NCBI GenBank assembly: GCA_918797485.1
Contig: CAKKNE010000002.1
Location: forward strand, 62,001 to 126,000
DNA: 64,000 bases
Direction of reading: 5' to 3'
Source of the DNA: Pelagomonas calceolata
Lineage: Eukaryota
Shown: positions 1 through 64,000 of the stretch, piece by piece
Layout: each line of letters starts with the position of its first letter
Position numbering within the stretch: position 1 is the stretch's first letter
Made by a program: the position numbers and the translations under genes
Notes under the pieces: model-generated
The model's database searches: none
Told to the model about the DNA's origin: nothing
What the model saw: only the letters and a program-made list of their open reading frames with translations

Positions 1-572
1 AGCGAACTTGCCCGTGTGCCGGAGAGCAGCATGACAGTATCATCTGTTGCGCTGCCACAGACGTGGACCATCGTGGAGCCGTAGCGCGTTGAGATTTGAC
101 GATGCTCGCAGTGGCTCAGTCGCGCCTCAACAAATCCATCATATATATCGAGGTATTGCTTCCACTCGGCGCCAGTATGCCACGGTATTTTTGATATCAA
201 CAGCGGTGTCAACAGTTTAAACACAGTGTATTGATCTACGGTCGCCATTGCAACGACAATCCCAGCAGCAAAGTAATAAAGATGCTTGAGTGACAATGGG
301 CGCGTATTTGACTTATGACTTTCACGTTTCTTATAGTAATTGCCGCTACCGACAAGAGCATATTTAGCACAGTCAATGATCAACTTTGGAATCCGCACCA
401 TGCGGTCGAGCACGGTGCCGAGACCGCCAAGGTAGTGGCAATAAGTAGTTTGTGGCAAAGTGGTGCCCCTTCGCGTGGTCTCGGAGGCGCAGCTATTGCC
501 GGAGCTCTGGGAAATTTCGGATTCCGAGGCGACTCGTGAGGCCGCCTCCATCTTTTTGGAGCGAGGGGCCAT
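1..572 (-). CDS. Alpha/beta-hydrolase-like protein with shared N-terminal leader (3' end runs off the window)
   Basis: Manual translation from ATG at 572 is open to position 1: MAPRSKKMEAASRVASES...TTYCHYLGGLGTVLDRMVRIPKLIID..., a hydrophobic stretch (LYYFAAGIVVAMA), then ISTRYGSTMVHVCGSATDDTVMLLSGTRASS, resembling the first strands of alpha/beta hydrolases. Not in the ORF track because it has no stop in the window. Confidence 0.55.
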   Translation of the reverse strand, partial: MAPRSKKMEAASRVASESEISQSSGNSCASETTRRGTTLPQTTYCHYLGGLGTVLDRMVRIPKLIIDCAKYALVGSGNYYKKRESHKSNTRPLSLKHLYYFAAGIVVAMATVDQYTVFKLLTPLLISKIPWHTGAEWKQYLDIYDGFVEARLSHCEHRQISTRYGSTMVHVCGSATDDTVMLLSGTRASS

Positions 573-770
573 GATTTGATGGTGGTTGCAATGCTGCGGC
601 CGGTGCTGGCAACGCGGAAAACCTGGAGGCGCGGCTTAGTGGCGCTGCGCGGCGTCGCGCGTGGCGAAACTCGACAAGTCTACTTCCGAGCCGAGCTTGG
701 GTTCCTCGAGGGGACTCCATTGTTCCCTTGTTGGATACCTACGGTACCTACGGTACCGTAGGTACCTGCT
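372..770 (-). repeat. Copy 1 of shared promoter/5'-leader cassette
   Basis: Aligns with 3403-3830 and, inverted, with 50530-50880 (shared caatggagtccc(c)tcgagga..ccaagc..ggctcggaagtagactt and YC(H/Q)YLG.L...L.R..RIPKL). Confidence 0.85.
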
Positions 771-1760
771 ATGATATGGCCACAGGCTCGCTGCAAGATA
801 CTTTCTTATACTTGCTCGTGTCCCATAGCGCTCCGATTGTGAGAGCGCAGGACAAAGGAGCAAGAATTTTTGGAGTGGGGGTTGGTTGTGTTGCTATTAG
901 GTTGTTGAACTTCTTTGATGGCTGAGCAGCCCCAGGATACGTGGCCCATATCATAGCATTCACTAGACCTATTTTATCCGGGTATTCAAGTAACTAGGAT
1001 ACTAGTGAAGCTAAGATAAAAGTTGGGAGATTTATGCCAGTGAGTGGAAACTTGAAGAGGCCGTTACCACTGCCACAACGGACGCCAACCCCGTATCTCA
1101 GTAGCAGTATCTGGCCACCGCCTCTCACTCCGAGTCCTAACTATTATCATGATCATCCTGGGTCACTTTTATTGACGGACGTATTTCCGGTCGCAAACCC
1201 CATCAAACATGGGAGAAACTATTTCGTTAGGCGACTACACTACCGTGACGCTGCTGCCGGGGAAGACCGGAATTACACACTCTATTTCCGAGTCCCCCGG
1301 GCCCTGCATCGCAGAACAGGAACAGCCACGGGCCCACCTGGACGCCCGCATGCAGCTGCTCTGGTGCATAACAGTTCACCAGCAACGTGGGCAAAGTCTT
1401 CTTAGTATGATTACCTACGATTACCTAGTAGCAAGCTTCGGAAAAACACCAGTCGCAAGGCTGGGCCGCTGCCGCCGGACGTCACCGAGCATAACTTATT
1501 TTTAGCAATGGTGGCGCACTCATGATTAGCCTGCTCGGAGCTGGCCCGGATTACAGCGTGATGCTCTGTGTTGACAATTCTACAGATGTAGCTACGATGT
1601 GGCCCAGTACATGCATGGTCGATTGAGTGATTGTCACCGCTTTTTGATTTACTCACTCACTACTACTCATATGTTAGCTGTTTGTAAGATACTTCGAGTA
1701 ATGATGGGAACTTGGACTTTACGCTCTGCCGCATGCGTATTCGAGAAAAAGCTCCTGTCG

Positions 1761-3602
1761 CTAGATACGAGAAAGGTACGCATCCAGTCTCTGTTCGTAC
1801 TCTTGGTAACTTCCTGGAAATAAAGAAAAGTTCCGACCGGTGCCATTTGTGTACCATGATTTGCATGCAGTCAATTCTATTGGACTCTTTTCTACAATCC
1901 ACTTTGAGAATTCGTCGTACCAAGCGTCCGGAATAGAGGCCTGCTTGTTCAGTAACTTTACTATGGCACGCGATTGTATTTCCATGGCGAGCGTGATTGA
2001 TTGTGCTTTGCTGCCGGTGTTCGGTCCGACTAGGAAAAAACAATCCGGCAAATTCTTAATGCAAATACCAAAGAAGTTCTTGTAAATATCGACCTCCAGA
2101 CCCATGGAGGCGAAGCGGGGAGAAAGGTCTGTGTCAAACCCTGTAGCCATAATGACAAAATCATAGAAATGTGACTGGCCATTGATTTCTACGGTAGCAC
2201 CATTTTTGCCTTCCTTCACGCTCGCAACTCGACCTTTTACATATTTCACAGATGCTGGATTATGATATACCGTGTTGAAGAAGTCATAATCCATTATTGT
2301 ACGGGTGCCTTGCACGGAGTGTGTCGGAATCAATGAATCGAGACCTGTCATTTGGTAGCAAGCTCTCGTGTATTTTGACAGAATTTCAAGGCCAGTGCCA
2401 GTTTGCATACTCTCAGCAAAATTTGCGCCATTTTTTTTGCTCCATGCGCGTAGTATGATCGAGCCCAGGGGCAAAAATTGCATGAGAAAGTCCAAAAGAG
2501 GCTTGACGGGGTTCTCTATGGACGTACCGGGCCCAAACCACTGGCCCCGGGGTGCACACAACGTCACAGATCTGGCGCCAAATTGTTTCATGAGGGGACC
2601 AACCATCTGTGTCCCCGAACATGCCGCTCCAACGATAAACACATTTTTACCTTTCAGAGATCGGCTATGGGCCTCGGTCATCGCCGATGCGTGAATAACG
2701 TGCTGGGATTCGGAGCTAATCATCTTCGGGATGGTGAGTGGTCCCATCGCAAATATAACATAGTCGTAATGTTCATGATAACCACAAGCAGACGATGTAC
2801 TTTTCAACAAAACGTCGTACCCTCCGGCTGTCTGCTGAGTAAGTTTTTGTACTTCGCAGTTGAAGCGCGTTAGCCTTTCCAGACCGGCATATCTGGCAAA
2901 TGCCTGAGCGTACCATCTTGAAGTGCTACGCAGGCTGTAGCTGTGTGCGCAACAACGCAAGCGAAAATGAACAAACCATTTTGAAAACAAGTAAGATGAT
3001 GTTGCAACGTCACTCTTACACCCAGGATAATCGTTTGCATTCCACGTGCCGCCGTAGGCAGATGTCTTTTCTACGATTGTTGGCGTGTATCCATTCGCTA
3101 GTAATTCCACCGCACATCTGATGCCAGAGAGTCCGCCACCCACAATCAAAATTTTTTCTGCGTGCTGCTTGGAGCGACGCAGCGGAAACATAAGCATGTT
3201 TAGAAATACTATCGAGTGATGTGCTACAACGAAGTACAGCAACCACAACCATGGCACACCAAAGTACATGACGCTAGCGAACAAAAAACTCATCCATAGG
3301 AGGTGTGGAACCATTGAGATGAAGCCAGCTATTGTTCTAATTATTAAGACTTTTTGACGAGGCCCAGGCTTGAGCATTACATCGCTCATTGATTTGGCGC
3401 TATCGATGAGCAGTTTCGGAATGCGCGCCACGCGATCGAGCTTGGTGACGAGACTGCCCAGGTACTGGCAATAAGTAGTTTCGGGCGACGTGGTCTCCTT
3501 CCGCGTGGTCTTGGAGGTGTTATTGACGGAGCTCGGGGTCGGCGCGACGAATTCCGTTGCGACTTGCGAGGCCGTCCCCATCTTTTTGGAGCGCGGGACC
3601 AT
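1761..3602 (-). CDS. Membrane-anchored flavin-dependent (Baeyer-Villiger/FMO-type) monooxygenase
   Basis: Intronless ORF, first ATG at 3602. FAD motif IVGGGLSG, GGTWNANDYPGCKSD, second dinucleotide motif IVGAACSG and ATGF. Hydrophobic N-terminal helices follow the shared leader. Confidence 0.9.
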   Translation of the reverse strand: MVPRSKKMGTASQVATEFVAPTPSSVNNTSKTTRKETTSPETTYCQYLGSLVTKLDRVARIPKLLIDSAKSMSDVMLKPGPRQKVLIIRTIAGFISMVPHLLWMSFLFASVMYFGVPWLWLLYFVVAHHSIVFLNMLMFPLRRSKQHAEKILIVGGGLSGIRCAVELLANGYTPTIVEKTSAYGGTWNANDYPGCKSDVATSSYLFSKWFVHFRLRCCAHSYSLRSTSRWYAQAFARYAGLERLTRFNCEVQKLTQQTAGGYDVLLKSTSSACGYHEHYDYVIFAMGPLTIPKMISSESQHVIHASAMTEAHSRSLKGKNVFIVGAACSGTQMVGPLMKQFGARSVTLCAPRGQWFGPGTSIENPVKPLLDFLMQFLPLGSIILRAWSKKNGANFAESMQTGTGLEILSKYTRACYQMTGLDSLIPTHSVQGTRTIMDYDFFNTVYHNPASVKYVKGRVASVKEGKNGATVEINGQSHFYDFVIMATGFDTDLSPRFASMGLEVDIYKNFFGICIKNLPDCFFLVGPNTGSKAQSITLAMEIQSRAIVKLLNKQASIPDAWYDEFSKWIVEKSPIELTACKSWYTNGTGRNFSLFPGSYQEYEQRLDAYLSRI

Positions 3603-3830
3603 GTTTGGTGGTGCCTGCAATGGTGCGGCCGGTGCGGGGAACGCGGAAACCCGCGGGCGTGGCGCAGTGGCGCTGCGCGGCGTCGCGCGTGTTGAAACTC
3701 GACAAGTCTACTTCCGAGCCGGGCTTGGTTCCTCGAGGGGACTCCATTGTGCCCTTGCTGATACAAGTCCTACCTTGGGTACTGGTACCTACTGCGGTAC
3801 GGTACAGTAACTTCGGTACCTACGGTACAC
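3403..3830 (-). repeat. Copy 2 of shared promoter/5'-leader cassette
   Basis: Near-colinear with 372-770, including the GGTACC-rich upstream tract. Confidence 0.85.
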
Positions 3831-4182
3831 ACGAGCGTACATCTATACTTATGAAGGGCTGTTGAGTCAACTGGGATACTAGTTGGCTTTTTTATAGGTA
3901 TCTGTCATAATGGTTACTTACCTTTCAAGTTCAAGTTGGCCTTCCAAACGCAGGGGCCGGGGCACATTACTACTGCCCTAGCTCAGGGTTATTGAAAGTA
4001 ATTGCTACCCCGCATATCGATTAAACAAGGAGGCGGCCGTTACATATTCGCATGGTCGATATACCATACCAACTTTCAGCCTGCCAGCACAGCTCACGTG
4101 CTCCGCCAGCAGTTTTACGCTACCGGTGCAAAAAGACATCACCGACAGCCAAAGCATTGCAACAGAACGCAAACCAAGCACC

Positions 4183-5430
4183 ATGCACAAGTTTAGGCGA
4201 GCAATGCTCGCCGTGCTGGCGCTGGCCTCAACAACAGCCCTCAACTCAAAACCAAAGCGGATCACGCCTCCAAAACTGCCGCGCCAGTGCGCTGCAGTTG
4301 TCGCTAGCCTCGCCATCGCGGCGGCGGCGCCGTTTCCCGCGTCGGCGGCGATGAGCGATCCCGCCGCCGTCGGGAGGTGCGTCGTCTCGCAGTGCACGGG
4401 CAAGCTGGCGCGATGCCTGACGTCGCCCAAGTGCGCCGCGAACCTGGTGTGCATCAACAGCTGCACGGGGCGCAAGGACGAGTCCGAGTGCCAGATCCGC
4501 TGCGGCGACCTCTTCGAGAACGAGGTCGTCGGCGACTTCAACGCGTGCGCGGTGTCGCAGAAGAAGTGCGTGCCGCAGCGCCAGGACGACGGCGCGTACC
4601 CCGAGCCGTCGCCGGAGGCGATCGTGAAAAAATTCGACACGCGAGTCTTCAACGGGCGGTGGTACATCTCGGCGGGCCTCAACGACGCGTTCGATACGTT
4701 CGACTGCCAGGTCCACTTCTTCAACGCGCCGACGCCGAAGACGCTCTACGGCCAGCTCAACTGGCGCATCACGGAGCCCGATGGCGAGTTCTTTACGCGC
4801 GACACGATACAGCGCTTTGTCGAGGACGAAAAGAGGCCGGGGATCCTCTACAACCACGACAACGAGTACCTCCACTATCAGGACGACTGGTACATTCTCG
4901 ATTACGAGGCTGGCAAGGGAAACGACGACTCGGACGCCTTTGTGCTCGTCTACTACCGCGGCCGGAACGACGCGTGGGACGGCTACGGCGGCGCGGTGCT
5001 CTACACGCGGACACCGAACTACTCGGCCGCCGTGAAGGAGCGGGCGACGGCGGCCTGCGACAAGGCGGGTCTTGGGTTTAAATTCGCGGACCTGAAGGCG
5101 CCGGACAACAGCTGCAGCGCCGAGTCGGCCTCGGAGCGGCTCCTCCTCCGCGAGAAATATGCATCAAAGGTCCTACTCACGGGCGAGCGCGCCCTCCAGG
5201 AGGAGGTGACCCAGGTCCGCCGCGCGGCGGCCTCGACCATCCAGGGCGACGTCAAGGTCGCGGCCAAGGCCGCGAAAAAGCTGGAAAAGCTCGTCGCCGA
5301 CTTCGAGGCGACAGCCGCGGCCGACGCGCGGGCCCTCGAGAAGGAGATCGTCATGGACGTCGTGAACATCGAGAAGGAGGTCGAGCGGGACGTGTTTGGT
5401 TTGCGGCGGTCGTCCGACGCGCCGCGATAG
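4183..5430 (+). CDS. VDE: Violaxanthin de-epoxidase (plastid/thylakoid-lumen targeted)
   Basis: Cys-rich N-domain (CAANLVCINSC..DESECQIRCGDLFEN), lipocalin core (FNGRWYISAGLNDAFDTFDCQVH; YYRGRNDAWDGYGGAVLYTR), Glu-rich C-terminus, and a signal peptide plus lumen-type ASA cleavage motif. Confidence 0.95.
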   Translation: MHKFRRAMLAVLALASTTALNSKPKRITPPKLPRQCAAVVASLAIAAAAPFPASAAMSDPAAVGRCVVSQCTGKLARCLTSPKCAANLVCINSCTGRKDESECQIRCGDLFENEVVGDFNACAVSQKKCVPQRQDDGAYPEPSPEAIVKKFDTRVFNGRWYISAGLNDAFDTFDCQVHFFNAPTPKTLYGQLNWRITEPDGEFFTRDTIQRFVEDEKRPGILYNHDNEYLHYQDDWYILDYEAGKGNDDSDAFVLVYYRGRNDAWDGYGGAVLYTRTPNYSAAVKERATAACDKAGLGFKFADLKAPDNSCSAESASERLLLREKYASKVLLTGERALQEEVTQVRRAAASTIQGDVKVAAKAAKKLEKLVADFEATAAADARALEKEIVMDVVNIEKEVERDVFGLRRSSDAPR

Positions 5431-5805
5431 GGTTGTGTTTTTTTGTGGGAAGGGTAAGTTTGTGACTGACAACTAAATTTAGAATGTGTCGCCGCGGTGA
5501 CGGACGGGATAGCTAGGCTGCAACCTTAATCAGCAAGTTAAGGTGGCCGCAGCCGCTTTTACGTCAGATAGCTTGAATTCGGCCCAGCCCAATATATCTA
5601 ATCAAGTTTTTTCTAAATATAACTATATTTAATTTCATACTCTTCGCAACTCAAGGACAAGGGTTGTGTCTAAATGCAAGTCGCAAAAGACTACTATTTT
5701 ACCCCCCCTTCGATATAACATTATAACAACCATCTTGGTTTGAAGGCCACTTCCAAAAGAGCGCAAAACACAAAGAAAAAACCGGCACTGCCCCCCTGGC
5801 CTACG

Positions 5806-8800
5806 ATGGAGCCAGAGGCCGCACAGGACAGCGACGCGCCCGTCGCGCGCTGTCCGGACGCGCCCATCGAATCGACGGCGCCGCTGTAGTTGCCCTTACG
5901 CTGGCCGCTCGGCCAGTTCCCGCCGGGACGTCAAGTAGTTTCGGCGCCCTTTGAAGGCGACGTAAAAGCCTTATAGTTAATTATTAATGTGGACAAAGAA
6001 GCCAAGAATCCTGACTCCGAAGACGGACTGTGCGCGATTGAAAGTATGGCAAAGAATTTTATATTTCACGCGCGAAATTCCAGTCTATGCCTGTCGCAAA
6101 TAAATGACAGGAATAACGTTGAATTTTAGGAGCTTCCCTGGTCGTGGGAAATATTGGAGCCAAGCTCTCAAGCACCTCGCAAAGGATTGACAATCAAGAA
6201 CGAAACAAATGGTGACCTGCTTCACGACGAAATATTCCTAAATATATGGACTGAATTCTTCGCCGACGTGCCGCCGGTCGACGCTCCGTTGCTAACCACC
6301 GGACTCAATTCCGCGCAACTGCCAATGCTTGCAGTCCGTCTTAGTCAAACTTTTTCGGTCAATGTATCGAGTATGTTCCTACTGGAGCACCCGACGATTC
6401 GCCAAATAGCGAACGCGTTGGAAGATCTACTCTCAGATTCGCCCAAGACATCTGATGCTCCGCATGTCTCTGTTGCGCAGACAGAGTCTCAAAAGAATGT
6501 ATCTCTGGGAAATATCGTATTTCACGCGCCTGGTTCGATGCGGACACCGGCCAGTTTTCGGTTCTCGGTAGAACGCGGCTTGAATTTTGGCTCGCGCGTG
6601 CCGCTGAATCGATGGGACGTGTCGAATACAACTCGCGCCTCGGCGACGTACGGAAACTTTGCCGAGGATATACTCACTCTCCCGCACGGCGATTGGAAGA
6701 TGTCCAAGTCTGAACTACGAAATGTGAATCCGGTACAACTGCTCTTGCTCGAGGCATCACATTCTATGTTTGCTGGACGTCACAAAGCTGACAAAAACGT
6801 GGGCATATTCGTTGGACTCTTCACGAGCTTGCTGACGCCCGGTAGTTCTACCGCCGCCCCGTCGCGGGAACCGCTCGGCATCTACGAAGGCACCGCCAAC
6901 TCTACGTCGATAGCTTCTGGCCGTATCTCGTACGTGCTGGGCTTTACGGGTCCGTGTCTCCCTGTCGATACAGCATGTTCCGCGTCGCTAGTGGCGACTC
7001 ATTTGGCCGCGACCTCACTGCGGCAAAACGAGTGCAGCAGCGCGGGCGTCGTGGCGGGCGGCATTCTCGAAACAGGCTTGCACGCCGCATTTAGCACAGC
7101 TGGTATGCTCTCCGAAACTGGACGATGTCATTCCTTCGATGGTCGTGCGGATGGATATTCCCGCGGCGAGGGTTGCGTGGGCTTCGTGTGCGATACGTCT
7201 GAAGACGGCCCATCGTTAAGAGGCAGTGCTGTCAAGCAAGACGGACCAAGCGCGAGTCTGACAGCACCGAATGGTGCCTCTCAGCGGATGCTCCTTCAGA
7301 GAGTTTCTGAAAGCATAGGAGCCGGGCACGACGTAGTAGCTCTCGAAGCTCACGGCACTGGCACAACGCTCGGAGACCCGGTCGAAATTGGCGCAGCGAG
7401 TGCCGCACTTCGTGGCTCAACAGTCGCGTGCACGTCGATCAAAGGGAACATTGGGCATCTCGAGGCGGCCGCCGCAGTCATCGGTTTGAATTCGTTGCTC
7501 CTATTTCCTCTGTCTTCTATGTTGAATGCTCCTCTCTGCACCTTGCGAAGTATCAATTCGCATCTCAAGTCTCTGAACTTGAACGCGTTTTACTTCTTGA
7601 CAGGACTGGCAAACTTATAGACCTCGGCAAAGAGTCCGGCAAGTTGTGGGCGATTGAGCTCGTTTGGTTATAGCGGAACTATTGCGCACGGGGCACTCGA
7701 AACTTGCAGGTCGGAGTGTAGGACATTTATTCGATCGGCCAAGTCGCTCTACCGTAGCAGGCACATTGTCGCTCCGCGAGCTGAAGTGCCAACGCGGCTG
7801 ACTTGGCTCGCAGAAAAACCGAATAATTTCAGTTCCCCGGTCAATGACACGGTAGTCTTTTCAGGAGTACTCACACCGTCGGCCGAACTGCTCTTCTCGG
7901 ACCACGTCGTCGGGGGAAACATCCTTTTCCCGGGCGTCGGGTACGTGGAAGTGGCGTTCGCCGCTAATCTCGATCGAGCTTCGGTTCTGACTGCTGCCGC
8001 ATTTGTGAGGCCATGCATGCTGCCAAACCCTCGCTTACGAACCTCGAAGCGGTGCGAGTTGCGATGTACGCGACGGGAGACGGGAGGTATTGAGATAGCT
8101 AGTCGGGTCACGGGCTCATCCACAGAAACCAGTTTTGCCTCATGCTTTGTTGGAACTCTCGCGAGCTGTGATGATGCCTCTGGGGTCAAAGCAGCTGCAA
8201 ATCCCTTCATGAAGAGGGAATACGTTGCTTTGGCCAACCAGGATATTGATGCATCTCCTTCTACATGCGCCTCGCTATCAGATGCAGTGCGCTCGTTACT
8301 GCCCTGCTGGCTTCAATGCTCAAAGCTCTCTGAGATCACCAACTTGATAGGCTCGAAGCAGGTTGTTTCTATGTGCGCATCAATGGTCAAGGGGTCTAAT
8401 TGGTGTCGCGGTGGGAGAGCTATCGTTGAGAAGCTCTTGATGCGTTTGGGACTAACCGATTCTGGATCTCGTTCAACGCAGCAGAACAGCAAGTCTCAAG
8501 CATACTTGGACAAACGCAGGGCATTACGACTTTGCAATCCTCTGCAGTCACACGCTTTACCATAGTGGAGCACGAACCCGGCTAATCCACCCCCGATTTG
8601 CAGAAACGGTTTGACACGGAGGTCCACGTGCTTCCAAGATATTGCTCTCACGAGGCCGGGACGGTCAAGACCTTTGGAGCCGCGTTCCATCAACAATGAT
8701 TTCCAACGCAAATAGAACATAGTACGAACTATTTCCGATCACAAATCAGCTGTCCAAATCTAGCGTACTCGTTCGCGTGACAGCCTACTCCAAGAGCTGA

Positions 8801-11800
8801 CCCGCATTGCCTCAGATATCATCGGCACAAAAGTCCCTATTGACTCTCCCTTGATGTCTGTTGGCCTCGACTCTATTGCTGTAACGGATTTTTCGACGCG
8901 AGTGAGTGAACATCTAGACCAGGAGCTTCCTTAGACTCTTGTCTTTGACCACCCGACGCTGCGGTCGATTGCTGACGCTCTGCTAATAAATGATGGCGAG
9001 CCGTAGCCTGTAATGGAAAATATCGAGCCAGTCGCCGTTTAGCAGAGGAGGGAAGCATCTATGGTATCCCACAGAACCATGCAAAATGCGTCTGCCGTCA
9101 TTGACACTACCTCAGCGGCGGTATTGGAGGTTTTAGGGACCAAAGTCACGGTAGATACGCCCCTCATGTCGGCAGGGCTAGATTCAATCGCAGTGACCGA
9201 TTTGGTGAACGTGCTATCTAAGCGTTTTGAGATAGAATTGCCGCCGACGCTCCTGTTCGACCATCCGACAATCGGATCTGTGGCGACTCATATTACCACA
9301 TTATTACCGATGGAAATATCAAAAGAGTCCGTGGTCGAAACGCGAGAAGGAACTTTGACTCCAGCCATAGCAGGCGCAATAGTGGCTCATCCGGCTGCTC
9401 CGCAAGATCAAGTATTCCTTTCATCGCATCGAATGCGCTTTACGTTACCAGGCGCATGTTGTGATGCACTTGGGCTCAGAGAACTTGGTCTTCGAGCGTG
9501 GTCAACTAACTCTCACTGGCCTATCTCACGTTTAGCGGGAATTGAAAGTCCAACGTCGACAGCTGCCTACGGGTCCTTCCTGGCACCCGATGCGTTTGCG
9601 TCGGACGCGGCGTTCTTCGGAATTTCCAGGACGGAGGCTCGGGCTATGGATCCGATGGCGATGCTGGTGCTCGAGACTACCTACGGTGCACTCAGCTCTA
9701 CCTCTCGCGCCGACCTCGCAAACAAGCCTATTGGTTTTTTCCTTGGGTCGTGTGGATGGACAGGAGGTCAAGAAAATGCGTCAAAAATTCCGAAGGCAAC
9801 GTCGGTGTATTCAGGGACCTCCGGCGCGCTGTCCGTGCTGTCCGGTCGCCTCTCGTACACGCTGGGCCTGACGGGCCCGTGCCAGACGACCGACACGGCC
9901 TGCTCGTCGTCGCTGGTTGCCGCGCACCAGGCGGTCTCGGCCCTGAAGCTCGGCGAGAGCCCGGCGGCGGCGGTCGCGGGCGTCGGCGTGCTGACAGTGT
10001 CGGTGTCGGTGGCGTTCTCGGCAGCGGGCATGCTCTCGGCGCTCGGGCGCTGCCACACGTTCGACCGGCGCGCCGACGGGTACTGTAGGGGCGAAGGCTG
10101 CGGGGCGTTCTACTTCTCGACCGAAGCCGACGACGTCGCGGTGTCCGGGACGGCGGTGCAGCAGGACGGGCCGAGCGCGAGCCTCACGGCGCCGAACGGC
10201 ACGTCGCAGCAGCGGCTCATCGAAGCGGTCAAGGCTGGAAGTGGACCATCGCTGGAGGCTCACGGCACGGGCACGGCGCTCGGGGACCCAATCGAGGTAT
10301 GTGCTTACTTCTTATTTCTCTGATAATTTTTGCGTCATTGTAGGTGGGCGCTGCGACGCGGGCGTTGTGCAAGTCGACAGAACATGGTGCCGCAGTGATC
10401 CAGTGCACGTCGCTGAAGTCGAACGTGGGCCACCTGGAGCCGGCGGCAGCGGCAGCGGGCCTGGCGTCGCTTGTTGTGGGGCCGCTGATGGATTCGGTTG
10501 TTGCTGTTAACGCGCAATTGCGCGGGTACGTCTCCTGTGTTTTTTACATAGTTGTCGCTCACATTCTTATGTAGGCTGAACGCGCACCTGTCGTCTATCG
10601 TGTCGTCGAAGCCGTTCCAGATGCCTGTTGACGTAGCTCCACGTACCACAGCTCTCAGCGGTTCGCGACTGAGCTCGTTTGGATTTAGTGGAACCATCGC
10701 CCACGGCGCGTTCAAGCTCGGAAGACAACGCGTATCAATGAGCAATGATTCGAAGTCGCTCTACCGTGGTCGCCGATTTATCACCTCTAGCGAGACGACA
10801 CGGCTGGACTGGCTGCTCGAAGCGCCTGGGCCGCAGGAGCCTCGACCGGACGAGGCCCGTCGTGTTCGGGGCGCTGTCGCCCTCGGCGGAAGCCCTCTTC
10901 TCGCATCACGTTGTCGGTGACACGATTATATTGCCGGGCGTCGGGTACGTCGAGATGGCGTTCGCCGCCAGCTCCAGTCGAGCGCTCACGCCGCGCGTTC
11001 CTGAGGCCGTGCGTGCTGCCCGAGCCTGGTCGAGGCGAGAAGTGCGTGCTGCGATGTACGCGGCGTAGTGGCGCATTGGAGATTGCGAGCGCGAGAGGCA
11101 CTGATTCATCTAGCTTTGCCCGACCGCCGGGACACTCGCGCATAATATTATTGAGAGTGGCGGTCACGCAGAGACAGTAATAGGTCGGAGCTTCAAAGCC
11201 CGTAAGGAATGGTCCATCAAAGCACAGTCTTCACGACGCAATTCGGCGGTGCTGCAAGCTACTTTTGGCCCCAGACCCTATTGCTCGAATTGTCATCGCG
11301 ATCGGGCGGCACCGCGTGGACGTTCGGCGCCAGGAAATTCCTATGCAGTGCCAGCAGGCAATTAAGCCGCAGCACAAGTCTGGCAAATGTATCTGACTAC
11401 CGCAACGTCTTGTGTCAAGCGCGACAGCAATTGTGCAAATCTCTGCGCGGTACAATACTACCGAGGTCGCGCCTGCTTGCGTCTCGCGCACAGAACAACA
11501 AGTGGATTTATTCTTGCAATACCAGCGGTCTTAGACTTGCACAAGTAGAGGCCTCCAGCTTCCGAGAAATGCTCCTGGTTACGGTCGGACCGTCCAAGCC
11601 CCTGTCTGCTGGAAGAGTCCCGCAGCCTACACCGAGCAAACTGCAGAGCAACCTAAGGCTCAAGGAGCCAGCCGCAGCCAAGGGCGGCGCTCGCTCGCAA
11701 AAGGCCCTGCTAGAGGAACTCACCGCCATGGCCGCCGAGGTCACCGGCACAACTATTTCCGCCGATGCGCCCCTTATGTCTGCTGGGCTCGACTCCATCG

Positions 11801-14800
11801 GCGCCACAGAGCTCTCAAACAAAATAAGTGCTCATCTTAACACGGAGCTTTCCCCGACCCTGCTCTTCGATCACCCGTCGCTGCGGTCCATCGCCGACGC
11901 TCTGTCGGTTGACCACGAGACAGAGGGAGTATTGGAGCTCGAGTTTGAGACTACGGCGCAAGAGCCAAGAGATTCGGTGCAACGACCACAACAGAGCGCC
12001 AAGGCGCAAAGCACGCCGGCCATCGTCGAGGCCATCTCGAGCACGCTCTCGGATATTCTTGGGACGACTGTCGCCACAGACGCGCCGCTCATGTCCGTGG
12101 GACTGGATTCGATCTCGGCGACGGAGTTCACGAACGCGCTCGCCGAGAAATTCGACACGGAACTGCCGCAAACGCTCATGTTCGACCAACCGACGATCGA
12201 TGCGATGGCTGGGTTCATCGCGGAGACCACTGAAGCGCCGGTAGCTGCAGCGACCGTCGAGCGAGAGCAAATGCCAACGACAACAATGGCGACGGCCGTG
12301 GCAACGTCTGGACGGGATGCCCGGACCGAGTCTTCCTCGCGTCACGACAGATCAGCTTCACGTTGCCGGGCGGCTGCAATGATCCTACTGCATTGAAGGA
12401 GCTCGGCTTGCGAGCGTGGACGGCCAACTCTCACTGGCCCGTCTCTCGCCTGGCGGCGAATGAGCTGCAAGGAACTTCTGCGGCGTACGGCGCTTTCTTA
12501 GCACCTGATGCATTCAAAGCGGATCCTGTGTTCTTCGGAATTTCCAGGACGGAGGCGCGGGCCATGGACCCGATGGCGATGCTGGTCCTCGAGACGACCT
12601 ACGGCGCGCTCAGCGACTCGAGCTCCAATTCTCGCGCCAAGCTGGCCAACGCGCCCATCGGCTTCTTCCTTGGAGCTGGCGGGTCGACGTTTAGTAAGGG
12701 TTTAGAAACCGCATCGGGAAACGCCACGAAGGCCCCTTCGGTGTACTCGGCGACCTCCGGCGCGCTGTCCGTGCTGTCGGGCCGCCTTTCGTACACGCTG
12801 GGCCTGACGGGCCCGTGCCAGACGACCGACACGGCCTGCTCGTCGTCGCTGGTTGCCGCGCACCAGGCGGTCTCGGCCCTGAAGCTCGGCGAGAGCCCGG
12901 CGGCGGCGGTCGCGGGCGTCGGCGTGCTGACGGTGTCGGTGTCGGTGGCGTTCTCGGCGGCGGGCATGCTCTCGGCGCTCGGTCGGTGCCACACGTTCGA
13001 CCGGCGCGCCGACGGGTACTGTAGGGGCGAAGGCTGCGGGGCGTTCTACTTCTCGACCGAAGCCGACGACGTCGCGGTGTCCGGGACGGCGGTGCAGCAG
13101 GACGGGCCGAGCGCGAGCCTCACGGCGCCGAACGGCACGTCGCAGCAGCGGCTCATCGAAGCGGTCAAGGCTGGAAGTGGACCATCGCTGGAGGCTCACG
13201 GCACGGGCACGGCGCTCGGGGACCCAATCGAGGTATGTGCTTACTTCTTATTTCTCTGATAATTTTTGCGTCATTGTAGGTGGGCGCTGCGACGCGGGCG
13301 TTGTGCAAGTCGACAGAACATGGTGCCGCAGTGATCCAGTGCACGTCGCTGAAGTCGAACGTGGGCCACCTGGAGCCGGCGGCAGCGGCAGCGGGCCTGG
13401 CGTCGCTTGTTGTGGGGCCGCTGATGGATTCGGTTGTTGCTGTTAACGCGCAATTGCGCGGGTACGTCTCCTGTGTTTTTTACATAGTTGTCGCTCACAT
13501 TCCCATGTAGGCTGAACGCGCACCTGTCGTCGATCGTGTCGTCGAAGCCGTTCCAGATGCCTGTTGACGTAGCTCCACGTACCACAGCTCTCAGCGGTTC
13601 GCGACTGAGCTCGTTTGGATTTAGTGGAACCATCGCCCACGGCGCGTTCGAAGCTCGGAAGACAATAGTATCAATGAGCAATGATTCGAAGTCGCTCTAC
13701 CGTGGTCGCCGATTTATCACCTCTAGCGAGACGACACGGCTGGACTGGCTGCTCGAAGCGCCTGGGCCGCAGGAGCCTCGACCGGACGAGGCCGTCGTGT
13801 TCTCGGGGGCGCTGTCGCCCTCGGCGGAAGCCCTCTTCTCGCATCACGTTGTCGGTGACACGATTATATTGCCGGGCGTCGGGTACGTCGAGATGGCGTT
13901 CGCCGCCAGCTCCAGTCGAGCGCTCACAGCCGTCGCGTTCCTGAGGCCGTGCGTGCTGCCCGAGCCTGGTCGAGGCGAGAAGTGCGTGCTGCGATGTACG
14001 CGGCGTAGTGGCGCATTGGAGATTGCGAGCGCGAGAGGCACTGATTCATCTAGCTTTGCCACGTGTTTCGCCGGGACACTCGCGCATAATATTATTGAGA
14101 GTGGCGGTCACGCAGAGACAGTAATAGGTCGGAGCTTCAAAGCCCGTAAGGAATGGTCCATCAAAGCACAGTCTTCACGACGCAATTCGGCGGTGCTGCA
14201 AGCTACTTTTGGCCCCAGACCTCGATTGCTCGAATTGTCATCGCGCATCGGCGGCACCGCGTGGACGTTCGGCGCCAGGAAATTCCTATGCAGTGCCAGC
14301 AGGCAATTAAGCCGCAGCACAAGTCTGGCAAATGCTGTATCTGACTACCGCAACGTCTTGTGTCAAGCGCGACAGCAATTGTGCAAATCTCTGCGCGGTA
14401 CAATACTACCGAGGTCGCGCCTGCTTGCGTCTCGCGCACAGAACAACAAGTGGATTTATTCTTGCAATACCAGCGGTCTTAGACTTGCACAAGTAGAGGC
14501 CTCCAGCTTCCGAGAAATGCTCCTGGTTACGGTCGGACCGTCCAAGCCCCTGTCTGCTGGAAGAGTCCCGCAGCCTACACCGAGCAAACTGCAGAGCAAC
14601 CTAAGGCTCAAGGAGCCAGCCGCAGCCAAGGGCGGCGCTCGCTCGCAAAAGGCCCTGCTAGAGGAACTCACCGCCATGGCCGCCGAGGTCACCGGCACAA
14701 CTATTTCCGCCGATGCGCCCCTTATGTCTGCTGGGCTCGACTCCATCGGCGCCACAGAGCTCTCAAACAAAATAAGTGCTCATCTTAACACGGAGCTTTC

Positions 14801-17800
14801 CCCGACCCTGCTCTTCGATCACCCGTCGCTGCGGTCCATCGCCGACGCTCTGTCGGTTGACCACGAGACAGAGGGAGTATTGGAGCTCGAGTTTGAGACT
14901 ACGGCGCAAGAGCCAAGAGATTCGGTGCAACGACCACAACAGAGCGCCAAGGCGCAAAGCACGCCGGCCATCGTCGAGGCCATCTCGAGCACGCTCTCGG
15001 ATATTCTTGGGACGACTGTCGCCACAGACGCGCCGCTCATGTCCGTGGGACTGGATTCGATCTCGGCGACGGAGTTCACGAACGCGCTCGCCGAGAAATT
15101 CGACACGGAACTGCCGCAAACGCTCATGTTCGACCAACCGACGATCGATGCGATGGCTGGGTTCATCGCGGAGACCACTGAAGCGCCGGTAGCTGCAGCG
15201 ACCGTCGAGCGAGAGCAAATGCCAACGACAACAATGGCGACGGCCGTGGCAACGTCTGGACGGGATGCCCCGGACCGAGTCTTCCTCGCGTCACGACAGA
15301 TCAGCTTCACGTTGCCGGGCGGCTGCAATGATCCTACTGCATTGAAGGAGCTCGGCTTGCGAGCGTGGACGGCCAACTCTCACTGGCCCGTCTCTCGCCT
15401 GGCGGCGAATGAGCTGCAAGGAACTTCTGCGGCGTACGGCGCTTTCTTAGCACCTGATGCATTCAAAGCGGATCCTGTGTTCTTCGGAATTTCCAGGACG
15501 GAGGCGCGGGCCATGGACCCGATGGCGATGCTGGTCCTCGAGACGACCTACGGCGCGCTCAGCGACTCGAGCTCAACCCCGCGCCAAGCTGGCCAACGCG
15601 CCCATCGGCTTCTTCCTTGGAGCTGGCGGGTCGACGTTTAGTAAGGGTTTAGAAACCGCATCGGGAAACGCCACGAAGGCCCCTTCGGTGTACTCGGCGA
15701 CCTCCGGCGCGCTGTCCGTGCTGTCGGGCCGCCTTTCGTACACGCTGGGCCTGACGGGCCCGTGCCAGACGACCGACACGGCCTGCTCGTCGTCGCTGGT
15801 TGCCGCGCACCAGGCGGTCTCGGCCCTGAAGCTCGGCGAGAGCCCGGCGGCGGCGGTCGCGGGCGTCGGCGTGCTGACGGTGTCGGTGTCGGTGGCGTTC
15901 TCGGCGGCGGGCATGCTCTCGGCGCTCGGTCGGTGCCACACGTTCGACCGGCGCGCCGACGGGTACTGTAGGGGCGAAGGCTGCGGGGCGTTCTACTTCT
16001 CGACCGAAGCCGACGACGTCGCGGTGTCCGGGACGGCGGTGCAGCAGGACGGGCCGAGCGCGAGCCTCACGGCGCCGAACGGCACGTCGCAGCAGCGGCT
16101 CATCGAAGCGGTCAAGGCTGGAAGTGGACCATCGCTGGAGGCTCACGGCACGGGCACGGCGCTCGGGGACCCAATCGAGGTATGTGCTTACTTCTTATTT
16201 CTCTGATAATTTTTGCGTCATTGTAGGTGGGCGCTGCGACGCGGGCGTTGTGCAAGTCGACAGAACATGGTGCCGCAGTGATCCAGTGCACGTCGCTGAA
16301 GTCGAACGTGGGCCACCTGGAGCCGGCGGCAGCGGCAGCGGGCCTGGCGTCGCTTGTTGTGGGGCCGCTGATGGATTCGGTTGTTGCTGTTAACGCGCAA
16401 TTGCGCGGGTACGTCTCCTGTGTTTTTTACATAGTTGTCGCTCACATTCTTATGTAGGCTGAACGCGCACCTGTCGTCTATCGTGTCGTCGAAGCCGTTC
16501 CAGATGCCTGTTGACGTAGCTCCACGTACCACAGCTCTCAGCGGTTCGCGACTGAGCTCGTTTGGATTTAGTGGAACCATCGCCCACGGCGCGTTCGAAG
16601 CTCGGAAGACAATAGTATCAATGAGCAATGATTCGAAGTCGCTCTACCGTGGTCGCCGATTTATCACCTCTAGCGAGACGACACGGCTGGACTGGCTGCT
16701 CGAAGCGCCTGGGCCGCAGGAGCCTCGACCGGACGAGGCCGTCGTGTTCTCGGGGGCGCTGTCGCCCTCGGCGGAAGCCCTCTTCTCGCATCACGTTGTC
16801 GGTGACACGATTATATTGCCGGGCGTCGGGTACGTCGAGATGGCGTTCGCCGCCAGCTCCAGTCGAGCGCTCACAGCCGTCGCGTTCCTGAGGCCGTGCG
16901 TGCTGCCCGAGCCTGGTCGAGGCGAGAAGTGCGTGCTGCGATGTACGCGGCGTAGTGGCGCATTGGAGATTGCGAGCGCGAGAGGCACTGATTCATCTAG
17001 CTTTGCCACGTGTTTCGCCGGGACACTCGCGCATAATATTATTGAGAGTGGCGGTCACGCAGAGACAGTAATAGGTCGGAGCTTCAAAGCCCGTAAGGAA
17101 TGGTCCATCAAAGCACAGTCTTCACGACGCAATTCGGCGGTGCTGCAAGCTACTTTTGGCCCCAGGCCTCGATTGCTCGAATTGTCATCGCGCATCGGCG
17201 GCACCGCGTGGACGTTCGGCGCCAGGAAATTCCTATGCAGTGCCAGCAGGCAATTAAGCCGCAGCACAAGTCTGGCAAATGCTGTATCTGACTACCGCAA
17301 CGTCTTGTGTCAAGCGCGACAGCAATTGTGCAAATCTCTGCGCGGTACAATACTACCGAGGTCGCGCCTGCTTGCGTCTCGCGCACAGAACAACAAGTGG
17401 ATTTATTCTTGCAATACCAGCGGTCTTAGACTTGCACAAGTAGAGGCCTCCAGCTTCCGAGAAATGCTCCTGGTTACGGTCGGACCGTCCAAGCCCCTGT
17501 CTGCTGGAAGAGTCCCGCAGCCTACACCGAGCAAACTGCAGAGCAACCTAAGGCTCAAGGAGCCAGCCGCAGCCAAGGGCGGCGCTCGCTCGCAAAAGGC
17601 CCTGCTAGAGGAACTCACCGCCATGGCCGCCGAGGTCACCGGCACAACTATTTCCGCCGATGCGCCCCTTATGTCTGCTGGGCTCGACTCCATCGGCGCC
17701 ACAGAGCTCTCAAACAAAATAAGTGCTCATCTTAACACGGAGCTTTCCCCGACCCTGCTCTTCGATCACCCGTCGCTGCGGTCCATCGCCGACGCTCTGT

Positions 17801-20800
17801 CGGTTGACCACGAGACAGAGGGAGTATTGGAGCTCGAGTTTGAGACTACGGCGCAAGAGCCAAGAGATTCGGTGCAACGACCACAACAGAGCGCCAAGGC
17901 GCAAAGCACGCCGGCCATCGTCGAGGCCATCTCGAGCACGCTCTCGGATATTCTTGGGACGACTGTCGCCACAGACGCGCCGCTCATGTCCGTGGGACTG
18001 GATTCGATCTCGGCGACGGAGTTCACGAACGCGCTCGCCGAGAAATTCGACACGGAACTGCCGCAAACGCTCATGTTCGACCAACCGACGATCGATGCGA
18101 TGGCTGGGTTCATCGCGGAGACCACTGAAGCGCCGGTAGCTGCAGCGACCGTCGAGCGAGAGCAAATGCCAACGACAACAATGGCGACGGCCGTGGCAAC
18201 GTCTGGACGGGATGCCCCGGACCGAGTCTTCCTCGCGTCACGACAGATCAGCTTCACGTTGCCGGGCGGCTGCAATGATCCTACTGCATTGAAGGAGCTC
18301 GGCTTGCGAGCGTGGACGGCCAACTCTCACTGGCCCGTCTCTCGCCTGGCGGCGAATGAGCTGCAAGGAACTTCTGCGGCGTACGGCGCTTTCTTAGCAC
18401 CTGATGCATTCAAAGCGGATCCTGTGTTCTTCGGAATTTCCAGGACGGAGGCGCGGGCCATGGACCCGATGGCGATGCTGGTCCTCGAGACGACCTACGG
18501 CGCGCTCAGCGACTCGAGCTCCAATTCTCGCGCCAAGCTGGCCAACGCGCCCATCGGCTTCTTCCTTGGAGCTGGCGGGTCGACGTTTAGTAAGGGTTTA
18601 GAAACCGCATCGGGAAACGCCACGAAGGCCCCTTCGGTGTACTCGGCGACCTCCGGCGCGCTGTCCGTGCTGTCGGGCCGCCTTTCGTACACTCTGGGCC
18701 TGACGGGCCCGTGCCAGACGACCGACACGGCCTGCTCGTCGTCGCTGGTTGCCGCGCACCAGGCGGTCTCGGCCCTGAAGCTCGGCGAGAGCCCGGCGGC
18801 GGCGGTCGCGGGCGTCGGCGTGCTGACGGTGTCGGTGTCGGTGGCGTTCTCGGCGGCGGGCATGCTCTCGGCGCTCGGTCGGTGCCACACGTTCGACCGG
18901 CGCGCCGACGGGTACTGTAGGGGCGAAGGCTGCGGGGCGTTCTACTTCTCGACCGAAGCCGACGACGTCGCGGTGTCCGGGACGGCGGTGCAGCAGGACG
19001 GGCCGAGCGCGAGCCTCACGGCGCCGAACGGCACGTCGCAGCAGCGGCTGATCGAAGCGGTAAAGGCTGGAAACGGACCATCGCTGGAGGCGCACGGCAC
19101 GGGCACTGCGCTCGGGGACCCGATCGAGGTGCGTGCTTCCTTCTTTACTTTTCTCTCATAAATTCTGTGTCATTGTAGGTGGGAGCCGCGACGAGAGCGT
19201 TGTGCAAGTCGACAGACCATGGTAGTGTAGCAATCCAGTGCACGTCCCTGAAGTCGAACGTGGGCCACTTGGAGCCGGCGGCCGCAGCCGCAGGCCTGGC
19301 CTCGCTGGTGGTAGGGCCGCTGATGGCCTCGGTCGTTGCTGTGAATGCGCAGTTGCGCGGGTACGTCTCCTGTGTTTTTTACATAGTTCTCGCTCACATT
19401 CCCATGTAGGCTGAACGCGCACCTGTCGTCGATCGTGTCGTCGAAGCCGTTCCAAATGCCCGTTGACGTGGTCTCACGCACGATAGCATCAAACGGCTCG
19501 CGACTGAGCTCGTTTGGGTTCAGTGGCACTATTGCGCACGGGACGTTTGATTCATCACTCGGGCATGCGCAAGCAGCACATCACGAAACAAACAAAACAG
19601 CCTCGCTGTGTCGCCGGAAGTTTCATTCTTCAACAATAATCAAGCCAGTGTAGCAAAGTGGGCCCCTTTGGTCTTACATCCAGAATCAACATGATACTCC
19701 AGCCGCAGAATCCAGAACTGGTGCATTAGCCGTGGTGCGACTTGCAGTACAAGAGACTCTGGGCTTCGAGGTTGATGTGAATGCTCCGCTGATGTCTGTT
19801 GGAGTTGATTCGCTGCAGGCGACTGACCTGACAACTTTACTAACAGCTCGCCTTGGTACAGAATTGGAACCGACCGTGCTATTTGACCACCCGACAATTG
19901 ACTAGTTAGCGAAATTTGTAGCTAGCTAATATTCCGTAGATGACAGAACTACTAATGAGGCTCCCAAAAGTCTCTGGGATCTGTACTCACAACTGAGGGA
20001 AAAGAAATCTGAAATGTTTGTACCGTCAGGTGCAAAGTCTGCGAAACGAGCTGCTGTTTTGTTCGCTTTCCCTGGCTCTGGCTCTAAACACCTTATATCG
20101 TGCCTCGGTGCTCACCAGCATTTGTGCGTTTGCGAAGACCTCTGTCTCATGCCATTCAAAACCGTAGTCGAGCGGAACGAGGTCCTATCTTCCAGGAAAG
20201 ACAACCTCCAAGATGGGTTGGTTGACACCGTTACGACTCTGCGTAATTGCAGGATGCCCGATATATGTCACCTCTTTGGTACGGTGGCAAGCACATATCG
20301 TGCACTACAAGAATGGTGTGCCCCTCGAATTTTAGTCGACGGAACAGAAGCCTACTCTGCCGTGCCCCAACGGTCTTTGACCGAAGCGAAAAATGTCTTC
20401 CTAGACCCAGACATCGTGCACTTGCTTCGAGATCCGAGAGGATGCTTGGGTGATGAGCAACAATCAGGTGATATCGCAGAGCTCGAGAAAAGGTGGCTCA
20501 AATTTACAAAATACATGCTGCAACTCGACAGGACAGGTGTGTCTGAAATCAGATATGAGGACCTAGAGGGGGCTCTACGTGAGATTTCGTTGCGCCTTCT
20601 AATTCCTAATCTTGACTTGGTCATTCATGTTTCCAAGCATTCAAGGGAATAAATATACGAAGGACCACTCCAAAGCGACACTCAATCGATCGCATGGGGC
20701 CTTGGATATCAACTCTCATTGAAAAACAATGGGACTAGTCCTACTATTCTTATCTAACAAGATGCTATACGCAACGTCGCCATTTGGTTGCAAAAAGGGG

Positions 20801-21630
20801 ACATTAGTAAACCCACACTGGTAGTTCTCCATGCTCTATTTGGCATGCAAGTGGGTTCTCCTTATCTGCCTTGTTTTCCAGACGATATGCCGGTGGTGGC
20901 ACTTCAGGCCCCTGAACTAATTGAACACACTGTCATTGGTAGCATTCGTGAGCGTGCCATATATTACCGCAACATCCTGATTTCTCTGTTAGATGGACGC
21001 AAGCCAATCGTTCATATTTTCGGGTTGTCCTTTGGGGGACCTTTGGCCTTTGAACTAGCTATTTCTCTACAACATAGTCCGCTGAACTGCGGATCCCTAT
21101 GTTTGTCCGACCCCCCTCCCTTTTGCCTGCCCTCTAAGTCCACAACAAGCACGTTGACAATGAGAGCTCGATTCTACGATTTCTGCTTCGCAGTTGCAAT
21201 TTCCAAACAGACAAACTTTCAAGGTGGGGTCTAGGTTAAGGACATAAAATGCCCGGCTGATCTTGAAAGACTCGTCTTTTCGGCAGCTCCTGAATCTCTT
21301 GCAAGGGAATTTTCGCAGATAGTTGACTTCATGCTGAAGGCTGGAAGCGAACTCCAAACACTAGATTGCTCTGCAAATCGCGAGAAGTACACAGGCCCAT
21401 GTGCCTTCCTGAAGACAGGGGAAGGCGTTTAGTATTTTAAGGAGAGAGGATTTGTGGAAAGTACGGAAGACCCAGATGGGCTTTATGGATGGAGTCGCGC
21501 CCTTTGCAGCCCTCCATTAAAAGTGGTCAGCCTTGCCTGTGGTCACAATTACATGACAACTCATGCAGATTCAGTTGCCAAGATAGCGTCGACTATTCTC
21601 ATGCTGTATCAAATTGTCTCAGACGACTAA
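5806..21630 (+). other. PKS assembly line A: ACP(GLNS)-KS1-DH*-ACP-ACP-[KS-DH*-ACP-ACP]x3-KS5-ACP-ST-TE
   Basis: KS at ~6500, 9420, 12340, 15290, 18240. ST at 20014-20650 ([16 protein letters not shown]...EDLCLMPF, CurM-like). TE at 20788-21600 (GLSFGG; LACGH). TAA at 21628 may or may not terminate. Confidence 0.85.
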
Positions 21631-24600
21631 GTTCTAGGTTCTTCTGGCGGCCCGGCTCCATTACGTCCCCATTCATCTCACTGCAGTGCGCTCGTGAACA
21701 GTGCTGCCACGAGCCTTAAGCACTTGTCGCGACGTGCTTCCTCGCTGGCGGTAGTAGTACCGCAAGAGGACAGCTTGTGTGGAGATGGACCAGGGCCACT
21801 GGGAGACAATGATTTATATCAGATCGCCCAACTTCCTTTCAATTTGCATGGTATAGAAGTCAGTCTACAGAACCGGCAGCAAGTGGTCAACGCGACCATT
21901 CAAGGCGACGTAAAAGCCTTATAGTTAATTATTAATGTGGACAAAGAAGCCAAGAATCCTGACTCCGAAGACGGACTGTGCGCGATTGAAAGTATGGCAA
22001 AGAATTTTATATTTCACGCGCGAAATTCCAGTCTATTCCTCTCGCAAATAAATGACAGGAAGTACGTTGAATTTTCGGAGCTTCCCTGGTAGTGGGAAAT
22101 ATTGGAGCCAAGCTCTCAAGCGCCTCGCAAAATATTGACAATGAAGAATGAACCACATGGTGACCTGCTTCACGATGAAACATTCCTAAATATATGGAAT
22201 GAATTCTTCGCCGAGGTGCCGCCGGTCGACGCGCCACTCCTAACCACCGGACTGAATTCCGCGCAATTGCCAATGCTCGCTAGTCGACTTAGCCGAGCGT
22301 TCTCGGTCAATGTATCGAGTATGTTCCTACTGGAGCACCCGACAATTCGCCAAATAGGAAACGCGTTGGAAGATCTACTCTCAGATTCGCCCAAGGAATA
22401 TGATACTCTGACTACTTCGGTCAAAACGCGGATGGAGTCTCAAAAGAATGTATCTCTGGGAAATATCGTATTTCACGCGCCTGGTTCGATGCGGACACCG
22501 GCCAGTTTTCGGTTCTCGGTAGAACGCGGCTTGAATTTTGGCTCGCGCGTGCCGCTGAATCGATGGGACGTGTCGAATACAACTCGCGCCTCGGCGACGT
22601 ACGGAAACTTTGCCGAGGATATACTCACTCTCCCGCACGGCGATTGGAAGATGTCCAAGTCTGAACTACGAAATGTGAATCCGGTACAACTGCTCTTGCT
22701 CGAGGCATCACATTCTATGTTTGCTGGACGTCACAAAGCTGACAAAAACGTGGGCATATTCGTTGGACTCTTCACGAGCTTGCTGACGCCCGGTAGTTCT
22801 ACCGCCGCCCCGTCGCGGGAACCGCTCGGCATCTACGAAGGCACCGCCAACTCTACGTCGATAGCTTCTGGCCGTATCTCGTACGTGCTGGGCTTTACGG
22901 GTCCGTGTCTCCCTGTCGATACAGCATGTTCCGCGTCGCTAGTGGCGACTCATTTGGCCGCGACCTCACTGCGGCAAAACGAGTGCAGCAGCGCGGGCGT
23001 CGTGGCGGGCGGCATTCTCGAAACAGGCTTGCACGCCGCATTTAGCACAGCTGGTATGCTCTCCGAAACTGGACGATGTCATTCCTTCGATGGTCGTGCG
23101 GATGGATATTCCCGCGGCGAGGGTTGCGTGGGCTTCGTGTGCGATACGTCTGAAGACGGCCCATCGTTAAGAGGCAGTGCTGTCAAGCAAGACGGACCAA
23201 GCGCGAGTCTGACAGCACCGAATGGTGCCTCTCAGCGGATGCTCCTTCAGAGAGTTTCTGAAAGCATAGGAGCCGGGCACGACGTAGTAGCTCTCGAAGC
23301 TCACGGCACTGGCACAACGCTCGGAGACCCGGTCGAAATTGGCGCAGCGAGTGCCGCACTTCGTGGCTCAACAGTCGCGTGCACGTCGATCAAAGGGAAC
23401 ATTGGGCATCTCGAGGCGGCCGCCGCAGTCATCGGTTTGAATTCGTTGCTCTTATTTCCTCTGTCTTCTACGTTGAATGCTCCTCTCTGCACCTTACGAA
23501 GTATCAACTCGCATCTCAAGTCCTTGAATTTGAACGCGTTTTACTTTTCGACCGGTCTGGCAAACTTATAGACCTCGGCAAAGAGTCCAGCTTGTGGACG
23601 GTTGAGTTCGTTTGGTTACAGCGGAACTATTGCGCACGGGGCGTTCGAAGCTTGCAGGTCGGAGTGTAAGACTTTCACTCTATCGACCAAGTCGCTCTAC
23701 CGCAACCGACACATGGCTTCTCAAGCTGAAGTGCCAACGCGGCTTAATTGGCTCGCAGAAAAACCGAATAATTTCAGTTCCCCGGTCAATGACACGGTAG
23801 TCTTTTCAGGAGTACTCACACCGTCGGCCGAACTGCTCTTCTCGGACCACGTCGTCGGGGGAAACATCCTTTACCCGGGCGTCGGGTACGTGGAAGTGGC
23901 GTTCGCCGCCAATATTGGTAGATGTTCTGTCCTCACTTCTGTTGCGTTCCTGAGACCGTGCATTTTGCCAGAACCTTTGTCAGGAAAGACCGTGTAGTGC
24001 GCACTGCGATGCAAACGACAGGCCAACGGTGCATTCGAGATCGCGAGCCAGCGACTGAAGACTGGTAAGCCGGATGGGCCATTCTTGGTACATACAATTG
24101 GAACACACAAGAATCTCACGGCAGCTTGCGCAAGTCTCCAGGAGGTACGAAAAGCCAACGGAGTACCAAGGGCGGCTGCTCAGCCAAGAAGCGACTCGAA
24201 GTTTGAAGCAGATAAAGCAGCTGTGGTGCAGACCCAACAGGAGCTAGTGTTATCTTGGACTAACTCATTGGACGGCATGCCGTCTACAGGGTGCACGAGG
24301 GGTCATGATGTAAATGCGCGATCCACAAAATTTCTGTCGTGTACTTCTCCGACTGATCTCAAGGCTTCAATCGAAGAGTCACATCCCACTTCGCCCCTAG
24401 AGTGTGCGGCATTGGATAGCCTGCGATTTCTAAGCATCTCACAAACGCGAAACCCTCTTTTCGCGCTTCGCGAAATAGATTACCAGGAATGCTCTCGTCA
24501 CAAGCCTGCCTGCTCAATATTGCGAGGTCACAGCCTCAGTCTGCGACACCCAGCATGCCACGGCGCCTGGTGTCCCCACGGCCAACGTGAACGCAGCATG

Positions 24601-27600
24601 CCCGAAGTCAATGCACGATTCTCCAATAGCAAAGACCGTAATCTACCCCTTATGCCGGTGAGTCGGATGAAAGCAACGAGTGACATGCGAATACATGACA
24701 CGTAAAAAAATGGGATTTCTGCGCGAAAAGTGGCCAATGCCTCCGCTTCAGCGAGGCCCAAAGCTGACTTTGCTGAAATTGTCGGGAAGACGGTCAAGAC
24801 GCTTCTTGGAACAGAAGTTCCGGACGACGCACCGCTCATGGGTGCTGGCCTCGACTCCATCGCCGCAGTCGAGCTCATCTCGACGTTGAGCCAGAATTTG
24901 AATATTGAAATCGAGCCGACTGCATTATTTGACTATCCGACAATCGCGAGTCTTGCGAAGTACTTTGCTGGAATGGAGCCTGCCCAGGCTGTAGTCCTAC
25001 CGTCATTGCCACAAGCTTCCATGAAACCGCGGGTACAAGTGGATGTGGCTGAGGTTGTCGCGAAAGCTGTCGAGGAACTTCTCGGAACAATTGTCCCAGA
25101 CGACGCACCACTTATGGGTGCTGGTCTCGATTCGATTGCCGCCGTCGAATTAGTTGCAACGTTGAGCCAAAACCTGAGCACAGAAATTGAGCCAACTGCA
25201 TTGTTCGATCACCCGACGATCGGGAGTCTTGTCAGGTACTTTGCTGCGGAGATGGAACCTAGTTCGATGACATCAGCATTAGACAGTAGCGATATCCTCC
25301 AAGCTTCCTCAGAATACAACGCGGGTAATGATAAAATGGTACAGTAGTGTTATCTTGCAGCTACCGCCTTGTACCTCCCAACCGTAGAGCGGAGCTTCAC
25401 AAACGGCGACCTCGAAGGCCTATCGTACGGCAGGTACGAAACCGCAACGCACGTCCCCGTGACGCGTTGGAACATGGACGCAATCGACACGCGCCGCTTC
25501 TCGGCCGATGCGCGTAGCCGGGCGCGATATGGATCATTCCTGCAGAGCGACTTTTCAATGTTCGACAACACCATGTTCCGCATCTCGCCCGCAGAAGCCC
25601 GGCCGCTGGAGCCGCAGCAGCGCATGCTGCTCGAAGTGGGCTACGAGGCGCTCCATCGGCAAGGACAAAACCGCTCGACGCTGGTGGACTCAGACACGGG
25701 CGTCTTCACTGGCATGATGCAAATGGACGCTCAACAGTTCATACCAAGTGTCCCAGGACCTTACGACCTCACTGGCATCACGTACTCGGCGGCCGGCGCG
25801 CGCCTGTCGTACGTGTTTGCGATGCGCGGCCCGTGTATGGTCTTCGACACGGCCTGCTCGTCGAGCTTGATCGCCATTCACGTTGCTCGGCGCAGCATGT
25901 ACCATAAGGAATGTCCGCTTGCACTTGCTATTGCCCCAAACGCGATGCTACACCCTGTTGACCACGTGGGGCGGGCTGTAATTGCAATGACGTCCGTCCG
26001 TGGACGCTGTCATACTTTTGACTCTAGGGCCGACGGCTACCTGCGGGGCGAAGGATGCGGGGCGGTTGTGCTCGACTCTGCTCGACGAACTGGCGAGGAC
26101 GCTTATGAGGTATCCTGCCCGGGCTCGTCGGCCCGACACAACGGCCAGAGCGCAACGTTTACCGCACTAAACGGGCTATCACAGCAGCTGCTGATCAAGG
26201 CCGCGCTGGGCGATGCTTCGACGACTATTGGGAGCGTTATGGAAGCCCACGGGACCGGAACTCCACTGGGTGATCCGATCGAGATCAGCGCAATCTCGGC
26301 GATTGTCAAGAAGAGTGGCCACAAATCGTGCTCCGTCTGCGGTATCAAGGGTAACGTGGGTCATACCGAGTCGACCGCCGGCGTGGCGAACGTCATCGAA
26401 GTGATCGGACTGTTGAGGATTGGAGAGACTGCTCTCAACGTGCAGCTGCGCACGCTTAACCCGCAAGTCCGACAGGTGCGCGCCGAGGTCCTACATCCAT
26501 CCGTGGATAGTAATGCGACGTATAGAGGCAAGACGCAGACGGGAGGCGCGAGCTCGTTTGGGTGGAGCGGCATCATCGCCCACGGGGTGTTCCAGTACGA
26601 AAGATTTGTGGAAGTGAGTTCTGAGGAGCGTTGTTTTGCGAATGCTTCGCTCTATCGCAATTGCTAGCTGCTCGTGCGCCGAGAACGTCAGTTGTCGCCT
26701 ATGAGGCGCATTTCAATAGCGCTACATTCAAGAAAAAACGAGGTTAGCCGCCAGATGTCACAACTTGCTGTATATTGTAGAAAGACGGAGCTTTTGGAGC
26801 ACCTCACACACTCTTCAAGGTCGTATATTACTTCGGTAGATCAAGAAAGCGGTCAGGAGAGCTTGTTAGTACCAAGCTTGAACGCAGCCGTTGACATGGC
26901 AATCGCGTCAGCAAGCGAGGATAGTGGAATCGACGCAGGGCTCCTAAGACCTGGATTTGAAAGATCTCCCCAGCGCACTAATGCGGATAGTATGCTCCAG
27001 TTTTTGGTGCCTCCCGAGCTGCAGGGATCGCTTTTTGCAAATCATCAATTTGTTTGGCAACAGAGCAGAATCATATTGAATGGCACAGAGGAATATGAAA
27101 CAAACGTGCAGAGAATTCGTTCCCAAGGGGGGCCAATGGCGACTATGCGAGCTCCGGGGCTGGCGGCAAGCAGGTCTCGTTTGCAAAGTATCAAGCTTGC
27201 TAGAGAAACGATTGAAGATATTATTAGTCTCAGATCATTCAAAACTCACTCCTCCATTTATTTATTGCGCAGTATCAGCCTCCAGCTGCCGCTCAGCTTA
27301 TCTGAGACATCTTCGAGGCGAGCTGTGCAACAGGCGCTGATTTTGACCAGTACGAGCTCAGATGAGTATAAACAGCAGCTCAATGGCAATAGCAAGGCGG
27401 GTCCAACTCCAGTGCACGCAAGAGAGACTGTAAAAGCTGTAGCGCACGAAGTCATGGGAACGCACATTGACGAAAACGCCCCGTTAATGTCAGCCGGCTT
27501 AGACTCAATCGCAGCCATAGAATTTGTGAACACGCTATCCGAAAGATTGTGTTTGAAGATAGAGCATACTGCTCTGTTTGACCATCCCACGCTCAATTCA

Positions 27601-30600
27601 CTTGCAGGCTTCCTGTCAAGCGAGATCGCTATCAACGATGAGGCTACAACGTCACCCCGTGAAGAAAAACAATCTGTGGCTGAGGTGTCTGTCCTAGAAA
27701 CGAGAGAAGAGCGCACTATCACTATTGCCGCTTGGGATTTCTCGGTCGCCGGCGGCATCACCACTGCATCTGAGTTGCGCTCGCTTACGATGCGCGCACT
27801 CACCGTAAACACAAACGTCCCCGTTGACCGATGGACAACGCCGACACCTGGTGCCGGTCATTCTGCGGCATACGGGTCATTTTTGTCACCAGATCAGCTC
27901 GGCCTCGACCACGGGGCCTTTGGAATTTCCCTCGCGGAGGCGCGGTCGATGGACCCGCAGCAGAGTCTCGTGCTGAGTGTCGGGTATGGTGCCTTGATCA
28001 AAGGTAGCAATTCGACAGTTTCGCGAAGTGCGTTCACCAACTCCAATATTGGAGTCTTCGTCGGAGTAGAGCCAAGTGGACTTGAATAGAAAGAAGCCAG
28101 CGTCTTCTCGGCCAGTGGCGGAGCAAGTTCAGTAACATCTGGACGGCTCTCATTCAGCCTCGGCCTTGTCGGGCCTTGTTACTCGATAGACGTGGCATGT
28201 GCCTCCTCACTGGCGGCGCTACATACTTGCATAATGACCCTTAGGGAGGGCACTTCATGCGAGGAAGGACTTGGAATCGGCACCAAGGTGCTTAGTGAGG
28301 CCATAAACTATGCGACTTCTGTGGCGGGAATGACCTCAGCTCGCGGACGGTGCCACACGTTCGACCAGCGGGCGGACGGCTACTGCCGCGGTGAGGGCTG
28401 TGGCGCGTTTCTCGTGCGATCGCGGGCCTCGATCGGCGTGGAGGTGCTCGGGTCTGACGTGCAACAGGACGGCCCCAGTGCCAGCTTGACGGCGCCAAAT
28501 GGGTCGTCTCAGAAGCGGCTGATCGAGAGCGTATCACGCGCTATTACTGACAAGGATGATAGTCCGAGTTTGGAAGCGCACGGCACCGGGACAGCGCTCG
28601 GCGATCCGATTGAGGTATGTTACTATTTGTCGTCAATTCATTTCAATGAAACTTTGCATTTGTAGGTGGGAGCTGCTGTTCGTGCTCTTTGCAACGAGTC
28701 AAACGGACCCGCTGTACAATGTACCTCTCTGAAGTCGAATTTGGGTCACTTGGAAGCTGCTGCGGCGGCTGCTGGTCTATCGTCGCTGATCATCGGGCCT
28801 CTGTTGGCGGGAGCTGTCGCCATCAACGCGCAGCTGCGCGGGTACGTTCTTATGTCGTGTTCGTTCGTTCGTTCGTTCGTTAAATTACTGATATTCTCAC
28901 CTTTAGGTTGAATGTGCACCTGTCATCGATCGTGTCAGCTAAACCATTCGAGATGCCCGTCTAAGTGCTACCTCGCGATACTTACACCCAGCGGACGTCC
29001 CGACTGAGTTCGTTTGGCTTCAGCGGAACAATTGCGCACGGAGCGTTTGGCATTCACAGACTGGCAGTAGCGGACAAGCTAATCAACTCTTCGGCTATTT
29101 CGATCTATCGGGCGCAACATAGTCACCAAGGTCTCTAAGTGAAGCATTTCAGGCGGCTTGCAGTATTTCATAGGTCTCGTAGAGACACAAGCAAACTTAC
29201 GCCAGAGGCACAGTCGGCAATGTATTGCAGAGAATATCAATTTGCGCAGCCAGATTGTCACTTGCGCGGTAGAGCACCATATCAATATGCTGACCAAGAA
29301 GCTGTTGCCAAGTCTCTCTCGTATAGAACCCAGCCGATCAACGGCTTCGATGGGCTCGACACAGTCTTCTGTGGTCATTGCCAGCAATTGTCAAAGGTCT
29401 CGCATGCCAAAATCTATCTTGCGGTAGCAGGCAATCGTGCTGTAGGAGTCGAAGCCGAGCTGTTGAGAATAGCACTCGCTAAGTTGCAGCTGCCAGAGCT
29501 GCATGGTCCGATTCCTTGCGATGACATGATAAACAATTGTGTGCACTCGCAGCTTGTATTGATAAACGATCCGACAAGTCTTGGATTTATACAAGGAAGA
29601 ACAGACAAAACTATCCAGTCAGGTAGTCTCCTAGGAAAATCAGTGCGGAGCGTCCAAATACCAGGATTGACGAGATCACGCCCTAAATTGGGTCTTCGAT
29701 GGGCCAATGACGACGGGATAGCTTTAGCTAGTGTTGCGAAGTCCACATCATTCCATGTGCCACCTAACGTGTGTTTGCTGCGCTGCGCCTGTTTCCAGCA
29801 AGTCAAACTGCCCGAGCGATCTCAAAGCCCTGCAAAGCAACAGATCGTGTCCAATGCATCAACATCAGCCGAGTCACACACAAGCGCCCCCGCGCCTTCT
29901 ACTCCACTCAACGCTCTTGGCGAGGTTCGTGCTGCGGCGCTTGAAGTCATGGGCACAGACATTGATATAAATGCGCCGCTTATGTCGGCTGGCCTGGACT
30001 CCATTGCAGTTGTTGAGCTCGTGAACACACTGTCCAAACGATTTGGTATTGAGATACAGCAAACTGCTCTGTTCGACCATCCCACGCTTGATTCGCTTGC
30101 CAGCTTCTTATCGAGCGAGCTCGCTAGCATTGATGTGGTCGATGCACTACCTCGCGAGGAAAACCAACCCGTGGCTGAGGTGCGGGTACTCGAAACAAGA
30201 AATGAGAGGCATATCACCATTGCCGCTTGGGACTTCACGCTTGCCGGAGGGATCACTACTTCCTCAGAGCTGCGTTCCCTATCGATGCGCGCCCTCAGCG
30301 TGAACACAGACGTCCCTCTTGCGCGATGGGCGACTCCGACGCCCGGTGCCAAGCCATCGGCAGCCTACGGATCGTTCATGACTTCGGATCAGCTCTCTTT
30401 AGACCACGGGGCCTTTGGCATTTCCCTCGCCGAGGCGCGGTCGATGGACCCCCAGCAGGGTCTCGTGCTGAGTGTTGGGTACAGTGTGCTGCGCCAATGT
30501 AGTGATTTCTCGTCCTCGCGAAGTTCGTTCACAAACTCTAATATTGGCGTATTTGTTGGTGTGGAGTCAAGTGGACTCGAGAGGAAAGAAGCGAGTGTGT

Positions 30601-33600
30601 TCTCGGCCAGCGGTGGCGCCTTATCTGTCACAGCGGGCCGGCTCTCGTTCAGCCTCGGCCTCGTCGGACCGTGCTACTCGATCGACGCAGCGTGCGCGTC
30701 CTCCCTGGCGGCACTCCACGCGTGTGTCACGACGCTATAGAATGGCAAAGAATGCGATGATGGCGTGACGATTGGCACCAAGGTGCTCAGCGAAGCCACA
30801 AACTACGCGACCTCGATCGGCGGCATGACGTCAGCGCGTGGACGGTGCCACACGTTCGACCAGCGGGCGGACGGCTACTGTCGCGGCGAAGGCTGCGGCG
30901 CGTTTCTCGTGCGATCAAAAGCATCGGCTGGCGTGGATGTGCTGGGGTCTGCCGTACAGTAAGACGGCCCGAGCGCAAGCCTGACGGCGCCAAACGGATC
31001 ATCTCAGAGGCGGCTGATCGAGAGCGTATCGCTGTGTAATCATGACAAAAACGGAAAGTTGAGTCTGGAGGCGCACGGCACCGGGACGGCGCTCGGTGAT
31101 CCCATCGAGGTACGTTACTATTTCTAGTCAATTCTATAACAATTGGCGTTTGTAGGTGGGAGCTGCTGTTCGCGCTCTTTGCTCCGAATCAACGCATGTA
31201 CAGTGCACATCTCTGAAGTCGAACCTGGGCCACCTGGAGGCGGCCGCGGCGGCTGCGGGCCTGTCATCGCTGATCGTCGGGCCTCTGTTGGCGGGATCTG
31301 TCGCCATCAACGCGCAGCTACGCGGGTACGTTCTTAGCTCGTGTTTATTATAATTCTGACATCCTTATTTTAGGCTGAACGTGCATTTGTCATCAATTGT
31401 GGCGTCGAAGTCGTTCCAGATGCCCGTTGAAGTTCTGCCTCGCGCTACGTACACCTAGCGGGCGTCTCGACTGAGTTCGTTTGGCTTCAGCGGGACCATT
31501 GCGCACGGGGCGTTTGGCGTTCAGAAGCACGAGGGATTTGACAAATCGATCACTTCCCCTGCTAGCTCGCTCTATCGTACGCGTAGTTTATGGCAAGGAC
31601 TTCAGGGGAAGCATTTTAGGCGCGTCGCAGTAGCCCGTAGGTCACATAGAGAAGTATGCAATGGCATGGAAGCAAAGTCGGCAATGTATTGCAAAGAGCA
31701 GAGATTAACACTAGCAGACTACTCTTGCAGGAATCAAACGACCTTGGATCTGTCGGGATCCTCAGGAACGAGTAGCTCTAAGACAACAAAATTGGAAGAT
31801 GCGTGGAAATTACGGGATCGCACATGTAGCTGGGCTCCTATTGGGCTGAATTGCAATGGCCCTGATAACGAGCTTCGGAGTGTGATCTACCCTGAGCCCA
31901 CGTATGCGCCCTTTCCGCAGGCCTCGAGCTCGAAACTTGATCTGCCAGGCGGTTTCCATCACCCTCAAAGCAGTCTCGTGCTGATGGCGGGCGAATCAAA
32001 TCTAGGAAGCCACAACTTCTCAAATCAGTTGCAGAGAATCTCATCTGTTGTGGTTGAGACGGGGGCACGGGCAGTTGGGGGATCTGTGCTAAACATCGAG
32101 CTGCCGCTGATAACAGAATCGATGAAGCGAGACGACATTGGCGGCGAATTGCTTGCTGGCATGTTGCGTTCCACGAATCTGGAGGTACTTCACAACACCA
32201 CGCTCCAAATGTTCCCCGGTGAGCCCTAAAGTCAAACTGCGCAACGACCGCAAAACAACGCCGATAATCTACTCGCAACGGTGGCTAGTTCGACCGATAC
32301 TGAGCGATCATCCCACAGCAGCCGGCCTCCCTCTGCTACAATTGATTCTCTCAAGACTGTCCGCATTGTAGCCCACGAGGTCATCGGTAAGGAAATCGAG
32401 ATAAGCGTCCCGCTGATGTCTGCTGGTCTGGACTCACTTCTAGTGACAGAATTTGTCAGCGCGCTTGCCACGCGTGTGGGCATAGAAGTTGCGCCTACCG
32501 CCCTGTTTGACTATCCAACGCTGGAGTCGCTCGCCGGTTTCATATCAGACGAGCTCGCTAGCGCAATGGTGGTTAGTTTGACCGATACTGGTGATGTGCG
32601 ATCGCTCAACAACAGCCGGACACCCTCTACTACGATTGATTTTCTCAAGACTGTCCGCATCGTAGCTCATGAGATCATGGGTGAGGAAATCGATATGAGT
32701 GCCCCACTGATGTCAGCTGGACTGGATTCACTCGTAGTGGCGGAATTTGCCAGCACTCTGTCTACGCGCGTAGGCATAGAAGTTGCGCCCACCGCCCTGT
32801 TCGACCATCCAACGCTGGAGTCGCTCGCCGGTTTCATAGAAGACGAGCTTAGTAGCAACGATGTGACCAACGTATCACACAGTGGAGAAGCTCAATGGGT
32901 AGCAGCACATGTGCCGGTTATCGGCACAAGAGAAGAGCGCACTATCTCCATTGCTGCCTGGGACTTCACGCTTGCTGGAGGGATCACCACTCCGTCAGAG
33001 TTGCGCTCGCTCACGATGCGTGCTCTCACCGTGAACACCGACGTCCCACTCGCACGATGGGCGACTCCGACGCCCGGTGCCAAGCCATCGGCAGCCTACG
33101 GATCGTTCATGACTTCGGATCAGCTCTCTCTCGACCACGGGGCCTTTGGCATTTCCCTCGCCGAGGCGCGGTCGATGGACCCACAGCAGGGTCTCGTACT
33201 GAGTGTTGGGTACAGTGTGCTGCGCCAATGTAGTGATTTCTCCTCCTCACGAAGTTCATTCACCAACTCCAACGTGGGAGTCTTCGTCGGCGTGGAGTCA
33301 AGTGGACTCGAGAGGAAAGAAGCGAGTGTGTTCTCGGCCAGCGGTGGCGCCTTATCTGTCACAGCGGGCCGGCTCTCGTTCAGCCTCGGCCTCGTCGGAC
33401 CGTGCTACTCGATCGACGCGGCATGCGCGTCAACGCTGGCGGCGCTGCACGCATGTGTCACGACGCTCCAGAATGGCAAAGAATGCGATGATGGCGTGAC
33501 GATTGGCACCAAGGTGCTCAGCGAAGCCGCAAACTACGCGACCTCGATCGGCGGCATGACGTCAGCGCGTGGACGGTGCCACACGTTCGACCAGCGGGCG

Positions 33601-36600
33601 GACGGCTACTGTCGCGGCGAAGGCTGCGGCGCGTTTCTCGTGCGATCAAAAGCATCGGCTGGCGTGGATGTGCTGGGGTCTGCCGTACAGTAAGACGGCC
33701 CGAGCGCGAGCCTGACGGCGCCAAACGGATCATCTCAGAGGCGGCTGATCGAGAGCGTATCGCTGTGTAATCCCGACAAAAACGGAAAGTTGAGTCTGGA
33801 GGCGCACGGCACCGGGACGGCGCTCGGTGATCCCATCGAGGTACGTTACTATTTCTAGTCAATTCTATAACAATTGGCGTTTGTAGGTGGGAGCTGCTGT
33901 TCGCGCTCTTTGCTCCGAATCAACGCATGTACAGTGCACATCTCTGAAGTCGAACCTGGGCCACCTGGAGGCGGCCGCGGCGGCTGCGGGCCTGTCATCG
34001 CTGATCGTCGGGCCTCTGTTGGCGGGATCTGTCGCCATCAACGCGCAGCTACGCGGGTACGTTCTTAGCTCGTGTTTATTATAATTCTGACATCCTTATT
34101 TTAGGCTGAACGTGCATTTGTCATCAATTGTGGCGTCGAAGTCGTTCCAGATGCCCGTCGAAGTTCTGCCTCGCACTACGTACACCTAGCGGACGTCACG
34201 ACTGAGTTCGTTTGGCTTCAGCGGGACCATAGCGCATGGCGCGTTTGGAGCTAAGAGCTCAGTAGCTTCACTCAGCACTGGAGTGTCCAAGTCTCTGTAC
34301 CGTGGTCGGCGCAATTCCACTAGTAGTAGCGATCTTCAGTGGCGCTTGACCTTGCGAACAGAAGCACCTAGGCAGTCGATTGTTGCTGACCTAGACGAAA
34401 TTTCCACAGGAGTACTCTCACCCTCAGCAGAGGCGCTCTTTGCAGACCACGTCGTTGGCAGCAGCATTCTGCTCCCGGGCGTCGGCTATTTAGAGATAAC
34501 CTTTATCGCCAATCTTGGTCGGTATTCTGCGTTCACAAGCATCGCATTCATGCGACCTTGCTAGCTGCCGCAACCTGGAACAAATGAGAAATGTGTGTTG
34601 CGGTGCACTCGACAAGGCGGGGGGACCTTCGAGATTGCAAGCTGGAGGGGTGTGGGATCATCAATAGAATCCAGGTTTACGACTCACTTCATGGCAACAC
34701 CAGCAGTAAACATCGAATCAGACCTTAAAGCAACCAAGACAAAAATCTCGCAAAGACACTACCTGAATCAATGTGTTGATGCGCCCCTCCTGAAGCTGAA
34801 GCCTATTTTGTCCAGCTGCTGGCAAGTATCTGCCGTCTCCAATCAGCCCGAGACATGCACTAAAAAGACCCATCTGCCCAAAGCTGGCCGAGGACATGTG
34901 TCGCGGCACGCCTCTTCCCTTGCGGTGCCACAAGAGGACAGCATGTGTGGTGATGGGCCTACCACGCAAGAAAGGGGGAGCTCTTTTTAGGATTCCTCGC
35001 CTTCGCACATATCACGGCATGCATCCTCCCTGGAAGTCCCGTAAGAGGATAGCATGTGTGGCGATGGACCTACTGTGGTGAGCATGCCTGAAGGGCAGAC
35101 ACGGAATGCTTACATGCCGCCTACACGGAGAGTGACGGTGAACAAGGGCTCAATTGAGATTAACTTTGGACTGTCTGGTGTTGATGTTGTTTTGCTTCAC
35201 CGAGCTTCTAGCTAGACTCGTGTGCCATTAGGCAAACCAAAACACGGGTTTGGTTTGAAATCATGGACCAAGAAAGCAAAGAAAATGTTACTTTGCTCGA
35301 GATCCCGAGATAATGGGAATCTATAGTCAAATATGTGCAGCTTAAGTCTCAACTACTCTCTGCACGGCAAGGTGAATAAATGTGAAGCTACGTATCTGCT
35401 GCAACATGGTCAATCCCCTTATGTCGCATTATTCTCGAGTTTGCGTGAACAAAAAGCAACAAAACCGCTTTCTAGTGCGAGCTTCCAAGAAACGCTCTTG
35501 GTTCCCGTTGGACTAGTGAAGTCACCAGATGCCGACAGAAAGTCTCGACCCAAGTCTGATATACCACGAAACGTACCTAAATCCACATAGCCGGCAAAGG
35601 CCAATAGCAGCGCTCGCTCGCAAAAAGCCCTGCTCGACGAGCTCACCGCCATCGCCGCCGAGGTCACGGGTGCGACCATTGCAGCCGACGCGCCCCTCAT
35701 GTCTGCCGGACTCGATTCTATCGCAGCCGTAGAATTATCTACGCGAATGAGCGAGCGTCTCAACACGGAGCTGCCCTCGACGCTGCTCTTCGACCACCCG
35801 TCGTTGCGGTCCATCGCCGACTCGCTGTCGGTTTATGACGAGGCGGAGGAAGTTTTAGAGCCCAAGTTTGAGACTGCGCAAGAGCCAAGATATTTGATGC
35901 AACGACCACAGAGAGCCAAGGCCCAAAGCACAACGGCCGTCGTCGAAACCATCTCGAGCACGCTCTCGGATATCCTTGGGACGAGAGTCGCCACAGACGC
36001 GCCGCTCATGTCCGTCGGACTGGATTCAATCGCGGCGACGGAGCTCACGAACGCGCTCGCCGAGCGCTTCGACACGGAATTGCCGCAGACACTCATGTTC
36101 GACCACCCGACGATCGATGCGATGGCGAGCTTCATTGCGGAGACCACGGAAATGTCGGTCGCTGCGGTGACCGTCGAACGAGAGGCAATGCCAACCACAA
36201 CAATGGCGATGGCCGTGATGACCTCCCGACAGGACGCCCCGGACCGAGTCTTCCTCGCCTCACGGCAGATCCGCTGCACGATACCGGGAGGCTGCCATGA
36301 TCCTCCCGCATTGAAGGAGCTCGGGCTTCGAGCTTGGACGGCCAACTCCCACTGGCCAGTCTCTCGCCTGGCGGCGGTCGAACTGCAAGGCACTTCTGCG
36401 GCGTACGGCGCTTTCTTAGCACCTGACGCATTCGCAGCGGACGCTGCGTTCTTCGGCATCTCCCGGACGGAAGCGCGGGCCATGGACCCGATGGCGATGC
36501 TGGTCCTCGCGACGACCTACGGCGCGCTCAGCGACTCGAGCTCGAATGCTCGCGCCAAGCTCGCCAACGCGCCCATTGGATTCTTCCTCGGCGCCGGTGG

Positions 36601-39600
36601 GATCATCAGTGGCACAGGTGGCGGGACTGCATCACCACCAGGAGCCAAGAGGGCTCCTTCGGTGTACTCGGCGACCTCCGGCGCTCTGTCGGTGCTGTCG
36701 GGCCGCCTCTCGTACACGCTGGGCCTGACGGGCCCGTGCCAGACAACTGACACGGCCTGCTCGTCGTCGCTCGTGGCGGCGCACCAGGCGGTCTCGGCCC
36801 TGAAGCTCGGCGAGAGCCCCGCGGCGGCGGTTGCGGGAGTCATGGTGCTAACAGTCCCTGTTTCTGTGGCGTTCTCGGCGGCGGGTATGCTCTCGGCGCT
36901 CGGGCGATGCCACACGTTCGACCGACGCGCCGACGGGTACTGTAGGGGCGAGGGATGCGGGGCGTTCTACTTCTCGACCGAAGCCGACGACGTCGCGGTG
37001 TCCGGGACGGCGGTGCAGCAGGACGGGCCGAGCGCGAGCCTCACGGCGCCGAACGGATCGTCGCAGCAGCGGCTCATCGAAGCGGTAGAAGCTGGGAATG
37101 GACCGTCGCTGGAGGCGCACGGCACGGGCACGGCGCTCGGGGATCCCATCGAGGTGCGTGCTTACTTCTTTACTTTTCTATTAAGATTTTTGTGTCATTT
37201 AGGTGGGCGCCGCGACGCGGGCTCTATGCAAAGGGAGAGAACGTGGAAGCGCAGCGATCCAGTGCACGTCTCTGAAGTCGAACATGGGCCACTTGGAGCC
37301 GGCGGCAGCGGCTGCGGGCCTGGCCTCGCTGGTAGTAGGGCCTTTGATGGCTTCTGTTGTTGCTGTTAATGCCCAGCTGCGAGGGTATGTCTCCTGTGTT
37401 ATACATATATATTGTCCATCATATTCCCATGTAGGCTGAACGCGCATCTGTCGTCGATCGTGTCGTCGAAGCCGTTCCAGATGCCTGTTGACGTAGCTCC
37501 ACGTACCACAGCTCTCAGCGGTTCGCGACTGAGTTCGTTTGGATTTAGTGGAACCATCGCCCACGGCGCGTTCGAAGCTCGGAAGACAATAGTATCAATG
37601 AGCAATGATTCGAAGTCGCTCTACCGTGGTCGCCGATTTATCACCTCTAGCGAGACGACACGGCTGGACTGGCTGCTCGAAGCGCCTGGGCCGCAGGAGC
37701 CTCGACCGGACGAGGCTGTCGTGTTCTCGGGGGCGCTGTCGCCCTCGGCACTACTCCTCTTCTCGCACCACGTGGTCGGTGGCACCATCATATTGCCGGG
37801 CGTCGGGTACGTCGAGATGGCGTTCGCCGCCAGCTCCAGTCGAGCGCTCACAGCCGTCGCGTTCCTGAGGCCGTGCGTGCTGCCCGAACCTGGTCGAGGC
37901 GAGAAGTGCGTGTTGCGATGTAGGCGGCGGGCTACCGGAGCGCTGGAGATTGCGAGTGGACACTCTGAAAACGATGGGTCATTTGTGGTGCATTTTATTG
38001 GATCGCAAGATAGCACACACGATGCGGTATCCCTCAAGAGCACCAATATGCTCACGACAACCAAGGATAGGCACGAGTTCCTGAGAACTGAGGGTAAATC
38101 TAAAGATGAACCAGGTACGTTTGAGTACCGCGACTTCGGATCAGGCCAGAAGCGAATTGGCCTGCCTGTGTACGAGGCCGTGACGTCCTGGTCAGATGAG
38201 GTCGCTCAAACGCAGGAAATGGAGTCCTTGGTGCCTCAGCATGTAGCCACAAATAAGCTATTTAGATTGTCTTGGTCACACGGGGAGATTGAGGAACATT
38301 CACAATCATGTCAGTCATCTTCCGAGATAGTCGTTCAATTGCTAAGTATATCACAAAGTCCCGACACTGTTGTGATTGTCCAGCATGAAGGAAACTATGC
38401 AAGCATCCGTAGTTTAAGGGAAGGTAAGTTTGATGGACGACCTCCCTCAATAGTGGGCAGTCTGACGCCAATGGGACGTTGCTCGCCTCTTGTACCCACA
38501 AGCAAACCAATGCACGTCGTGGAAAGCTACGAGGCAATGAATAGGTCTGTGGTACAGAAAAATGTTAAAGCAACTAACAAGCGAACCAGCGCCCTAGGGC
38601 GTGCGCGGTCAAAGAAAATTGACGTGGCCGGCGTTGTCGAGAAAACTGTCAAGACGCTCCTCGGAACAGACGTTCCGGACGACGCACCGCTCATGGGCGC
38701 TGGCCTCGACTCGCTTTCCGCCGTCGACCTCGTGCAGACGCTCGGCCAAGAGCTCGGCACCGAGCTAGAGCCGACTGCATTGTTCGATTACCCAACTATC
38801 GGAAGCCTCAGTAAGTACCTCACCGCAGAGATAGAACCTGTAGATGTTACAGTGCCTCCGTCATCACCGGCAGCTTCTACCAAGCCACGGATGAAAGTCG
38901 TCGATGTGTCCGGCGTCGTCCAGAAAACTGTGGAAGAGCTCCTCGGAACAGTCGTCCCGAACGACGCGCCACTCATGGGCGCTGGTCTCGACTCTCTCTC
39001 TGCCGTGGACCTTGTTCAGACGCTGGGCCAAAGGCTGGACACAGAACTGGAGCCGACGGCGCTGTTCGACTACCCTACGATTGTGAGTCTTAGCAAGTAC
39101 CTTGACGAGCAGATGGAGCCTGAGATCGAACCAGCACAAAAAAACACCATGTCGATCCCTTCTCAACTAGAAGCCGAAGACAAGGCAATACAGGAATGCT
39201 TTGTCGTGGCTACCGCGATGTGCCTCCCAACAGTAGAATGCAGCTTCACGAACGGTGACCTCCACGGCCTGTCGCACGGTAGATATGAGACCGCTACGCA
39301 CGTACCCGCGACGCGCTGGAACATGGACTCGATCGACACGCGCCGCTTCTCGGCCGACGCGCGCAGTCGCGTGCGGTACGGCTCGTTCCTGCAGAGCGAC
39401 TTCTCCATGTTCGACAACACCATGTTCCGCATCTCTCCGGCCGAGGCGCGGCCGCTGGAGCCGCAGCAGCGCATGTTGCTCGAAGTGGGCTATGAGGCGC
39501 TCCATCGGCAAGGACAAAACCGCTCGACGCTGGTAGACTCGGACACGGGCATCTTCACGGGCATGATGAACATGGACGCCCAGTACTTCGTGCCAAGCGT

Positions 39601-42600
39601 GCCGGGTCCCTACGACATGACTGGTATCACCTACTCGGCGGCCGGCGCGCGCCTGTCGTACGTGTTCGCGATGCGCGGCCCGTGCATGGTGTTTGACACG
39701 GCCTGCTCGTCGAGCCTGATCGCCATGCATGCCGCGAGGCGTAGCATGCAACATAACGAGTGCCCACTCGCTCTTACTATTGGGCCGAACGCAATACTGC
39801 ACCCCAGCGCTCACGTGGGCCCGGCGCTGACGGGCATGACGTCGATTCGCGGACGGTGCCACACCTTTGACGCGCGAGCGGACGGCTACCTGCGTGGCGA
39901 AGGCTGTGGGGCGGTGGTGCTCGAGACTGAGCAACGTGGCAACCATGTCTCGTGTCTAGGCTCGTCGGCCCGGCACAACGGACAGAGCGCGACGTTCACG
40001 GCACTAAACGGGCTATCACAGCAGCTGTTGATCAAGGCCGCGCTGAGCGATGCCTCGACCACGATAGGAACCGTGATGGAAGCCCACGGCACCGGAACAG
40101 GCCTCGGTGATCCGATCGAGATCAGTTCAATCTCGGCGATCGTCAAGAAGAGTGGCCACAAGTCCTGCTCCGTCTGCGCCATAAAGGGGAACGTCGGCCA
40201 TACGGAGTCGACCGCCGGCGTGGCGAACGTCATCGAAGTGATCGGGTTGCTGAAGCTAGGAGAGATGGCGCTCAACGTGCAGCTCCGCACGCTTAACCCA
40301 CAAGTCCGGCAAGTGCGCGCCGAGGTACTGCATTCCTCGGTCGATACCAATCCGATGTACAGGGGTAAAACGCAGACGGGCGGCGCGAGTTCCTTTGGGT
40401 GGAGCGGCATCATCGCCCACGGGGTGTTCCGGTACGAGAGATCTGGCACAACCAAGTCGGAGGAACGTACCCTCGCGAGTGCTTCGCTCTATCGGAACAG
40501 TTTGCACCTTGTGCGTCGTTCTGATGACGGGCCCTCGCGGCTGAGGTGGCTTGCGGTTACACCAGAGGTGCGTCAGTCACTGACCAACGATGCGGTCATT
40601 TTCTCGGGCGCTCTTGCACCCGCGACAGTAGCTTTCCTCTCGCATCACGTCGTTGGCGGTAGCATTCTACTTCCAGGCGTCAGTTTCATCGAGATGGCAT
40701 TTGCTGCCAGTCCTGGCCATGCTAGTCTCACAGCAATCGCTTACCTGAGACCGTGCTCGCTTCCAAGTCCCACAGACAGATCCGGTGAACGGTGCGTGCT
40801 GCGATGTATGCAACGCGGCGCCGCGCTTGAGATTGCGAGCCAGAGAATTGGGGCAAAATAGGAACCAGGACCATTTGCGGCAAATTTTGTCGGGACTCTT
40901 GCTAGCCAAAGGACGGTAGATACTACAACGGAGCGTCTTCATTCGTCCCGCACGCATCGCATACCTGCGCCCCAGCCCTACTCTGGCAGCGGCTTGATCA
41001 ATTTGGGTGTGGCAAGGCAGCACCTTGTTGGAAGCGCACGATTCATCAGTATGAGGAGGTCACATTATTCAGGTCATCAGATGACCCGTTGTGGCCACGC
41101 ACGTGCTGCCTGGGACAAAGCTCCGAAACAACCTCGACGGCGCCTCGGAAGATCTTGCAAGGTCCCACTGATGTGCGTGCCTCAAGCGTGGAGCACCAAG
41201 CCGGCCTACCCTCGCTCAGTATGCGATCAGGGTGGTCTAGCCAGCTTCCCTGCGAGCTTCCAGGACTTAGCTCTGGTAACTGCAGGAACGCGTAAGGCCC
41301 CATTGCGAACCACTCAGAGGAAGCAAGCTCGCCCCACAGCTACGTTGCGAAGTGTAAATAAGCGCAAGGTGGCTCGCAGTACCCGGTCGAGCGCCACCTT
41401 GCTGAACGAACTAAAACATATCGCTTCCGAGGTCATCAACAAGGACGTCTCCGTCGACGCGCCCCTTATGGAGGCAGGGCTCGACTCCATTAGTGGTACA
41501 GAACTCTCAAACAAGATAAGCGCTCATCTTAACACAGAGCTTTCCCCGACCCTGCTTTTCGATCACCCGTCGCTGCGGTCCATCGCTGATGCTTTGTCGC
41601 TGACCTCTGGCTCGTCACCAACGCAAGGGCCCGAGCCTGAGTAGGAAGTGCCAGCGCAACTTACTGTGGCGCGAGAGGTCCCGAAAAGAGCGATCTCGCA
41701 GACATCAGGGAACGCCGTACAGAGCATAGCTGGTATTGTCAAAAGCTTGCAGACTACCCTGTTGGGAATTGTAGGAAAGACCGTGGCGGCAGACGCGCCG
41801 CTCCTGTCGGCCGGCCTGGATTCGATCTCCGGGACAGAGTTTACAAACACATTGGCCCAGCAATTCGAGATAGAGCTGCCGCCGACGCTGATGTTCGACT
41901 ATCCAACAATTGACTCGATGGCAGGCTTCATCGCGGAGGCGGTGCCAACAATGACGCTAGTCGAAGCGGTGACGGAGTAAAATGAGCTTATGCTAAAATC
42001 AGACGACGAGGCTCCAAAAGATGTCTGGGATCTGTACTCGGAACTGAAGCATGAAAAGACAGATAAATCGTTCGTGCCAACAGCGGCAAAATCTGCGAGA
42101 CAAGCTGCTGTTTTGTTCAGTTTCACAGGTTCTGGCTCTAAACACCTTATATCGTGCCTCGGTGCTCACCAGCATTTGTGCGTTTGCGAAGACCTCTGTC
42201 TCATGCCATTCAAAACCGTAGTCGAGCGGAACGAGGTCCTATCTTCCAGGAAAGACAACCTCCAAGATGGGTTGGTTGACACCGTTACGACTCTGCGTAA
42301 TTGCAAAATGCCCGATATATGTCACCTCTTTGGTACGGTGGCAAGCACATATCGTGCACTACAAGAATGGTGTGCCCCTCGAATTTTAGTCGACGGAACA
42401 GAAGTCTACTCTGCCGTGCCCCAGTGGTCTTTGACCGAAGTGAACAATGTCTTCCTAGACCCAGACATTGTGCACTTGCTTCGAAATCCAAGAGAGTGCT
42501 TTGGCGAAGCTCAAGTGTCATGTGATATGGTAGAACTCTAGCAACAGTGGGTGAAATTCACGAAATACATGCTGTAACTTGAAGGGACAGACGTCTTGGA

Positions 42601-43768
42601 AATCAGATACGAGGACCTCAAATCGGCAGTCCGTGCGATAACTTCATGCCTTTCAATCCCTGCTTATGATTTGGTTCTGGATGATGCTCAGTATGAAACG
42701 GGAAATATATACGACGGGCCACTCCAAGGTGACACCTGTGCTATTACTTGGCGCCTTGGCTACAGCCTATCACGAGATAACATGAGAAAATATAGTTTTG
42801 TAAATCCAAAAGCAATACAGGGAGTTGTTCTCTGGCGACGCAAAGGTGACCCATCGAAACCAGTCGTGGTATTTCTTAATGGGGTCTCGGGATTGGCGGG
42901 GGGGGGGGAGCTTCAGTCTCAGCTCCCGGACGATGTGCCAATGATTTCAATTCAAGCACCTGACTTGACTACCAACGTTTCCATGAAAAACATCACGGAA
43001 CGCGCCGCCTATTACTTAAGATGTCTTGTTGTTGAATTACATGGTCGCTACCCGTCTATCCTCCTTGTTGGTTATTCTGGTGGTGGCCCGCTGGCATTCG
43101 AAATTGCCCTGCAAGCAAAGACCAGCTCATTGAAATGTAAAATATGCATGGTTGACCCAGCCCCTTATTGTCCTATGAACAATATCGGATAGAGCTATTT
43201 GATGCAACGCGCGCAGAATTACGACCTTTTCTTCGGGTTCCTACTTCGCAAACAGACAAGCTTCAGGCAAGCAGTTTCCCTGAACGATATATCCAGCGTT
43301 GGCCAGCTCGAACAAAATGTACTGTTAGCCGCCCCATCTGAGCATCTTGCTTGCGAGCTTTCAAGCATCGTCGACACTGCAATAAAACAAACTATGGAGA
43401 TTGCGGCTCGCGATCTTTCTCCTGATCGGTAATATCTTGGTCCATGTGCACTCTTGAAAGCTGACCCCGATTATTTCATTGGAGGTGGGATGAGTGAAGA
43501 TGACGTTCACCACCCCGACGGAGTCTACGGATGGAGTCTTCCCCTCAGCTGCCCTGGCATGAAAGCGATACCACTTTCGTGTGACCATCTGAACATTTTC
43601 AAGGATGGCGAGGCCTTGAGCCAAGTGACAGCGACAATCCTATCTTTACTTAATACGGAATCGATCGGTGAACCACGGCCTCAGAATTCTGACCCTGAAC
43701 TACACAGTGCCGAGCAAGTCAACATCTTGCCAAACATCATCACCAAGTACTAGAAGCGGTCTGATTGA
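5806..43768 (+). CDS. Giant AT-less modular type I PKS locus (12 KS, ~23 ACP, DH-like domains, 2x ST-TE); continuous frame only if TAG/TAA are read as sense; otherwise a pseudogene or two genes
   Basis: ATG 5806 is in frame with all downstream ORF fragments once introns are removed. KS triads DTACS/DAACA/DVACA, EAHGTGT and GHLE/GHTE are intact; ACP motif GLDS; DH motif HVVG..ILxPGVGY. About 48 in-frame TAR codons; first in-frame TGA at 43766-43768. Confidence 0.75.
9815..19470 (+). repeat. Tandem array of ~2.95-kb near-identical PKS module (about 3.3 copies)
   Basis: Homologous intron donors at 10297, 13233, 16180 and 19129 (spacing 2936, 2947, 2949); translated ORFs on both strands recur almost verbatim. 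Confidence 0.97.
10297..37434 (+). other. 16 short GT-AG introns at two fixed positions in KS2-5 and KS8-11
   Basis: GDPIE|VGAA introns: 10297-10343, 13233-13279, 16180-16226, 19129-19178, 28615-28665, 31110-31155, 33841-33886, 37154-37202. QLRG|LN introns: 10526-10574, 13462-13510, 16409-16457, 19361-19409, 28842-28906, 31326-31373, 34057-34104, 37385-37434. Splicing restores KS motifs. Confidence 0.93.
21631..43768 (+). other. PKS assembly line B: ACP(GLNS)-KS6-DH*-ACP2-KS7-ACP-KS8-ACP-KS9-ACP2-KS10-DH*-ACP2-KS11-DH*-ACP2-KS12-DH*-ACP2-ST-TE
   Basis: KS at ~22450, 25350, 27720, 30210, 32940, 36250, 39200. ST at 41990-42700. TE at 42830-43650 (GYSGGG; LSCDH). Confidence 0.85.
21903..23910 (+). 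repeat. Duplicate of 5953-7960 (loading ACP-KS region)
   Basis: ORFs 6154..7620 and 22102..23571 are nearly identical, and the upstream sequence gtaaaagccttatagttaattattaatgtgg is shared. Confidence 0.95.
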
Positions 43769-44186
43769 ACATGCTAGGGCCAAGAGCGTAATGATTGAGC
43801 CGAGTCTGATAGGCTCCTTAGCGAGTAAATAAGTATCTCTAATAAATAAACTAAGAATAGACGACGGGGGGCACGGCGGTTCACATCACAGCGCCTGGAC
43901 AAGATTCGACCGTGACTGGCGCGTTCGCAACTCCCGGCGACGCCCCCCCCAGGCGCACCGGTAATTGGCGAATAATAAAATTATGAATATCACTGGCACC
44001 ATGACTCACCAAAGGCTCGGAGCCTGAGCCACCACTAGCACCAGCCACCGTGGCAATACCATGACCGGCACTGTGACTTCACCATTCGGTCAAAGGCCCA
44101 ATCACTCATCATTCCGGCGCCACCCGTTTGTGTATTCATTCCCCTGGCTAACGCGAGGTTTTGGTTTACAAATAGGGAGATCCTAA

Positions 44187-45925
44187 TCAACGCCGCGCCT
44201 TCTTGCTTTTCCCGCCGCGCCGCCCCTGGCCGTGCGTTTGCCGGAGGTCCTCGACGCGCGATCGGAGGTAGGCGAGGCACGCGTCCTTGTCGCCCGCGGG
44301 CTGCGCGAGCTGCCATTCTCGTTGTGCGGCCATGAGCCCGCCGATGAGCGGGCCCTTGGGGACGTCGAGCGCCTCCGCGAGCGCGTTGCCGTCATAGTGC
44401 GGCTGGAGCGTAGCCCAAATACGGTCGAGGTCCAGCGTCGGGCCAGCTAATGCGGTTTCCAGTGCGCCGAAGTCGCGCTCCGCGTTCGCGACGGCCGCGT
44501 CCGCCGGGGAAACCGCGGATGCGTCGGCGAAGTTGGCCGCTTCAAAGGCGACGCTTCGCGCGCGTGCGACGCGCAGTGCACAACGCCAGAGCTCCTGGAC
44601 GTCGAAAAGCACGAGGCCCGCGGCGCGCCGGAGGTCCGCGCCGGTCTCGCCGGCCGCAAGACGTGTTGCAAGCTTTGCGAGCTGTGGTGCCGCGTCCAGG
44701 ACCTGTGTATAAAATAGTAAATACAAATCTAATACGGACGCAGAAAACGTACACGCCGCGCGTCGGTGGCCGTGCGGCCCGGGAGCTTGAGGCCCTCCTT
44801 GCAGACGGCCTGGGGCAGCGGCGTCGGCCGCCGCTTCCTGTCGAGCGCCTCGCAGCCGGGCTCGGCGAGCGGTAGCAGCGCACAAGCGAGCGCAGCTAGC
44901 GTCGCGTCGCGCGTCGGCAGCGGCCCGGCGGCTGTTTGCGCCTCGCCAGCGGCGAGCGCCGCGCAACAGCGTGCAGAGAGGAGCCACGGCCCGCCCGTAT
45001 CGTCGGCATCGGCGGCGTAGACCGTGTCGAGCGGCACCGCACCACCATCGGGCGCGCGCGCGGCGCCGGCCAGCTCCGCGGCGCCGACGCCGCGGAACGT
45101 CGCCGACGCGAGCTGGAGCCGCCGGAGCTCGTCGACGGCGCGTGCGGCGCCAGCCGGTGACGTTGCGAGCGCGCCCCAGACTTCCTTGCCGACGCGCTCG
45201 CGCGAGACCTTGGCGAGGAGCGCCGCGCGGACCTCGGGCAGTAGGCACGCCTCGGCGAAGCCCGGATCAAGCGCGAAGCCGTAGCGCGAGGCAAAGCGCA
45301 CGCCTCGGAGCGCGCGGAGCGGGTCATCAAGCAGCGTCACGCGCGGCTCGAGCGGCGTCCGCAGCAGGCCCGCGCGGAGGTCCTCCCAGCCGCGGCCCGT
45401 AAAGTCCTCGATGCGCCGCGTGTGCACGTTGAAGAAGAGTGCGTTCAGCGTGAAGTCGCGCCGCGCCGCGTCCTCCTGCGGCGTCCCGAACGCCATCGTC
45501 GGGATCCGGCTGTCGCCGGCGTCCGCGTACGACTCGCTCCGCAGGTTGACGAAGTCGACCTCGACGCCGCAGATCCGCATCGTCGCCGTCTCGAGGTGCT
45601 TAGACTGTTCCGGGTTCGCCGCGATGAGCCCGACCGTCGACGACGCGGCGAGCGCCGCGCCGCGGCCGTCGCCACCCTCGAGGCCCTTGGCCAGCGCCTC
45701 GACGACGCGCTCGGCGAAGGTCGCGCCGCTGCAGTTGTCCAGCGCCACGTCCACGTCCTTGGTCACGCGGCCCAGCGCCTTGTCGCGGACCCAGCCGCCG
45801 CAGATGCGCACCGTCGTCTGCTGCGCCGCCGCCGCCGCGACGAGCACCTGGACCAGGTCCTGCTCGTCGGACGTGAGCTCGACCTCGGCCGCGGCGAGGT
45901 CCGCCGCCGTGACCGTCGCCGTCAT
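44187..45925 (-). CDS. CCA1: tRNA nucleotidyltransferase (CCA-adding enzyme), one intron 44703-44752
   Basis: Motifs GGWVRDK..DVDVA, NPEQSKHLETA, VDFVNLRSESY, DAARRDFTLNALF, DDPLRALR. A 50-nt GT-AG intron joins DARR|VLDAAPQ to the C-terminal ...PKGPLIG. Start codon uncertain. Confidence 0.92.
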
Positions 45926-46490
45926 GTCCTTGGTCTTGAGGGCGCCGTCGAAGGCGGTGCTCGTCAGCGCGTGGACGGCGAGCGGACGCCTGAGCACGGT
46001 CGACAGGCCTCTGCACGCACGCAGAAGAATGGTGAAGAGGAGTAGGGACTTCGTCGTGCCCGCGCGCGGCCGCCGCGCGTGGCGGGCCGACGCTTTTTTG
46101 CGGTAGAGGTGATCTCCTCTTTTTTGTGCGGTGTGTTATCACCCTTGCGCTCGTGCGGTTGCGGCGCGCTGTTGTGGCTATTAATTCTGATCAGCGACCG
46201 GCCTGCTGGTCTACCGCCGTAGTCATAGAGGCTATATGGGGCTGGAGCTGCGACATGCAGCAAGCTCAGCCTGCCTCAGCCGGTAGGCTACATGTAGTGG
46301 ACCCTGTTTCTGAGGTCTGCGGCGCGGTTGAACCGCATCCCACAGCGTGCTTTTTCATCTGTACGGGTTTTATCGGCTTTCCTAGCCGCAAGCCGCGTAT
46401 CGGCGCAGCGGTGGCGAAAATAACCGCATTGGTTACTATTTCGACGGCTTCGAGCGGCGCCGATCGCTTTTGATTGCCCAGGCAGCAAAA

Positions 46491-46907
46491 ATGCATACAT
46501 ACCTCACAGCCCTCCTGGTCCTCAGCACCGCTGCGAACGCGCAGAAGATGACGGCCGACATCGTCTCGTGCCCCGGCTGAAAGCTCAATAGCCTGCCGGA
46601 GGTGAAGCGCTTCCTTCGGTCGCCGCTCGGCGCGACGAGCTACGAGGGCGTGACCATCACCTGGATCCGCGGCAGGACGCCCACGCTGACGATAAAGCGC
46701 GACGGCGACGAGCAGGACTCCATCGACCTGAGCCCCTTCAACGAGGAGAAGCTACACGCGCTCTTTGTCTCGAAGGGCCTGGTTCGGAAGCCGATCAACG
46801 GCGACATGGTCGCGCAGAACGAGAAGTTCCTCAAGAGGAATAGCGCCCGGCCGAACTTGCGCCGCGGCGCTCGGCTCGGGCGCCGCGGCGGCCGGCTCGA
46901 GCACTAG
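46491..46907 (+). CDS. Selenoprotein of the SelM/Sep15 (SELENOM/SELENOF) family; UGA-Sec at 46578-46580
   Basis: ATG 46491, signal peptide MHTYLTALLVLSTAANA, then SCPG-U-KLNSLPEVKRFL (CxxU), continuing in frame into ORF 46602..46907 (ITWIRGRTPTL...EKLHALFVSKG). SECIS-like hairpin downstream. Confidence 0.92.
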
Positions 46908-46929
46908 GAGAAGTCGATATGCGAGCCAT

Positions 46930-46988
46930 CCGCGCCCATGACGCGCGGCAGGGACATGTCTAGTTCCTGCCGTGCCGACCTGCGCCGG
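46930..46988 (+). promoter_or_regulatory. SECIS element candidate
   Basis: gcgc-cc-ATGAC-gcgcggcaggga-catgtctag-ttcctgccgtgc-CGAC-ct-gcgc: AUGA/GA non-Watson-Crick core, ~12-bp helix II and helix I, ~25 nt after the stop. Confidence 0.8.
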
Positions 46989-47037
46989 TAGCTTGTGGCG
47001 ACGTGTGTTGTTGTGATATCGCGTCTAGTACCAATAA

Positions 47038-48664
47038 TTACCCAAAACCAAACGAGAACCCACCACTACTGGCACCATCGTCCACACGCGCCCGCTTCGG
47101 CGCAGCGCCAGTCGCAACGAGGTCCGGCGGCTCAGCCGTAAGCCGCCCCCAGAGCGTCGTGGGCCGCGCGAGGTCGGCCTCAGCATCAGCGAGCGCGTCG
47201 GGCCGCCGGCGCCGGAGCGCGGCGACGAGCCGGTCGTGGAGCGCGGCGCCAACGACAGCGCGCTTGGCGACCTCGTCTAGGTCGTCGCACTCATCGACGC
47301 GCTCGTCGCGCACGAGGCCCGAGACGAGATGCGGCGACTGGCGCAGCAGACCGAGCGTGGAACTAAGGCCGCGCGGCGAGCAGAAGTTGTGCGTGACGGC
47401 GACGGTGAAGGCGTCCTGGTTGACGACGCAGTGCCACCAGCCACGCGGTACGAAGACGACGTCGCCCGGCCCGCTGTGCGCCTCGACGAAGTGCGGATGC
47501 GCCTTCGCCTCGGCGTAGAACGCGCGCGTCCACCTGTGCAGAAATCAACCAGTGACGTGGATGCGCATAATCCTATTTATGTCTCAGCTGAAGCGCGAAC
47601 ATTTTGGCTACTCTCTGAATGAAGGAATGAATCCTGGCCGCCGATTGACCGCCAAAAAGACTCAAATTGAGGGCTGTACAAAAAAATGAGTTCCGCACTG
47701 ACATCCACTCGGCAATACTCAGCGGCGCGACGAGATCGAGCCCGTCAGCGGACGGCCGTACACCGGGCGGCGTCGTCCGCGGCGGGAAAAACAGCCACCG
47801 CTTGCGGCCACGTAGCGTCGCGTTCCAGGCCGACGTGCCGTTGGGGTCCTTGTGCCACGCGCTGCCCGACCGCGCGCCGCCGACGATGAGCCAGCGCCAG
47901 TCGGGCCGCCGGCCCTCGAGGAGCCCGAACAGGTCGTCGTCGAAGTACTTTGGGGGCTTGTACGCCGCTGCGAGTTCCGGGGCCGCTTCGGCGAAGCGCT
48001 TGTCGAAGAGGTACAGCGGCGTGTCGTCCGCGTTGTTCTCCGCATATTGGAGAAACTCCGCCAGCCCGAACGCGTAGCCGCCGACGTGGAACACGCGCGC
48101 GCCGAGGCGGTCCTGCAAAACGTCGCGGTCCCAGACATCTTGTGCAGCGGCGTCGGCGGCCGCGCCCTCAATCACAACAGGCACGCCGGCCCGCTCGAAG
48201 TCCTCGACGAAGGCGTCGACGGATAGCTCGGCCGCGCGGCGCCGGGCGCAGGAACCCAAGCCACTCGAAGATAAAGGCGCCGCGTGAACGAGGCGATGCG
48301 AGTGGTAGAGCGCGTCCGAGAAGAGTCGCTTCGCCACGTTGGCGCGCGGCGCGCCGACCACCGACTGCTTCCAGCTACCACCGCGGTAGGTGATCGCGCC
48401 ATCGTCGCCCGCACGCCGCAGCGCGACGCCACGCCACAGGTCCTCCGTCGACGCGAAGCACCGCAGCGCTCCCGACGCGATGGCCAGCGCGCACAACGCC
48501 GCGCCGTCGGCGTACCCGAGCGCGTGCAGCACCGTCGCGTCGTCGACCGTGCCTAATTGGCCGAGGCCGCGGCGTGATGTCGCGATGCTCAGGTTCCGCG
48601 CGAAGGCGCTGCCGGCGGGCTCGACGCCGTAGGGATGGGGCGGGATGGTTGTTTGTGGCTCCAT
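47038..48664 (-). CDS. F-box-like/JmjC-domain protein (JMJD6-like), intron 47534-47708
   Basis: PLYLFDK, RPDWRWLIVG..RSGSAWHKDPNGTSAWN..G.KRW. After splicing: EWTRAFY...PGDVVFVPRGWWHCVVN...THNF, ending GFSFGFG-TAA. Confidence 0.9.
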
Positions 48665-49011
48665 TGCTCTGTGTGCTGCTGCAGCGTAGACCGTTTCAGG
48701 CTTGGTCTCCGCTCTCCGGTAGGCCTCGTCAGGTATTGATCAGTTTAGAGCACTGCTCGCAATTCTCGCACGGGACTGGAGGCAGTAGAGGCTGAGCTGA
48801 GAGCGATGCAATTTGCTCTCTGCTGAAAGCAAAGAGGCACACCGATCGAACGACGGAGTGCGCGCGCTGCACCTGACTCCTTGAAGCAGCAGCCGACGCG
48901 AGGCACGCGTAACGGCAGCCTGCACCGCTGCAGCTATTTATTGGAGGAGGAGGCACCCACTGCAGCAGAGCAGCAAGCGCACGAAGCGTGCAACAGAAAC
49001 TGAGACGAAGA

Positions 49012-49695
49012 ATGTCGTCGCTGCGCAACGCCGTCAAGCGCTCGACGCACAAGGAGCGCGCCCAGCCGGCCGCTAGGAAGCACCTCGGCCTCCTCGAGAA
49101 GCACTCGGACTACAAGAAGCGCGCGGATGACTACAAGAAGAAGACGGCGCGGCTCAAGACGCTCACGCGCAAAGCGGCCGAGCGGAACCAGGACGAGTTC
49201 TACTTCGCGATGACGAAGACGGTCGCGGGCGAGCGGCGCGGGCCCGCGGGCTCGGCTTCCACCCACGCGGCGACGGCCAAGCTCAAGGCCGAGGACCTGC
49301 GCTACGTGCACATGCGCAAGGTCGTCGACGACCGCCGCGTCGACAAGCTCCGCGCGGGTCTCCACCGCACGGAGACGGCCGCGGAGACGGCGGAGCACAC
49401 GTACTTCGACGACGGCGGCGCCGCGCGCGGCGCCAGGTCCGCGCGGCGGCGCGTCCGCGATGCCGCGCGGCCGCGGCGGCCGGACAAGGCCGCGCGCGTC
49501 GCCGGCAAGCGCGTCCGCCGCGCCTACGCGTCGCTCGACTCGGCGCTCGACGACCAGCGCGCCTCGACGGACCTGATCCAGCGCCTCGAGGCCGAGAAGC
49601 ACGTCCTCCGCGCCAAGGGCCGCAAGCGCAAGGTCGCGGGCGCGGCGCATGGCCGCGCGGCCGTCTTCAAATGGAAGAAGTGTAGACAAAAGTAA
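49012..49695 (+). CDS. UTP11: U3 snoRNA-associated protein 11
   Basis: [49 protein letters not shown]-terminus [12 protein letters not shown]. Confidence 0.93.
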
Positions 49696-49711
49696 GAACA
49701 ATATGCTGTGT

Positions 49712-50203
49712 TTACTTACGCGACCTCTTTTTCTTCTTCTCCTTTTTGCTCTTCTTTTTTTCTTTCTTGCGAGCCTTCTTCGCGCGCTTGCGCTCGCGGC
49801 GCTCGTCTCGCCGCCGCGCCGCCTCGTCGTCGGCGCGCCGCCGTTTGGCTGCGCGCGCCGCATCGTCGTCGTCGTCGTCGGACGAGGAGCCCGAGCTCGA
49901 CGACGACTCGACCGGCGCCATCTCGTAGCCGCGCGGCGGTGCCTTGCGCTTGAGGCCCCAGAAGAGACTCTGCGCGAAGTTGTCGCCGCGGCTGCTGCCG
50001 CCCTGCTTGATAGCGTCGAGGCGCGCCAGCTCCATGACGCCGCGCGCGCGCTCCTCCTGGCGCTCGCGCGCCGCCGCGTCCTCGGCGGCCTCGGCGTCGC
50101 CGGCGTGCGGGTCGTGGCCGATGGTCTTGGACCAGATGTCGTTCGTCTGCAGCGTCGTGCTCGTCATCATGCGGTTGCCGCCGCCGGCGCGGCGGGAGTC
50201 CAT
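49712..50203 (-). CDS. CAX-interacting protein 4-like basic nuclear protein
   Basis: N-terminus NRMMTSTTLQTNDIWSKTIGHDP resembles plant CXIP4 (NRVHSSAALQTHGIWQSAIGYDP); Ser/Asp tract and Lys-rich tail. Confidence 0.65.
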   Translation of the reverse strand: MDSRRAGGGNRMMTSTTLQTNDIWSKTIGHDPHAGDAEAAEDAAARERQEERARGVMELARLDAIKQGGSSRGDNFAQSLFWGLKRKAPPRGYEMAPVESSSSSGSSSDDDDDDAARAAKRRRADDEAARRRDERRERKRAKKARKKEKKKSKKEKKKKRSRK

Positions 50204-50529
50204 TTTATGGGTGCTTAGCTGTGTTAGGAATAAGGGTGGCGTCCTTATATGTGGTAAAAAAAGGCGGTCCACACAAGTAATATAAATATCTATCTAACTG
50301 CGCAGCGCCAAGCGGCGTACGTTGCTTTGCTGTGCAACATCGGGAGGCCTTAGGCTCATTCGCAATAAATCGGGTTTTGCCGGTTTAGCATCGTGCACGG
50401 GTCGCTGCTATACCATTGTACCTAATAAAAAGGCTTACCGCACATCTTGCAGCTTGATAGCTATACAAGCTCGTATATATACGTATACCAGTAGGGCTTA
50501 CTTGTGATACCGCAGTACATACCAAGTTA

Positions 50530-50880
50530 AAACCAAGGGTACAATGGAGTCCCCTCGAGGAGCCCAAGCTACTCGGCTCGGAAGTAGACTTTACGATCTG
50601 CACCGCGCACGACGCCGCAGCGCCAATACGCCGCGCTCGCGAGTTTACACCTTCTCTAGACCGCCACAAGACCACCAAAGATGGTCCGGCGCTCCAAGGA
50701 GATGGGGGCGGCCTCGCGAGTCGCCTCGGAATTCGCTCCGACACCGGCCCCGACATTGAGCACTAATGGGTCCTCCAAGGGCATACCAAAGGGCGCCGCG
50801 TCGCCAAATACCAACTACTGCCAGTACCTGGGTAGTCTCGTCACCGCGCTCTACCGCGCGGCGCGGATTCCGAAACTGAT
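50530..50880 (+). repeat. Copy 3 of shared promoter/5'-leader cassette
   Basis: caagggtacaatggagtcccctcgaggagcccaagc...ggctcggaagtagactt and encoded MVRRSKEMGAASRVASEF...YCQYLGSLVTALYRAARIPKL. Confidence 0.85.
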
Positions 50881-51985
50881 GGGCGGTCCAAAAGTGATTA
50901 TCGATAAGTCAAGTGTCATTGTGTATAAATGCATCAGATTTGTGCTGCTGATTATCGGTCTGGTGGTATGCTCCTGTTACATTTTGCCACTGCATAGAGG
51001 CCCCCGTGCGGTCTTATACAAATACTTTCCCAAGACCAAATCTTCACTCCAGCAAAAATGGATCAATAATGCGCCAGAACGTCATATTAAAGATACTCCG
51101 GTTGATGTATTTTTGCCATATCTCGCCACCGCCCCCGTCATCAACACAACAAGCTTCAAAGCCAATGAAGCAGTAAATGTTGGAAGCGAAACTGTGGATG
51201 AGTACAAGATAATAAATATGGCAAGGCACCTCGAAGCATTAACGAACGCTACAGTTTCATATCAATCAGGCCAACCAAAACTAATGCATGAGGCCCTCGA
51301 CTCCCTGTTTGTAGATATTCTTCCCCACGTTCACCGTGATGGTTCTCCCGTCTCACTCGAACACATTCTCTATTACGGATTATTCACAGAGCGAGGGTCT
51401 TATTTCCCTCGAATTCACTGGGATCTTGATTGGTCCCAATTTCCCACTGCTGATGGATTCCAAATCTGGTTCCTCATGAAAGAAAATGACGGAGAGGGAG
51501 GTAACATGTTCCTAGCTTCGACCGATGACGTGGACAGATATGATCCACCTGTTTATTACATAGCAGCTGATGATGGTAGCATCATAAAAACATTGAACAC
51601 TGCCGGTTCATTCCCAACCCAACCCCTGAAGACATTTGCGGATGTCAATGAATCAGGGCTAGAGTTTCGTTATTTGGACATGCATGCTGGCGATTGTTTG
51701 ATTTTCAGCAAGCGCACATTGCACATGAGCGACCCCGGACCTGCTCTCTCTAATCTCCTTTCTAACCGAGTGGCCTTGAGGTTGGTGGTGCCTCTTCTCA
51801 GCAAGAACAAAGACACGATTCCATTTTTTTCGAACAGCCCAATTGCGAAATTAACCCCCATGAATTCAGGTTTAAAGCACATGGCACTTGAACTAGCTAA
51901 GAAGGCCAAACAGGTTAGCAAAAGTATTATCCACGTGCCGGTCTCCCGTTATGACATGCTAGATTTGTCTGTAACGCCGTGGTGA
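50681..51985 (+). CDS. Membrane-anchored Fe(II)/2-oxoglutarate dioxygenase-like protein (PhyH-type fold) with shared leader
   Basis: HxD (IHWD), FQIWFLM..EGGNM, and distal MHAGDCLIFSKRTLHMS. One TM helix after the leader; intronless and AT-richer than neighbours. Confidence 0.7.
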   Translation: MVRRSKEMGAASRVASEFAPTPAPTLSTNGSSKGIPKGAASPNTNYCQYLGSLVTALYRAARIPKLMGGPKVIIDKSSVIVYKCIRFVLLIIGLVVCSCYILPLHRGPRAVLYKYFPKTKSSLQQKWINNAPERHIKDTPVDVFLPYLATAPVINTTSFKANEAVNVGSETVDEYKIINMARHLEALTNATVSYQSGQPKLMHEALDSLFVDILPHVHRDGSPVSLEHILYYGLFTERGSYFPRIHWDLDWSQFPTADGFQIWFLMKENDGEGGNMFLASTDDVDRYDPPVYYIAADDGSIIKTLNTAGSFPTQPLKTFADVNESGLEFRYLDMHAGDCLIFSKRTLHMSDPGPALSNLLSNRVALRLVVPLLSKNKDTIPFFSNSPIAKLTPMNSGLKHMALELAKKAKQVSKSIIHVPVSRYDMLDLSVTPW

Positions 51986-52614
51986 CTTGGGATCTGTATG
52001 TAGCGCGAACGTCATTCGTCTTACCTTCGAGACGACACCAGCGTGCAACGAGTCTGCGTGAATAGTGTCGCTCCTCGAACTGAACTCCGGCCCTTGCGTC
52101 TCCAAGTCACAGTGAGTTAACTTGAACAAACAATCTTCATGGATAAGTGACGTGCCTCCTAGTTGCAGCCGATTTCGAATAAAAGTTAATAACTACTTGT
52201 TTAAATATAAACAAATAAATAAAGCCTCTCTGAGTAAATTAGAAATCGAGGACAGAGAACATGTCGTTCCACATCACACGCTCGGCGACTCGGGCTTGGC
52301 ACTTTTTGCCTACCGTACTAGTACTTCTAGTACCTGACTTGAAAGGTAAAATAGGAATCGAGGGGCAGAGGACACGGCCGCCACACCACAGCGCTTGGCA
52401 CTTTCGCCCCGTGACCCAGGTCTCCCGAAATAGGACTATATCTCGCCGCTTGGCAGTCACGGTCTCCGCCCAGTGCAGCCCTGGCCCACCAGTGCCGCGG
52501 GCCGCGCCCCCGGCTCCTCAAGGCGACAGAACCACGTAGTTAAAGTTATTGTTACACTGGCAGGCACAAGACAAGTCGGGGTTTCTTGATTGGGGCGTCG
52601 CGCGCACCTCGCAG

Positions 52615-53604
52615 TCATCTATCGTCCTCGTCGTCCGACTCGGAACCCGTCGGCTCGTCGTTGGCCGAGTCGTCGTCGTAGTCGGGCACGCCATTCGACG
52701 GCTCGACGCTATCGCCGCGGTCCCGCGCGGCGCGGGCCACGAGGTCGCCGGCTCGGCTCAGGAGGTCCGCAACGTCGTCGCGTTTTGATTCGGCACCGGC
52801 GAGGTCTGCTTGCGCGGTGGCGCCGAGTTGACGCGCCTCGCGGAGGAGCGCCTCGACGTCGTCGTCCGCGGTCACCGCAGGGCCCGGTTCGTCGTCGTCG
52901 AGACCAGCCAGGCACTCGAGCAGGCCGTCGTCGGAACAGACGCGGCCGTCGAGGCGCGCCGCCTCTCTCGCGCGCGCGACTATTGCATCCTCGTCCTCGT
53001 CGTCAGAGGCAGCGTCCAAAAAGCCCTTTGGCCGGTCAACGAACGCAGGACCCGTCGCGTCGCCGTCGCGTAGAGCTGCGAGTCTTTCGCGGAGGGCCTC
53101 GACCGGCGGCGCTGCGCCCGCCGCCGACGGATTAAGCGCCGCGAGGCGCCGCTCGAGGTCCGACCTTTGGAGCTTTGTGAGCCGCGCCTCGAGGGCGCCG
53201 ACGGTCGGCGCGGCGTCCGTGGCATCCGTCCCGGGCGCCGGTGGCAGCCGCGGTCCGGACTCTTCTGGCGGAGGTCGCGGAGCGGGCGGCTCGGGCGGCT
53301 CGGGCGGCGGCACCGCAGTCGACCGGCGCCGCCGGTGCGCGTCGAGCGCTTCGAAAAGCCCCGCGCCGCGCAGCCGCAGCGTCTCGGTCTTTGGCAGCAC
53401 GCATGCTCGTCGCGCGGCCTCGTAGGCTGCGACGTCTGCGATCTCGACGCGCACGACATCAGAGCCTTCATCATTTATTCGCACCAGCGCCTTTGGGCTG
53501 CCGCCGTCTAGTTTTACTGCTCCACCTTCGACGAATTCGAGTTCTACTCGTCGCCAGTAGCGGCCGCGCCAGCGGCTTTTGTGCTCTTGTTGCGCGGTGA
53601 TCAT
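52615..53604 (-). CDS. Hypothetical protein
   Basis: 329-aa ATG-initiated ORF with host-like GC3-rich codon usage and acidic C-terminus; no family recognised. Confidence 0.6.
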   Translation of the reverse strand: MITAQQEHKSRWRGRYWRRVELEFVEGGAVKLDGGSPKALVRINDEGSDVVRVEIADVAAYEAARRACVLPKTETLRLRGAGLFEALDAHRRRRSTAVPPPEPPEPPAPRPPPEESGPRLPPAPGTDATDAAPTVGALEARLTKLQRSDLERRLAALNPSAAGAAPPVEALRERLAALRDGDATGPAFVDRPKGFLDAASDDEDEDAIVARAREAARLDGRVCSDDGLLECLAGLDDDEPGPAVTADDDVEALLREARQLGATAQADLAGAESKRDDVADLLSRAGDLVARAARDRGDSVEPSNGVPDYDDDSANDEPTGSESDDEDDR

Positions 53605-54170
53605 GGCATTTATTCGAGTGTCAATTGCCTAGCCTTCCTTGCTTATGCAGTGAGTCTCTTCAGGCGGTTCTCTGCTTGTCGTCCGTTCCCACAGCAACGA
53701 CACACTGGAGAAAGCTTGCCTGTTTGCCTTCCAGCCGATCAATGCGACAGCTCTGGCCGGTTTTATTGGTGAATATGTCGTAAAGCCCCAAAACCCGTCA
53801 CGTTTGTCTTTCCTGCACGCCAAAATTCACAAGAACAAGTCACACGCGTCTTTCCTCTACGAAACCTCCTACTTCGGGCTCATGAGGCAGCATACCTTGT
53901 GAGCTTGTGGCAGCTCGATCTGGAGCGTGCAGTGCCGTCCTCCGCTGGACGTCGAACGGTCGCGTTGGGGCAGTAACCCAACTGCTTGGATAGTAAATTG
54001 GCCTGATTCCAGGTCTACGGCCGGCTAGGCTGTGTACCAAGCTTTGACTCTGGGACTGCTGGCACACATCCATAGCCCGTAGCAAGCGATTCGGTCCTGC
54101 GAAGCTGTGGTTCCGCGCTCCATGATGGGTGAGATAGCATCGATCTCTTGAAAAGCGCCTGGCTTCAACG

Positions 54171-55397
54171 ATGCGGATCTGCGTCGGTCTCGTGATCGTC
54201 GCGCGCCTCTCATTCGCATGGGTCCCGCAAGCGCCTTCAAGGCCTTCAAGGCCGACGCCGCGCCGCGCGACGGAAAACGAGAACGACGCGGACTCGTCGC
54301 CGCTCGCCTGGCTGCGTTCGAAACGCGACACCTTCGAGCCAAAGTGGTCCTGGTTAAAGGATCGTAGAGACTTCTCGGACGTGGTCCGCGCTGGCCGCCG
54401 CGCGGAACGAGAACAGCTCGTGCGCGGCCAGCGCGCGATCAAAGAGAGCATCTCGCGCCTCGCGGCGCCGGGCGCGGCCGGCGAGCTGCTGGACTTTCTC
54501 GAAGGGGAGGTAAGGAAAGAGCGCGCCGTGCGGAACGCGACGCTGATCTTCATAAAGGACGAGTGGGCTCGCGAGGAGGCGCTCCGGCGCGAGACGCGCG
54601 CGCGCGAGGAGGCGCTGCGCGAGAGCGCCCTCCGCTTCGTGGACGACGAGTGGGCCCGCGAGGACGAGCTGCGGCGCGATGCTAGGGCGTTCGTCGTCCG
54701 CGGCAGTGCACGAATCATATTTTCGCCTGCTCGACGGCGTGGCGGTGTGGCTCTCTGACTGCGCAACTTGGCTAGCACGGCCACTTCGTCGCGAGATATG
54801 AGTCGCGATGAGTCGCGAAGAGTTGCGCACCCGACTCGCTGTTCGATATGCGCACAGGCCGACGAGTTCGAGCGGCTCGCCGACGCCGACGAGGAGCTGG
54901 CCGCGCGGATCCGGGGCGCGCCGCAGATCACGGTCTGCGCCGCGCCCATCGCCTGCGGCAAGGCCGACGGCCAGCTCGTCCACGACCGCCTCGCGCGGCT
55001 CGCCGCGGGCGAGGCGCTCGCCGGCCGGCCCGCGCCGCTCGTGCGATGCGTCTTGGCCCGTGCGAGAATCATATTTTCACAACGGCGCCTTTTGTGCGAA
55101 CCGCATTGTCGAGAGGGTCCTACGATCGCCGCGAAATGAGCACGTGACAGACCAATTCGCACGCAGGCGACGAAGTGCGCCTCGAACTGCCGCGCGGGCA
55201 AGGTCGCCGTCACGCTCGGCGCGCCGCGCCGCGAGGTTGTCTACTGCGACGCGGCCGCGGCCGCCGCGTGCGAGGACGCGCTCGGCTACTGCGACCCCGC
55301 CGCCGTCGAGGCCGCGCGCGATGAAGACGTGGACCGCCAGCTCGAGGCGATCCTCGAGCGCGGCCGCCGCTCGACACGGCAGAAGAAGCGGCGATGA
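54171..55397 (+). CDS. Signal-peptide protein with helical repeats and C-terminal thioredoxin-like [2Fe-2S] ferredoxin-like Cys domain; introns 54696-54857 and 55050-55166
   Basis: Splicing gives (F.KDEWAREE)-type repeats ..AFV|ADEFERL, then ITVCAAPIACGKADG...LVRC|ATKCASNCRAG; stop TGA 55395-55397. The SFAW motif after the signal peptide suggests plastid targeting. Confidence 0.6.
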
Positions 55398-55532
55398 CGC
55401 TCTCGGCTTTCTTACTCCTTCCTGCCGCGGCACAAGCCTCGGGGGCTTTTCTAATCTGTGCTTGAAAGAATAGCGAGAGAGCTTGTTACTAAATGGGTGC
55501 GAAAAAAATCCGCCAACGGGCACACGATATAT

Positions 55533-56445
55533 TCAGACGACTTCGGCGCCGGCGTTGAGGCGCGTGGCCGACGGGTGCGGCGACCCCATGCCGTCGCCGC
55601 TCGCCGCGAAGCCTCGCCTCTCGACGACGGACTCGCGCGCCGCCGCGCCGCCCTTGGGGATGAGCGTCTGCGTGGCGTCGAGGAGGTCGTCGAAGGAAAC
55701 GGCGTCGTCCTCGTTGAAGTGGAACATGTTCGTGATGGACCGGTAGGACTTCCACGTCATGTAGATCGAGTACGCGAGGACGGCCGTCGACGCCTGTGTG
55801 GAAATCAACCAGTGTGTTCGGTGCACCGGACAATTCTTCACTAAGTCACCTCGCGGCGATGGCGCGGCTGTCCTGGCTCGGTCGAGCGGCGAGGAACCGG
55901 CATCGCCACGCCATCGAGCAGGCGTCGCGTCGATGGCGTGGAGGACGACGCGGCGATTCAGCACGAACGCGCCGTAAAATTTTGATTTCCACACAGGTCG
56001 ACGCGGCCGCCGCCTCGACGTTCATGAGGATCCACGAGCCGAAGATGGCCGTGACGAGGAGCGCCATCATGCCGAGCCCGAAGAGCGCGAACACGTTCCG
56101 CCGCAGCTGGTACATGCCGTCGACCGCGCGCGCCATCGAGCCGTCGGGCCCGCGCATCGCGAGGCCCGTGCCCCAGACGGACAGGAACGTCGTGTTCGCG
56201 ACGCACAGGATGTTCGCCGCGAGCGACACGATCGACGACACGTAGTACGCGAACTTCGTCGCGCGGTTCGTGTCCGGCGGGCAGTCGAACTCGATGAACG
56301 CCGTCACGGTGAAGCCCGCCAGCACCGCGGCTTGCGTGCCGACGGCGTTGAAATTCCCATGGTGCAGGTTGAACTCCTTCTCCTTGAGGGCGATGGAGTT
56401 TTGTCGTATTGAGGACTGGAGCAGGAGCTTGTCGGCTGCGAGCAT
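55533..56445 (-). CDS. Four-TM membrane protein, Orai (CRAC channel)-like; GC-AG introner intron 55794-56004
   Basis: TM1 TQAAVLAGFTVTAFIE resembles Orai TSALLSGFAMVAMVE. Removing 55794-56004 joins the two ORFs in phase 0 (NVEAAA|ASTAVLAYS), giving 233 aa. Confidence 0.65.
55794..55996. mobile_element. Intact introner element (non-autonomous DNA transposon)
   Basis: 203 bp, perfect 15-bp terminal inverted repeats (TIRs) CTGTGTGGAAATCAA / TTGATTTCCACACAG, and perfect 8-bp TSD GTCGACGC at 55786-55793 and 55997-56004. Confidence 0.95.
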
Positions 56446-57341
56446 AGTTACTGTAGGCCTGGGTTGCTAGCCCCCTGCCGCGTCGCTGCTACAGCGAGGA
56501 CGCGATTGTCGCGGCCAGATAGTACGATAGGGTTAGCTATGCCGTAACGACGCGATGCGTAATTAAGGAGCTATGCCGTGTCTAGGCAAAAAGTCATACG
56601 TATACCTCGAGGTATACATACTATTAGCTAGGATGTGGGGCACATCAACGTATTTAGCGGCCTAGTGTTCTAGGAGCCCTATCCATGATCTGTTGGTCCC
56701 TCTGGGTATTTCTCAGCTAGCTGGTCATTTTATTGCTAGCCATATTTACATATGTTCATCCCCAAGGACAAGTCACTGTGGCGACATTTGTCGTTTACAC
56801 AAAGAGGCACCATGTGCCTGAGAAATTTTCTCAACGCTGGCTTCCAGCACCATAGGGTCTATTATGGCACCAAACACAACCCAGGTTATTCCTGGGCTGC
56901 CCTTACTAAGGGGATATCGGAGTACCCTAGGATGGGAAGTAGCCTAGGCGGGTAATACAAGTACGGGTTGTGCTTGGATACGTCTCAGTTGAACCTTGGG
57001 ATCCTACTAGACGTGTATTTCCATTGCAAGGAAACTAGGGTAAGCTGAATCCGCAGTATGCGTGTTTTATGGCGATCCTCTGCTACCCTGTACTACTACT
57101 TAGAGCAAGCAAAGATGAATATCAGAATCCTTTGATCACTAAACGACTGATAAATTTAGTATCTCATACTTCCTCTGGTACTGACGGTATACTTATCTCA
57201 CCATCTGGGCTGCCCGCAATGATGCTGCCCATGCTGCCCACGAAAGCACTCTAGTAATTCGACGGGCAGCAGCAAACATACGAGCTGCTATATCCTCGCC
57301 CTCGTTCGAGGAGCCAGCGTCGACGCCACCGCTGCGCATAG

Positions 57342-58418
57342 ATGGCATCCCAATGGGCCAACTCAAACTTAAAACGTAGTAGCGGTGCAATGCCGCGCGG
57401 TCTGCTGATGCTGAGCCTGTACATTGCAGCCACGAATGCTAGAAATAATGAATCACCGACGCTGCATGTCGTCGCACCAGTCCACGCTGCGATCACGAAC
57501 GCAAGCATAGAAGTGATGCTGAACTGCTTCCTCGCGCAGACGAGCCGCGACTGGGCCCTCACGGTGGTAGGTGACGGCTACGATGCGCGCGCCGCGGCGG
57601 TCGTCGGGCGCTACACCGACCCGCGGATAAACTACGCGGCGACGGACCGCGCCTACGGCGACCACGGCCACACGCCGCGCGAGCTGGGCCTCGGCCTCGG
57701 CGAGAGCCCGTGGACGGTGCTGACGGGCGTCGACAACTACTACGTGCCGCTCTTCGTCGAGACCGTGGTCGAAAAAATCCGCGCCAACCCAAACGCGGGC
57801 CTCGTCTACTACGACTTTTTGCTGGACATGAAGGGCGAGCTCGCCGCGGGCGCCGCGTACGACGCGGCCCTCCGCGCCTACGGTGACGCTCCGGCTGAAG
57901 AAGATCCCGAGGCCGTCGTCGTCCGGCCGCTGCTCGACGGCCGCGTCGCGGAGATCCGCTTCCGGCGCGGCGACGACGTGGCGGCTGTCGCGCGCGATTT
58001 TGTGGCGGCCGAGGGCCTGAATAGTGGCGGCGGCTGTGATGATGCCGCATGCGTCGTGGACGGTGCGGAAACATGAACTTTACCCAGCCTCACCGGTCGA
58101 TCCACGCAGGTCGCAGACCTCCTCGCGGGCCACATGGCCTCGGAAGCCGCGCGTCCGCCCGGCTCGGGGGGCGCTATCGGGGGCGGCCGGCCCCGCGCGC
58201 TGCCGCCGTACTCGGGCCACATCGACGCGACGCTCGACGAGTCGGGGCGCCTCGACGTCGGCGCCGTGGCCGTACGAACCGACGTGGCGCGCCGCGTCGG
58301 CTTTGGGTGGCGCCACCACGCGGCCGACTTTTCGTACGTCCGCGCGGTGCTCGAAGAGCTCGCACGCGTCGGCCTCGAGGCGCTCAAGCTCCCGCAGACG
58401 CTCTACGTCCACAACTAG
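57342..58418 (+). CDS. GT-A fold (GT2-like) glycosyltransferase, intron 58053-58109
   Basis: VVAPVH..CFLAQT..W.LTVVGDG, YGDHGHTPRELGL, GVDNYYVP; after splicing ...LDVGAVAVRT...GF.WRHHAADF. Start codon uncertain. Confidence 0.7.
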
Positions 58419-58566
58419 TGAATTCTTGTGTAATGGGTTTGTGTAATTGTTGTAGCTCACTCTTTAAATACTCACGGACGTCGCCTCGGAGAAGTCCTCG
58501 GACTCGAGTCGGAGCGAAATCTCGGGCGCCGACTCGGACTCGGACGACGTAAAGCAAAGGCCGGAC

Positions 58567-61157
58567 TTAAACGAGCGCAAACGCGTCGCGGACGATGCGA
58601 GACACGGTGTAGTACTCGTCGCAGAGCGGGCCGTCGACGACGATGCGGCCGGCGCCGCGGTCGTCGACGGTCTTGCGGACGACGACCGTGCCGGCGCAGA
58701 CGAGCGCCCCGGCGCGGAAGGCCGCCGCGACGCCCTCGGCCGCGAGGCGCGCCTTGAGCGCCGGCAGCACGACGTCCTTGGCCGAGAGCCAGAGCCGCGG
58801 CGGCCGCGGGCCCGCGGCCGGCGGCGCGGCGTCGGGCAGCTCGGGCGCGAGGACGAGCGCCGGCGGCGCGTCGCCGTCCGCGTCGACGAGGACCGCGTCG
58901 CGGACGCGGCAGACGTCGTAGCCGTCGCCTAAAGCGACGGCGCCGGCGGCTTGGGCTTGGAGCACGCGCCACGAGAGCCGCGCGTCGACGAGCGGCGCGC
59001 GGCCGAGCCAGGCGCCGAGGTCCGCGGCGGCGCCGGCCGCTGGCGTCGCCACGTGCGCGGCGCCGCCGCGCGGCGCGAGGCGCTCGCGCGCAAAGGCCGC
59101 GAGCGCGGCCGCCGCCGCGCCGCCGTCGGGGCCCGGCAGTGCCACGAGCGCACGCGGCTTGACCGTGGCGAGCAGCGCGCGCAGCGAGCGGCCGTCGCAG
59201 AGACCCTCGAGGCCCGGCGCGCGGACGACGCGGCACCGGATCGCCAGCGCCTCGTCGCGCGCCTCGAACGACACGGCCGCGTCGTCGTCGCTCGGCGCCT
59301 CGTCGTAGGCGACGTCGGCCGGCGCCGCCGGCGCCGCGGGCGTCGCTTCGACGGCCGCGGGCGCCTCCGTCGCCGAAGTTGCCGGCGCCGCGTCGTCGCG
59401 GAGGTGGCCGTAGCCGTCGCGCGTCTCGAGGCCGAGGAGGCTCCGGCGCGCCACGAGGAACCTGTGTGTTTGGCCGTTAGAAGAGAAAAAACAGAGAGGA
59501 CGCGGGCCACGCGCGCGCGCTCGACCTCGGCGGGCAGCGGCGCGCCGTAGTCGTCGGCCGCGGGCCGCTTCGGCAGCGGCGCGAACGTCGCGTGCGCCGG
59601 CTCCGCGAAGCGCGCGAAGAGCGCGTTCTCGCGGAGCGTCGCGAGGCGCGCGCGGCTCGCCTCGAGGCGCGCGCGGCGGCCGCCGTCGTCGGTCGCGGCC
59701 GCGGCCGCGCCGGCGACGCCGTCGGCCGCGTCGTCTTCGGCGTCGTCGCCCGCAGCGGCGGCGGCATCCGCTGCGTCGTCGATAAGCAGGACCTTGCGCG
59801 CCATCTCGTCGGCCTTGGCGCGGCGGTCGGCCGCCTCCGCGGCCGCGCGGCGCGCCTCGTCGCGCGCGGCGAGGTGCGCGGCGAGCGCGGCGCCGGCCAG
59901 CGGCGCGCGGAGGCAGCGCGTCACCGTGAGCGCGTCGGTGCCGGCCTCGAGTTGGGCGGCGACGGAGGCGCGGCGCGCGGCGCCGAGCGGCGCGCCGGGC
60001 CGCGCCGTGAGGACGACGACGTTGCGCGCGTCGCCAGCCCACTCGCGGAGGAGTCGCGCCGCCGCGCCGGTCTCGAGCTCGGGCCGCGCCGCGACGACGC
60101 ACTTGGGCGCGTCGGGCCGCTTCGCGAGCGCCTCCGCGACCTGTGTGCAAATTAGTCAGTGTGTCTTGGCATGGGAAGTTTGATTTCCGCACGGTCGGCG
60201 GACCGACGACGTGCAGCGGACCTCGCGCAGCGCGAGCGGGTGGCCGCCGCCGCGGCGCGCGCCCGTCGTGCCGTCGAACGAGTCCTGCGCCTCGGGCGCC
60301 ATCCACTCGAGCTGCGACCGCGCAAAGTCGAGCACACTGCGGGCCGTCGCATGCACGAAGACGAGGTCGTACGCGCCGCCGAGGTTCCGCCGGCGCCACG
60401 CCTCGTCGAGCACGAGCAGCAGCTCCAGGGCCCGCGACGCGCCCTCGGCGGGGAAGAGCGCGTGGCCGCCGTGCCGCAGCGCGGAGAGCGCCGCGTCGAC
60501 GGCCGCGTCCTCGGCCGCGCGGCGCGGCGGCGCCGGCGCGGCGGGCCCACGGAGCGGCCCCGCGTCGCAGATGAGCACGGCGGGCCGCCGGTCGGGGCCG
60601 CGGGCCGCGAGCGCCGTTCCGTCGACGTGGCGTTCCCGCGCGTGGTGGACGTCGACGGCATAGACAACTTCATCAGCACCCCGCGAGATGCGCCAGTACG
60701 CGCCGCCGACGCTGTGGCCCGCGCGGTGCGCGGTGACCACGACGCCGGCGCCGCGGCCGCGAAGCGACAGCGGCTGGTCGAACTTCAGAGCTCGTATCTT
60801 GTCGAAAGCTGCGTCGACGTCGTCCAAGGTGAACAGTTCCTTCGCCGCCGCTCTCCCTTTCGCCGCCCGGAACCCGCCCCAGGCCTCGTAGAGCGTGAGG
60901 GCGCCGTTTTTAATGGTTGGCGTCGTCGCAAACACAGGCGCCGCGAGGCCGTAGCGGGCCTTGGCCGCGGGCAGCGCGCCGACGTGGCGCAGCTCCGCGT
61001 GCGAGAGGAGGACCAAGTCGACCGTCGGCGCGACGGCGGCGATTTTTTCGCCGAGGTTCTGGAACTCTATGTCACATCCGCAGTCTAACAAAATGCGCAC
61101 GCCGCCGAAATCCAGCACTCCGGCGTAGTACTGATCGCTGAGGGGGGTGTAGGACAT
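58567..61157 (-). CDS. CPSF2: Cleavage and polyadenylation specificity factor subunit 2 (CPSF100); introns 60141-60203 and ~59462-59520
   Basis: ILLDCG, DLVLLSH..HVGALP, AGHSVGGAYWRI, VYAVD.HHARERH.DG, PKCVVA..PELETG, GLCDGRSL, and C-terminal VDGPLCDEYYTV..F.LV-TAA. The second donor is probably GC and its exact position is uncertain. Confidence 0.9.
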
Positions 61158-61527
61158 GGTGAGATACAGCTGCTTTTCAATACGCGTCCGCGGTGACTCT
61201 ACCTTCGTGCGGCAACGAGTGAGCGCGCCAGAGGCAGAATGAAATATGTGCAATGTGTGCCCCCGGCGCCGGCATTTTTTGGTGATAAAAACGGGTTTCG
61301 TGTGATCAGTGGCCTCTCTCCCAACTCTCTGTTGTAGTATGCATCTATCTCTAAGATATATATATGATGTATATATACCGGTGACCTACCGTGCCGCTTG
61401 TAGCCGCTAGCGCCTCTATCTGAGAAGCCGCACATATCTCCTTCTGCACATATCATATGCCCCTAGTAATTACAACTTACATCAGACTACGGGGGGGGGG
61501 AGGGGGGGTGTTTGGACAGCATCCATC

Positions 61528-64000
61528 TCACGGCAAGCGCAAAGTAGACGATCCCACACCGAAAAGCAGGTTCACCGGTGGCCCCCGATGATACCATGAG
61601 CCTTGGAGACCATCCGCTTCAGCACGCTCAGGACCATGGGCCTTGGAGACCATCCGCTTCAGCGCGCTCAGGGGTCGAAACGCGAACCGGTCCCCCGAGG
61701 GCCCCGCGGCAGCAAGGAGCGGCATGACGAACCCGAAAGAGTAGAGTAGTGAGAAGAAGATCGTGGTGATCATGAGGAGACCGAGCTTGTTTAAAGACAC
61801 GAGTTGGCAAGGGAGCAGGAAGAGGCCGGCGCCCAGTGTCGTCACAGCGCCTACGACGACTGTACTGCCCATTTTGCGGATCGCAAATGAGAAGCGGTCG
61901 ACGCGATGCCTTAAGTTGTGCTCTTTGTCGGCAGCGACAAACATGTGACCGAGATGAATGGTGTAATCTACTGAAAAGCCCACGACCAAATTACCCATGA
62001 GCGACTCGACGATTCCAAGGTCCCAGCCGTAGATGTACTCAATGGTGCCAAGCACCGAAGCGACGATGAGGGCAATGCCGAAGATGGCATAAAGGGAAAC
62101 TAATAGATTCTCCGTCGAAAAGAGCAACACAGCAAACGCAAGGGGGAAACAGATTGCTAGGCCTTCGAAGAGCGATGCACGGAGCGCCTCAAAAGTGTCG
62201 GTCCAGAGGAACTCCCAACCGCCATCGTAGGTTAAGTCACCGAGCTCCGGTGGTAATGGCGGCTGCTGCCCGTCGACAAAATGAATCACGCGGTTTATGA
62301 CCTCGCGCCGCTCTTGAATAGCGCTGTACTGTTTCATTGTCAGCGAAGTCGACACGGTTACGTATCGGAGATGGCCGTCGATAAAACCGATGTAATCATT
62401 CCACGTGCTACCGTCAGATTCGTGACCAAGCATCATCCCTGGGTATGTCGATTCCCTGAATGAAGCGAGCTCTCCGTAGAACTCGTCGGCGGTTGCATTT
62501 GAGAGACCGAGCGAAGAGTTACCATAGCCCGCAGCCTGCGCGAAGCACAAAATATTGAAATTTAGAAGTTCACCCAGGCTTTCGAGTACACACTGTGCAA
62601 CACCTTCCACGCTTCGAACTCCTCGTAAAAACAGATGGTACTTTCAGGCAGGTGGAGAAGCCCCATGGAACACTCCTGCTCACTGCATGGCACCGCACGG
62701 ACAGTGTCGCAAAATCCTTTGAGTGCTAGCCGGGCGGCCGGCGCGTGTAGGTCAAAAGCACGATTCCACTTGGCGTAGCCTCTCTTATAGTCTGGTTTGT
62801 ATTCGTCATAATTCTCCTTACCCAAGTTGTTGATGCCGAACGTGTAGAAGACGCGACAGTACTGGTCGTCGGCGCCAGCCTCGTAGTCATTTGCCATGTC
62901 ATTGAGGAAGCCCATGAACATGTGCTTCTTTGGAAACAGCTCTTCCTGTTCGCGCGGCATTTCGAGATGCAACGCCCGATAACCGAGGAAGACGCCAAGC
63001 ACGAGGAAGCACCAGACCGAGAGCCAGGCTCCAATGGGAATGCCCTTCGCGCAGCTTAAAGTCCAAGACATATAGCGCAAGTAAATTTTCTCGAAGAATG
63101 GCTTGATTGACGGGAAGATGCGCCTCTCACTCTTTGGTGCCGAGCTCTTAGTGGCAGCTTCTCGTGCGCATTGCCGTGGCCAAAAGTAGCATCCATCGCA
63201 AAGAATTAGACATGTAGGAATCATAGTTAGGACCATGACGTAGTTGCAGACCACGACCATCGCTGCAAAAATGCCAAAGGTCCGGACCGGCATAATTGGC
63301 GATAAGCCTAGGCAGAGAAACGCAAGGGCAGTCGTTAGCGACGTGTTGAAAACCGTATCCATGGTGCGTGAAAACGCGTATAAGAGTCGTCGGAGCGTCG
63401 TCTCGTCTGCATTCTCAACCCTGGGCACATCAGCCTGTGCCTGGCGCCACGCGTCGAAGAGCACAAAGTTGTCGTCTGCACCAATACCAAGGGCTAGAAA
63501 TATACTACAGAGATGTAACGAACCGAAGTACTCGATTCGAAACGCGATACGATACAAAAACGCCGTCACGGGAATTGACAACTGGATCTGTGCCAGCGCC
63601 GCTGCTGTGAATGCGTGCGAGCGTGTGTAGGCGCGAATGCAGAGGTCGACAAAGATTATCGTGAAGATTATGAAATATAAATCCATTTCTTGCATGCGCA
63701 AATTTTCGAGCCGCGCGATTAGCCAGGAGAAGTATCGAAGTTTGAGGCCATTGCGCCGCCATGGTGCAAAGTAAGGAGTTTGGAAAAACGTCGACTCGAC
63801 GCCAAAATGATCCCAGAGATCTTGTTCAACGGCCTCAAAGTACGCTAGATAAGTCTTTGTTTGCCGCTCGGTCCGGTCTCTCGTAGAGGCAAATCCCTCG
63901 AGTGGCTGTCCCACAGAGAGCAGCGATCGAGTCTTTGACGTCGCGCCCACGGCTACTGCCCCTTTCTCCATGAAAATGCCATATTCATTGAACCCCTCCC
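61528..64000 (-). CDS. Patched/Dispatched-like RND/sterol-sensing-domain transporter (5' partial), intron 62536-62603
   Basis: GIGADD and GFSVDYTIHL motifs in two TM bundles. A 68-nt GT-AG intron joins EAWK|AAGYG. Frame is open to the window end. Confidence 0.88.
61594..61672. repeat. 40-bp tandem duplication in the 3' end of the Patched-like gene
   Basis: ccatg(a/g)gccttggagaccatccgcttcagc(a/g)cgctcagg at 61594 and 61634. Confidence 0.9.

What the first reader, a model, noticed from the sequence alone, without database searches (positions are those of the whole stretch)
372..50880. A portable promoter plus ~60-aa leader cassette is grafted on three unrelated enzymes flanking the PKS
Seen: a ~350-400-bp element (372-770 minus, 3403-3830 minus, 50530-50880 plus) supplies the upstream region, ATG and first ~60 codons (M..RSK.M..AS.VA.E...YC(Q/H)YLG.L.T.L.R..RIPKL) of an alpha/beta hydrolase, a flavin monooxygenase and an Fe/2OG dioxygenase-like gene. 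Homology stops abruptly after RIPKL(xxD), the cassette is GC-rich while the gene bodies are AT-richer and intronless, and each has a TM segment next. Inference: a mobile expression/targeting module that domesticates acquired genes and co-regulates or co-localises PKS tailoring enzymes, i.e. a way to build a eukaryotic biosynthetic regulon.
Basis: partly seen in the sequence, partly recalled or inferred. Interest (0 to 1): 0.75.

Follow-up and report, generated by a model that had tools for sequence, protein, structure and literature searches.

The report
Shared leader cassette on algal enzymes
Three unrelated enzyme genes beside a giant polyketide synthase in a marine alga begin with the same ~350-base block (5' untranslated region plus the first ~65 codons); the block also heads at least ten enzyme families in related sequences and likely gives them common regulation and a common membrane address.

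Summary
Exactly three copies of a ~350-nt block lie in the window: A 740-381(-), B 3767-3411(-), C 50524-50878(+). They head an alpha/beta hydrolase, a class-B flavin monooxygenase and a weakly PhyH-like (Fe/2OG) protein. These genes flank a 37-kb AT-less modular PKS.

The "promoter" half is really the 5'UTR. Stranded RNA-seq puts the transcript start at the block's 5' edge. The alignable block is the 5'UTR plus a leader of 51-69 codons. The UTR carries a strong-context upstream ATG whose ORF overlaps the main ATG out of frame in 18 of 18 copies. Just upstream lies a non-alignable cluster of GGTACC-type motifs, about 17-fold enriched.

The leader is lineage-restricted (23 hits among 1.84 billion representatives). 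It sits on 10 body families, nearly always ahead of the enzyme's own membrane segment. Leader type is incongruent with the body tree (p-AU 1.8e-74), and silent divergence differs between leader and body. This points to exchange by recombination.

I found no transposon termini and no close donors for horizontal transfer. Function (co-regulation, targeting) is inferred. Verdict: new variant of a known kind; interest 0.65.

The parts
736..767 (-). Copy A: GGTACC-type motif cluster just upstream of the block (putative promoter element)
   Evidence: Three 9-nt-spaced TACC(T/G)(A/T)(C/A)GGTACC units form perfect palindromes. GGTACC occurs in the 64-kb window only here and upstream of copy B. The motif class is enriched about 17-fold upstream of 18 copies.
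573..740 (-). Copy A: conserved 5'UTR (predicted TSS ~740; upstream ATG at 720-718; its ORF runs to ~493)
   Evidence: Alignments; UTR profile hit 738-562; uORF of 75 aa ends 80 nt past the main ATG. The TSS of this copy was not resolved, because paralogous reads interfere.
381..572 (-). Copy A: leader, 64 codons (MAPRSKKM...RIPKL), type 1
1..380 (-). Gene A body: alpha/beta hydrolase, runs off the window
   Evidence: The full model on the same 6.14-Mb contig is P0080, 421 aa, with PF12697/PF00561. It is 65% identical to P0041.
3780..3830 (-). Copy B: GGTACC/GTACCG motif cluster upstream of the block
   Evidence: 8 GGTAC/GTACC matches in the 120 nt upstream.
3603..3767 (-). Copy B: conserved 5'UTR (upstream ATG 3747-3745; uORF to ~3520)
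   Evidence: RNA depth is 12-17.5 in 3601-3800 and 0 in 3801-4000 on the gene's strand (first mate on +) in 3 of 3 raw-read runs. UTR profile hit 3763-3592. uORF.
3411..3602 (-). Copy B: leader, 64 codons, type 1
1761..3410 (-). Gene B body: class-B flavin monooxygenase with hydrophobic segments at residues 85-122; no intron seen
   Evidence: Pfam PF13738, PF07992, PF00743 and others; hydropathy; continuous RNA coverage 1396-3800 with no splice joint.
50460..50523 (+). Copy C: upstream region with weaker GTAC/TACCGCAG motifs
   Evidence: 1 GGTAC/GTACC and 2 TACCG/CGGTA matches.
50524..50680 (+). Copy C: conserved 5'UTR (TSS ~50524-50550; upstream ATG 50544-50546; uORF to 50759)
   Evidence: Sense-strand reads are absent from 50250-50528 and first appear in bin 50529-50559 in 4 of 4 runs. 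Two independent contigs (L030, L033) begin 20 nt before the upstream ATG. uORF.
50681..50878 (+). Copy C: leader, 66 codons (MVRRSKEM...RIPKL), type 2
50879..51985 (+). Gene C body: single TM (residues ~84-102), then a weakly PhyH-like (Fe/2OG dioxygenase) domain
   Evidence: The AF2 model is too poor to use (pLDDT 41.6).
6154..43192 (+). Context: AT-less modular type I PKS (12 copies of a KS-coding repeat by D9/D12; DH and tandem ACP domains), with near-identical 2.9-kb module repeats

Best explanation
The three copies are a lineage-specific 5' gene module: a transcription start, a conserved 137-167-nt 5'UTR with an overlapping upstream ORF, and a ~65-aa N-terminal leader placed ahead of each enzyme's own membrane segment. 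The module heads unrelated enzyme bodies, was probably exchanged between them by recombination, and likely gives them shared control of expression and a shared membrane location.

Shown:
- The block starts where transcription starts.
- It is translated in frame into the bodies.
- It occurs on 10 enzyme families and almost nowhere else.
- Its type does not follow the body phylogeny.

Inferred:
- A clustered GGTACC-type motif upstream would be bound by a common transcription factor.
- The strong-context upstream ATG, about 20 nt from the 5' end, would gate translation of the main ORF.
- The leader consists of a basic, S/T/P-rich, likely disordered ~45 aa followed by a conserved amphipathic helix (YCQYLGSLVTKLDRVARIPKL). 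It would stay on the cytosolic face and act as a sorting or docking tag.
- That tag would bring oxygenases, hydrolases, desaturase/hydroxylase-like enzymes, a methyltransferase and a glycosyltransferase to one membrane site, plausibly to tailor lipid or polyketide products such as that of the neighbouring PKS.
For: Three copies only in the window.

TSS at the block edge:
- Copy C: sense reads are 0 in 50250-50528 and begin in 50529-50559 in 4/4 runs. Wrong-strand leakage is <1%, judged from neighbouring bins.
- Copy B: depth 12-17.5 in 3601-3800 against 0 in 3801-4000 in 3/3 runs.
- Contigs L030 and L033 start 20 nt before the upstream ATG.

Translation of the leader:
- The leader reads in frame into the body in all 3 window copies and all 15 unique metagenome copies that have a leader, although leader length varies from 51 to 69 codons.
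- UTR lengths differ by non-multiples of 3.
- Leader dN/dS is 0.13-0.58.
- P0005 lacks the downstream Met that the window's own short model P0004 starts from.

Distribution:
- 23 of 1.84e9 representatives hit at E<=1e-3.
- 53 leader proteins with >=80 aa of body fall into 10 body families.
- Pfam names include FMO, Abhydrolase, FA_hydroxylase, Methyltransf_11 and Caps_synth/Gly_transf_sug, plus weak PhyH, Cupin_8 and Lipid_desat hits.
- The leaderless hydrolase homolog P0091 starts directly with the TM.

Exchange:
- Type-2 leaders sit in two separate clades of the PhyH-like body tree. Monophyly is rejected at p-AU 1.8e-74.
- UTR indel type co-varies with leader type.
- Leader dS is 0.155/0.375/0.275 against body dS 0.569/1.25/0.745 in cupin-family pairs. 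The reverse holds in winB-L017 (0.34 against 0.154).
- Window leaders differ equally at codon positions 1, 2 and 3, so general nucleotide constraint does not explain the low dS.

Promoter motif: GGTAC/GTACC occurs 55 times in 2160 nt upstream (16 of 18 copies), i.e. 25.5/kb, against 1.45/kb in bodies and 1.6/kb window-wide.

uORF: it overlaps the main ATG out of frame in 18/18 copies, in the context ACAATGG.

Amphipathic helix: muH 0.55-0.60, reached by 0.05-1.2% of shuffles.
Against: - No experiment or localisation data; function is inferred.
- Leaders A and B in one genome are only 58% identical in protein, so homogenisation is episodic, not continuous.
- dS on ~64 codons is noisy.
- The database proteins and metagenome contigs are of unknown strain or species, so orthologs and paralogs cannot be separated.
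- The AU group was defined after I had seen the sequences.
- The 17-nt search pattern forces the upstream ATG to be present in all metagenome copies.
- An open uORF frame is not rare in GC-rich sequence: frame 1 is also stop-free in 14/18 copies.
- The hydrolase body tree splits cleanly by leader type, which is compatible with plain vertical descent there.
- The PKS itself has no copy of the block or motif cluster. Housekeeping-type genes (VDE, PolyA_pol) lie between the cassette genes and the PKS.
- Sense expression of C is low and is swamped by an antisense RNA.
Confidence: 0.55

Rival explanations
1. The conserved thing is mainly nucleic acid, not peptide. The block would be a translational or transcriptional control element (TSS-proximal site, overlapping uORF, 5' coding ramp). 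The leader peptide would be a tolerated by-product with no targeting or docking role.
For: - The UTR is more conserved than the leader CDS (85/78/80% against 71/70/77%).
- The first ~60 nt are nearly invariant.
- Codon positions are equally diverged in the window leaders.
- L004 and L020 lost the first ATG yet keep the nucleotides.
- L003 carries the UTR with an unrelated 75-aa ORF and no leader.
- The middle of the leader is low-complexity, and leader dN/dS reaches 0.58.
Against: - The helix YCQYLGSL..RIPKL is conserved as protein across 10 families and in distant members such as P0066 and P0068.
- The frame is kept through length changes.
- Leader dN/dS is below 1 in all 11 pairs.
- There is no RNA structure signal: z -0.56, -0.08, -0.09 and covariation term 0.02.
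Confidence: 0.15
2. A few ancient fusions followed by ordinary vertical descent and purifying selection. There would be no ongoing exchange, and the two leader types would be old paralogous lineages.
For: - The hydrolase tree splits cleanly into type 1 and type 2.
- A and B leaders in one genome are well diverged.
- winB-L020 leader and body dS are similar (0.278 against 0.335).
Against: - Type-2 rows are polyphyletic on the PhyH-like body tree, p-AU 1.8e-74.
- Leader and body dS are discordant in both directions.
- The leader of P0002 visibly resembles that of the unrelated cupin-family protein P0021 more than that of its closest body relative P0006 (sequences).
Confidence: 0.15
3. RNA-mediated origin. 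Chimeric retrocopies would have joined the 5' end of a donor mRNA to other mRNAs, which would explain why homology begins at the TSS and why the bodies lack introns.
For: - The block begins at the TSS.
- The bodies are single ORFs in the window and in all 20 metagenome loci with a body hit.
- No splice joints were seen in gene B.
Against: - A shared motif cluster lies upstream of the TSS in 16/18 copies, and a retrocopy would not carry it.
- I did not look systematically for poly(A) tracts or target-site duplications beyond.
- The leaderless homolog P0091 shows that the body and TM pre-existed.
Confidence: 0.08
4. Transposon-driven capture (Pack-MULE or Helitron type) carries the cassette around.
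For: Multiple dispersed copies with sharp edges.
Against: - No terminal inverted repeats or flanking direct repeats bracket any of the three copies. Only the local GGTACC palindromes were found.
- The edges coincide with functional landmarks (TSS, end of leader) rather than element ends.
- No transposase gene is nearby.
Confidence: 0.04

Closest known systems
Modular N-terminal leaders of oomycete CRN and RxLR effectors (recalled, not tested here)
   Same: A short, conserved, lineage-specific N-terminal module ends in a conserved motif. After it, unrelated C-terminal domains are attached. The modules are reshuffled by recombination.
   Different: Those leaders start with a cleavable signal peptide and serve secretion or host entry of effectors. 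Here there is no N-terminal hydrophobic core, the cargo is membrane-anchored metabolic enzymes, and the conserved unit also includes the 5'UTR and TSS.
Cytoplasmic tail-TM-stem (CTS) regions of Golgi type II glycosyltransferases and N-terminal ER-retention motifs (recalled)
   Same: An N-terminal basic cytosolic tail, followed by one membrane segment and then the catalytic domain. The tail decides the membrane address of a set of enzymes in one pathway.
   Different: CTS regions of different enzymes are not homologous at the DNA level and do not share UTRs. Here the tail is one homologous sequence of ~65 aa. Its topology and address are untested.
Cluster-specific transcription-factor motifs in fungal biosynthetic gene clusters (recalled; review PMC8038932 seen only in a search listing)
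   Same: A repeated short promoter motif shared by tailoring genes near a PKS suggests a regulon.
   Different: In fungi only the motif is shared. Here an alignable 5'UTR and leader travel with it, the PKS itself lacks the motif, and many family members may lie elsewhere in the genome.
Overlapping-uORF translational control (recalled)
   Same: A strong-context upstream ATG whose ORF ends after the main ATG, out of frame.
   Different: It is shared as a homologous unit by many genes. Its effect on translation is not measured. The upstream ATG lies only ~20 nt from the 5' end.
Pack-MULE or Helitron gene-fragment capture
   Same: Dispersed copies of a promoter and first-exon fragment fused to other genes.
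   Different: No element termini or duplications were found. The copies head intact, expressed, conserved enzyme genes.

Membership tests
Transposable element carrying captured gene fragments (Pack-MULE / Helitron) | Terminal inverted repeats or Helitron termini, with target-site duplication at the copy edges | tested here: not met
   The repeat finder on the three copies with 100-250 nt flanks found only local GGTACC palindromes and short chance repeats.
Transposable element carrying captured gene fragments (Pack-MULE / Helitron) | Copies mostly at non-genic or random sites | tested here: not met
   All 3 window copies and all 15 unique metagenome copies with a leader head an in-frame enzyme ORF. 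One more copy (L003) heads a short unrelated ORF.
Spliced-leader trans-splicing | The leader is encoded apart from the gene body and joined at the RNA level | tested here: not met
   Leader and body are contiguous in genomic DNA and in 20 metagenome loci. RNA reads show no joint at the leader/body border.
Cleavable signal peptide / bipartite plastid presequence | Hydrophobic core within the first ~30 residues | tested here: not met
   The first hydrophobic segment lies at residues 78-125 in 11 of 13 representatives, with none in the first 75. The first 45 aa are 56-67% S/T/P/G/A/N with net charge +2 to +4.
Type II (signal-anchor) membrane protein with a cytosolic N-terminal tail | N-terminal soluble tail followed by a membrane-spanning segment before the catalytic domain | tested here: met
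   Hydropathy. The leaderless homolog P0091 begins directly with the TM.
Type II (signal-anchor) membrane protein with a cytosolic N-terminal tail | N-in orientation and a defined organelle address | not testable with these tools
   Needs protease protection or GFP fusions. The charges flanking the TM of P0002 are ambiguous (sequence).
uORF-controlled mRNA | An upstream ATG inside the transcript, in good context, with an ORF overlapping or preceding the main start | tested here: met
   Context ACAATGG. The uORF overlaps the main ATG out of frame in 18/18 copies. Sense reads and two contig starts place the 5' end ~20 nt upstream. The presence of the ATG in the metagenome copies is forced by the search pattern.
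uORF-controlled mRNA | The uORF is translated and changes the output of the main ORF | not testable with these tools
   Needs ribosome profiling or reporter assays.
Structured cis-regulatory RNA (Rfam-type) | A conserved secondary structure with covariation, or a match to a known family | tested here: not met
   No Rfam match at E<=1. Covariation term 0.02, with invariant stems. Folding z-scores -0.56, -0.08, -0.09.
Biosynthetic gene cluster (PKS plus tailoring genes) | Physical clustering of tailoring-type enzymes with the core synthase | tested here: met
   A and B lie 2.5-6 kb before the 37-kb PKS and C lies 7.5 kb after it. However, VDE, PolyA_pol and other unrelated genes are interspersed.
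Biosynthetic gene cluster (PKS plus tailoring genes) | Co-expression and a shared product | not tested
There are no expression series and no chemistry.
Class B flavoprotein monooxygenase (gene B) | Pfam FMO-like / Pyr_redox_3 domains above the curated cut-off | tested here: met
   PF13738 at 44.1 bits (cut-off 30) and PF00743 at 27.8 bits (cut-off 22).
PhyH-type Fe(II)/2OG dioxygenase (gene C) | Pfam PF05721 above the gathering score, or a confident fold match | tested here: inconclusive
   P0002 itself has E 0.2. 11/14 family members match weakly, best 4.7e-5, all under 22 bits. Atlas feature score 0.95. AF2 pLDDT 41.6. No PDB profile hit.
Recently horizontally acquired gene bodies | Close homologs in a donor lineage, with atypical composition | tested here: inconclusive
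   Composition is atypical: GC3 0.47-0.50 against 0.81-0.91 in neighbouring housekeeping genes. The best non-family hits are only 24-27% (FMO) and 36% (hydrolase) identical. No viral relatives were found in one scan. Parts of the PKS also have GC3 0.44-0.57.

The most novel reading that the evidence does not exclude
The block is a self-homogenising 'recruitment cassette'. By ectopic recombination it places a TSS-proximal control region and a docking/sorting leader in front of any membrane-anchored enzyme. That would draft the enzyme into one regulon and one membrane-bound assembly that tailors the products of giant algal PKSs. It would be a eukaryotic way to build a biosynthetic pathway without tight clustering. 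It would also be a sequence tag that lists the long-sought tailoring enzymes of algal polyketides.
Probability: 0.25. Interest if true: 0.85.

Novelty: new variant of a known kind. Interest (0 to 1): 0.65.

Why it matters
The enzymes that tailor giant algal polyketides are largely unknown. The PKZILLA preprint (10.1101/2024.01.29.577497; Discussion passage seen) states that hydroxylases, epoxidases, glycosyltransferases and others are still missing and may not be clustered.

A short, lineage-specific 5' tag heads a coherent set of membrane-anchored enzymes, three of them next to a PKS: oxygenases, hydrolases, hydroxylase/desaturase-like enzymes, a methyltransferase and a glycosyltransferase. 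Such a tag would give a simple genome-wide handle for listing candidate tailoring enzymes.

It also offers a tractable case of three things:
- a promoter motif, 5'UTR and N-terminal peptide travelling as one evolutionary unit;
- gene conversion acting on only the 5' end of otherwise unrelated genes;
- possible uORF-gated control of a whole enzyme set.

Tried and rejected
- Transposon termini: none found.
- RNA family or structure: no Rfam hit, no covariation, ordinary folding energy.
- Structure of gene C: the AF2 model had pLDDT 41.6, so I ran no fold search. The PDB profile search gave only a chance hit at E 0.94.
- Viral origin of the PhyH-like body: one viral-contig scan found no relative.
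- The neighbouring Cupin_8 gene (47573-48664) is not a leaderless relative of the cupin-like leader family.
The queue was full and nothing was folded.
- An Atlas query with the leader alone failed twice.
- Earlier scan notes: none exist.
- Literature: searches listed nothing describing such a shared leader/UTR. One more search failed on a term format and was not repeated. Absence from print is therefore only weakly supported.
- 18 of the 41 metagenome loci matched the 17-mer pattern but had no further similarity at blastn E<=1e-5. I dropped them as chance matches.
- For the conservation profile, truncated copies L012 and L037 and the leaderless copy L003 were left out of the 21 unique aligned copies, leaving 18.
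Full report
**What is there**

Reading the three places and aligning them confirms the repeat. In each copy a block of about 350 nt runs from ...AAGGGNACAATGGAGTCCCCTCGAGGA... to ...ATTCC(G/A)AA(A/G)(C/T)TG (RIPKL). It is followed by sequence that no longer aligns.

Profiles built later find exactly three copies in the 64-kb window. The leader profile gives E 8e-40, 2e-38 and 1e-33, with the next best at 0.78. The UTR profile gives E 3.5e-48, 3e-44 and 7e-43, with the next at 0.18.

The three main ATGs are at 572(-), 3602(-) and 50681(+). They open:
- a 190-aa fragment that runs off the window (P0001);
- a 613-aa protein (P0003);
- a 434-aa protein (P0002).

**The three genes**

P0003 is a class-B flavoprotein monooxygenase by Pfam.

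P0001 is the start of a 421-aa alpha/beta hydrolase. Its full model, P0080, sits on the same 6.14-Mb contig. P0001 is 65% identical to a protein that JGI names a carboxylesterase.

P0002 has no Pfam hit of its own. However, 11 of 14 family members touch PF05721 (PhyH) below the curated cut-off, with best E 4.7e-5. The ESM Atlas feature search also puts PhyH first, at 0.95. The AlphaFold model was too poor to use (pLDDT 41.6), and a PDB profile search gave nothing.

**Context**

No prokaryotic genome is held for the window. The window carries:
- a violaxanthin de-epoxidase gene;
- CPSF100 and metallo-beta-lactamase domain ORFs;
- a Patched/SSD protein;
- a PolyA_pol-family gene;
- a 37-kb AT-less modular PKS (6154-43192, +), with a KS-coding repeat present in 12 copies, DH domains, tandem ACPs and near-identical 2.9-kb module repeats.

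Poly(A) RNA-seq runs of one coded organism and several seawater metatranscriptomes hold the DNA. The source is thus a marine photosynthetic eukaryote, which I leave unnamed.

Genes A and B lie in tandem 2.5-6 kb before the PKS, with the VDE gene in between. Gene C lies 7.5 kb after the PKS, with several unrelated genes in between.

**The upstream half is 5'UTR, not promoter**

The libraries are stranded, with the first mate opposite to the RNA. This shows in the 3'-biased coverage of gene B and in the opposite-strand coverage of the VDE gene on the + strand.

Gene B's transcript covers 1396-3800. Depth is 12-17.5 in 3601-3800 and 0 on that strand in 3801-4000 in 3 of 3 raw-read runs.

For gene C at 30-nt resolution, sense reads are absent from 50250-50528 and first appear in bin 50529-50559 in 4 of 4 runs. 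Neighbouring bins with 70-185x on one strand and 0 on the other put wrong-strand leakage below 1%.

Two independent metagenome-collection contigs (L030, L033) begin exactly 20 nt before the ATGGAG motif.

So transcription starts at the 5' edge of the alignable block. The 113-167 nt from the upstream ATG to the main ATG, plus ~20 nt before the upstream ATG, are 5'UTR.

**A real promoter signature lies just upstream**

The 120 nt before the block do not align (mean pairwise identity 0.48). They are nevertheless packed with GGTAC/GTACC-containing motifs such as TACCGTAGGTACC:
- 55 matches in 2160 nt from 18 unique upstream regions, with 16 of 18 having at least one. That is 25.5 per kb.
- Gene bodies have 1.45 per kb and the whole window 1.6 per kb.

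In the window the hexamer GGTACC occurs only upstream of A and B. A has three 9-nt-spaced palindromic units. Copy C has a weaker version. This is what a shared transcription-factor site cluster looks like. Binding is inferred.

**Anatomy of the UTR**

The first ~60 nt are almost invariant. 17 of them are invariant by construction, because I searched with them, but the flanking AAGGGNACA and CGGCTCGGAAGTAGACTT are not.

About 20 nt from the 5' end sits an ATG in a strong context (ACAATGG). In 18 of 18 unique copies its ORF stays open across the main ATG. It ends 17-188 nt beyond the main ATG and is always out of frame with it (frames 1 or 2, never 0). This holds although UTR length varies over 113-167 nt by non-multiples of three.

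The uORF peptide is not conserved, because a 1-nt indel in B shifts it. Any role would therefore be in cis.

There is no evidence for RNA structure: no Rfam hit, covariation term 0.02, and folding z-scores of -0.56, -0.08 and -0.09.

One contig, L003, has the UTR block followed at the usual ATG position by an unrelated 75-aa ORF without the leader. The UTR can therefore occur on its own.

**The leader**

It is 51-69 aa long up to IPKL. It has three parts:
- a basic start, M(A/V)(P/R)RSK(K/E)MGAASRVASEF;
- a variable S/T/P-rich middle. The first 45 aa are 56-67% S/T/P/G/A/N with net charge +2 to +4;
- a conserved stretch, TTYCQYLGSLVTKLDRVARIPKL(I/V)(V/I)(E/D)SAK. This is amphipathic (muH 0.55-0.60, reached by 0.05-1.2% of shuffles) and helical in the otherwise poor model (H46-61).

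There is no hydrophobic core in the first 75 residues. The first membrane-type segment comes at residues 78-125 in 11 of 13 representatives.

A leaderless hydrolase homolog from elsewhere (P0091, 36% identity) starts directly with that membrane segment. The leader is therefore an addition in front of a pre-existing anchor, not the anchor itself.

Evidence that the leader is translated:
- It reads in frame into the body in all 3 window copies and all 15 unique metagenome copies that have it, despite the length variation.
- Leader dN/dS is 0.13-0.58 in 11 pairs.
- P0005 lacks the internal Met from which the window's own short gene model (P0004, 368 aa) starts.

**Distribution**

A profile of the three leaders, run against 1.84 billion cluster representatives, finds only 23 proteins at E<=1e-3. 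One of these (P0070) is a spurious repeat protein.

Together with the word-based search, 53 leader proteins with at least 80 aa of body fall into 10 body families:
- PhyH-like (19);
- alpha/beta hydrolase (12);
- a ~467-aa family with a weak Cupin_8 hit (10);
- FMO (4);
- fatty-acid hydroxylase (3);
- five singletons: a SAM methyltransferase, a Caps_synth/DXD glycosyltransferase fragment, a protein with a weak Lipid_desat hit, and two unknowns.

A pattern scan of metagenome contigs gave 41 loci. 23 of them carry the block, which makes 15 unique leader-bearing copies after removing duplicates and two truncated copies. Each is followed by a single continuous ORF of one of five of these families.

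The module is thus lineage-restricted. It marks a coherent set of membrane-anchored oxidative, hydrolytic and transferase enzymes.

**Evolution of the module**

Two module types exist. They differ in both the UTR (3-nt and 10-nt indels) and the leader (MAPRSKKM...VAPTPSSVN against MVRRSKE(I/M)G...APTPAPTLST). Both occur in this one window: A and B are type 1 and C is type 2.

On the PhyH-like body tree, type-2 rows fall in two well-supported separate clades. Forcing them together costs 230 log-likelihood units (p-AU 1.8e-74). Two caveats apply: I defined the group after seeing the sequences, and the strains are unknown. The hydrolase tree, by contrast, splits cleanly by type.

Silent divergence of the leader and the body disagree in both directions:
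- In cupin-family pairs, leader dS is 0.155, 0.375 and 0.275 against body dS 0.569, 1.25 and 0.745. UTR identity there is 90-92%.
- In the FMO pair winB-L017 the leader is the more diverged part (dS 0.34 against 0.154; dN 0.10 against 0.039).

The window's own three leaders differ equally at codon positions 1, 2 and 3. A general nucleotide-level constraint therefore cannot explain the low dS.

Episodic replacement of the whole 5' module by ectopic recombination or gene conversion is the simplest reading. It would also explain the composition step: leader GC3 0.70-0.80 against body GC3 0.47-0.50. GC-biased conversion would produce this without any horizontal transfer.

**What is not supported**

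I found no terminal inverted repeats or flanking duplications, so a transposon vehicle is not shown.

Horizontal acquisition of the bodies has no donor:
- The best non-family relatives are 24-27% identical for the FMO and 36% for the hydrolase.
- The PhyH-like family has no relatives outside the leader clade in the word-based search.
- One viral scan found none either.

The word-based search is insensitive, so an ancient transfer cannot be excluded.

The PKS itself carries neither the block nor the motif cluster. Its link to the three genes rests on proximity and enzyme type only.

**Most likely mechanism, with what is inferred marked**

Shown:
- One homologous unit supplies the TSS-proximal region, the UTR and the N-terminal ~65 aa to unrelated enzymes.
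- It is transcribed and kept in frame with the bodies.

Inferred:
- A factor binding the GGTACC cluster co-transcribes the set.
- The overlapping uORF holds translation down until some condition allows bypass.
- The leader stays on the cytosolic side of the anchor, where its amphipathic helix acts as a sorting or docking tag that brings the enzymes to one membrane site.

I put 0.55 on this package. The main rival (0.15) is that the nucleic-acid element is what matters and the peptide is incidental. The in-silico test of leader self-association could not be run because the queue was full.

**Comparison with known systems**

The closest analogues I can name come from memory and were not tested here:
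- The modular N-terminal leaders of oomycete CRN and RxLR effectors, where a shared leader is recombined onto diverse C-termini.
- The cytoplasmic-tail/TM regions that sort Golgi type II enzymes.
- Cluster-specific promoter motifs in fungal gene clusters.

The present case differs from each in one or more ways:
- The shared unit spans the promoter-proximal sequence, the UTR and the peptide.
- The cargo is metabolic enzymes with their own anchors.
- There is no signal peptide.

Three literature searches listed no description of it. I rate it a new variant of a known kind.

Noticed in passing
window 50480-51150 and beyond, minus strand: An abundant polyadenylated antisense RNA covers gene C, including the whole cassette. 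Its depth is 100-480, against 0.5-34 for the sense strand. T-run loose ends mark a poly(A) site near 50480, about 45 nt upstream of the sense TSS. Its 5' origin (possibly the minus-strand ORF 52615-53604) was not mapped. Genes A and B show no such antisense RNA.
   Followed up: partly
L003:1481-1865 (metagenome contig): The conserved 5'UTR block, with the same upstream ATG and the same main-ATG position, is followed by an unrelated GC-rich 75-aa ORF with no leader peptide. This suggests the UTR part can be used on its own.
   Followed up: partly
window 785-863 and 1001-1400: RNA reads pile up on 785-863 (depth ~80-130). They carry two fixed differences (795 A>G, 806 T>C) and unmatched sequence on both sides, so they come from a similar sequence elsewhere. 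A separate plus-strand RNA covers 1001-1400 with many loose ends (1035, 1196, 1243). Neither is explained.
   Followed up: no
window 11388-19000: Three consecutive PKS modules are 100% identical over stretches of 300 nt and more (period 2947-2949 nt). Further copies at 9.7 kb and 36.6 kb are 64-99% identical across the repeat families. This indicates very recent module duplication or conversion inside the PKS.
   Followed up: no
window 50205-50345, minus strand: A minus-strand gene (ATG near 50205, many RNA 5' ends at 50342-50349) is transcribed divergently from gene C, with only ~180-200 bp between the two starts.
   Followed up: no
L004 and L020 (metagenome contigs), start of leader: The first ATG of the leader is mutated (CGTG, CACG), yet the following nucleotides are kept and the ORF starts at the second Met (MG(T)...ASRVA). 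Several database proteins (P0009, P0014, P0015) also start there, so the first seven residues seem dispensable.
   Followed up: partly
window 50681-51985 versus protein P0004: The collection's 368-aa model for gene C starts at Met67, just after the leader, and so omits the leader. Relatives such as P0005 have no Met there.
   Followed up: yes

Follow-up and report, generated by a model that had tools for sequence, protein, structure and literature searches.

Putative transcript-restricted reading of UAA and UAG as glutamine in a giant trans-AT polyketide synthase gene of Pelagomonas calceolata

The nuclear codes of NCBI table 6, found in ciliates, Dasycladales/Cladophorales and diplomonads, apply genome-wide. 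Context-dependent codes, in which stop codons can also be sense, occur in Condylostoma magnum, Parduczia, Blastocrithidia and Amoebophrya sp. ex Karlodinium. In the Condylostoma type, one codon serves as stop or sense according to its place, with no local motif (PMC4967479). In crAss-like and other phages, TAG is read as Gln in late and lysis genes, which 10.1101/2021.08.26.457843 proposes as an expression switch. Selenoprotein P redefines multiple UGA codons on one mRNA, a system associated with SECIS, SRE and an initiation stem-loop; PMC5727441 attributes importance in it to RNA elements that are conserved close to the start codon and the first stop.

In this study, we analyzed a 64-kb stretch of Pelagomonas calceolata DNA (the window) holding a polyketide synthase (PKS) gene that resembles each of these systems in part. 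As in Selenoprotein P, one mRNA of a standard-code nucleus carries many stops that, judging from the sequence, would be read as sense; comparison with the neighbouring genes places several such sites on this one mRNA. Unlike in Selenoprotein P, the codons are UAA and UAG, the residue is apparently Gln and UGA is excluded, and the 47-48 sites spread over 37 kb and exchange freely with CAR, while an Rfam scan of 43500-47500 gave no match at E<=1. A SECIS-type reading with UGA as selenocysteine was rejected for the PKS, as it has no internal TGA and its UAR codons face Gln. Within the gene, UAA and UAG as Gln with UGA as sole stop would follow table 6. The same codon would be sense here and is stop in the neighbours, as in the Condylostoma type; that type, however, spreads internal stops, UGA included, over genes, whereas here they occur in one gene among those tested, without internal UGA. 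Like the phages, a gene subset would use stop-to-Gln in a standard-code cell, but phages are bacterial viruses with their own suppressor tRNA, and the present gene is a spliced nuclear host gene using both UAA and UAG with no tRNA gene nearby.

Domains and architecture of the frame

5806..43768, + strand: giant trans-AT type I PKS frame, about 12,390 codons once spliced, with 48 in-frame TAA/TAG (TAR) codons
9493..19550, + strand: tandem array, GC-rich, whose KS-DH-ACP-ACP units (~2.95 kb) are 95-97% alike, without in-frame TAR
19957..21630, + strand: internal sulfotransferase-like (ST) and thioesterase (TE) pair, paralogue of 42002-43700; the frame runs on through TAA 21628
42002..43700, + strand: terminal ST-like domain, matching CurM ST (E 2.6e-7), and TE
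43751..43768, + strand: gene end, with last TAG 43751, first in-frame TGA 43766, then an AT-rich stretch
10297-10343, 13233-13279, 16180-16226, 19129-19178, 28615-28665, 31110-31155, 33841-33886, 37154-37202, + strand: type A introns, after DPIE, by pattern
10526-10574, 13462-13510, 16409-16457, 19361-19409, 28842-28906, 31326-31373, 34057-34104, 37385-37434, + strand: type B introns, by pattern

The frame carries 12 KS, about 23 ACP and eight N-terminal DH halves, together with the two ST-TE ends. AT, KR and ER domains were not found in it, and neither the linkers nor the N-terminal 146 aa gave a credible Pfam family. The catalytic residues are intact, as an earlier preliminary description had held: Cys/His/His in all 11 in-frame KS, 19 ACP Ser motifs, and Ser and His in both TE. 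TAA 43430 lies upstream of the TE His at 43580 in the terminal TE. With these residues kept and no integral AT, the locus qualifies by its domains as a trans-AT type I modular PKS. Its nearest long homologues are Aureococcus PKSs, and the giant trans-AT PKSs of Aureococcus, Chrysophaeum and Bathycoccus likewise consist of KS-DH-ACP modules without AT; the ST-like domain recalls the CurM/OLS ST-TE release modules. Unlike in these algal and CurM systems, KR and ER were not found, DH is present as the N-terminal half alone, and the PAPS-loop Arg of ST is Gly in the alignment to CurM ST. The algal homologues are standard-code models of 3,500-4,200 aa, in contrast to the Pelagomonas gene. No relative of the ST-TE end was found among viral contigs. 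The predicted product would be a trans-AT assembly line of ~12,400 aa (1.3 MDa) in which CurM-like ST-TE modules serve for release. Gene callers do shatter this frame, as had been foreseen, and the published annotation breaks the locus into models Pca_2p00420-00540. The first in-frame TGA follows the final TE, also as described; TAG 43751, five codons 5' of it, could be the true stop. AATAAA is present in the AT-rich stretch at ~43825-43860.

Sixteen GT-AG introns of 46-65 nt, two per module in eight modules, were located by pattern, and both the raw polyA reads and the RNA contigs show the four within 28615-31373 spliced out. An unspliced 2.5-kb contig (X1) at 28356-30869 and a contig retaining the second intron (X12) were also present. 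Removal of the introns leaves TGA-free frames at 5806-~10,700 and ~15,600-43,766. Frameshifts are confined to two array units, with 13 gap events in 10575-13461 (10713-12319) and two at 15573-15576; read against an intact unit, these units gain neither TAR nor TGA in 950 codons each. The frameshifts are likely assembly errors.

In-frame TAA and TAG codons, transcripts and selection

A total of 34 TAG and 14 TAA codons, and no internal TGA, were counted in 10,790 codons that also contain 169 CAA, 192 CAG, 69 TGG and 125 CGA. This recount agrees with the preliminary description in the 16 introns, the roughly 48 TAR, the absence of TGA and the restriction of frameshifts to the array, and every codon it named is indeed TAR. 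The 28-kb segment has no frameshift, and its other two forward frames hold 196 and 190 TGA. Under neutral stop gain 27-30% of new stops would be TGA, and the probability of none in 44 is about 2e-7 to 7e-7.

An alignable paralogue in the window exists for 28 of the 48 TAR sites; nine face Gln, eight another TAR, seven Ser and five Glu, and none faces Trp or Tyr. The earlier statement that paralogues show Gln at many of the sites holds for 9 of 28, while 19 lack Gln in any paralogue and 20 of the 48 are unalignable. Site 19903 corresponds to Ser/Ala in twelve ACP paralogues. One position lies in a KS motif, where long homologues have Gln in 296 of 335 cases:

30960..30962, + strand: TAA (also at 33691) at the conserved KS Gln ahead of DGxS, between catalytic Cys and His

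Gln was also the best-scoring residue for TAR, over 17 non-independent positions, in an outside profile built from 50%-cluster search matches, mainly distant multimodular PKSs.

The preliminary description had named CAR in the DNA reads and a lack of transcript beyond the first TAG as findings that would speak against recoding. Independent DNA contigs (X5, depth ~200) show no other letter across 13 TAR sites. Raw polyA reads of one sample (X23/X24) cover 30/30 and 27/30 bins of 19560-32600, mostly in sense, and with the spliced RNA contigs extend transcription well downstream of that codon. The gene is weakly expressed, at a depth of ~1-3 in 6% of each raw run, and RNA covers it in pieces, none spanning it. 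None of the 22 differences listed for RNA contigs X1, X8 and X12 (three studies) and X11 falls at the 11 TAR sites. Spliced contigs keep UAA 28962, 29136 and 30960/33691 and UAG 31456/34187, the first two as follows:

28962..29138, + strand: TAA 28962 and TAA 29136, which RNA contig X8 record 24, spliced at two introns, keeps unedited, with no other letters over 28906-30353

U-to-C editing, the alternative first offered, is thereby rejected as the majority RNA form in the conditions sampled.

The frame is under purifying selection. Between modules dN/dS is 0.16-0.37, not the value near 1 previously named as adverse; against syntenic orthologues, which share the first TAG, it is 0.16-0.28 at dS 0.29-0.44, and on the terminal branch of the window, downstream of the shared stops, 0.12. 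Eight metagenome loci (six genotypes) contain 41 TAG, 16 TAA and one TGA in 8,439 aligned codons, and the 52 window TARs compared there stand opposite TAR 30 times and CAR 19 times. CAR/TAR exchanges (16 vs 20 shared TAR) exceed the synonymous CTR/TTR benchmark; TGG/TAG, GAR/TAR, AAR/TAR and TAY/TAR exchanges, one each, are far below them. New TARs arise in separate lineages. Homologous fragments end directly ahead of a window Gln/TAR in 53 of 76 mappable cases, against a background of 3.7%, and 60 of 79 ends fall at 24 Gln/TAR sites if any module is allowed. Programmed single-site readthrough was rejected on the 48 sites, their flat +4 base (12/11/13/12) and this lineage-specific turnover.

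All 18 coding indels of loci L001, L002 and L007 are multiples of three. In the genotype of L003/L004/L006 the first KS lacks one nucleotide, a deletion seen in three assemblies, and TARs were gained out of TAC, TGG and AAA/GAA codons; the frame of L005 contains a single TGA. Branch dN/dS is higher in these two, at 0.25 and 0.29. TGA and frameshifts in relatives, which had been held to count against the reading, thus occur in two of the six genotypes, with one lesion each, and not in the other four. The lesioned genotypes could be copies that died recently, or could reflect weak constraint.

Decoding restricted to one mRNA

4183..5430, + strand: violaxanthin de-epoxidase (VDE), ending in TAG here and in L004-L006, downstream not conserved
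49012..49695, + strand: Utp11, whose Pfam profile reaches the last residue, followed by TAA
58567..59454, - strand: last exon of CPSF100, whose profile stops 3 residues short of TAA

The neighbouring genes served as control in the form of 12 stretches delimited as standard-code frames, a local and not a genomic sample, from which the mis-framed stretch min49693 is omitted and in which the Utp11 stretch is four codons short (one more CAA). They hold no internal TAR vs 95 CAR (Fisher 5e-5). These counts and the three stops above exclude a genome-wide table 6 code. A Sep15/SelM gene with in-frame TGA is also present in the window, and indicates that gene-specific recoding machinery exists in Pelagomonas.

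In a gene transcribed with 48 unedited stops, yet selected as one protein, these stops probably stand for Gln. The earlier proposal of UAR as sense, probably Gln, agrees with DNA and RNA contigs, dN/dS, CAR/TAR exchange, profile decoding and neighbour stops alike. We consider it rather probable that the PKS mRNA is read end to end with UAA/UAG as Gln, on this transcript alone, and with UGA (or the last UAG) stopping. The turnover of TAR at many Gln positions without common local context would place the signal in the transcript as a whole rather than at each site. A scheme like that of SELENOP appears most likely, in which a cis element marks the PKS mRNA and a tRNA-Gln, either a cognate suppressor or near-cognate, would outcompete eRF1 at about 98-99% per site. 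With 47 sites in series full length demands very high readthrough, the yield being 0.09 at 0.95 per site (0.95^47) and 0.62 at 0.99 (0.99^47). We know of no eukaryotic mechanism giving such readthrough for Gln. The best candidate for the cis element would be the 5' head, with its invariant TAG at codon 28 as gate:

5793..5937, + strand: hyperconserved 145-nt 5' head with start codon, 27 codons and first in-frame TAG 5887 (codon 28)

This TAG is found in all relatives covering the head, and changed 4-fold sites number 1/25 in the head vs 180/627 for L004, and 1/24 vs 181/698 for L005. The head possibly licenses recoded decoding of the PKS mRNA. No compensatory pairs were detected in it (0/43, four sequences), its folding energy is ordinary (z -1.13), and no second copy was found in the 64-kb window, nor a match among prokaryote genome contigs. 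Synonymous constraint at 5' ends also has other causes. Among three 3' windows folded, only 43900-44049 stands out (z -2.9); it lies past the likely poly(A) region, and the relatives offer no sequence for comparison there or in the 3' UTR. The full proposal, in which two genetic codes share one nucleus and the 5' cis element with its gatekeeper UAG licenses UAR as Gln on one mRNA over 37 kb, hiding the PKS from annotation and acting as an on/off switch, is put forward tentatively, as a possibility we hold below even chances.

UAR might instead become readable cell-wide under one particular condition (stress, infection or a sexual stage), if a suppressor tRNA-Gln is induced or eRF1 activity falls, with the gene made then alone. 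This would need no cis element for site turnover, fits low steady expression and the early invariant TAG as off-switch, and has a precedent in the recoded phage late genes (10.1101/2021.08.26.457843). Near-complete cell-wide readthrough would, however, lengthen essential Utp11, CPSF100 and VDE, ARAGORN found no tRNA gene in the 64-kb window, and the examined part of the published annotation has at least one eRF1 row (Pca_2p19350); we regard such gating as unlikely.

Somewhat less likely again is an ambiguous code of the Condylostoma type throughout the genome, with UAR meaning Gln except close to the poly(A) tail and high GC3 explaining the avoidance of TAR elsewhere. PKS segments with GC3 >= 0.70 do have one TAR vs 81 CAR, and those below 0.70 have 47 vs 280; a short 3' UTR is plausible, and PMC4967479 gives the precedent. 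Against this, the low-GC3 neighbour subset holds 0 TAR vs 50 CAR (p 0.001), and Dispatched homologues run for 600-800 aa up to the intron, with ~20-28 Gln each and none of 18 mappable ends ahead of Gln. The standard-code annotation has each of three other multidomain PKS genes as one model, and the last 800 PKS codons show no clear depletion of TAR (7 vs 32 CAR), with TARs 5, 112 and 192 codons before the TGA.

Stage-specific or minority U-to-C editing back to CAA/CAG is improbable. TAR swaps mainly with CAR, one C/T step, rare variants drop out of contigs, and stage-specific restorative editing, A-to-I, is described for fungi (PMC10776026). The spliced contigs are nonetheless unedited at every covered site in three studies. 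Editing would also permit CGA/TGA exchange, of which there is none among 46 shared CGA, and predicts more CAY/TAY and CCN/TCN exchange than found (0.07 and 0.03 vs 0.29), and quick turnover is awkward for site-specific editors.

We give marginally less credence still to a transcribed pseudogene, or to short proteins made by termination and reinitiation, under CpA-biased (RIP-like) mutation. The two lesioned genotypes, the array frameshifts and low expression accord with it, whereas the low dN/dS of the window branch, the in-frame indels of three loci and the absence of TAG opposite Trp in window paralogues do not. TpA/ApT, at 0.65-0.67, is as in the neighbours, and it is the repeats that lack TAR. 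Short proteins would meet nine of 47 inter-stop fragments without Met, and KS cut between Cys and His at 30960/33691. A simple or RIP pseudogene was rejected for the window lineage, the two lesioned genotypes being partly excepted. An assembly artefact or foreign code-6 DNA has negligible probability, given matching independent DNA and RNA runs, TARs newly arisen in different lineages, VDE-PKS synteny in L004-L006, spliced host-type introns and the Aureococcus affinity.

The openly available literature searched yielded no report of such recoding, and the main text of PMC9481584 does not mention stop, polyketide, genetic code or tRNA. If the predicted translation is true, a nuclear gene would follow a genetic code of its own in a eukaryote that otherwise uses the standard one, its stop-to-Gln sites would drift as synonymous codons do, and a new way to disable eRF1 recognition on one transcript would be needed. 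The case bears on the origin of stop-codon reassignment, as a gene-limited intermediate, and on readthrough of premature stops. In genome mining, giant biosynthetic genes of this kind fall into small models or pseudogene calls. The host is a cultured and globally abundant picoalga, which makes the recoding question directly approachable.

The PKS reading frame, its domains and its annotation

The giant trans-AT type I PKS gene contains 16 GT-AG introns by pattern search, two per module in eight modules. Its spliced frame runs without TGA or frameshift from 5806 to about 10,700 and from about 15,600 to 43,766. In the window assembly sequence indels are confined to two units of the 95-97% identical tandem array, in line with the preliminary description, which had reported no frameshift outside the array. 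Its count and coordinates of TAR codons (TAA/TAG) were also correct. A total of 34 TAG and 14 TAA, and no internal TGA, were found among 10,790 counted codons, compared with 169 CAA, 192 CAG, 125 CGA and 69 TGG. If new stops arose by single-base changes in the codons this gene uses, 27-30% of them should be TGA; zero TGA among about 44 independent TAR sites has a probability near 1e-6 to 1e-7. RIP was rejected because the TpA indices match the values of neighbours, and the TAR-free part of the gene is its repeats.

Translation with table 6 (UAA/UAG as Gln) gave 12 KS, about 23 ACP, eight N-terminal DH halves and two sulfotransferase-like (ST) plus thioesterase (TE) ends, with no AT, KR or ER found in the frame. 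The catalytic residues are intact as previously claimed, with Cys/His/His in 11/11 KS of counted segments and Ser and His in both TE. The ST-like domain matches CurM ST (E 2.6e-7), a likeness which presumably suggests release of the terminal-alkene type; however, the PAPS-loop Arg is replaced. The closest long homologues are PKSs of Aureococcus, Bathycoccus and Chrysophaeum (34-44%). A motif, SRxASSLxVPQEDSxCGDGP, occurs three times in the linkers (21721-21790, 34900-34960, 35010-35070) and matched no family. The loose end of a contig from DNA run X5 at 25787 leads to further KS-like sequence elsewhere in the genome.

The expectation that gene callers would shatter the frame agrees with the available part of the genome paper's supplement (PMC9481584). 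It lists VDE (violaxanthin de-epoxidase) as Pca_2p00410, then 11 models within Pca_2p00420-00540, then JmjC/CCA and Utp11; this order, as in the window, indicates that annotation split the PKS gene. CAH0367055.1, a 371-aa PKS piece from Pelagomonas calceolata, ends at TAG 30738. The main text makes no mention of stop, polyketide or genetic code.

Probable decoding of the internal stops and its scope

Eight homologous metagenome loci, representing six distinct genotypes (L003, L004 and L006 being one), contain 41 TAG, 16 TAA and 1 TGA in 8,439 aligned codons, and VDE-PKS synteny is seen among them. In 52 comparisons at window TAR sites, they have TAR in 30 and CAR (CAA/CAG) in 19. Exchanges with TAR in orthologue pairs involve CAR 16 times, TCR 7 times, and TGG, GAR, AAR and TAY once each. 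Scored against a profile of distant PKSs, TAR fits Gln best (10.0), ahead of His (7.1), over 17 positions. Of 335 homologous motifs, 296 have Gln at the KS site where the window has TAA 30960/33691. Many window TARs lie in variable linkers or opposite other residues in the paralogue alignment, as expected of any Gln codon there. Among the best 120 of 322 shorter homologues (7,994 scored), the C-terminus was mappable in 76. In 24 of these it falls immediately ahead of a window TAR and in 29 immediately ahead of a window CAA/CAG, against a background of 3.7%; the ends are taken from non-independent protein records in which the terminating codon itself is unseen.

Transcript-restricted reading of UAA/UAG as Gln is, in our judgement, the probable explanation. 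TAR sites turn over between lineages and show no preference at the +4 base, which makes site-specific signals unlikely. At four-fold sites, no other stretch of the compared region is as conserved as the start of the gene, from 13 nt upstream through codon 44 (3/69 changed; median 25%), and this stretch includes an invariant TAG. This 5' head (5793..5937), in which no covariation in support of RNA structure was found, would be a candidate cis element for transcript-wide recoding, the weakest step of the proposal. Selenoprotein P is the closest working analogy. There, according to PMC5727441, redefinition of up to 22 UGAs is made possible by elements located close to the start, close to the first UGA, and in the 3' UTR. 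At premature stops in yeast, Gln is inserted by tRNA-Gln, and how efficiently depends on transcript context (PMC13192750, in part). Suppression of the PKS stops that is gated by cell state, rather than tied to the transcript, is unlikely.

A genome-wide ambiguous code, in which any gene could use TAR as sense, appears improbable from the neighbours, which end at TAA/TAG and, as a local sample, have 0 TAR vs 95 CAR in twelve stretches (p 5e-5); four stretches with GC3 under 0.65 have 0 vs 50 (p 0.001). Utp11 and CPSF100 have TAA at the end of their Pfam profiles. The VDE stop is TAG in the window and in L004-L006, and the sequence beyond it is not conserved. Dispatched homologues in comparable data reach their intron, and 0/18 mappable ends lie before Gln. 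The available part of the annotation gives each of three further multidomain PKS genes as one model.

DNA, RNA and selection

The region 19420-29400 is present, whole or in part, in 20 of 24 listed sequencing runs. DNA contigs speak against TAR as an assembly artefact in place of CAR: those of X5, which may be the source sample, do not differ from the window across 13 TAR sites, and those of X11, from another study, likewise show no difference at TAR sites. Contigs of X1, X8 and X12 are considered RNA because of their spliced joints, the run labels being a tool's guess. Contigs from all three, spliced at 31110 and 31326, keep UAA 30960/33691 and UAG 31456/34187. One X8 contig has both 28.6-28.9 kb introns spliced and extends 1,448 nt beyond, with UAA 28962 and 29136 intact. 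The complete table of contig comparison with the window has 22 difference rows, none at 11 TAR sites. Raw polyA reads (250 and 181; one sample, about 6% per run) cover 30/30 and 27/30 bins of 19560-32600, are mostly sense and have all four introns spliced there. Transcription and splicing of the PKS gene thus extend over 23 kb beyond its first stop. The majority RNA is unedited at the covered TAR sites, which contradicts the U-to-C editing alternative proposed earlier as the majority form; conditional editing is judged very improbable. X1 also has an unspliced contig over 28356-30869 at depth 126, alongside spliced ones at about 25, and X12 retains intron 28842-28906, with a GTTC repeat inside; either intron retention or DNA carry-over would account for these.

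With TAR columns omitted, dN/dS between PKS modules is 0.16-0.37, in the purifying range and not near 1, and that against the metagenome loci is 0.16-0.28 at dS 0.29-0.44 (L008, 0.32). TAG 5887 is common to every relative covering the site, and all compared divergence lies downstream of it. Orthologues gave a mixed answer on frameshifts and TGA: indels of L001, L002 and L007 are all multiples of three (18/18), but a 1-nt deletion near window 7313 is present in three assemblies of the L003/L004/L006 genotype, and L005 has one TGA (position 1843) derived from an Arg codon. Their branch dN/dS is higher (0.25 and 0.29). These defects would fit a pseudogene or fragments, yet dN/dS on the window's own branch is 0.12 (55 synonymous, 19 non-synonymous), downstream of TAG 5887, and this explanation is judged very unlikely. 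The two genotypes are tentatively read as recently dead copies, with possible recent gene loss in a sister clade.

The L008 frame likewise continues beyond ST-TE, into an acyl-CoA synthetase domain; its 1,084 codons include 6 TAR but lack TGA. In L008 2460-3521, this continuation into an acetyl-CoA synthetase-like domain has an internal TAG, which indicates a second TAR-using PKS architecture in wild relatives; L008 is a diverged paralogue or orthologue.

Other features and relation to known systems

Other features found in the window are as follows.

46548-46907, plus strand: Sep15/SelM-family gene with in-frame TGA (CPG-U-KL; Pfam E 2.4e-15 with TGA as Sec)
46925-47030: stable hairpin region after this gene (folding z -2.8)
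362-738, 3392-3764 and 50534-50878: ~370-bp repeat, 71-81% alike

The hairpin region, for which Rfam gave no match, may be a SECIS. The repeat gives three unrelated low-GC genes, including a flavin monooxygenase (1764-3602, minus strand), one N-terminal leader (MVPRSKK-type), and is possibly a mobile element carrying captured genes. The low-GC, TAG-rich intergenic stretch 56400-57330, with no Pfam match in the frames scanned, is possibly a decayed transposon piece.

Within the gene, the PKS behaves like table 6 codes, yet it does not belong to them. Nor does it belong, judged locally, to the ambiguous ciliate-type codes (PMC4967479, in part), or to RNA editing of stops, single-site readthrough or Sec insertion. 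No report of such recoding in pelagophytes was found in the literature searched, mostly without subscription papers; novelty was judged against the available parts of PMC4967479, 10.1101/2021.08.26.457843, PMC10366177, 10.1101/2024.10.30.620910 and 10.1101/2025.04.21.649811. The recoding of this PKS would be categorically new only if translation through the stops holds true.
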